Source: Fonticula alba ATCC 38817
Lineage: Eukaryota > Protista > Nucleariida
Length of the DNA stretch: 47,440 nucleotides
Strand: one strand, 5' to 3'
Assembly (NCBI GenBank): GCA_000388065.2
Contig: KB932201.1
Position 1 is the stretch's first letter. Every line of letters begins with the position of its first letter. Position numbers and translations under genes: made by a program. The notes beneath the pieces were generated by a model. That model worked only from the letters and a program-made list of their open reading frames with translations, did not search any database and was not told where the DNA came from. Shown here piece after piece: positions 1 through 47,440 of the stretch.

Positions 1-617
1 CGCGCGGTTGTCGCCCCGCCCCGCCTTGAGACGCCCCCTCGGCTGTACGACCCAGGGGGAGGGGGCGGGGGGGTCTGTTGCCCATACTCGCGAGGACGAA
101 CCCGTCTGCTCGGGCCTTTCTCTCTCTTTCTCTCTCTCTCCCTCTCTCGACAAAGCCCCGCTTCCCGCGCGGCGGGGCCTCGGTCGACAGAGGTGGCGTC
201 CTCCATTCTGGGGTGCGGGGACCTGGCGCAGGTCCCAGATGCGGTGTGCTTCACAAAGTCTCCTGCGCTCCGGCTCCCGCCCCCCCCCCCCTCCGCCAGT
301 CCCCTGCGCAGCCGTTGGTGAAAGACCAAGGCGTTCTTCAAGACAACGTCCCTCGCCCCCAGCCCTGGGCGGTTGGGCCCACGAATTCCTCCCCCCCCCG
401 GAGGTGGGGCCCCGGGAGAGGCTTTCTTCCGAGAAGGCCCACCTGGCGACCATATCACCGCCCAGACCGGCCTTCCCCCAGCGCCAGCAACAGCACCCTA
501 TCTCCCCCTGGCCTGGTCCTGACGTCGGGGCCCCCTGCCCCGCCCCCCTCTGCCGAATACCGCCGGCGTGCCTGTCCCCCGCCCCCGTCATGCAGGGAAA
601 CACCGCTTACCACCACC

Positions 618-618
<1 letters not shown>

Positions 619-687
<69 letters not shown>
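619..687 (+). repeat. Poly-C homopolymer (69 nt)
   Basis: Read directly from the sequence. It is the longest of many C/G runs in the window. Confidence 0.95.
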
Positions 688-688
<1 letters not shown>

Positions 689-792
689 CGTAGAGTCTGG
701 TTGTTCTGCCCCGCCCGCCGCCACGAGCTCACGGGGTGCCCCCGATCGTCCATGCTCAAAAAGCAGATCTATTCCCCTTTGGTAGTCACGGC

Positions 793-3700
793 CTACGCAT
801 ACAAGCGTGACTCCAGGGCGCTCATCAGCTCCTACGGGGGCCGGGTGGCAAAAAAGATGCGCCGATCGCGGGCACGAAAATGCACGGCCGGGGAGAGAAC
901 GTTCACTCTGGTAAGTATATGCACTTGTGTGCAGGCATGTGCAGGCATGTGCGTGTGTGTGTGGTGTCGCCCTCGCCCTGAGTGAGATCGGGGAGGATGG
1001 CGTCTCATCGCCGGGACGGGGCAAAGAGAAAACCCATTGCACGCAGCCCCACACGACAGACACACAGCCCTCCCCGTGGTTGCACACTTCCCCCATGAGA
1101 TTGCCCGCAGGATACGCACCGCATAGGTGCTGGCCACCGCAGGAGCGCCGGCCCGCTCGAGTTCCGGCACCAGCAGGCGCTCGATACAGCGTTCCAGCTC
1201 GGCCGCCGGGATGTCCACCCCCCCGGTGATCAGGGCCGTCAGCCGGGGCACCACTGTCTGGCCAATCAGACGCCCACCGGCCGGGCTCAGGGGCAGGGCA
1301 GCCGGCACAGCCCCCGGCTCCCGGTGTGCCGAGCCCCCCTCCCGGAAGACCGGCAGGTCCAGCACCGCCGCCAGGTCCGGCAACAGCCGGAAGGAGTTGC
1401 CCGGGGCCGACGCACCGTCCGGAGCACGGGCCACGGACTGGGTGCCCGCTTCGATTGGGTCGACCTCCATGGCATCGGCGGCCGCGGCGATGACCGCCGC
1501 CCCCGGGGCCGGCTCCTCGTCCTCTACCGCCGTCGCCGCCGCCGCCGCCGCCGCCAGGCGCGCCCACTCGCCGGTCGTGTCCAGCGGATTCCAGCGGAGG
1601 AGAGCCACGCGCACCAGCGGGGCAAACAGGCGATCCAGCGACTCGCGCGCGTACGCGGCCTCATAGCTTTCCGGGCTCTGTGAGCGCCAGGCCTCCAAGC
1701 GTACGCCCAACAGACGCACATCGGCGAATTCCGCCGGCACGTTCCGCAGGAGTTGCGGCCCAGCCCGCGCGGCTACCGCCTGCCACCGTGGCCAGGCCGC
1801 GGTCGGATCGCCGCCGTCCGCCGGCTGCTGCTGTTGCCGCTGCTCGACCAGATCTCGGGCCAGGGCGTCGGCGGCCTCGCGCTCAGCACGCTCAAGCGGC
1901 TCACGCAGCGCGGCCATCCGATCGCCCAGATCGTCCAGATACCGACGAAGCCCCTGGTGGAAGAGGTAGCGCGAGCGCGCCGTCTGAAGCTTCTCCCCAC
2001 CGAGGGTGATTTGCGCTTCATCCTGCTCGATCTGCCGCTCAGCTTCGGCCAGGCGGCGGTCATTGGTCTCGGTCTGCCGTAGTGCCAGGCATGCATGCAC
2101 ACATTGTGCATATGCATGGGTGTGTCAGTACAGCGTGATATATGGCAGGGAGTCAAAGGAGGAGCGGGGGGAAACCCCCCCCCCCAAGGCGGAGGGGAAC
2201 CACCACATGGGGCGGGCTCCATACCTGTGCGGCCATGCGCGAGGCCAGATGCTCCAGCCGGAGGGTGACATTGCGCAAGGACGGGGCTGTCGGCAGATCC
2301 GGCGCTTCGAGGGGCCCATCAGACGAGAAGGCCCTGTGCAGCGAAGAGGTCGAGCTTGATTCTGCATGGCGGGATGATGAATAGACGTTCGCCCGGAGAC
2401 GGTCGAGGCCATTCGGGTCAGTTCCAACACCACTGCCACCATGCGGAGGAGGGAGGGAGGAAGGAGGAGCAGGGAAAGTACGAGCGCAAAAAGAGCCAGC
2501 GCGCGGGAGCACAGCCATCAAAGGGCGTACCATTGAGGAAGACCACATCCACCGGAGCTCGATCACTCCCGGGAAGGACCGTACGGCGTTGGGACGCCAG
2601 GTCGCGCCGGGCACGCGCCAGCAGGCTGGCATCGGTCGGTCCCTGCATGTCGGCATGCGAGCCCACCCGCGCCACCTGCCCGGCGGCGTCCACAAACACC
2701 GCCCGGGCACGGACACCTCGCGTGACCAGCTCCGCCTCCCATTGTGAGAGGGTCGCCTCTTCATCATCATCATCCTCCTCAGCCACATCGGCGACCATGG
2801 CGGCCGGCGAGTCGGGGCCTGCGTCGGCTCGGGCGCCGGCTCCCGGGGGGGCCATGCTCCGGCGCATGTCGACCAGCAGCTGACTCCGGCGCGCGGCGGC
2901 ATGATCCCCGCCCGAGCGTCCGGATGTGAATTCCTCCTCCAGCAGGTCAACCTCGCCATCGGGGTCGTCCTGGCGCGGGCGCCGGCGCCGACCGGCCGCC
3001 TCACTGCCACCCGGGGGCCCGACATCCGCCACATCCACCTCCATGGCATCATAGTCGCTGCCGGCGCCACCGCGGCGACGCGACAAGGGAATGAAGTCCG
3101 GCGCCGGCGAGCGATACCGATCGCCACCTGGGCCGTCGTCATCCGTGTCATCGTCCGAGTGTAGGCCACCATGCGAGCGGGCCTGCCGGCGGGCGGCCAG
3201 ACGCGCGCGCGCCTGCGCCTCCTGCCGCGCAAGGGATTCCTCCTTCCAAGCCCGGATGGTCGCCTCATCGGGCACATAGATCGGTGTGACACCGCTGGCC
3301 GGGCCGTCGGCCATGCTGCCAGCCTCGCCCTCATCCTCGTCCTCCAGGACCGACACAATCTCCGGCCGGGACTCGCCAGCCAGGAAAAGCGACGGCGTGG
3401 AGGCCTTCAGCTGGGCCAGCGCCGCGGCGCTGTAGTCCCGAGAGGGGCCGACCAGAGTCGGGCCCTGTCCAGCCGCCGGGCCTTCTGTCACACGGGGATT
3501 CACCAGTGACCCACCACGCGACCGACCAGCACCGAGAGACCCGGAAAAACGCGACGGCCCACGGCCGGACTGTAGCACCCGGGGCCGAGGTGGGGATGGG
3601 GATGGGGGGAGGGGGGAGGGGGGGGGGGCGGGGCGGGGCAGATGCCAGGGCAAAGGTGGGGAGCGGGAAATGTGCGACAAAGAAAGAGCCGGTGTCAGAG

Positions 3701-4425
3701 TGCATGCAGGTTCGGGATGCCCGATCGGCCGCCAGGCAGGAGAGAGAGAGAGAGAAAGAGGGAGAGAGAGAGAGGGAAAAAGAGGGAGAGAGAGAGAGAG
3801 ATAACGCACCTGAACACTCGAGGTGCCGCCAGAGCGCCTCCACAGAGGGCCAGTGTCCGTGCCACCGGGGCCAGTCCGCGGCCCGGGGCCCGGCACAAAG
3901 TCCTCCTCGCCCTCCTCCTCGCCAAAGGAGAGCTTGGCAGCCGGGGCAGCCGGGCGCGATCGGGCCACTCGCGATCGGGGCGGCGGCGCGGCCACACCGA
4001 CATCCGACGGATCGGCATCAGGGTCAAGATCAGCGAGGGCCGGACGCGGGGCCGCTCGTGTGCGACTTCCGCGCGACCGAAAGAGCGACGCCCTCTCGGT
4101 AGGTGGGCTGCTGCCGGCGGTCGCCGCCCCGGTGTCAGTGGTCACCGCGCTCGAAATCGAAGGCAGAGAGGTGCCCTGCTTGTTGGGGCAAAATGTTGTG
4201 TGAGTGGGATCCAGAAGTGGCAAAGTGCCGCGTCTGTGCGTGTGCGTGTGCATGCGTGTGTGTGTGTGTGTGTGTGTGTGCGGGTATGTATGCGCGGAGG
4301 TGCATATACATGGCACGCACCATCGAGGTATCACCTTCCTCCGGGTCGTCTGGCTCCAGGGCAAGGGGACGCCGGCGCTCGGCCATGCGGCGCGCCTGCG
4401 AGGCCCGAGTAGACGAGAAGGACAT
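793..4425 (-). CDS. PAXBP1: GC-rich sequence DNA-binding factor family protein (PAXBP1/GCFC2/Ntr2-like; GCFC domain; spliceosome disassembly associated)
   Basis: Hand-spliced model: 4425-4321, 4175-3810, 3569-2531, 2361-2225, 2073-1120, 831-793 (879 aa). All introns are GT..AG with compatible phases. The C-terminal half has a coiled coil followed by YEAAYARESLDRLFAPLVRVALLRWNPLD, which matches the GCFC-domain motif from memory. The 3' end is ambiguous: an alternative uses the donor at 1087 and the acceptor before 907. Orthology to PAXBP1 versus GCFC2 is not resolved. Confidence 0.8.
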
Positions 4426-4952
4426 GAGCCGCGCGACTGGGCACGTCCGATGTGGGAGGGCACGGACGCGTGGGACAGAGAGAAAAAGGGGAAGAGTAAA
4501 AAAGTGGGGACAAAGTGGTCGGAGGAGGGGCCAAGGGCATGCTGTGTGTTGTGGTGGCTTGGGAGAGGGGTTGCGGGGGGTTTCACACCAGCGCGTTTTC
4601 GGGCTCCTCCACGCGATCCCCCCTCGCCCGCCTTCCTTCGCTCTCACCCCTCCTGCCGGACGGATGGCGACCCGAACCGGGTGCGATCCGTGGGCACAGC
4701 AGGTGGCTGTCATCATGTGCACCGTGTCACGTATCGGGTGCTCCGTGCTAATATGCCAACGTTTCCCCCTTTAAAATGGACCCAGTCCCGGACTGGAAGG
4801 GGGACACTGCGCCGCTAGATTGCATCATCCCTCTCGCCCCCCTCGTCCGCTGTTGCCTCCCCCGCTCCTTGCCTCCCCACCTTTCTTCCCTCCTCTCGAG
4901 GCACTTGTTTGCGCTCCTTCCCCCGTTCTATCCTCCCCACCGCACTCGAGCC
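4426..4952. promoter_or_regulatory. Putative bidirectional promoter between the PAXBP1-like gene and WDR61
   Basis: Head-to-head start codons are only 527 bp apart. No specific cis element identified. Confidence 0.45.
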
Positions 4953-6812
4953 ATGGTACGCCATGCGTCATCCTGCACCCAACTGCATCTCTAGTCGCCC
5001 TTAGCCTCAGCTGGTTGCCTCTTTTGCTGGCGCACAACCATGCAGGCATTCTGACCCCCCGTCCTCCCTTTGTCTGCGGCTCCTGTCCATTCAACCGCGG
5101 GGTGCATGGCCAGTTCACCACACTCAGCAAGGTGCAAAACGGTACGCCTCCCCCTCCCTCCGCCTGCTCCCTGCCTTGTTGTACCCCCCCCACACACACA
5201 CATACACACACGCACACACACACGCACATCTTCTCTGCGTGTCCGCCAGGTGCCGGTCGCTTTCTAACCCCTCCGTGTGTTCGCACACTTGTGCCCGTTT
5301 CTGCAGCGCACAAGGGGCCGATCTGGTCTTGCACATGGGTTCCGGCCCAAGCCGCCACCCTGCCCTCCTTTGTGGCCACCGGCTCCGTCGACGAGACGGT
5401 TTCTCTGTGGTTCGTACTGCCCCCTCTTCGCCCCCCCCCCCCCCCCCCTCCATCTTTCATTCTCATGGGCGGCCCCACCACCTGACATCCATCCCGGTCC
5501 TGCAACTGTCTACACACATACATGACAGGGACCCGGAGTCCTTCAACAAAGTGCACGATGCCAAGACCCGCTCGGCTGGCGGGCTGGCCATCAACTCGAT
5601 TGTCGCCTCGGCTGATGGGAAACGTCCGTCACTCCCTTCCTGCGCCCTTTGCCCGCCCTTGCCATTGCCATCGGTTGATTCTGACACCGCCACAATCGCC
5701 CCCATTCAGGCATCATCACCTCCTCTCTGGATAATCAGATCACCGTCCTCTCGGTGGGAGGCGCCACCGCCACTCTCGAGTCCAATGGTGACAGCCTGGT
5801 CGACGAGGCGGCCTCCAAGCAGAAGGACGACTCCACTCCGGCCGTGCGGAAGTCCGCGCAGGGAGACTACACCGTGGCCCTGACGGCGACTCATAAGATT
5901 GCCGCCGGCCCGGCCGAGTCCTGGACCGTCTGCCTGTCCCCGTGCGGGACGCAGATTGCCTCCGGCACGCCTGCCGGGAATGTCAACATTTGGCAGATCC
6001 CCCCGGCCGGGGCCCCGGGGAGTGTGGTCGAGATCACCGACAAGCGCACCATCAATGTGTCCAACCGGCTGGTGCTCTCGGTTGCCTGGAGCTCGGATGG
6101 CACCCTCATCGCCGCTGGCATGGAGAATGGCTCGATTGCTCTGTACAACATCGAGCGCGGCCAGCCTCTGCCCACGATCAATGGTACGCCAACGCACCGG
6201 GAACATCCATGGCCACGCTGCTGCATGTACTGATCCCCGGCCCCTGTCCTTCCTGGTCCTCCTCTCCCTTCGTTTGCTTCCTGAACAGACGCCCACTCGG
6301 GCCCTGTCCGCACGGTGGCCTTCTCGCCGGACAGCAGCACCCTCCTCACAGGCTCCGATGATGGGACCCTTGTTTTGCATGACGTGTGCGTACCTCGCTG
6401 CCCTCTCGACTGACATCACCCCCCTCTCGTCGCACTCACTCTTTCTCTCTTGTTGTCGCCCCTCCCCCCCCCCCCCTCCCCCCCCAGCAACGTCGGCTCC
6501 AAGATCTCCACTTTCACCGGACACACCTCGTGGGTGCTGTCGGCGGCCTTCCAGCCGCACACCGACACCATCAAGTCGCCGAACCAGTTCATCAGCTCCA
6601 GCGCCGACGGATCGGTGCGCGTGTGGGACGCCCAGGGGAGCTCGCTCCACGTGTCGAACACCGCTTCCAAGAACACCGATTCCGGTGGCTGCCTCTTTTC
6701 CTTCAAGGAGCACACTGACCAGGTGTGGGCCGTTTCCTGGGACCCGACCACTTGCCGTCGGGCCGTCAGCGTCGGTGACGATGGTGCCATTGTCTTCTAC
6801 AAGATCAACTAA
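4953..6812 (+). CDS. WDR61: WD40-repeat protein WDR61/Ski8/Rec14 (SKI and PAF1 complex subunit)
   Basis: Exons 4953-4955, 5114-5141, 5307-5409, 5529-5623, 5710-6183, 6289-6385, 6488-6812 (374 aa). AHKGPIWSCTW, TGSVDETVSLW, AGPAESWTVCLSP, AHSGPVRTVAFSPDSSTLLTGSDDG, GHTSWVLSAAF and EHTDQVWAVSW...VSVGDDG follow the WDR61 repeats in order. The first two exons are the least certain. Confidence 0.9.
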
Positions 6813-7120
6813 GCCGCGACGAGGGAGTTGGATGCCCTTACACCATTCCGCTTTCCTTCCCTACACCCCCGTCCCCACGGCCGCTGTCATGCCTGCCCCC
6901 CCCCCCACCCTTCTCGCGTCCCCTTCCCATCTCTTGTGGGCTCCAACCGGGCGAGTGGACAAAAAAAAGAGGTCTCCAAACATCGTTTGCCCGGATGTCG
7001 TGTTCTTGCACAGGGGGGAATAGTCTCCCCCCCCCCTCTCTCTCTCTCTCTCACACACACACACCCTCTGATCGTGCCCATGCCCCCAGGAGGGACCTCT
7101 CTCTCGGGTTGGGGAAAGTA

Positions 7121-7126
7121 AATAAA
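7121..7126 (+). terminator. Possible polyadenylation signal of WDR61
   Basis: AATAAA lies about 310 nt downstream of the WDR61 stop in the convergent intergenic region. Its use is unproven. Confidence 0.25.
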
Positions 7127-7220
7127 AGAAAAGAAGAAGCCCCCTCCCCCGATCAACAGCCCCATATCTAAGTGTGTGTATTGTCGGCCAATGCCGCCTC
7201 CCTGTGGCACATGCGCACCA

Positions 7221-10200
7221 TTAGGTGCCCAAATCGTCCCAGTCCTCCTCATTCGGGTTCTGCCGAGACACCGGGGGCGAGCCACCCGGCGGCGGGGGAT
7301 GTCGCGTGGCGGCCCCCTGCGACTGTCGCGTCAACTGGTGCGACTGCATTGCCTGGAAGCTTTCCACTAGGTACTCATAGTGCGGGTCATGGGTTGTCGA
7401 TGACCGGGAGGGCATTTGGAGGGAGTAGCCCGACGGCCTGGCATCCAACCCCAGGGTGTCTGGCGGATGGGCGCTGATGCCGAACAGGTCGTCCAGCGAG
7501 CCCGGTCGGCCGGCACCTGGGCCGAAGCCCGCCTCGCCGGCCTCCTCCTCCTCCTCCTCCTCATCGTCCAGGTCCAGGATGAGCGATTCGTCGACCTGGT
7601 GCTCGGGTGGCAGGTACCCGCTCGGATTGGCCCCATGGTCGGGGTATGCGCCATCGGTCCCTGGCCGCAGGGACAGCGAGCCAAGCATGGCCGAAAACCG
7701 GGCCAGGCCGTCGACAATTTGCCGGGGGTTGCCCGGACCGGCCGCCGAGCCCCCGCCAGCGCCACCAGGCTGTGTGCCCCCCCCCAGGCTGGCCCCCCCT
7801 GGTGAGGCGACCGAATGGTACAATCGACTGGCCAAGGAATTGAGCCCCCGGGCAAGGGAATTGTCCTCCCCGTGGCTGGCCGGCAGCGGGGTGTACTTCA
7901 CAGCCGGCGTGGTCTCATCTGCCACGAGGACATCTAATGAGGGCACATCAAAGAGGACCCCGCCCGAGCAGGAGGAGTCGCTGTCGGACCCCGGGTTCAG
8001 CGATGCGCCTGGGGCATCGGCTGGCCGGCCAGGACCCAATGGGGGCGACCCCGGTGCCGAGGAGGCGGACCCCGACATGAGAGGCGATCCCTGGGCCGAG
8101 TAAAGCAAACTGCCGGAGCTGTGTGGCGATGATCCGGTCGGACCCTCGGGCAGGAGGCTCGCGACATCCGGCTGGCGATCGACAGAGAACAGCCTCCCTC
8201 CGACCGAGGCCAGGCCCCGGGCGAGCGAGTCGCCGGAGCGCGAGGCACGCCAGCTGCTGCTGCTGCTGCTGCCGCCGCCGCCGTGGTTGACGGACGAGGT
8301 GCCGGTGCCACCGGGCGAGGTGGCGGCCAAGGCGCGCTCCTCCTCCGGCGGGATGTCGATCGATGCCGAGATGTACGACCAGGTGGAGGTAACGGGCCCG
8401 GTGGACTCGTCAAAAAAGATGTAATCCACCGGTGGCGGGTGTAGCGGATTGCGGAAGTCCAGCATGGCACATTCCCCCAGCTCCGGCATCTGGAGGGACC
8501 CTCCGCGGACGACTGTCCGGAATGGAAGTCTTAGAAAAGGGACCGACAGAGGGAGAGGGAGATCGGGTCAGCGCAACATGAAGTGGGGACTCACCAATAG
8601 CCAGGCATTCAGCCTCTGTTCCCTTTGGCGGCCTCATGTGTATGTTTATACATGCATGCATGCATGAATGTATGTATGTATATATATATATGTGTGTGTG
8701 TGTGTGCGAGGGCGCGCGTGCGTATGTGCCGGTGCGAATGCCCAAATGTGCATGTGCATGTGTGTGTGGACGTACAGACCAAGCTTCAGCTCGCCAAGGA
8801 TGCGGAAGAGGACCAGGAGGCCGGCACGGCGCTCGTCAATGCGGCACGTATCCGCCAGAAAAGGCGGATAAATGTGGTCCACGGCAGCCTGCTCGACGCC
8901 GAGATCAGCCCCCCGGGCCAGGGAGTACTCTTGGCCCTGGATAATCAGCGGTCGCCGAAGCGCCAGGCTCAGGGCCGCACATGCATGGTTGAAGCGGCCA
9001 AAGGCCGCGTGAATGCCCGCGGAGTCGATGGCGAAGTTCCGTGCGGCCGGATCGAAGGCAATCCACTGGAGGTCACTCGGCGAGGCCAGGCTCCTGACAA
9101 TGCTCACCGGCAGCCCAGTCGTGTCGACCACCAGAAGGCTATACAGCAGTCGAAGCAGGTGGGTCCCGGATTGGAGCATGTACACAAGATCCGAAGCCAT
9201 GAGGCCTGGCGTGGCAAGTCAAAGCAGGCGGACAACTGTGTCAGGGGGGGGAGGGGGGGGGGGGGCGACAGGTGTTGTGTGTCCTGAGGGGGGGAATCCA
9301 TATACGCTCATGGATATGCATGTGCCTTTGTGGGTGGGTACTTGAAAAAGGAGCCGGGGCAGGCGAGTGGAAGCGCTGCCGGGCTATTCTCCTCCACGCC
9401 ACTCAACAAAGAAGCAAGGCAGGGGGCGGGGGGGAGGGGGGGGGGGGGGGGGAGGGAGGATGGCACGGCATATTCAACATACCGGAAATGTCGCCATCGA
9501 TGCGGACAAAGCACTTGTGTAGGAATACCGCGCCGGGATTTCCCGGCGAGGAGTGGTGCTTCAGGGGGAAGAGGTCGTGCAATTCGGCCGCCAGGCGAGC
9601 GCGTTGGGTCTGAAGAAGTGCCAGGGTCTCGGTGTCGGGCGCTGGGGCCGGTCGGGGACCGGGGGCGGCAAGCAGCAGCTCGGCAGCCGCCAAGCTGTGC
9701 CGGCGCTGGCGCAAGGCCCCCACCCGATCTCGGAGGCGCTGCTTTTCCTGGCGCACGGCCTCAGCTCGCCGGGCCAGGTTCTGGCGCAGATGGTGCACCG
9801 AAGTTAAGGCAGCCTGGATGGCTTGATCCTGGAGGAGGACACGCCCAAGCGGTTCGCCGGCCAGCCAGCGGACCTGCGCCGGGTAGTCCGGCACCGGGAG
9901 GCGGCACTTGGGTTCGCATCGACTGGGCCCCATGAACCCGGCGGTGTACTGGTCGAATGTGAACACCGGCTCCGGGAACTGGCAGAAGGACAAAATGAGC
10001 GGGGCTAGGGAGGATGGGGGACCTCCACGGGCGGGAAGTTGCGCGCCAGCCGCCGCCGCCAGGACTCCCTCCTGCTTGGCGTCGAAATTGCCGAAGCCAC
10101 GAGCAATGATACAGATGGCCTGCCGCCGCTGCTCATTCAATGCGTCTTCGCTGGATCGCACAAGCCGGTAGCTGGGGCGTGCCCCGGGGACATGCAGAGG

Positions 10201-10697
10201 AGGATGTGTGTGAGCGTGTGTGAGCGTGTGTGTGTGTGTGTGTGTATGGGTATGCATGCGCGCTTGGACGGGGGAGAGAGGCAGAGAGAGGGCCAGGGGC
10301 TCGCAGTGCGCAGGCGATAGGAGCATATGCCAGAGAAAAACAACAACTAGCCAGCGGTCATGTACCTGTGAAAGAGGCAGCCGGAGCAAATGGACTTGAC
10401 CGTGGTCAGGTCATTCGCGCAGAGAGGGAAGAAGGAGCAGGGGATCCGAATCCCCTCTCTCCCAGTGGCTGCCGGGGGAGGAATGTACACCAGGGCACTG
10501 GAGGAAGACCGTAGTGACGGCTGGCGCCGAAGGCCGGGGCTCGACCCATGAGGAGGTCCAGGGACTGTCTGTCGCGGGGGGCTAGCGCGGCCGGGGCCCT
10601 CGGAGCGAGTGGGCGAGAGAGGAGGCCCAGGGATGCCGGCACCTGCGGGCAAATCAGCGACCAATGGCGCTTGAATGGGCATGCCTTGCGAAGTCAT
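7221..10697 (-). CDS. Atg14/UVRAG(Vps38)-family class III PI3K complex subunit, most like ATG14
   Basis: Exons 10697-10366, 10171-9483, 9205-8776, 8529-7221 (919 aa). The N-terminal C-x5-C-x10-C-x2-C cluster resembles the ATG14 cysteine repeat. A long coiled coil (LRQNLARRAEAVRQEKQRLRDRV...RARLAAELHDLFPL) is followed by IHAAFGRFNHACAALSLALRRPL and HIYPPFL...RRAGLLVLFRIL, which resemble the PF10186 core. The start codon and a possible extra small exon near 8595-8632 are uncertain. Confidence 0.7.
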
Positions 10698-11217
10698 GGA
10701 GGGTGTGTTGAAGGCCCGGGGGTCTGCCGGAGAGATGAAGACAGGACCCGGAGGAGAGAGAAAGCGGCGGAGGGGGAGGGCAAAAAAGTTAGAGGCCCGG
10801 ATCACGGACATGGTGATCAGCCAAGCCAGGCCCGGCAGCCGGGGGACCCCATACCATGAAGCAGATCGCCGACCACCCACTGGGCGTCATCAGATCGGCC
10901 GCTGGGCGCGTGGGCCTGCGTGTTTATGTTTCTGCGGGGAGGCCGGGCCGGCGCGCGGCCTCCCCAACGGCACGGGCGGGAGATTAAGCAGGCGACGCTG
11001 GGACAAAGAGGGGGGATGTGCGCGGGCGGTGGCCGGCGGAGGATGCACGGGCGCCGCGGGGCCCGGCGAGGGCTGGCGGTCGAGGTAGAGCTAAAGAGCG
11101 GAGGGGGGAGCGGCGGAACGGAGAGGGCCGAGGAAACAGTGGAAGTGGTGGTGGTGGTGGGCGAGGCGAGCGGAGGGGGCGGCAGCGGGGCGCAAGTTGG
11201 GGGAATGGGGGGGGGGG

Positions 11218-11310
11218 NNNNNNNNNNNNNNNNNNNNNNNNNNNNNNNNNNNNNNNNNNNNNNNNNNNNNNNNNNNNNNNNNNNNNNNNNNNNNNNNNNN
11301 NNNNNNNNNN
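11218..11310. other. Assembly gap (93 N)
   Basis: Run of N directly after a poly-G tract. Confidence 1.
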
Positions 11311-11637
11311 GTGGCGCCTCTTCGGGAGCCGAGTCGGTGCCCGGGGGGCTGGATCCCTGGTCGCCCCCCCCCCCCCCCCCTGAGCGGCCTGGCTCGAGTC
11401 CCCTTGTTGTTCCTGCGGTCCGCCGCCCGCCGGACCCCACGGGTGTATGCCGACATTTTTGACAGACGCGCCACCTTCGCGAGTCTTGTGCCTCCGTCGC
11501 CACCACCAACTTGGCCGGGTGCGGGGGGGGGGGGGGGGGCTATCCTGCGGAGTATGCACCGCTAAGCCGAGGTTGTTTTCTCTGCCCGCCCGATCCCCCT
11601 GGCACCTCCCAGGGGGGGGGATGCGAGGGGAGGCCAG

Positions 11638-11668
<31 letters not shown>

Positions 11669-12116
11669 GATGTGTGTGGATGTTATTGCGTACGGCAGTC
11701 CTCACCGGCCCCCCCTAGCCCGCCAGACTGCGGTCCTGATCGGGGCGCGATCGTGCCGCCCGCGGCGCCAGGCTGGCGAAATCCCCCACATTGTCGGCCA
11801 AAGGGGCAGGGGGGGGGGCTGCGGCGATCTTGCTCCCCCTCCCTCTCTGCGGCCTCGGAGCTAAGGGGGGGCTCTCTGACGAGCGTGAATGGGCATATGC
11901 ACGCATCGAGAAACACAGGCGTCCATGCCAGGCTGGACCGAAAAGCCGAGGGCTACTCAAAATTCGACACCGGCCAAGCAGCCGAGAATGCACGATATGC
12001 TATATCAGAACCACCACTCTGGTCAATCGGGCAGAGAACGCCGCGCGACGCGAATGGAATCGACTCGTGTGGGTTCTTTAATGCAAGTACAAGTGGTCTA
12101 TATTGGATATGGGAGC

Positions 12117-12837
12117 CTATTCGGGCAGGGCACCATCAACGCTGGAGCCAGGGCTGAGAGCCGGCACTGTGGCAGCGTTGCCAGGGGGATCCAGTGGGCT
12201 GGGCACCGGCGAAGTGGAGCGGTCCGGGCCGGCCGGAGCGCTGTGGGCCGAGCACAGCTCGCGCTTCATGGTTGCCAGGTACAGGCTCGACGCCCATTCG
12301 GCCGGACAGAACCGCTGGGCCGCATCGTCCAGTGAGGTGATGAAGCCATGGAGCTGGGTTTTTTTTTTCGTTGCAGCATTCGACACGTCAGAAGGCGGGA
12401 TTCCGGCAGGAGGGGCAGTGGCGGCATGACTATCGAGGGAGCAAGTGGCCAACGTACAAGCAAAGCACTGGCCGGCAGCCGGCGTTTCGAGTCCTTGTGG
12501 AGGCTTCATGTTCGCATGCCGTTCAAGGGACAGATGTGCCAAGGCAATGGGCAAAAAAAAAAGGCAGCAGGGGTCAGCTTGTGACAGCAATATGGCCAGG
12601 AAGCAACGCACACATGGAGAGACGATAGCACGCACCAGGACTGGACAAAGTCCGAGAACTGCGGCGAAAAGAGGTCGGAGCCATCGATTGGCCGGTGGAA
12701 GTCATCCAGCTTGCGAATAAATGTCGGCTGATAGAAGGGATCCTCAATGCGAGGGAGGTGCTGTGGAGCGTCCAGGCTCGGGCTGGGGCCGTAGACAACG
12801 CGATTGATGAGGGCCAAAATGCCGGACGATGAAGTGG

Positions 12838-12877
<40 letters not shown>

Positions 12878-15800
12878 CCCCCCGCGCAGGGGTCCCCGGT
12901 GCGGTGAGTGGCGGTTCCCGGGCGAGCACAGGCAATCCCACGCCAGGGAGAGAGAGAGAGAGAGGCACAGAGGGAGCTTGCGTACTGGAAAAGGGGTGAA
13001 CACCGTGGGCCAGCTCAATGAGCGTAATTCCGAGAGACCAAATGTCCGCCGTCGGGCCGTAGGATTTCGAGTGGGCAATGCACTCGGGCTATGTGGCGGA
13101 GCGCGCACAGCAGCAACGGTGAGAGGCGTCGAGAGAGTTGACCTTGAGCAAAGGCCGGGAGTGGTGTCAGGAAGAAAAAAAGAAGAAGGGGAGCAACACA
13201 CCGCCATATATACACTGGTGCCGATCCAGGTCCGAGCACCGCTGGCATCGGGATTGAGGCGTGCCGAGACACCAAGATCGGCGACTTTCACCTCGCCGCG
13301 AATGTTCAGCAGGATGTTGCTGGGCTTGATGTCTCGATGCAGGACGCCAAGCTGTGTGTGAAGATAATCCAGGGCACTTGCCGTCTGGCGCGATGGCATC
13401 GGAGAGAGCCGTCAGCATAGGCAGCGAGCCAAAAGGCCGGGCGGGCAACCGAAGCAAGGGAGAAGCAAGGGGGTTCGGGAGGACGCACGGAGCGTGCCAC
13501 ATGGCGAAGGGCATTCTCACCACCCGGAAGTGGGTAGATGCCGGGCTTCTCCCGGGCCAGGGTGGGGTGGTGACAGACGTCATGCAGCGAGCCGCAGTCC
13601 ATGAACTCGGTGGCAATGTAGATGGCCCCATCGCGATGGAAGAAGTTGTGGAAGTGACCGATAATGAAGGGGGATTTGGCTTGGCTGAGAATCTTCAGCG
13701 CGAGGGGAAAGAGGCGGAGAGTGAGCACAAAGGTGGCACGATGGCGAGAAGGAGAGGCCGGAGAAGGGTCAGAGCCGAGGGGGGGGGGGGGGGTCAGAGC
13801 CGAGGAAGGCCCTCCATGCAAACAGGCAAGGCAGGCCTTGCCCTGGCCTTGAGGACATACCATCAGTTCGGTTTCGATTTGGGATTGCTGCACCACCGAG
13901 CAGGCGAAGGGTCACAGGGCAATAGTGTGAGGGCGGTGAGGGCCATTTGCGGGCCGCGGGTGAACAAAGGGGGAGACGAAGAGGGCAGGGGCGAAGTGTC
14001 AGGGGAAAAGCGGAAGGGGGGGGGGGGGCGGGGGCAGGACGGAGCTCAACGCCAAGACAGGGCGCTTGCTGTGCTCCCGCGGAGGCGAGCTCCAGGCCAA
14101 GGTACGTACCCCGCCAGACCGGTCGGTCGGACAGGTGACCACCTTCAGGGCCATCAGGTTGCCGGTGGCCTTGTGCCGAACCAAACGAACGATGGAGGAG
14201 ATGCCGCTGCCGATGAGGGACCCCTGGAGCATGCTGAAGGATTGGCCTCCGGTCGGGGGCAGGGCCGGGGGTGCCTTGGGCCACATGTCGTCCGGGGTGG
14301 CCGGCGGGGGTGGCCGCTCCCCGGCGCAAGGGGTCATGGCGACCAGCTGCCCCGGGCAAAGGGACCGAATGTCCACAAACTCCAGGTCCTCCATGCTGAG
14401 GCTGGCATCGCGCATGTATGCCGCGATGTTGGCCAGGTAGTCCCAGTTGCCGACCGACGGCAGGGAGTCCACATCGACCGAGAGCCCGGGGACCGGGGGC
14501 AGGAGTGTCAACCCGGGCGGCTTGCCAGCTGGGGCCAGTGCCCCGGGGCCCGGGTAGCCAGCCAGCCCCGGGTCACTGGGGCCCGGGTCCGGCATGGCGG
14601 CCGGGACTCGGAAGGTCGGATCGTCAGGGATGCAAGCGGTGCCATCCATGCAGAGGGATGGCACGCCGGCCTGCAGGGGGTTCCGGCAAAAGACGCAAGT
14701 AGCTGCCGGGGGAGCTGGCGACCCGGTGGTTGGCCGGTCGCCGCCCAGGGACAGGCCCTCGTACCGAGCCGCCAGCAGGGCATCGGAATCCGCCTCGACG
14801 TCCGGGTCGGCCCCGGGCAATGGGCCGAGGCTCAGGGAGGGCAGTCGCGGCCGGGGTGGTCCGAAGGGCGGATCGATCACCTGCATTCCGGCCCCGGTGG
14901 CCAGGAAGTCGTCCGGCAGGCTGATGCGTGGGATGGCCGGGGCCAGGGCGGGGAAGTTGCCCCGTGCTCCGGGGTCCCGTTCGGCAAAGTGGTCCTCCTC
15001 GTGGCCGAACGCCAGGGCGGGCGGGCGTGGCGCCGGCATTGAGCCGGACACTTCTTGCGGGAGGCCGTCCCAGCCGTTGTCGCCCGTGTTCGGGATCTCC
15101 TGCGAAGCGTGTGGGCTCCATGGTTGTGGCGGGTAATCCTCGCACGGGGGATCGCCTGTGGAGTAGCTGCAAATATAAATGTGTGTGTGTGCGCGCGGGG
15201 GGGGGGGGGGGGGGGGGGGGGGGGGTGGGGGGGGAGAGGGGTGCGGATGAGAAGAAAGAACAAGAGAGAGGGTGATGTGTGGGGGAAGGAGACGTGTGGG
15301 GGGGGGGTGCGGTTTGCCGTTAGAAGAGGCTCGAACTGGCGCGCGGCCTCCGGTGAGGTGTTTGACGATGAGGTATGCCTGGCCGGAGGACGGTCCACCG
15401 GTGCACTCCTGCGAGGCTGCATCCGGGGGCCCGAGCCGCGGAGACGAACCTATCATCGAGGCTTTCCCCGGCCGAGTGGAGGGGATGCTGAAAGCCAGCC
15501 TCCCGGGGGGCCAGCTCGTCGGCCAGGGGTCCCGGTGCTGCCGGGTCTTCGGCCAGGGGTGGATCTTCATCGATGGGCAGCAGGATCAATTTCAGGGTCG
15601 TTGAGTCGGCCTTCCCCAGGGCGTAAGCCAGGTCCAGCGGGTCACTGAGGAAGGCGCATGGCGGAAAACCGTCCACCTGGATGCTGGGCATCTCCTCATT
15701 TTCATACAGGATGAAGACGTCGCCGAAGTTGTCGTGGACAGATCCCTGCGGATGACGGTCAGCAAGAGCTTGTGGTGTGGGCAATCGCAGGGGCCCCTCG

Positions 15801-16316
15801 TGCCCTGATCAAGGGGACAGGGGGCCGGAAAGAAGAAGAAGGAGGAACATGGGCACAGGCACATTACACACACAGGCACACAGGCACACAGGCACACAGG
15901 CACACACAGACACACAGGCACACAGACACACACAGACACACAAAGACACACAAAGACACACAGGCACACAGGCACACAGATACACACACACACACACACA
16001 GGGCCACAGTCACGGAGCCACACATCTGCTCTTGTCCAAGAGCACGTACAACCAAAATGAGGAAAGTCTCGGCCAGCACGCCGTACGCTGGGCACTCGCC
16101 ATTGACGCAACCGTCCAGACAGAAGAGCGTCTGACGGTGAGACTTCCAGGGGTACGGCAAGACAAAGCTGGTCACCGGATTGAGGCAGGTCCGCTCGGTG
16201 GAAGCCGGGGGGACGTCGATGCGAAAGCGCCGCCACTGATGCAAAAAGCGACACTTCAGCTGCAGGGTCAGGGGCTGGTCGCCGGCGGCCGAAGTAAGGG
16301 GCGCATAGTAGTGCAT
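12117..16316 (-). CDS. MAP kinase kinase (STE7/MEK family) with N-terminal PB1-like domain
   Basis: Exons 16316-16050, 15745-15450, 15166-14110, 13887-13861, 13692-13489, 13384-13202, 13088-12986, 12837-12636, 12503-12458, 12353-12117 (873 aa), all phase-compatible. Kinase motifs seen: [101 protein letters not shown]. The true start may lie upstream of the N gap at 16430. Confidence 0.9.
15867..16001. repeat. Degenerate GCACACAG/(CA)n minisatellite in MAP2K intron 1
   Basis: Tandem gcacacag/acacacag/acacaaag units grading into (CA)n. Confidence 0.85.
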
Positions 16317-16429
16317 CAGACGCGGAAGGGGCGCGGCAGCACCAGGGAGCAGGGAGCGGCGGCGTGGGGTGGACGGAGGGTGGAGGAGGAGGGCGGGGGG
16401 GGGGGGGGGGGGGGGTGACGCGGCGGGAG

Positions 16430-16525
16430 NNNNNNNNNNNNNNNNNNNNNNNNNNNNNNNNNNNNNNNNNNNNNNNNNNNNNNNNNNNNNNNNNNNNNNN
16501 NNNNNNNNNNNNNNNNNNNNNNNNN
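16430..16525. other. Assembly gap (96 N)
   Basis: Run of N flanked by G-rich tracts, upstream of the MAP2K start. Confidence 1.
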
Positions 16526-17618
16526 CTGGCCGGAGGGCGGGGGCGGGGGCGGGGGGGGGGAGGGGGGGGAGGGAGAAGGAGGAGCGCGAGTAAAGGCGGG
16601 GATGACTCCCAGGGATGGGTGTGTGTTTGGCCGTGTCGGCTGGGGCCCCTGAGACGAGCGGAGGTGCCCGACAAATAGATCGCCCCATGCCGGGCCTTCC
16701 TGGCCGCTGGCTAGAAAGCAAGCGGCAACTTCCGCGGAGGCCCCTGCCCGGGCGACTCACCTGACAAGGGAGCCTGGAAGCGGGGATCCACCAGGGACAC
16801 CGGGCGCGGGTGGCGGAAGATCGAGCCGCTGCCTTGCCGGCCGTCGGCCGGGTGAGGGGCTCGGCTTTTTTTTCCTCCCCGCCCGGGACATGCATGTTCA
16901 GGCGTGCACCTTGCCGGCACCGGCGCCGGCGCCGCCGGGGGAGGCGCGCGCAAACATACATGCACACAGGCACACATGCCCTCTCACACGTTCGGCTCCC
17001 AAGGCTTTTGGCATGGGTCGGCGGGGGCGGGGCCCCCCCATTTTGCACGGCCCAAAGCTACCGAGGCAATGCGGGGCTGGGTCTCCGCCACAAGTGCCAA
17101 CGCCCAGCGAGGGAAGGCCTCAGCCCGCGCCAAGCGTCCAGGGGCCGGGTGGGAAGGAGGCCGAGGCTAGAGGGGGGAGCTGCCCCCGGCCTTGGTGGGC
17201 CCGGTGGCGCATGCGTGTGCACGCGCCACACCACGAGCAGGTTTTTTTTTGGGGGGGGGGGGGGGGCGGGGGGGGCGGGGGGCGGGGGGGGGGGGGGCCG
17301 GGGGCGCCGGTCGCGCGATCCACATCACTTTGGCTTGGGCGCGCCAACGGCACGATCTCCACCCCTGGCAACAAATGCCCGACCTTCCTCCCCGCCATGG
17401 GCCAGATCCCGAGGTCCCACCCTCGCCCTGCTCCAGGTGAGGTGCCACTTTGGCCTGTGCCCTGTGTGGACGGGGACTCGCCACGGCGAGGCTTCCTCCG
17501 CCGGGCCTGCTCGCCCCCTCGCCCCTGTCGGCCCTGTGCGCGGCCTCCTCGGCGCTTCCCTACGCCTGACCAGCCACATCACGAAGCAGGACTCAGCTTG
17601 TGCTTTCTATAGTTGGGG

Positions 17619-17664
<46 letters not shown>

Positions 17665-17763
17665 GTGTGTGTGTGTGTACACGCGCGCATGGAGGTGTGT
17701 GGATGGTGGCGTTTGTCGCCGTGGCCCGAGGGGAAAGGATGCCCGAGACATGTGCCTTCTATC

Positions 17764-19532
17764 TTAGGGTTGGGGGCTGGTGCTCGAGCTGGCTGTCAAG
17801 CGGTGCTCTTCGGGGTCCTCCTCTTCCGGCCAGCCGGAGATGATGCTCAGGGCCGCCGTGCTAACCAGCAGACCGACGGTCAGGGCCACCCCCAGTGAGG
17901 AGAAGCCCTCACTGGCGGCCGGGACGCCCGGCCTGTAGGCCCGGACGGCCGCATCGGTGGCAGTCTGGCCACCTGCTGCAGGGCAGTTTGCTGTCACCGC
18001 TGCCGCCGCCACCGCCGCGGCGTTAATGTGGGTGGCCACTGTGCGCGCGGCGCCGGCCACCGCGGCCCCCGGATCTCGCACGACGGTGGCCAGCCCGGCG
18101 CCCAGCAGAGCCCCAGCCGTGGCCACCATGGAAACACAGTCGCCCGCCGTCAAGCCGGCCATCTGGGCCAGCATGCCGGACCCCACCGTGGGCAAGCCCC
18201 CGGGGCATGATGGGCCGCTGGCCGCGCCGCCGAGAAGCCCGCTCGAGCCGGCCGCTGGGGCCAGGCCGACGGGGGAGGGTGATGGCACGGCAGCCGCGGC
18301 GGCGGTGCTCCCAGCCGAGGCGGCGGCCACCGCTGTTCCGGCCAGGAAGCCCCAGTAGACTGACGCGAGGGCCGTGCCAGCATGGCCCTGGCGCAGACCC
18401 GCGCGCAAACGTCGGCGCACCCGGCACACTTCCTCCCCCAGCCGCCGGGTGTGCCGGCGAGCGTGTCGGACAAGCGCACGCGCCACACGCTCGGAATCCA
18501 AAAACACCCGCAAGCATGCGCCATCTACGTAGATTTGCAATTCCACTCGCGGCGGAATCAGCCAGGCCCGGCCGCTGGCCAGGCCCTTTCCAAAGAGCAC
18601 ACGCAGGCGGTCACCAGCTCGACGGCACAAGGCCGCGGTGCCGGGCCATTCTACCAGTTCGCCAGGCGGTTGCTCGCCAGGGTCGGGCCCTTCCGGCAAC
18701 AAGCCGGCCTGCCGGTCCCCATCGGCCCGGGGCACCCGCCCATCGGACATGTCCCCCTGGTCGGGAGCATGTCCGGTGTCAATGCGCACCTCGCTCAGCC
18801 AGCGGCCCACACCGCGCAGAGCGGTCCCCGCGGCAACCGACAGGATGGCCAGCCCCTCGGCCGAGGACTCGATCCAGTGCTCGGCCCGTGGCGGCCGCTC
18901 GCCCGGAGACCGGCGCTGATCGGCCACCAGCAAGGAAAGCCCCCCCGACAGGAGACGCTTACCGCGCGAGAGCCAGCCGCCGCGCGGGTCAGCCCGGTCG
19001 TCGGGCCGGGCAGCCGAGCCTCCGACCTCCGGGCTCGGGGGGCCAATTGGTAGGGCCGCCCGGCCATGGGTCTCATGCCGGTCGGTGTCCCTGGCGAACG
19101 GGGCGAAGCTCAAGCTGGCAAGGAGCTCGGCCAGATCGCCTGGCGCGAAGGCCAGCAACCCGGCGGGGCCAGAGACGCGGAAAGGCAGATCGGACAGACA
19201 GGTGAGCGGCGGCAAGCAGAGACACGGGTGTTCGGAAGAGATATGCCCTTCATGCCCCACAATCACCGGCATCCCAGGCGCACCCGACTGGCAGTCAATG
19301 CCCAGGACCGGTGACTGATTGGCATGGCGGGCCATCAGGGCATGTGCCCGGGTGTCCTCCTCGCACGGCAGGATGACACTGACAAAAACATCCTGCGGGC
19401 TGCCGGGCCGCGGGAAGTCGCCGTAATCGGTGCCCGGCTCGACCCAGCTGCCCCAGTGCGGGGAATCCGCCGTGCCCCAGTCCATGGCGGGCAAGGTGTC
19501 CGACGCGTCGGTGTCCTCCTCGAGCGTGATGT
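17764..19532 (-). CDS. Hypothetical protein with C-terminal hydrophobic (putative transmembrane) segments
   Basis: A 1.77 kb open frame. The ORF-track start at 19581 is a GTG inside an intron-like tract (CTAAC branch at ~19604, polypyrimidine run, CAG acceptor before 19532). The first in-exon ATG is at 19485 (MDWG). Hydrophobic stretches include ALASVYWGFLAGTAVAAA, VSMVATAGALLGAGLATVV and LGVALTVGLLVSTAALSIISGW. No family recognised. Confidence 0.5.
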
Positions 19533-21168
19533 CTGAGGGTGCAAAGGGGGGCGGGGGCGGGGGGCGAAGATCGTGCGGCACGCGTGCGCGTGTGAAGGTG
19601 GTTAGACATCCAGATCGCGCGTGTTCATGTGCTTCTCACAGGGGGGCGCCCCCCTCTCTTAGGCAGTGCCGGGCGCTCGCGCCAGCCAGTGGGCCAGCGT
19701 GGGAGCCGGCGGATCGGCCGCCGGGCGGGCGTGTCTCGGCCTGGCAGGAGACAAAGACAGGGACTGATGGCGCCGAAAGGGGAAAAGAAACATTTGTGTG
19801 GACGAAGCGGTGAGGGAGGATGAGGCGCGCGTCAGTGAAAAGGGCCTGGAGGTGGAGCGCGTCCATCCTCTGACACACGCGCGCACACACCCAGCCAACC
19901 AACCGGCCAGCCGGTTGCTGTCGGTCTCGACAGCCGCAGTCATGTCTATGACCCTCCTCTCTCTCTCTCTCTCTCTCACTCGCTCGCTCGCTCGCGCACG
20001 CGCGCATGTGTCCATGCTCGAGGTCAAGCAGTTGGTCGAGACACACGCATCGCTCGTGTTTTTGAGGTCTGCTCCCCCCCCCCCCCCTTCCCCCTTTTGC
20101 CGTTTCCCCCACTGACAGGATGGTGTCAAGACCAAAAGAAAGAAGGAATACAGAAACCTACCACAGACATATGCTTTGCCCCAGGGGATGGCATGGGCAC
20201 CGGCTCCACTGTGTACACAGCGGGCGTCTGGAGGGCACAGATGGCAAGACAAGGGCCGGCATATGCACACATCCGCACACATTCGCCCAAAAAAGGCCCG
20301 GCCGACAAACAGGAGACAGACAACAACAGTCACAGAAAGACAGACAGAAAGACAGACAGGCACATTGAAATGGACACACACACACACACGCAGGGGGAGG
20401 GCGCCCGAAAAATGGAAGTATGAACAGAATGCAGGGGTGGCAGGGGTGTACAAAGGCTGTCAGTCTATTCGGGAGCTGGCTGGGCGGGTCGCAAGGAGAA
20501 AGTGGGAAGAGGAGATGTCCAGGCTGGCGGATACAGCCTCCTCGGCCGCCCCCGCCACCGCCCCCGCGCCCAGTTCCCCCATGGGGGAGAGGGGGGGGGG
20601 ATGCCGGGTCTGTGTGCGGGGACAGGGGAGAATATGGCCGAGAGGAGGAGAAACAGGGAGCGGGAACAAGGGGGATGCGGGCAGAGGAGAAGGAGAACGG
20701 AGGGAGGGAGGCCGGGAGAAAGGCGGACAACCCATGCGAGGGGGATACGCCCCCCCCCCCCGCAAGGGCTTTTGTAGCCCGTCCTCCTCTTCGCCCACCT
20801 GGTGCTCTCTCGCCTCCCCGGGGAGGAGGGGCAGCACAGGGAGAGGTGCATAGGCACGCGCAGGGGAGGGCGGGGGCTGCGGATGGGCATGGGAGGCTGG
20901 AAAGGGGAGAGGGGGGAGTGGGGGAGGGGATGGTGTGGCCGTACATCCTCATTCTGTGTCCCTCTTTTTGTCTCGCTCCTTTGTGCTCGCCCATATATCC
21001 TTGGCCGCTGTCCGCGCCGCCCGATCGGTGCGTATCCCCCCCCCCCCCCCCGCCCTGTACCGGGGGGGGGGGGACATGCACACGATGTGGGCGGGAGGCG
21101 GACGAGTGGATGGATACAAAGGGGGGAGCGTGCCGCCCGGACCGGAGGGAGAGAGGGAGAGCCCCACC

Positions 21169-24100
21169 TCAATCGGCCCCGGTGGTGGTGGCCGATGGCT
21201 GGGGAGTTGCCGGAGCCGGGGCCGGGGCACGCCGGGCCTCGGCCAGAGGACGGCGCTGCTCCGCCGCGGCATAGGACGCAGTGACTGCGGCCGCAGCCAC
21301 GGCGGCCATAGCCACCGGCACCGAGTCCGGCTCGGCCGCCCCCCCGGGGGGGCGATCCCCGCGCCCGGGCGCCATCGCGGTGGCCCCGGCCGCAGCCGTC
21401 ACCGGTCGGCCACCACCACCACCACCACCACCACCACCGGCTGACTGCTGCCCGGGTGGTACGGTCCCGGCCGCATTGGATGCCAGCCACGGCAGGGCCG
21501 AAAAGGTCCGTCTCGAGGAGGGGGTATACCCGGCTGAAAGCATCACCGGGTTTCCGAAGGCATTGGAAAAGCCGAACGTACTGAAGTCCCGCCGGTAGGG
21601 AAGCGCATTCATGGTCTGCATCCAGGGCAGCGCCGCGCCCGGGGTGCCGGCACCGGTGCCAGCACCTGGGGGGTTGCTGGCCGCGCCACCGACATTGCCG
21701 CTGCTGGAGCCGGCAGCAGTAGCAGCAGCGGCGGCAGCCGCGGCCGCGGCCGCGGCCGCGGCAGCTGCAGCCCCGGGCGAATGTGAAGGGGAGATGGGCG
21801 GCGCGGCGCCGGCCTGCACCGCTTGCCAGTAGAGGACGCTCCCGGGCCGGTGGCGGTCCTGGCCGGCGACCGGCGAGCCACTCGCCGCATGCAGGGCAGC
21901 CGAACTGTTGCGCAGGGCTTGCGTGATGCGATCCAACGTCGAGAGGGCGCCCCCGCCTCCGCCGCCACTGCCGCCGTTGCTGTTGCTGTTGCTACCGGCG
22001 CCGGTGCCGGTGCCGGGTGCCGGCGAAGCCGAAGAGGGGGACGACATGACGGATGGGGTGCTGGCGGCGGCGGCCGCCGCCACGGCGGCCGCCGTGAACA
22101 CCCCCCCGAAGCCGCTGATGCCGGGGCCAAGGGCCGGGCTGGCCCCGGCCGTCGGGCACGCCCCCCCGGCGGTGGCCACCGTCGGCGTCCCAGACCGGAG
22201 CATGTCCGACACGGTGATCCGCGGCGAGGCCACAGCCGACGCCGGGGCCGATGCCGATGAGGCGCCCGGGCCGGCGGTCGGCAACGGGCAAGCCCCGGCT
22301 GCCGAGGGCGGCGTCCAGCTGCCAGCACCCGGCGCCCCGCCGGCCCCGGAGCCACGCGGCTGGTAACCGGCCATGAAGCCGGCGGCCGCCATGACGGAGA
22401 AGCTGTCGCCCGGACGCGGGGCACTACGCACACGGCCGGACTCCAGCCCCGGGGCCTCGGAGCGCTTCTTGGTCCCGGGCAGGACAATGGTGCCGGAGGA
22501 CGGCGGCCCCCCCGGGGTCAAGCGAAGCCGGCGCTTGGGGGCCGAGCCAATGCCATTGCCCCCGGCGGCCCCCGGGGGATTGCCACCGGGGATGGACGAA
22601 GCGCCACCAGCCCCGGAGCCGGCGCCCGTGGCAGGAGCCAATTCGGCCGCGCCGCTGGCCGGCAGCAATGGCGACAGGGAGCCGCCACCAGGGCGCGCGC
22701 CCGGGCCGCCGGCAATCTGCTGCTGAGAGGCCCCACCGGCGCCGCTGCCGGCCGGCCCGAGAGACATGGCCAGGGGCGGCCGGCCGCCAGGCACCGCCCC
22801 CGACCCCGGAGGCGACTCCGGATCCTCCACGATGTAGTACAGCCGCGAGGACCAGCCCGAGGGGGAAGGGGCCCAGGACATGGAGCCACTGGGCCCGGGG
22901 CCGGTGGCCGCGACGCCCCGGTGGTGCCGGTGCCCCGGGGGCTCGGCCAGACCACCAGCCCCGGAGCCCGGCCCATTGGCCGTGCCGCTGCCCAGGAGGC
23001 GCGCATCGTGCAGCGCGTCCCAGGACCGGGAGCGCCGCATGCCACCCCCGGCCGAAGAGCCCCGGCCGCCCGGAGACGAGCCGATCTTCGACACATGGCC
23101 CAGGCCATCGGCGTCACCCTGCGGCCGGACCCCGACGAACCAATACTCGCCGCCGGCACCGCCGCCGGAGGAACCACCGGCATCGATGGCCAGGTGCAGG
23201 GGCGAGGTATTGTAGGACGAGCAGAAGGACTGGCTGTCCGGGGTCATGGGCGGCGGCAGCGAATAGAAGGGCGACACCGGTGACGCGGCCGGGGTCATGG
23301 GCTCCGGGCTGGATCCGAGCGCCGACTCGGCGCTGGTCACCGGCCAGAAGGGCGATCCCGGGGACGCCGGCGATGCCGGGGGCGACCCCGGCGGCGAGGG
23401 CGATGCCGGCCGACCGACCGCACCTGCACCGGAGGTACCATTGCCGCCGTCGGCGCCGGTGCCAGCGCCAACGCCCTCCACCACCACGACGGCAGCGGCG
23501 GCGGCGGCGGCCGCCCCCCCGGCAAGACTATCTTGGGAGCCGGCACTGGCCGAGGCGCTCCCATCGGCCAGGGCCCCGGCGGAGAGATCCGGCGACAAGG
23601 GCGACTGGGCCGCTGGGCCCGAGCCCGGGGCCGAGGTCGACACCGGCAGTGTGGCCACGCTTGGCGGGTCGGCCTCGTCCACCGGGGCCGAGCCCGCGCC
23701 CGGGGCCGAATCCACGGCCAGGCGTGTCGGGCTGCCAGCCGCCGGCGAGTCCAGCATCACGGCGGGGGGATCCGCCCCTTCGTCCATCGGGGTGATCGGC
23801 TGCGAATCGAAGCCCGACAGGTCGAGGCCCAGGGTGCCCGAGGGGCCGGCCGTGCCGGAGAGCCCGTTGCCCCCCACGCCGGGGAAGGCGGTGCGCAGGC
23901 CCAGGGCCGGGGTGCTGGCCGCCACAGCCTCATGCAGGAGGAGGGCCGCCTCGGCGACAGGCCCGCCCTCCGGCGGCGAATGGGTCCCCGGCGAGGCGGC
24001 GCTCGAGGCATTGAGCGACGAGGCCAGCGAATGCACGAGGATCCATGCCGTAGAAGCCGGGGTGCTGGCCGACTGGCTGGACCCCGGGCCCGAGGACAGG

Positions 24101-24619
24101 ACCGACACCGAGGCCATCAGGCAGGCGCCGCACATTTGCTGGGCCGAGGTGGCCGCCGGGTTGCGCGCACAGCGCGGGTGCTCGCAAGGTGAATCGGCCG
24201 AGCCGCCGGCAGCCGCGGCAGCGGCCGCCGCCATCACGGCCGCTGAGTGATTGGGTGCCAGCTCGTGGCCCAGGGCCGCGGCGACCGCCTGGCGATGCTC
24301 ATGCTGCTGCTGCAGCAGGGCCAGCTGCTGCTGTTGCTGGCGATGGAAGGCCGACCGAGCAGCCCCGGCGCCCACCGACGGGGTCCCGGTGTCGGAGGCC
24401 GAGCCACTGGCCTCGGCCGAGGAGGACAGATCCATCAGGAACTCCAGCGCATGGTATTGCATGGAATTCAGCGGGTGGTAGCGGAGCTGCGGGTGCGAGT
24501 GGTGGTGCGCCAGCGGCGGATCCGGGTCCTCCTGCGTCAGGACGGCCTTGTGGTTGGACCCGGACCCGATGATCATGTAGCCGGTCCGCGAGCCGGGGGT
24601 CCGCGAGCCGCCAGCCATG

Positions 24620-24652
<33 letters not shown>

Positions 24653-25054
24653 GGCTGTTGGTGATGGTGGTGGTGGAGGTGGTGGTGGTGGTGGTGGGCA
24701 GCGTGGTGACCACTTGTCCCCGAGGAGCCGGGCCTGAGCTCGCCACTGGCCGAAGCGCTGCAGGTGGTCCCGTGCCCGGACCCCGGCGAGGCCGGGCACG
24801 AGGAGGACATCAGCAGGTGCGGCGATGCACAGCCAGAGCCCCGCTGAGAGGACCCGAGAGAGGCAATCAGCGAAAAGGGCGAGGGCGAGCATGCGCGCGA
24901 CCCGGCGGAGGAGGCAAGCGCCGACCCGGGCCCACTGGTCCGGCTGTCCCCCGGGTGGGGATGGTAGTAGTGGGGGTGGGGTGCCTGGGGCCCGGGTTGC
25001 GGGGCGATCATCACCACCTGCGGGCCGCCAGTGTGGGCCGGCGCCAGGGTCTGT

Positions 25055-25102
<48 letters not shown>

Positions 25103-25488
25103 TGTTGTGTCGAGGCATGATGTTGCAGAGGTCGCGTGTGGTGGGCCAGGCCCGGGCCGAGGGGCGAGCGGAAGGGAGCGAACTTGGCTGCCCCAGTGTC
25201 GGACGGAGCCGTTCCGGTGCTAAGACCGGCCTGGTGGCCGTAGTACTGGTCGACGTTGACGGCCGGCAGGTTGCGCAGGGTGGCGGCCACGGCATTGCCA
25301 TCGGACAGCTGGCGCTCCTCGAGGGACAGATCGCCGGCGAGGCCGAATTCCGGGACACCGGGCTCCGACAGAGGATCCCCCAAGTGGTGCAGGGCCAGCT
25401 TCAGTGCGGCCGGCGAGGGTGGGGATCCTTGTCGCATTGGAGCACGGCCAGGCTCGGCCTCGTCGTGAACCATGGCGTCTTGGGTCAT
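21169..25488 (-). CDS. Hypothetical low-complexity protein (polyQ/polyH/Ala-Gly-Ser-Pro rich), about 1439 aa, single coding exon
   Basis: A 4.3 kb uninterrupted frame from ATG 25488 (MTQDAMV) to the stop at 21169. The frame has (CAG)n and (CAC)n tracts and GC-rich third positions. Upstream of the ATG is a (CA)n, pyrimidine-rich, intron/UTR-like sequence. No domain recognised. Confidence 0.65.
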
Positions 25489-25516
25489 GCTGGCGGGGGA
25501 CGACGAAGGGTGCGTG

Positions 25517-25551
<35 letters not shown>

Positions 25552-27834
25552 AAGAACAGAGCCCGAGCGCTTTGCCACGAGCAGATGGCGCCGAGGAAGC
25601 CCGGGAGCGTGAGTGGCGTTAGTCAGACGTGTGGGCGGGCACAAGGACGCGGGCAAGGGCACATCGAATGGCCAGACGCGGGAAATCGCAGATCCAGCGC
25701 GGACGCGTACCAGAGTGTGAGGCTCAGAGCTCGAGACGAACAGGAGGTCGAGCGACGGGAGGGGAGCCGGCCTGGAAAGCCCAGTAACAAGTGGGGGAGG
25801 AAGGGACGCGGGGGTGCAGGGCAGCACCGTAAGTGGAGGGTGTAATTGCGAGGGAAGGCGTGTCTCTGTGGCCGAGTGGGCCAGGAGGGTGAGGGGGTGG
25901 ATCTTGGGACCTACCTCACAGAGGGGATGGCAAACGGTCTCCGCGGAGAACCCGGACGGAATGAGAGGCTGGAGGCGGGAAGTCGAGGCAGGAGGACCGC
26001 GCCTCTCGGGGAAGGAGAGGGACCCTGGTGGAGGATGCGGGTGGGGGAGGGAAAGAGAGAAGCGCAAAGAGGGGAGAAGGAGAGGGAGAGAGGGGAAGAG
26101 AAGAGAAGGGCACGGGCGGAAGGATGCGTGGAAGAAGGGGGGAGATCGGGGGTGATGGGCTGGCTGGCGTCCGGATGGGCCGAATGGCAGCCTGTTTTCA
26201 ATGGCCCGCATCCTCCTCCTGTCCCTGCCTTCCACTCGGCGAGGAGGCCGGAAGGGGATGGGGCGGATGGGGCGGGGGGGGGGGGGGGGGGGGGGGGGGG
26301 AAAAACACTGCACACCAAGCCGGACAAGCGGGCCCCGGGTGCCAGATGGCGCCGGGGCCGGGTGGGTGGCGATGTGCCCCATGCCCCGATCGAGTCTCGC
26401 CCCGTCCCATCATCCTTGCCCATCGTTCCGGCTGCACCGCCTCCTCGTCCCCGGGGGGGGGGGGGGGGGGGGGGGGGCCCCCCGCCCCCCCCGCCGATGC
26501 GTCCGCGCGGACGCGCTCCCACAGGGGGCCGCTTCTTAAGTGTGATCGATAAAGAACGTCGGTCAAACGCCGGATCGGCGGCAGGCTCGATGTGCCGCGG
26601 CCCCCGGCCCCGGCGCTTCGCCTCTATCCTTCGCCCGCTGGGGGCCGCCCACTCCGGGCCCGCTCTCGTGTGACTGCCCGCCCCGCCCCCTGGAGCCCCG
26701 GACCCAGGGGGGAGGGGGGGCGGGGGGCGGGGGGACCGACACGGCCCGACCCCCGGAAGGATGTCCGATGGGCTTCTCGGCCATGGTGCCAAAGAGAACG
26801 ACGGACCAGGGGCGGGGGGGGGGGGGCGAGGGAGATAGCGCCCGCCTTCCCGTCGGGTGCCTCTGCCGAGATCGCCCCCTGGCCTCTCGTCTTGGCCTCC
26901 GGGCTGCGACGGCGGGCGCGAGCGCGCCACTGCCTGGCCGGGGATAGCCCCTTGCGCCATTTTGCCCCGCGCGATCGCTCGCAGGGGCCCCGCCGGTGGC
27001 TGACCCGAGCCAGGTTCCCCGATCGGGGGCGGGGGAGTGGCCGCGGTGGCGGGGTATCTCACACCGGCCGAGAAGGCCGCCCGCCGGCCGAGGGCGAGTG
27101 CACCGGCGCGCGTCAACCGGCGCCGCCAGATAACCGGGTAACCGCGATCGCCGGTGGGTCACCCGCTTTCTAATCTCGGAATCTATTACATCCGCGTCCT
27201 GTCTCTTGTTCTTCGTCCCCAGGCTCCGCGCGCCGCTCGAATGGGAGGTCTCAGCCAGGGGGCTGGGGGGAGAAATGCAACCGGCTTGCCGGATGGAGCC
27301 GGGGGTACCGGGGCAGGCCGGCCTGCAACCGGCCAACGGCAGCAAGTGGATCGCGCCGCTGTTCCGACTGAAATGGAGAATAACAATAAAAAGAAAACAC
27401 CAGGCGCTCGGTTCCGGGTCCCATGCCCGCCGCGGGGGTAAGGGGCTGGCCGAGGCGCACCGGCCGCCGTGGTCGCGCCCCACGATTAGGAATCGAAGAG
27501 GGGGCGAGCGATGGGGCGTCAGCGTTCCCACAGGGCGGCATCTTGAGACGGCCAAGCGTTGGCCAGTTCCCCCCCCCCCCCCCCCCCGCTCCCCAGACGC
27601 CGGGCGTCGGCGGTTGGCATTCCACGTCGCGGACGCGCCCCGCCGGGATGCGCAGCCCCACTTGAGCCCCCGCGGACGCCGGACGCTTGGTCGAAAATTA
27701 CGTGGCTCTCGCGCGTCCCGTCTTCCCGTACGCCCCAACCCCGCTGGCCGGGAGAAGAGTCGAGCTGATGTCGGACACGGGCGGACCGCCCCCGACAGGC
27801 GCCTGGCTCCGCCCCCGCCCCCCCCCCCCCCCCC

Positions 27835-28741
27835 NNNNNNNNNNNNNNNNNNNNNNNNNNNNNNNNNNNNNNNNNNNNNNNNNNNNNNNNNNNNNNNNNN
27901 NNNNNNNNNNNNNNNNNNNNNNNNNNNNNNNNNNNNNNNNNNNNNNNNNNNNNNNNNNNNNNNNNNNNNNNNNNNNNNNNNNNNNNNNNNNNNNNNNNNN
28001 NNNNNNNNNNNNNNNNNNNNNNNNNNNNNNNNNNNNNNNNNNNNNNNNNNNNNNNNNNNNNNNNNNNNNNNNNNNNNNNNNNNNNNNNNNNNNNNNNNNN
28101 NNNNNNNNNNNNNNNNNNNNNNNNNNNNNNNNNNNNNNNNNNNNNNNNNNNNNNNNNNNNNNNNNNNNNNNNNNNNNNNNNNNNNNNNNNNNNNNNNNNN
28201 NNNNNNNNNNNNNNNNNNNNNNNNNNNNNNNNNNNNNNNNNNNNNNNNNNNNNNNNNNNNNNNNNNNNNNNNNNNNNNNNNNNNNNNNNNNNNNNNNNNN
28301 NNNNNNNNNNNNNNNNNNNNNNNNNNNNNNNNNNNNNNNNNNNNNNNNNNNNNNNNNNNNNNNNNNNNNNNNNNNNNNNNNNNNNNNNNNNNNNNNNNNN
28401 NNNNNNNNNNNNNNNNNNNNNNNNNNNNNNNNNNNNNNNNNNNNNNNNNNNNNNNNNNNNNNNNNNNNNNNNNNNNNNNNNNNNNNNNNNNNNNNNNNNN
28501 NNNNNNNNNNNNNNNNNNNNNNNNNNNNNNNNNNNNNNNNNNNNNNNNNNNNNNNNNNNNNNNNNNNNNNNNNNNNNNNNNNNNNNNNNNNNNNNNNNNN
28601 NNNNNNNNNNNNNNNNNNNNNNNNNNNNNNNNNNNNNNNNNNNNNNNNNNNNNNNNNNNNNNNNNNNNNNNNNNNNNNNNNNNNNNNNNNNNNNNNNNNN
28701 NNNNNNNNNNNNNNNNNNNNNNNNNNNNNNNNNNNNNNNNN
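27835..28741. other. Assembly gap (907 N)
   Basis: Run of N directly after a poly-C tract. Confidence 1.
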
Positions 28742-29232
28742 CTCTGCCCCCGCGCCTTCTTCCGGTCTGCCGTCTGTCCGAGGCACAGGATCTGCGAGGC
28801 AACACAGCAGTTAACACGAGCTGGCACATGCCGACACACATACAAACACCGCGGGAGATCCCTTTCGTTGCCTCTCCCGCGAACGAGCGGGAACACCCGC
28901 GCACGCGAGACCCAGGGCTGGCAACAGTCCATTTATTCTGGAACTCAAGGACAAAGCGGATTTGGAGAAAGAAAGACAGAGAGAGGCAGACAGAGTGGAC
29001 GTGCTCGCGCAGGCGGAATATGCCCGGCAGACATGCATACACACATGGCAGAGCAGGAAATGGGGAGAGGAGGGGAAGGGAGCGAGGGCAAGGGCGAGAA
29101 CGCGTAGCCCCCTTGCTTGGCTGGCCTGTATACGGGGGTGTCCATCACCAGCCAGCGGCAACATTCTAGTTGTGCCCCGAAAGCGTGCAAGACACGCACG
29201 ATGGGCGCGGGATGCCCCCCGGTCGCCCCTTC

Positions 29233-32200
29233 CTACGCGGGGGCGCTGCTGCCAGGGGATGCCGATTCGGAATCGGTCTGGCTGACGCCCTCGCCGGAGA
29301 GATCACTTGACTCCTGCTCCTCGGCCGCCACAGCATGCGCCGGCCAGTCGAGAGGGACAGAGGGCATGCCACCTGGCAGGGCATCCGCATCGTTGGCCGA
29401 GGCACTGTCATCCGGGCCGCCGGGCGGGCCTTCATCGCTCGAGACACGGGCCTCAGGATTGATCGAGTCGTTCCCCCCCCCGGAAGGGGTCTCGGCGAGC
29501 GGCTGATCGTCGGCCAAGGGGTGGTCCGTCACTTGGGCCACATGTCCCTCGGCCGGGGTGGGACTCGGGCCTCGGGCATCGTGCCCGGGGGTGCTCTGAG
29601 CACCAGCATCTCCAGGTCCAAAGTCCTCACCACGATCGGAGCCCTCGCCGGCGGGCAGGCCGGTGCCCGGGGAGTCCCCACAGCCAGTGTGAAGCTCATC
29701 TGCCGCACCTTCCGCCGTGGCAGCCGTCACCCGGGAAGCAGGGGCAAAAGGCCCGGGCGATGGGGGCTCTTGATGAGGGGCGGCGGCCACCACACTGACC
29801 GGAGCGGTCGCATTCAGGGGGGTCGACGGTGCTGGCAGGGTAACCTGAGCACCAACTGGTGCCGGGTCAGCTTCCGGGGACATGCGGATACTCTCAGCAG
29901 AAGTGGCCGCGACGGTGGCGCCGACCGTGGTCATGGGCAGGGCAAGGGCTCCGGCAGTTGGCGATGTTGGTTGGGGGTCCTCCCGGGCAGCAGTCGGTGC
30001 TGGCCCCGCCTGCCAATGTGCGGAGATGGTCGGAGAGCCTGTTGTGGATGGGGTCGAAGCCGGGGCCGGGGCGGCGACAGGGGCCGCGGCCGGAGCCCAC
30101 CGCCGACGAATGGCCGGAGCTCGATCATCGGCGACGCGGTCCGCTGCGGCTAGCACGACGCCCTCCAACCCAGCAGGGGCAGCCCTCCGACCGGGATCAG
30201 CTCCAGCGGCAGCGTCAACAGCCGGGGCGACTGGGGCAGCCGGGGCAGCAGCCGGGGCAGCAGCCGGGGCAGCGACAGGACCCTGGCGAGCGCCCGCACC
30301 AGCCCGCGCCCGGCCGGGACGTCCGGCATTCTGGGCGGGGTAATCATTGTCCGGCAGGAGTGCTGCCACAAAGTGCACCACAATCCGAGCCGCCGTACGG
30401 GCAATGTGTGCCACCAGAGGCTCCGGAGGAGGGATGGCCGCCCGAGCATCAGCCGCGCGGCGGGTCAGGTCTGAAGGGTCGGGCCGCGGACCACGCGCCG
30501 GAGCGGCCCGAGGCTCGGGGGCGGGGTGCCCCGGGTCGCGGCCATCCGTGCCGGGTTCATCATCGACGGCCACGGCAGCCTCAGCCACAGCGGCCTGAGC
30601 CGCAGCAGCCTCAGCCACGGCAGCCTCAGCGGCCGCGGCCGCGGCCTCGGCGTTCGCCCGGGCCGCTTCGCGCTCCCGCACCGGCCGGTCCAGCATGGCC
30701 GCCACCCGGCGAATGATCCACACCAGTGGCGAAAGGCCGCTGAGGGAGGGTGCGCATGCGCGCGCACACGAGCGCGAGGGGCCGAGGGCAATGTCAGTGC
30801 CAAGGAGGACACCGGCACGATGGCGGCGCGGGAAAAAAAAGAGGAGGAAGAGGCAGCGAAGGAAGAGGAGGAAGAAGGAGCGACGGCATGTCGGTACCCG
30901 ATCAGCCAGTACGGCTTGTAGGACACCATGTCCCAGGTGAAGTAGATGAGGGCCAGAGGGATGAGCAGCAGCAGCAGCTGCAACAGAAGTCCCGGTACAC
31001 GGATGTGGACTTGGACCTCGTGCACACGCGGCACATCCGGCGGGGCATGGCCTTCGGCAATCCGGTCCACCACTTCCTCCAGCAAATCCCCGACCCGGGC
31101 TTCCAGGATCTGGTTGCGGTTGCCGATGAACCGCAGCAGCTCGATCATCTCCACGCTGGCCTGCGGACTCTGGAGCAGAGCCACGCTCGGGTTCTCGACC
31201 AGCCCGGCAAGCGAGGGGAAGTGCTGACGGAGGATGTTCCGCCGGTCGGCGGCCATCTCGATGCGCCGGCGCCGGCGCCGGCGCCCGGTCCGGGCGTCGG
31301 CCAGAGGACCCGGCTCGCTGGCCGGGGCGTCCGACTCCTCGATGTCCGCCATATCCCCGCTGGGGCCATGCGAGTGCGAGTGCGAGTGCGAGTGCGAGTG
31401 GCTGTGCGAGTGCGAGTGCGAATGGCCGTGCGAGTGCGAGTGGCTGTGCGAGTGGCTGTGCGGATGGCCCATCAGATAGTGCGGCCGGTCCATGAAGGTG
31501 GCCATGCTACCGAAGTAGTATGGGCGCCGGCGGCGATAGGGTGTCCCGGAGGAGGGTGCCGCCATTTCCAGGGCATAAAGCGTGCCACTGTCGAGGGGGC
31601 AGGGAGGAGGAGGAGGAGGAGGAGGAGGAGGGGGGGCCAGAGAAGGATGGCCACACATATGTGAGACACGGAGCTCTGTTGGAGTGGGAGAGGGAGGAGG
31701 CGGAAGAGAGAACAGAGGGAGGAAGGCAAGCAGCTCGTACTTGACCATCACCACATTCAGCGGGTCCTGCTCGCCGATGGCCGGGATCGAGTCGTCAGCA
31801 GGGGTGACAGCCGGTGGGGGGACGGCCGGGGGCGAGTGAGGCGTCGACAGCGGGGCGGCCGCCTCGAGGGGCGGAGCGGCAGCGATGCCAGGGGCCTGGT
31901 CAATCGCGATGCTGGCCGATGGAAGAGCGCCGGACCCCGAGGAGGGCAAGGTGCTTGGGGGCCGACTGGCGGCATCGCCGGACACGAGACCACCAGTGTC
32001 GCCGGGAGTCGGGTCGCTGCTGGGGCTGGCGGCTGCCAGGCCTGGTGACCGGTCTTCCGTCGAAACAAGTGGGCTGGATTGGCCATCGCGAGAGGGGCTG
32101 CTCTTCAAGAAGCTATCGAGCCGGCAGGCGGCCGCCAGGAAGGTCGACGTCGGATCGCGGACATGCAGCTGCAGGGTCGGCGCGCCGACCGACAAGTTCA

Positions 32201-32887
32201 AGGTCGACTGGTGGACGTGCGACAGCAGACAGCCGAGCGGGCATCCGCGCGAGGGTTAGCCTAAGGGGACGGGCGAGACCGGCGGATAGTCCCCCCCCCC
32301 CCCCCCCCTCGCCCTTTGGGCACAGGAAAGAGAAGGACCACAGGACAGGGGGCCATGCAACGGACCTCGGAAATCGAATCGGCCACCATCTCCGAGTCCC
32401 GGAAGAGGCGGCCACCAAAGAGCAGCGTGGATCGTTCGGCCATCAACAGCAGGGAGTCCACCTGCTCCGAGGGGAGATCCTGCGCGACCAGGGCCCGGTT
32501 GAAGGGGACAATCACAAATACCGGGAAGGCTGATGGCGAGCCGCCCTCGGCCAGGTTGGCCGCGAAGGAGGACACCGCCAACAGGGCCTGCCGGCGCAGG
32601 TCCAAGGAGCTGGCATCGCGCGAGACCATGAAGCGCACGGTGAAGTCACTGGGAGCCGGGGGGGCCCCAAGGTCGGGCGAGGAGCCGCGGCTGGCGTCCG
32701 CCGACATGGCAGTGCCGTGGGCGTTTGGCGAGGTGAGGCCCCCCTCCACCGGGGAAGAGGGGGTGGTTTGCGCGGCGCCAATCACATAGCGGACCTTCAC
32801 CCGAGCAAAGGACCCAGGAAAGGCGGGAAGATCACCGGCGACCGATTGCGCCGGGCGAGCGCCGGCCGCGGTGTCACTGGCCGGCAT
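29233..32887 (-). CDS. HERP/HERPUD-like ER membrane protein with N-terminal ubiquitin-like domain
   Basis: Exons 32887-32366, 32207-31741, 31587-30898, 30739-29233 (1061 aa). The Ubl-like segment is [21 protein letters not shown]|[17 protein letters not shown]. It is followed by VVMVNGTLYAL, a hydrophobic segment [19 protein letters not shown], and [12 protein letters not shown], which resembles the HERPUD C-terminal FFASLLP motif. Family call is from remembered motifs only. Confidence 0.65.
31368..31466 (-). repeat. Coding hexanucleotide repeat (CACTCG)n encoding a His-Ser dipeptide tract
   Basis: 33 codons with His at every other position (17 His), inside exon 3 of the HERP-like gene. Confidence 0.9.
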
Positions 32888-33315
32888 TCTGGAGAACAGG
32901 AGGGGGGGGGGGAGGGGGAGGGGGGGAGGAGCGAGCCAGAAGCAGGGGAGGAGCGGCGGCGAGGGGGGGAGGGAAACTCGAGAGAAGGGGAGCCCAGAGA
33001 GTAAGGCAGGGGAGGGGGCGGGGGGGGCAGGATGGGATGCCCAGAGAAGGGCGAGGGCAAGGGCACCCGAGAGGAAGGATGTGGGGAGTGCGAGTTGGGA
33101 TGGGTGGCCTGCCCGGTCTCCAGCCTGGACGCTGCCCGTCCCGAAAAGGGGCGACACGATCGCCCGCCCAACTTGGCTAGGCTGGGCGAGGGCCGACCAA
33201 CCGGACTGGCGGTTTTAGTGTCTCGCCTTGGCCGGTGGGCCGCCGTCCAGTTGTCCACAAGGGAGGGATAACATAGGCTGGGCAGCCTGCCCCCGTCCAA
33301 GTCCTTCGGAGCATG

Positions 33316-33361
<46 letters not shown>

Positions 33362-33938
33362 GTGTCTCTTTGTTCTACCTCTTTCCTGTGCCCCCCCGCC
33401 CCCCCCCCCCCGTCCCCGGGCATCGCCAATCGAGCGGTGGTGACCCCCTGCCGGGTTGTTCTAGGGCATCCCCGGGCGGCGGCAACAGTAGCAGCAGCGG
33501 CTTCGGCCGCTACCCATTTGGGACACGGGCCGACACATTTACGCCGAAGAGTCAGCTGACTGTCACGAGACCCCAGCACTGCCGAATTTCCCGCGGCCCG
33601 CGGCCATCCCCGACCATCGGCCAGTGCGTGTGCGCGTCCGGGCGAGCAGGGGGCGCCCCATCGTCTGGGCCGCTTTGCTCCTCATGCGCGCTCTGTCTCC
33701 CTTCCCCAGCGCCCGCCCCCCACCCGCATGGTGGCAATCCGTGTGCGAGGCCCCCCCCCTCCCCCCCCCCGCGCCAGGCCACAAGCCAGCTAGTGGCCAA
33801 CAGGGACCGATCGGGAGCCGGGACGGCCCCGGCGACCAACGAACGGCGTTGCATCCCACCTCGCTCTCTGCCCCTTCTCGCGCGTCTTCATTCCGCTTGC
33901 CATCTCCTCCACCAGAGCACCCCCTTCCTTTCCTCTTT

Positions 33939-33987
<49 letters not shown>

Positions 33988-34048
33988 TTCTCTCCCCTCC
34001 TCCTCCCCCTTAGCCAACCGTCACTCCTGTCGACGCAAAAGCGCCACG
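32888..34048. promoter_or_regulatory. Divergent intergenic region between the HERP-like gene and PPIL2, containing (CT)n microsatellites
   Basis: Head-to-head ATGs are 1161 bp apart, with (CT)n tracts at about 33320-33358 and 33938-33985. Confidence 0.35.
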
Positions 34049-36265
34049 ATGGGCAAGTGGACCGACAAGAATTACATCACTGCCTCCGAGTGGCAGCGGG
34101 ACTTTCACGGCGCCAAGAAGCTCTCCTCGACCCGCGAGAGCGAGGCGGCCGAGCGGCCACTTCCCTTTGGCTGCTGTTCGCTGAGCTTGCGCCCGGTGGA
34201 CGGGATTCCGGCCAACACGGTGTGCACGCCACAGGGGGATATCTTCGAGCGTCGGTGCGTCTTCATCGTCAATCGAGCATCACCGGGTGGGGCAGAAACA
34301 ATGGCCTTGGCGCGCATGCGGGCGTGTGCGCGTGTGCGCGTGTGCGCCTGCTTGACACTCACCCCCTGTCTCCATTCATCCATCCATCCATCCATCCATC
34401 CATCCATCCATCCATCCATCCATCCATCCATCTCTCTTTCCCTATCTCTCGATCCTCCTTTCTTTCTCTCGCCCCCTCTCGCTCCCCTCTCTTCCCCCTC
34501 CCCTCGTTTGCCAGCCTCATCCTGCGATTCATTCGCCAGCATGGACGCAACCCCGTCTGTGGGAGCCCCCTGCATCCCAATCAGCTGCACCCGCTGAGCC
34601 TACACCGAGTGGCCCTGTCATCGGCCCCGTTGGCGGCCATCCAGACATCCACGTCGCAAGTGCGCGATGAGGGGGCCCGCATCGAGGGGGTTTTTGGTGA
34701 CCCGGTTGTGGAGAAGTCTTTCACCGCCGGGTCGACCATTGTGGCGGTGGTGTGCGGCCTGTCCGCCAGCTCCCCCTCTGGCGGTCGGTCCGAAAAGCAG
34801 CAAGTTCGCCGTGCCATGGAGGCGGCGGCGGCCGAGCTGGCCGCCGAGAAGGCCGCGATGGAGGGTGCTCCCGAAGGGGCCGCCCTGCCGGAGCGTGCCA
34901 CCGCCGCCACCTCGGCCTGGGCATATGATCGGGCTACGCTGGAGGATCTGTGCATTCGGAATAGCAGCTGGCGCGACCCGCAAACCGATCGGGCCTTCAC
35001 CCGCGGGGATATGGTGCTCCTGCAGCAGGGGTCCACGACGGCCAGCTACTCGGACGCGGCGGCTCGGCTGACTCGGGCCGCGCCGGTGGCCATGTCCCAC
35101 GGCGCCGGCTCTTCTGACGATTCGGATGACGAGCCGGCTCCTGAGCCTGCGCCTGTGGACATTCTCACGCGGAAGTTCCCGGCGCGCTTCTGGTGGCGCC
35201 AGGAGAAAGTTCCCTTCCAGTTGCTGATTGGTATGTTGTCTCTCGCTTTGTCTTTCCCTCTCTCCCTCTCTCCCTCTCTCCCTCTCCACCCTCTCCCCCT
35301 CTCCGCCCTCTCCTTCTCCCTCTCTCCCTCTCTCCCTCTCTCCCTCTCTCCCTCTCTCCCTCTCTCCCTCTGCCTTTGCCTGCTTGTCTGTCTGTCCCCC
35401 CTCTCCTCCTTTCTTCAAACTGCCTCTGCCTTATTACACTCCATCCTTGTTCATTGACCGCCCGTCGGTTCACTTGTGCCCCCCGCCCCCCTTCGCAAAG
35501 ATGACGATGATGACCCGGAGAGCGCCTTCATCAACAAGGCCATCATCCCGGAGAAGATTCGTGCGATCACCGCGCGCGACCGGGTGCTCCCGAGTGTTGG
35601 TTCGATTCCCGGCGGCAAGGTACGGCCGGGCGTCCTTCTGTCTTTCCCTCTTCCTTTTGTATTGTTGTTTCACTCGGCACATGGCAACTGTGTGCCAAGC
35701 TGACTCCCTGTACGCACCCGGTGCTGTTGCTGCTTCGGGGCGCTCCAGTCGGTCACCCCCTCCTTTGTCAAGCCCACAGACCACGGCCACACGGCGGCAC
35801 ACTTCACCACCGGTGGCCAGGGCGCCTCGCTGACGTCGACATCCGTCGCCCCTCAAACCGAGGAGGTCCGCGTTCACTGGAACGCCGACGACGTGATGTA
35901 CGACAAGATCCGTGATCCCGGGCTGGTTGATGTGCATGTCGAGGGCCATGGGGTCTTGCGCATCGAGCTCCTCGCGCGATATGCCCCGATGACCTGCCAC
36001 AATTTCATCCTCCTGGCCAAGGCCGGCAAGTATGATGGGGTTGGCTTCCACCGGTTGATCCGCAACTTCATGGTGCGTCCTATGGTTGTGGGGTTATGGC
36101 GTTTGTCCATGTGCTTGGGATCATCCATGACAGGCATCCTCCAGGATGTCCAATTCCGGGCCCGCGAGACCCCTTGCCTTGCGCTGTCGTCACTTCGCTT
36201 GCCTTTGCTTGTGGCGCCCTCTCCGCCATGTCTATGGGTCTCAGCCTGCCTGTGCTTTCGCACGT

Positions 36266-36300
<35 letters not shown>

Positions 36301-37260
36301 AACCCGGGGATGGTCACACACGCGTGCACACATGCGCACAACCGCACACACCGCACGCCGCACGCCTAGATCCAAGGCGGCGACCCGACCGGCACCGGCC
36401 AGGGCGGCGAGTCGGCCTGGGGGCCGGATGTCAAAGTGCGCGATGAGTACCATCGGGCTTCGCACTTGTCGCACAATGAGCGCGGTCTCCTGTCCATGGC
36501 CCACCCGCCGGGGGAGAAGGATGCCGGCACATCGCAGTTCTTCATCACCCTCAGCTCGGCCTGCACGCACTTGGACCGGAAGCATACCATCTTCGGCCGG
36601 GTGCTGGCCGGTTACCTGGTCGATGAGCATGGGGTCCGAACCAGTCCCGATGTCCCGGGCGGCGGGTCCGTCCTGCAGACAATGGAGCGCGTGGCCACCG
36701 ACAAGCGCGATCGGCCGACCGAAGCGATTGTCATGCGCCGGGTGGTCGTTCGCCGGGATCCCTTCGAGGAGTTCCAAACACGCCATCGTGAGCAGGAGCA
36801 GCAGAAGGCCCGCGCCAAGGAGGAGCAGGAGCGGGTATGTCCCGAGGATGCGGCGTCCTCCCCCCCCCCCCCCCCCCCCCTTTTGCCCCGGCTGCCTCGC
36901 CCTTGCGTTGGCCCCTCCCTTTCCCCTCCCGCTGGCCATTGACATACGCAACCACCCCTGTCCACCGCTTCCCTCGGACTTCCCTGTCGGCCGGGCGCCC
37001 GGTTGCTTGGCGTGCAGATGGAGCGCAATCGAAAGCGCGTGCGCCCGGAGGCGCGCCCAGGTGCCACGGCCCAAACAATTGGCCGCTTCATCAGTGCGGC
37101 CACGGCCAAGTCCCTGCGCGTTCTGCCGGGAGGCGGGTCGGCCTCCGGGACGGCGACCCTTGTCCGGCCGCCGTCGGATGGCTTTGTCGAGCCGAGCCAG
37201 GCCCCAGCCAAAAAGCCTCGGTCCGGCCTGTCTGGCTTGTCAGACTTTTCCTCCTGGTAG
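34049..37260 (+). CDS. PPIL2: RING/U-box E3 ligase and cyclophilin PPIL2 (Cyp60)
   Basis: Exons 34049-34254, 34515-35230, 35501-35619, 35749-36072, 36370-36834, 37018-37260 (690 aa). Motifs seen: [72 protein letters not shown], cyclophilin [14 protein letters not shown]|[28 protein letters not shown], and the diagnostic C-terminus DFSSW. Confidence 0.93.
34374..34430 (+). repeat. (CCAT)n microsatellite in PPIL2 intron 1
   Basis: Read directly from the sequence. Confidence 0.9.
35255..35372 (+). repeat. Degenerate (TCCCTCTC)n polypyrimidine repeat in PPIL2 intron 2
   Basis: Read directly from the sequence. Confidence 0.85.
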
Positions 37261-38416
37261 GGTCCCAGCGTGCCTGCCCCCCCTTGCCGTCCGTGCGCGT
37301 GGGACCCCCTCCCCCTTCTTCTGTCCTCCTCCCTTCCCTCTTGCCTTTTTCTCTCCCTCCCAACCAATGCACCAATATCCTGAGAAGGCCTCTTCCGTGT
37401 ATAGGGCGTGCCGGCCTTTCTAGACGCACACACACACACACACACACACTATCTTGTCATTACCCCCTCTTCCTCTTGAAGCCTCCCTCTCTGCCACTGT
37501 GCCCGGCTGTGTCTATGTGTGTGCGCGTCCAGACGCGTGCCGGTGTGTGAACCTCTTCCCCCCCCCCCCGGAGGCAGCGGCGGGCTCTACACATGTCTAC
37601 ATTCTCTATTGTCTAATGGTCCGGGTGCATGCATAGCTCTCATGGACGCACGCACGCACACATACGCACGCACGCTCGCACGAGCGCACATATGTGCACA
37701 CAGCCTCTCCTTTTTACTCTTTCTCTCTCTCTCTCTCTCTCCCCCTCTGTGTCGTCTTATATCAAAAAAGCAGTGGCAAAATCTTTTGCGGACCCGGGCC
37801 CTTTCTTCCCCCCGCTCGCATGTCCCTTCACGACTCAGCAGAGGGGGCCACGCGCGCGCGCACGGCACCGACCTCCGTCTATGGTCGGGAGATCGCATGT
37901 GCGCGCGCATGCACTCCGGCATATAAGCCATGTGTTCCTCCACAGAGTGCAGGAGACAACGTCGAGGTGGGCATCGCGCGGGGGGAAGAGGCGGAGGGGG
38001 GGCGCATGCCGACAAGCGACGCGGAGAGGAGCCCATGCCGGGCGAGCGGGCGGGTGAACGGGTAGGAGGATGATGCCCGCCTGCATGTGGCTGGCCATCT
38101 CTCTCCTCCCCCCCCCCTCCCCCCCGCTCCCCTCGCTCGTCATCCCCATGCAGGATATGACTATGGCTGTCTACGCACACACACTGTCGCCTGTCAGCGT
38201 GCGCGCGCACATGCACAAGGGGCTCTTCTTCCCCCGGTGCTTATCGTCGTGTGCGTGGTCTTTTCTCGCGCGGATCGCCGTGTCACGGGGGTGGTGTTCT
38301 CCCCTTCTATCCGCCGTCTGGGTCGCTTTTGGCCCGCCTTCACATGTGGTCCCCCCCCCCAGGGGACCAGTGAAGTCCCGCGGATCGGGAAGGGGGGGGG
38401 GGACAAGAGGGACGAG

Positions 38417-40742
38417 TCACTCCGGCGACTGGGATGCCGGGCGCACGAGCCAGCCCTTGGAGCTAATCATCTCCGGAGCACGGGGAATGGCCACGATGAT
38501 GCTGGTGGAAAAGCGCCGCCGGGCAGCCGCGCCGAAGGCCCCGCCCACATGGCGCTGCACATGCTGGGGCTTCACCTCGGGCAGCTGGATCTCCAGGGCA
38601 ATGGACGACCCATCGCCGAAGGGGTCTTCGTCGTCGTCGTCGTCGTCCTGCTCGTCCTCTTCCTCATCGCGAAGGCTGGCCATGATCGGGGCCGGCGGTG
38701 GGGGTGCATATTGGGGCAGGCTCAGGCCGATGGGTTCCGGATCGAAGGGGGTCGAGCTGAGCGGCAGCGTCCGGGGCCTCGGCGATGTGCCGCCATCGCC
38801 GCCACCATCGGCTCCCGGGGCCGGGCCGCTCGGGGCCAGGGTGGCGGCTCTGCGTGGCGGCGAGTCGTCGACGGCCACACCCTGGCCTGGCGCCGACCGC
38901 GATGCATGGAGGAAGAAGAAAAACTCCTCAGCGACGGGGCTCTCCCCACGACCGATGGACTCCTCGACTGGCCGGTCTGCTTGCCGCTGCTGCTGCTGCT
39001 CCTCGTGGTGGTCATTTTCCACCTCCTCCTCGCTGTCGCTGAGCAAGTGGCTGGATAGCAGACCGAAGCCGAAGGACATGGCCGAGGCCAGGTTCGGAAT
39101 GGCCGGCCTGGTGCGCTGCGTGTTTACCACCATGCGCCGACGTGCTAGCCGGGCGGCCGACGCCCCGGTGCCGGAGGTGGCCGTGCTGGTGCCGGCATTG
39201 TCAGCTGCCGCGAAGACGGCCGCCGCCCGGACGGACACCGGCACCGGCGTCACCGTGGCATGGGTCCCGGCGGGGGTCACCGCCGCCGCCCCCCGGCACG
39301 GCCCGCCGGCCGAGGGGGATTCCTCGGCCAAAGTGGCCAGTCCCTGCGGGGAGAAGGAGCTCGCGCGGCGGGAGGAGCTGCGACTGCTGCCGGCGCTGCC
39401 GCCGGCACCACCCACGACCCCGGTGGCCGAGAGGTCCCCCCCGGAGGAGAAGACATTCTCATAGTCACTGTCGTAGGCAAAGTCCATGGCATCCTCCCAG
39501 TCGTAGTCGTGATAGTCTGCCAGCGAGGCGCTGGACTCGTTGGTGCGCGAGGGGCAGTGCGATGACATTGAGGCCGATGACTGGCGCCGGGGCGGCATCA
39601 TCATCACCATCTGTCGAGCCGCGGTGACGGGCGGCCCCGGGCTGCTGGCGGTGGTTTGGTGCTCGTCATGCAGCAGCAAGGGCAGGGCCTCCTCATCGTG
39701 GAGGTACTCCTGCTGCTGGCGGAGGAGGCGCAGCAGAGCATCTCCCTGGTGGTGGTCCTCGGCCGGGTCGGCCAGGTCGGCCGGGGCCCGGAAGGGGTTG
39801 GAGTTGGAGATGATCCGCGTCACGCGACAGGGGCCGGCCGCCGCGGCCGAGAGCAGCGCCGGCCCACCGAAGCTGCGGCCAGGCGCAGCACGATGCCGGT
39901 GCCCGGGAGAAACCGCACTGCGCGCGTCCCGAGCCGTCGTGATGCGGGTCACCACGGCCATGTCGGCCCCAGCGTACCCCTCATGCGGGGCGTCCTCGTG
40001 CGCTTCCTCCGCCTCGGTGGCCGTCAAATGGACAAAGCCAAAGGAGGCGCCTGGCCGGGCCTGGCCCATGTCACCTGTGGCGGTGGTGGTGGTGGTGGCG
40101 GCGGCAGCCGCGGCCACAGCAGCGGTGTTCCACTGCTCCGGGTCGAAGTCGTCCTCCGAGTCGAGGTCCAAATCGGAGAGGGCCTCCAGCCGCGGGGCCG
40201 CCGGCGGGGCGTCCGTATCTTCGCCGTCGGGCCGGTCCGCCGGCGCCAGTCCACCGGCACGGGCGGTCTGGCCGGGCGCCGCATCCGGCGATGACCGCGC
40301 CTCGAAGGTGGCAACCAGCGGCGCCAGCAGCAGGTGGTCGGTGGTGACGCTCGGCAGGCCTCCTCCCACTGGGGCGCCCTCGTGCGGCTGAAAGAGCGGG
40401 TTGTGGAACACCTGCACCCCGGCGCTTGGCCAGAGGCCGAAGGGCTCGGTGGTGGCATGGTGGTTCTCCTCCTCCTCCTCCTCCTCCTCCTCCTCGTCCT
40501 CCGGCGCATCTTCTTGTTCCTCCAGGCCCTGTCTGCCCTGTGCTTCGTCCCCGGGCTGGCCGTCGTCGGCGGTGACATCGGCGGCGCCGGTGCGGCGACC
40601 GATGATGGTGCCGGGCGACCCGTCCCGGGGCGACGGGTCCGGCAGCAGGTCCTCCCGGCTACCCTCGAGCGACGTAGAGGCCGTCGAGGGCGATGGGCCC
40701 AGCCAAACGGTCGGCCAGCTGTCATGGTGGTGGTCGCCATCA

Positions 40743-40790
<48 letters not shown>

Positions 40791-43168
40791 ATACTGCCAT
40801 GGGGATGGGTGGTCCGTTGGTGCGCCAGGGCCGGCATCCCGCCGGCCGGCCCCAGGATGCGTGCATCGTCCAGCCACAGCGGCTGCCCAAGGGCCAGGGC
40901 ATTGCGCAGGGTGGCCGACGACTCGGCCAGGCCGCCGGCGGCGGGCCCCCCGCGCCGGGAGGCCACTGGCAGCAGTGACGCCGGGCGGGTGCCACTCCCG
41001 GGGGATTCCTGGCCGGTGGTGAAGCCGAAGCTCCTGTGGCTGCTTGCGGCCGGCGGCGCGCCGACCGTGGTGCCTCCTCGGAGTGCGCGCTCCAGCGGCC
41101 CCGCCGGCAGGACATGAAGCGCCTGCTCCTCCTCCTCCAAGGCCAACAGCCTCAGGGGCGGGGGGAAGCTCGCCGACCGAGCCGGCATACCTCCAACCGG
41201 GGCGGCAGCGGTGTCAGCCCCGAGGGCCGGAGTGGTCAGCAAGTGGATTTGCCCCGCGCCACCGGGCACCAGGTCCAGTAGAGACGAGGCGTCGGGGGCG
41301 GTGGTGGTGGTGGTAGTGGCGGCGGCGGCGGCGCCGGCAGCAGTGGCAGCCGCGGCGGTGGCGGCGGCGGCGGCGACAGCGACAGCGGCGGCACTACCGC
41401 CGGCGCCGTGCGCGGCTGCATCCTCGACCGTCGGGCCGGCTGTCGCCGAGGCAGGGGTCGGCAGGATCGGCGTCCGCTCCAGGGTGCTCACCTCGCGCTC
41501 GATATCCAGTGACCACTGGAGAACCATTTCGCTGAGCATGCTTTCGAAGGAGACCCCCCCTGCTGGAGCACCGGCCATGGTGGCTGCGGATGCCGTGGCA
41601 GCGGTGGCCCCGCCACGCAACCCGCCCACCGGCGGGAAGGGCCGCGCGGTGGTCGGATGGATGGCCGACCGCAGAGACCCGGCGGCGGCCTGCTGCTGTT
41701 GTTGTTCTTGCTGCTGCGGTGGCGACGGCGGCAGCATGCGTCCGCCTGCGGCGCTGTGGGGGACAGTGGCCCAGCGGTGGTCGAGCGGCACGACATACGT
41801 GGGGTCCCGTGTGACCGCGGTCCATTGGCCGACCTGCGGACGGTGGCGCTGTGACGCCATGGATGGGGTCACCCCGCCCCAGGGCCACCAATTCCGGCGC
41901 GCGGGTGCCTGCGAGGCCGTGGTCGAGGCCGCACCCGGGGCCGCGCCGGACAGCGATCCGGCTGTGGTCGCGGCGGGGGTGGGAGAGGCGGCGGCTGCAC
42001 CGGCGGCGGGCCCAACACCCTCACCCCCATTGTCCTCATCATCATGGCCATCCTCGCACTGGACCCCGAAGCTGAGCCAGGGCGCACGGTGGCCACTGCC
42101 CGAGGAGGGGGCGACCTGCACGCCATCGGCGTGGGAGGCGCCGGCAATGCGGTCGGCAAATGTGCAAATCGAGGCCGTGCTCCATGCACCCTGGCCGGCA
42201 GCGGCATGACCATCGCCATCCTTGTCATGGTCACCCCCACTGTGGGCGGACCCGATGCTGGCCGGAGCCCAGTGGTCGTTGTCCGGGCGCAGCAGTGGCT
42301 GCTGCTCCTCCGGCGTGCCGGGGCCCCACCATGGTGACTGCCGAACGGAAAGCCGGCTCGGCTGGCCGCCGGGCCGAATCCCAGCGCGGTGGTTCGAAGC
42401 CCGGACGTCATCATCATCATCATCATCATCATCGACCGGGCACAGGCGTGGTGCACGGGGCGGGCTGCTGGGCCCCTCCGGCTCCTTTTCCTCCGGCGTG
42501 CGGGGCCTGGCGCCTGGCGCCGGCGACAAGAGGGTCATCCGCTCCAGCTCGGCCACCAGCCGGGCCGCCTGGGCCACCAAGTTCGTTGTTTGGGCCCAGG
42601 TCACGGGTGTTGGCCGGCGAACGGCCGCGGTGGTGGCGCTGGCGGCGCTGGCGGCGGTGGCAGCCACCGAAGCCGGACGCATCAGCGGCGCCAGGGTGGC
42701 CTGCAGCATGGCCACCACATCGGCCTCGGCGGGGGCGGCCAGGTGGGGCCGGGCCGGGGCGCGGGTGGTGCTGTCTGTCGGCCGGGCACTTGGCGGCGAG
42801 ACCGCCTGCACCGGGGCAGTCAGCGGCGAAAGGATGAAGGCCTCCTCCGGGGGGAGGTCTTCGGGGTGCTCGGCGATGTCGTCCTCTTCGCTGTCGCCGC
42901 CCTGGGGCAGCTGCTCCAGGTGTGCCGGGTGCTGGGCCGCGTGCAAATGGGGCCGGCTGGCAGCACGGCCACCAGCCACCAGCTCCCCCCCGCACGCACG
43001 GCCGGAGCCCCCACGGACAAACACCTCCGGCCACCAGTCGGACTTGTGGCACAGCTCCAGCGGCTGGGCCGGCGGCTCGGCCCTGGCGGCTGGCAGGGGT
43101 GGCGCCGGCGCCAGCGGCACCACCGGCGGGAAGGTGAACCCGGCGGCTCGGACAAAGGCCGAAAGGGA

Positions 43169-43199
<31 letters not shown>

Positions 43200-45441
43200 C
43201 GGTGCTGGTGCACTGGCGGTGGCGACCGGGCCGGCTTGCGGGCCGGCACCTCGGGGGTGATCCACGCGGCCGTCTGGCGGCCGGGCCAGCCAGCACGCGA
43301 GGGGGGCTCGGAGTTGTTCCGGCGCAGGGTCGGCCGATCGGCCACCCGACCACCGGCCAGGCAATAGGCATTGTCATCCACCAGGTGCCCCGCGCCAAGG
43401 AGACCATCCGGCGAGACCGGGCGCGACCGGCTGCTTGGCGCACCTGGGCGCCCGCCCGGGCCCGGGGACTGCCCCTGCTGCGGCTGCGACAGCGGCCGCG
43501 ACTGCGACTGCTGCCTCGGCAGGCAGTGGGGCTCGGCAATGCCGACGGATGCACACCGGGAGGAGGCCTCGCTGGAGGAGATCCAGTCAAGCAGCTCCGC
43601 CGAGGAGACGCGCGACGGGGTGGCGGCAGGGCTGGCCACCATGCCCGAGGTGTTGTCCCCCTGCTCGGATGCCAGCGGGCACGGGCTGGACAGGTCCGAT
43701 GCCAGGTCCTCCCCCCCGTCGGACAGCGGGTGCGTGGCCAGGAGTTCGCCTGCATGGGTGCCGGCGGCAGGGTCGGCCACCTGGCGCCAGTCCTCGTCGT
43801 CCTCCTCCTCCTCCTCATCGTCGCCGCTCTCCGGGTCGTCGTCGTGGTGGCGGGTGGCGGCCGCGCCCGCGAGGCCCGCCGGTGGAGACCGAAGGACGTG
43901 CCGGGTGGCAACAATGGCCGCGGCAGCGGCGGCCGCGGCGGCGACCGCCGGGTCGCCGCCGCTGCTGTGAACGCGCGCCATGGCGGCCGGCGGCCCTGAG
44001 GCGGGCGTCGTCCCGGCGCCGGCCGGCCCGGCCCCGAGCGATCGCGACCGGGTCCAGCCCAATTTCCCGGCGATGGCCGGGTCGCCCGCCGCGTCCAGCT
44101 CCTGGACCGTGTCCCAGCTGGCGAGCTCGTCGCCGGAGGAAGCCCCCGACCCGGAGCCGCTGCTACACTCGCTGGCCAGGGACTCGACCATCAGGGCCAG
44201 GGACTCGTCGGTGGCCGTCGACAGGAGCAGCGCCCCGGCGAACCCCTCGGTACCGGGGGGGGAGCCACCACTGTCGATGCGGTCCGCCGCACCGGCGTCC
44301 TCCGGCGAAGGGAGGCGCCCTGGCTCCGGGCTAGAGGAGGGAATGGAGTCGGGCGTGTCTGTGGGCCATGCCGGTGTGTCGTAGCCAGCCAGGCAAGCCG
44401 GAAAAGCGACAGTGGCCAGCATCGGGCACCGCGAGGCATTGATACAGAACGCGGACAGGACACACATGGAGTGAGAACAGCTGCATGTCGCGTATCACCA
44501 TGAAATGCCCGCAGAGACATGTTTGTGTGTGTGTGTGTGTCTGCTGACAGTAGCGGATGGGCATGCGCGTGGCCCCCGGAAAAAGGCACCACCGAGCGAT
44601 GATGCGCCAGTGCGGGTGCGCGGGACATTCGCGCCAGGCTGAGGGGCCCCTTTTCTCCGGTCCCCCATTTCTTCCTCCGCCCCCCCCCCCCCCCCCTCCA
44701 CCCCCGCGGTGCCGCGGCGAGCCTGTGCGCGTACCGTTTCGTGTAAAGCGCCGAGCTGCCGTCATGAGGCACCTTTCCGTGGGCACGATCATGGCAGCAG
44801 CCTTGCCCGACTGCAGCAGCACGGCACTCGGCGGGGGGCAGCTGTCCTCCGGGGAGAAGAGCATGCCGCGGGCGGTGTCGGCCTCGCGGCCGACACTCGT
44901 CGGGGCTGGCGGCAGCATGGCTGAGATGGCAGCGGCGGCAGCCACGGGCAGACCGTCTGGGAGACCACCTCTCAGCGCTGGCAGTGAGGCACGCTGGGCG
45001 TCGGCGAGGGGCTGGACAGCTCCGCCCTCCAGATCATACCAATCCGGCGGACAAACCAGACAGGTATTCGGGGACAGAGGGAGCTGGTCCTCCGGGTGCT
45101 TGAGAGCGGCTGCGAGGCTGGCCAGCTGCTCGAGGAACTGGGCGCGGTCGTCCGGCAAGCGGTCGCCTGTGTCGGCGGGTGTTCCCCGTGGCGCATGCGC
45201 GTGTGTGCGTGTGTGCGTGCGTGCGTGCGTGCGTGCGTGCGTGTGTGTGTGTGTCAGTAGCGGCCACATCCGCGGTCTTGTGTGCATGCGTGTGTGTGTG
45301 TGTGTGGGTGGGCGGGCGCGTGTGAACTCGGCCGGCTAGGGCGGTCGATCTTGCTCCTTGCGCCAGATCGCGCTCCTCGCGCGCCTCATGCTACACTCTC
45401 GTACTGCGCCCTCCCCCCTCCCCCCCCCCCCCCCCCCCCCC

Positions 45442-45472
<31 letters not shown>

Positions 45473-46708
45473 CCACATTCACCGACACACGGCCGTCGTG
45501 TGAGTGAGATTTCTCGCGGCCGTTCACCGCCGCGCGCACATACCCGGCGCACACACGCTGTCCGCCCGTGGGAGAACCACGGAGGTCGGCCGGAAATCCA
45601 CGCCCCAGCCGGCGCCGTGGTCGGTGCCCTAGCCACGGCTAAGATCTCTCCGGGGTCGCGAAAAATGCCAAATAGAACCTGGCCGACGCNNNNNNNNNNN
45701 NNNNNNNNNNNNNNNNNNNNNNNNNNNNNNNNNNNNNTCGCCTGATCCTGCCACGTCTACTGGACCACTTCAATCGTGCGCCCCCCCCCTTACAAGGTGA
45801 CTGGAGCGCCCACCCCCCCCCCCCCCCCCCCCCACCTCACTGGGCGCTGGGCCGTGTCCTCGCCCCTGTGCTCCGCCCCCCCCCCAGGCCCATGATGTAG
45901 CCAACCCCCATTCCAGTGCACGGCTGCGGACCTTGTAGGCGGATGTGCAGGCCACAGGTGGCAGCCGTGGGCGCGTCCTCCTGGCGCAATGTCACGATGG
46001 CCACGATGTCCACTCCGAGGCGGCTTGGGCGGGTGTTGTCCTGGGGGGGACTGCTTGGCGCCGTGGCGGTGGGGCTTTGTTCCTGGACGTGAACTGCGAT
46101 CCACACACAGGAGGCAGGATCCACCAAAGTCGCGGGCCAAGGACCGGGTATGGCAGCCAGGAGTCCGCGGAGGTTAACAAAATGCACGGGCATACGGCAG
46201 CCCGCCTCTCGCCCGGGCGCACTGGCCTGCTTTTGGGCCCGAGGATAGAGGGGAAGGAAAGCCCCCCCTGCCGGCCTAAAAAAAAAAGCCACACGGCCCG
46301 GCCGGCCGCGGTCGGCCTCCAATGCCCCGACACACGCACCCTCGATCAGCGAACGTTTTGCCGTGAAGCCGGCCAAGTGGCGATGGATGTCGGCAAGCGC
46401 GCGAGTGATGCACAGGCTGCCGGTCAACTCGATCCACGCGGAGAGCGTGGTCTCCGATGGTTGCGAAGCCCCAGGCGACTGGGACTGGCACAGGAGCTGA
46501 ACTGCTTGTCCGCGAGGGACCGCAAGCACGGTATGTGTGTTGCTGCCGCTGCCGCTGTCACTGCTGCCGCTGCTGCTGCTGCTGCTGCTACAAGTGTCAC
46601 CACCTGCCGGCAGGGGGGCGGAGCCGTCCGTTGAGCGGAGTTTGCCGCGAATCTGGGCAAATGCCTGGTGCAAGAGGCTGGCCGCCGCTTCTTCGTCCTC
46701 AGGTGAGA
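38417..46708 (-). CDS. Giant hypothetical low-complexity protein (probably >2400 aa; 5' end unresolved)
   Basis: The terminal exon 44358-38417 (5.9 kb open) joins in phase to 45166-44735 and 45628-45544. A further open exon at about 46708-45922 (ORF 45837..46673) has an upstream acceptor. Its link to the rest is obscured by the N gap at 45690-45737, so it could be a separate gene. No domain recognised. Confidence 0.55.
45690..45737. other. Assembly gap (48 N)
   Basis: Run of N inside the giant orphan gene model. Confidence 1.
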
Positions 46709-47440
46709 CTGCGGTGAACGGGGCCCCAAGTCAGGGAGCAATGCGTCGAGAGGACAAGGGGACGGGGGGCCGCGAGGGGGGAGATGTTAGTTCACAGGCC
46801 AGAGCGCCCTGGCTGGGCAGGGGTGAGATACTGTCTCGCGGGGGGGGGGCGGGGAAGGGTGCTCCAGGCAACGGGAGGCGGGGGGGGGAGGGCGGCAGGG
46901 GAGGGGCTGGCTTCTCTGGCTGGATGCGCGGAGGAGAGCCGGCGGCCACAGCAGCCGGCCGGGGAGGGGCGGGCGGAGGGGGCGGCGCGGAAGAAGAATG
47001 CTGGACGGGCCGGGAGGTGCTGAACCAATGCCGGCGCCCAGATCCCAGGCTGCCACCATTGCCCAACCGGTGCCCCCCGGCCGGTCGGCCCTCTCCTCGC
47101 AGCATCCGAGACAGGCGGCGCACGAGGGGCAATGAGGGGAGAGAGGGCGGAGGGGAGGGGGGGGGGGGAGGGGGCAGGCGAGCCGCGAGAAGACAAGTCG
47201 CCACGCCGCCGCGAAGGGGCTGCTGCACGGAAATGCGCCCGAGGGGATGCCCCAATGGGGCCGCGCATGGGAGTCGCAACGGGGGAGGAGAGAAATACCA
47301 AGTTCAGGGAGGATAGCAAAAAGGGCGCAAAGGAGGGGTGTGGGGGACAGACTGTGCGCGGATGAATAGACTGGCCCGAGGGGGGAGTCCTGAATACGCG
47401 GCGCGGGCCGAAAAAAGCCCCTTACATCTGCTCCCCCCTC

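What the first reader, a model, noticed from the sequence alone, without database searches (positions are those of the whole stretch)
1119..45543. Unusual 5' splice-site code: +4 is always a pyrimidine (mostly C), predicting a rewired U6 ACAGAGA/METTL16 system
Seen: across my 33 modelled introns the donor hexamers are GTGCGT, GTACGC, GTACGT, GTATGT, GTTCGT, GTCCGT and similar. Position +4 is C in 26, T in 7 and A in none. Position +5 is G in 31 of 33, and +3 tolerates all four bases. Established: most eukaryotes favour GTRAG. The +4 to +6 positions pair with the U6 ACAGAGA box, whose central A is m6A-modified by METTL16 to accommodate +4A. Budding yeasts that lost METTL16 shifted to +4U (GTATGT). 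Inference: a dominant +4C fits neither pattern. A U6 box with that A changed to G (ACGGAGA) would pair with both +4C (G:C) and +4U (G:U). Loss of METTL16/SNRNP27K or a changed U1 5' end are alternatives. Caveat: some donors were chosen partly because they fit this consensus, although most in WDR61, the kinase domain and PPIL2 are fixed by homology and phase.
Basis: partly seen in the sequence, partly recalled or inferred. Interest (0 to 1): 0.75.

Follow-up and report, generated by a model that had tools for sequence, protein, structure and literature searches.

The report
Unusual intron-start code in Fonticula

Summary
The window is Fonticula alba scaffold KB932201.1, shown by 100%-identical NCBI proteins.

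- **RNA evidence:** spliced RNA contigs from four public runs fix 11 introns exactly. At +4 they have C ten times and T once; +5 is G in all 11.
- **Annotation and homology:** fourteen more introns (MAP2K-like kinase, PPIL2) match the NCBI proteins residue for residue. Two of these junctions are also pinned by Pfam profile continuity. Six more (two further genes) fit the annotated protein lengths.
- **Tally of 31 introns:** +4 is C 25, T 6, A 0, G 0. +5 is G in 29. +3 is a purine in 27.
- **Gaps:** no modelled intron touches an assembly gap.
- **Possible exception:** one annotated but unsupported intron, GTTGGT at 19903.

No U1, U6 or METTL16 gene lies in this window, so the proposed U6 ACAGAGA A-to-G change could not be tested. 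+4C donors are already published for Mastigamoeba (with a matching U1 change) and for Thecamonas and the Mamiellales (standard U1). This scan has already reported the same pattern many times in other windows of this genome. It also reported a U1 with the arm ACGUACCU. A U1 change is therefore the likelier partner. This is a new member of a known kind.

The parts
832..1119 (-). intron, donor GTGCGT (GCFC/NTR2-like gene, 793-4425)
   Evidence: RNA contig loose end joins 831 to 1120. Annotated length of 879 aa fits.
2074..2224 (-). intron, donor GTATGG
   Evidence: RNA contig joint in 4 runs
2362..2530 (-). intron, donor GTACGC
   Evidence: RNA contig joint in 4 runs
3570..3809 (-). intron, donor GTGCGT
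   Evidence: RNA contig pieces 2531-3570 and 3811-4140 are contiguous in the record
4176..4320 (-). intron, donor GTGCGT
   Evidence: RNA contig joint in 4 runs
4956..5113 (+). intron, donor GTACGC (WD40 gene, 4953-6812, 374 aa)
   Evidence: RNA contig joint in 4 runs
5142..5306 (+). intron, donor GTACGC
   Evidence: RNA contig joint in 4 runs
5410..5528 (+). intron, donor GTTCGT
   Evidence: RNA contig joint in 4 runs
5624..5709 (+). intron, donor GTCCGT
   Evidence: RNA contig joint in 4 runs
6184..6288 (+). intron, donor GTACGC
   Evidence: RNA contig joint in 4 runs
6386..6487 (+). intron, donor GTGCGT
   Evidence: RNA contig joint in 4 runs
8530..8775 (-). intron, donor GTACGT (gene 7221-10697, 919 aa)
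   Evidence: Open frame, and the only fit found to the annotated length with the other two introns held as modelled. The alternative GTCTGT..ACAG does not fit the length.
9206..9482 (-). intron, donor GTATGT
   Evidence: Frame continuity and annotated length
10172..10365 (-). intron, donor GTACAT (+5 is A)
   Evidence: Only GT upstream of the in-frame stop with the right phase. Annotated length fixes the acceptor at 10172.
12354..12457 (-). intron, donor GTACGT (MAP2K-like kinase, 12117-16316)
   Evidence: Exon peptides are contiguous in NCBI protein P0001
12504..12635 (-). intron, donor GTGCGT
12838..12985 (-). intron, donor GTACGC
13089..13201 (-). intron, donor GTGTGT
   Evidence: Pkinase profile runs 165|166 across the junction.
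13385..13488 (-). intron, donor GTGCGT
13693..13860 (-). intron, donor GTATGT
   Evidence: The following exon starts at Pkinase profile position 51.
13888..14109 (-). intron, donor GTACGT
15167..15449 (-). intron, donor GTTCGT
   Evidence: The alternative GTTCGA at 15336 is excluded by P0001.
15746..16049 (-). intron, donor GTACGT
19140..19283 (-). annotated in-frame intron, donor GTGCGC (H696_00352)
   Evidence: Mapping of NCBI protein P0003. No RNA check.
19533..19903 (-). annotated intron, donor GTTGGT (+4 G): possible exception or mis-annotation
   Evidence: Mapping of P0003. It rests on a 13-codon first exon only. No RNA or homology support.
30740..30897 (-). intron, donor GTACCG (+5 is C) (gene 29233-32887, 1061 aa)
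   Evidence: A frame change is required here. The model gives an open frame, and the intron total of 469 nt equals the annotation.
31588..31740 (-). intron, donor GTACGA
32208..32365 (-). intron, donor GTCCGT
34255..34514 (+). intron, donor GTGCGT (PPIL2, 34049-37260)
   Evidence: Exon peptides are contiguous in NCBI protein P0002
35231..35500 (+). intron, donor GTATGT
35620..35748 (+). intron, donor GTACGG
36073..36369 (+). intron, donor GTGCGT
   Evidence: Pro_isomerase profile runs 50|51 across the junction.
36835..37017 (+). intron, donor GTATGT
25490..25741 (-). candidate 5'UTR intron just upstream of the ATG at 25488; donor GTTCGT (25741) or GTACGC (25709)
   Evidence: Sequence reading only. 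Unverified.
   Evidence: Sequence reading. It lies next to the assembly gap 45690-45737. The 5' structure of the 2312-aa gene is not resolved.
46094..46339 (-). candidate intron, donor GTGCGT, phase-consistent
   Evidence: Frame continuity only

Best explanation
These are ordinary major-type (GT-AG) spliceosomal introns of Fonticula alba. The lineage's 5' splice-site consensus has shifted to G|GT(A/G)CGT, with C >> T at +4 and no purine there.

Shown here:
- the consensus itself;
- its exactness at RNA level for 11 introns;
- its agreement with the public annotation for the rest.

Inferred, not tested here: the donor is read by a U1 snRNA whose position 5 is G (5' arm ACGUACCU instead of ACUUACCU).
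- GUACGU would then pair perfectly with U1.
- GUGCGU would pair with one G-U wobble at +3.
- +4U would pair as a G-U wobble.
- +4A or +4G would be mismatched, which reproduces the observed C > U > none ranking.

U6 most likely keeps the canonical ACAGAGA box. After U1 leaves, U6 would contact the donor mainly through the near-invariant +5G and the frequent +6U.
For: - RNA contigs remove 11 introns with GT..AG ends. Their donors are GTACGC x4, GTGCGT x4, GTTCGT, GTCCGT and GTATGG.
- Exon-by-exon identity to NCBI Fonticula alba proteins P0001 and P0002 supports 14 more introns.
- Pfam profile continuity is exact at two junctions.
- Annotated product lengths fit six more introns.
- In the 31-intron tally, +3 is a purine in 27, +4 is C25/T6, +5 is G in 29 and +6 is T in 22. 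This is the complement of ACGUAC.
- The chance probability is at most 4e-6, even against the C/T-rich intron composition.
- Mastigamoeba balamuthi has GUACGU donors together with a U1 arm ACGUAC (bioRxiv 10.1101/2022.06.08.495308).
- Leads, not tested here: scan notes s1-065344 and s1-065360 report a U1 with ACGUACCU in this genome, and follow-up s1-065738 reached the same reading.
Against: - No U1 or U6 gene lies in this window. The snRNA part of the explanation therefore rests on unchecked notes and on analogy.
- Thecamonas and the Mamiellales show that a +4C preference can exist with a standard U1. The donor pattern alone does not prove a U1 change.
- The intron data cannot separate a G in U1 from a G in U6.
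- One annotated intron, GTTGGT at 19903, would not fit if it is real.
- The hexamer is not sufficient on its own. Nineteen GTRCGY sites sit unspliced in 24.7 kb of sense-strand exons.
Confidence: 0.7

Rival explanations
1. One reading: the central A of the U6 ACAGAGA box has changed to G (ACGGAGA). U6 then pairs with +4C (G:C) and +4U (G:U), and the METTL16 m6A system is lost or redundant.
For: The C > U > no-purine ranking at +4 is what a G partner predicts. A compensating change of this same U6 position exists in Cyanidioschyzon merolae, where it is ACUGAGA (PMC10581693).
Against: - Not testable here, because the window has no U6.
- The ACAGA box was invariant in 240 species despite +4 switches (PMC10581693).
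- Entamoeba keeps ACAGA despite transformed donors.
- The same ranking is explained by the U1 G5 reported elsewhere in this genome.
- An unchecked note says METTL16 is retained. If true, that implies its target adenine is still there.
Confidence: 0.07
2. No snRNA change at all. The +4C preference arose by GC-biased drift of intron sequence and is tolerated or read by protein factors, as in Thecamonas trahens and the Mamiellales, which have a standard U1.
For: The window is about 68% GC, and intron interiors are 42% C. Published +4C lineages with a canonical U1 exist.
Against: Composition alone does not give 0 of 31 purines at +4 (p = 4e-6) or G at +5 in 29 of 31 against 20% G. Scan notes report an altered U1 in this genome; I did not re-test them.
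Confidence: 0.18
3. Loss of METTL16 and/or SNRNP27K relaxed the +4A preference, as in budding yeasts, and +4 then drifted to C.
For: Loss of METTL16 correlates with abandoning +4A in the Saccharomycotina (PMC10581693).
Against: Those yeasts moved to +4U, which pairs with unmethylated A. Here U is the minority (6 of 31). The unchecked note s1-066369 says METTL16 is kept. No paper links Fonticula and METTL16.
Confidence: 0.08
4. Artefact: the pattern comes from the reader choosing donors that fit the expected consensus.
For: My donor-blind gene finder was too noisy to serve as an independent test. At several sites two conforming donors compete.
Against: Eleven junctions are fixed by RNA contigs alone. 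Two are fixed by Pfam profile continuity. Fourteen are fixed by identity to deposited proteins.
Confidence: 0.02

Closest known systems
Mastigamoeba balamuthi GUACGU donors with U1 arm ACGUAC (Roy & Bowser, bioRxiv 10.1101/2022.06.08.495308)
   Same: Intron-rich, +4C-dominant donor consensus that is the Watson-Crick complement of ACGUAC. Scan notes report the same U-to-G change at U1 position 5 for Fonticula.
   Different: Unrelated lineage: Amoebozoa versus Holomycota, the sister group of fungi.
Thecamonas trahens and Mamiellales (Micromonas) +4C / GYGCGY donors with standard U1 (same preprint)
   Same: Preference for C at +4.
   Different: No compensating U1 change was found in those lineages. 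The Mamiellales also have one atypical chromosome with very different splicing signals.
Saccharomycotina +4U (GUAUGU) after METTL16 loss (Parker et al., eLife 2023, PMC10581693)
   Same: Abandonment of +4A. The minority class GTATGT (4 of 31) is identical to the yeast donor.
   Different: C, not U, dominates here. In those yeasts U1 and U6 are unchanged and METTL16 is absent. Here METTL16 is said to be present (unchecked) and U1 is said to be changed.
Cyanidioschyzon merolae U6 ACUGAGA (Stark 2015 and Wong 2023, cited in PMC10581693)
   Different: There the change is A to U, pairing with +4A, in a genome with very few introns. No evidence for any U6 change in Fonticula was obtainable here.

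Membership tests
Major (U2-type) GT-AG spliceosomal introns | GT...AG termini and precise removal from RNA | tested here: met
   Eleven introns are skipped exactly by RNA contigs in four runs. All 31 modelled introns are GT..AG.
Major (U2-type) GT-AG spliceosomal introns | Branch-site-like CTRAY motif upstream of the 3' AG | tested here: inconclusive
   23 of 31 introns hold a CTRAY, mostly CTGAC. Its distance to the AG ranges from 13 to 153 nt, and 8 introns have none.
Major (U2-type) GT-AG spliceosomal introns | Donor complementary to the canonical U1 arm ACUUACCU (a purine at +4) | tested here: not met
   0 of 31 introns have a purine at +4.
+4C donors with compensating U1 (Mastigamoeba type) | Donor consensus GU(A/G)CGU | tested here: met
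   +3 purine in 27 of 31, +4 C in 25 of 31, +5 G in 29 of 31, +6 T in 22 of 31.
+4C donors with compensating U1 (Mastigamoeba type) | U1 5' arm ACGUAC (G at position 5) | not testable with these tools
   The window has no U1. Other parts of the genome could not be fetched. Only scan notes s1-065344 and s1-065360 speak to it.
METTL16-less +4U lineages (budding-yeast type) | +4 U dominant (GUAUGU) | tested here: not met
   +4 is T in 6 of 31 and C in 25 of 31.
METTL16-less +4U lineages (budding-yeast type) | No METTL16 ortholog | not testable with these tools
   No METTL16 query sequence or Fonticula proteome search was available. Note s1-066369 claims the gene is present. No literature was found.
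Altered U6 ACAGAGA box (C. merolae type) | Central A of ACAGAGA replaced | not testable with these tools
   No U6 in the window at the gathering or E<=1 threshold. The one loose pattern match, at 38461, lies inside a 2016-codon open reading frame and is expected by chance.
U12-type (minor) introns | Donor (A/G)TATCCTT at the intron start | tested here: not met
   None of the 31 donors starts RTATCC.

The most novel reading that the evidence does not exclude
Fonticula's U6 itself carries a changed ACAGAGA box (central A to G), co-evolved together with U1. Both RNAs that read +4 would then have been re-coded. Beyond the Cyanidioschyzon case cited in the paper I read, this would be a further exception to the near-invariance of this catalytic-core sequence, and it would leave METTL16 without its conserved target.
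Probability: 0.06. Interest if true: 0.85.

Novelty: new member of a known kind. Interest (0 to 1): 0.42.

Why it matters
Fonticula sits at the base of the fungal side of the opisthokonts. A +4C dialect there, apparently paired with a U1 G5 change, would be a second and independent case of core snRNA and splice-site co-evolution after the Archamoebae.

If METTL16 is really retained, Fonticula would also be an exception to the reported rule that METTL16 presence goes with a +4A preference. That would give a natural test of what U6 m6A does when no intron offers +4A.

On the practical side, gene finders trained on GTRAGT will mis-call introns in this genome.

Tried and rejected
**Gene-modelling attempts**
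- A donor-blind dynamic-programming gene finder used GT/AG only, then added intron content and an acceptor matrix. It mis-placed 3 of the 15 introns it had been trained on. It was too noisy to serve as an unbiased tally, so I dropped it.
- I first hypothesised an extra intron with donor GTATGG at 10854. It is not needed: the frame is open from the ATGs at 10811 and 10697, and the annotation starts at 10697.
- For the 5' part of the 2312-aa gene (44.4-47.1 kb), the acceptor at 44481 has the wrong phase for the donor at 44734. No simple model reached the annotated length. Brute-force enumeration gave more than 300,000 solutions or timed out. This part is left unresolved.

**Database look-ups that gave nothing**
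- Three uninterrupted open reading frames were tried as whole proteins. Two of them were not on record. Pfam found nothing in most long ORFs.
- The Rfam hits at E<=1 are all low-complexity miRNA-like matches on microsatellites.
- Sense-strand exons are not clearly depleted of GTRCGY: 19 observed against about 24 expected.

**Literature**
- Searches for the U1 variant string, for Acanthamoeba U1, and for Fonticula with METTL16 or with snRNA found nothing relevant.

**Limits on method**
Exons were searched one by one by reference.
- Joined exons were used only inside scripts, to test frame continuity and length.

Full report
**What the window is.** The window is 47,440 nt at about 68% GC, with four N gaps. 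Three word searches with open reading frames taken by reference each returned a single 100%-identical NCBI protein named as Fonticula alba. These are P0001 (STE kinase), P0002 (H696_00355) and P0003 (H696_00352). Their gene records place the window on scaffold KB932201.1 of GCA_000388065.2, at about 1,536,513-1,583,952. Rfam finds no snRNA at the gathering threshold. At E<=1 it finds only microsatellite look-alikes. There is no tRNA.

**RNA test of the observation.** The run search gave four 2012 runs of one study that hold 61-65% of the words of window 1119-11100. I laid them on window 1100-7099. Their contigs are spliced copies of two genes.
- They skip six plus-strand stretches in the WD40 gene.
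- They skip four minus-strand stretches in the GCFC/NTR2-like gene.
- A loose end joins 831 to 1120.
- After adjusting for the stated one-to-three-base ambiguity, all eleven are GT..AG introns.
- The donors are GTACGC x4, GTGCGT x4, GTTCGT, GTCCGT and GTATGG.
- So +4 is C in ten and T in one, and +5 is G in all eleven.
- Other 'joints' between 5450 and 6462 fall in poly-C runs and are assembly artefacts.
- The annotated product lengths of both genes (879 and 374 aa) equal my exon sums.

**Homology and annotation tests.**
- *Kinase.* I modelled the MAP2K-like kinase on the minus strand by eye and by frame. All ten exon peptides are found, in order and contiguous, in P0001. This fixes nine introns, and it settles the choice of GTTCGT at 15449 over GTTCGA at 15336.
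- *PPIL2.* The six-exon model maps the same way onto P0002.
- *Pfam, exon by exon.* Pkinase profile positions end at 165 in one exon and start at 166 in the next. Pro_isomerase positions run 50|51 across the donor at 36073.
- *Gene at 29233-32887.* The three-intron model gives one open frame, and its intron total of 469 nt equals the annotation.
- *Gene ending at 7221.* With two introns held as modelled, the annotated length of 919 aa is reached by a single solution: 10365 GTACAT to 10172, 9482 GTATGT to 9206, and 8775 GTACGT to 8530.

**Tally and significance.** Across these 31 introns:
- +3 is A18/G9/C2/T2.
- +4 is C25/T6/A0/G0.
- +5 is G in 29; the exceptions are GTACAT and GTACCG.
- +6 is T in 22.
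- -1 is G in 23.

Among all 4,293 GT sites in the window, 54% have a pyrimidine at +4 and 21% are GTNYG. Intron interiors are 42% C, 25% T, 20% G and 13% A. Thirty-one of 31 pyrimidines has p = 4e-9 against all GT sites and p = 4e-6 against intron composition. +5G has p = 1e-18. The claim that +3 tolerates all bases is too generous, since it is a purine in 87% of introns.

**Gaps.** The three gaps flagged by the scan's program lie between annotated genes. No modelled intron spans or abuts them, so continuity across them does not bear on the tally. I could not resolve that gene's 5' structure.

**A possible exception.** The public annotation of H696_00352 uses a 13-codon first exon followed by an intron with donor GTTGGT (+4 G) at 19903. 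It also uses a second, in-frame intron with GTGCGC. The first has no coding or homology constraint. The protein could start at a downstream ATG, which would make this a 5'UTR intron with an unknown donor. I had no reads call left to check it.

**Mechanism.** The intron data say that the partner of +4 accepts C best, U second, and purines not at all. That is the signature of a G. The data cannot say whether that G is in U1 (position 5) or in U6 (the central A of ACAGAGA).
- Neither RNA is in the window, and no tool let me reach other parts of this genome.
- Roy & Bowser describe the same donor, GUACGU, in Mastigamoeba balamuthi with a U1 arm ACGUAC. They also describe +4C preferences in Thecamonas and the Mamiellales with a standard U1.
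- Parker et al. found U6 ACAGA invariant in 240 species. They cite C. merolae as an example of a change at this U6 position.
- Notes of this scan report a U1 with ACGUACCU elsewhere in this genome, and one followed-up note calls it a real gene.
- Another, unchecked note says METTL16 is kept.

I treat these notes as leads only. On this basis I favour U1 co-variation with a canonical U6 (0.7).

**Novelty.** The same donor pattern has already been noted many times by this scan in other windows of this genome, and it has been followed up at least twice. In the paper library I found no publication describing Fonticula's donor consensus, its snRNAs or its METTL16. It is a further lineage showing a known kind of splice-site dialect.

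**Method notes.** Exons were searched singly by reference. Joins were made only inside scripts, for frame and length checks.

Noticed in passing
window 19533-19903 (-): The NCBI annotation of H696_00352 uses an intron with donor GTTGGT (+4 G) after a 13-codon first exon. It is the only non-pyrimidine +4 among the 33 annotated introns whose donors I could place here. It may be a mis-called 5'UTR intron.
   Followed up: partly
window 5761: All four RNA runs read T where the assembly has G. That is the second position of a Gly codon in the WD40 gene, giving Val. It could be a strain difference or an assembly error. There was no DNA run to compare.
   Followed up: no
window 601-687, 15200-15260, 17250-17310, 45400-45480 and next to all four gaps: There are very long C or G homopolymer runs, up to about 87 nt. 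Several flank the N gaps and are the probable cause of them. They also cause chimeric RNA-contig joints (5450 to 6462).
   Followed up: partly
introns, e.g. 34380-34430 (CCAT)n, 15880-16010 (TG)n, 35240-35370 (CTCTCC)n, 12840-12880 (CA)n: Many introns carry microsatellites. On the sense strand, introns are C/T-rich: 42% C and 25% T.
   Followed up: no
donor exon side, e.g. 4953-4955, 6181-6183, 36070-36072: Position -2 is T more often than A (11 versus 8 of 31). Eight donors follow ATG directly, so the exon side of the U1 duplex looks weak.
   Followed up: no
window 793-4425 (-) and 34049-37260 (+): Two of the genes whose introns were checked are themselves splicing factors. One is a GCFC/NTR2-like protein with weak Pfam hits (E = 1e-4). 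The other is the cyclophilin PPIL2.
   Followed up: partly
window 37835-38149 (-): The annotation calls a 104-aa gene here with no Pfam hit, in a repeat-rich intergenic stretch. It looks doubtful.
   Followed up: no
window 2991, 3624-3628, 5797 (table 7): RNA contigs run off into up to 255 letters that do not lie on the laid stretch. These may be chimeric contigs or alternative transcripts.
   Followed up: no
window 21169-25488 (-), 38417-44467 (-), 17764-19137 (-): Large open reading frames of 1439, about 2016 and about 457 codons have no Pfam family at E<=0.01. They appear to be lineage-specific proteins.
   Followed up: partly
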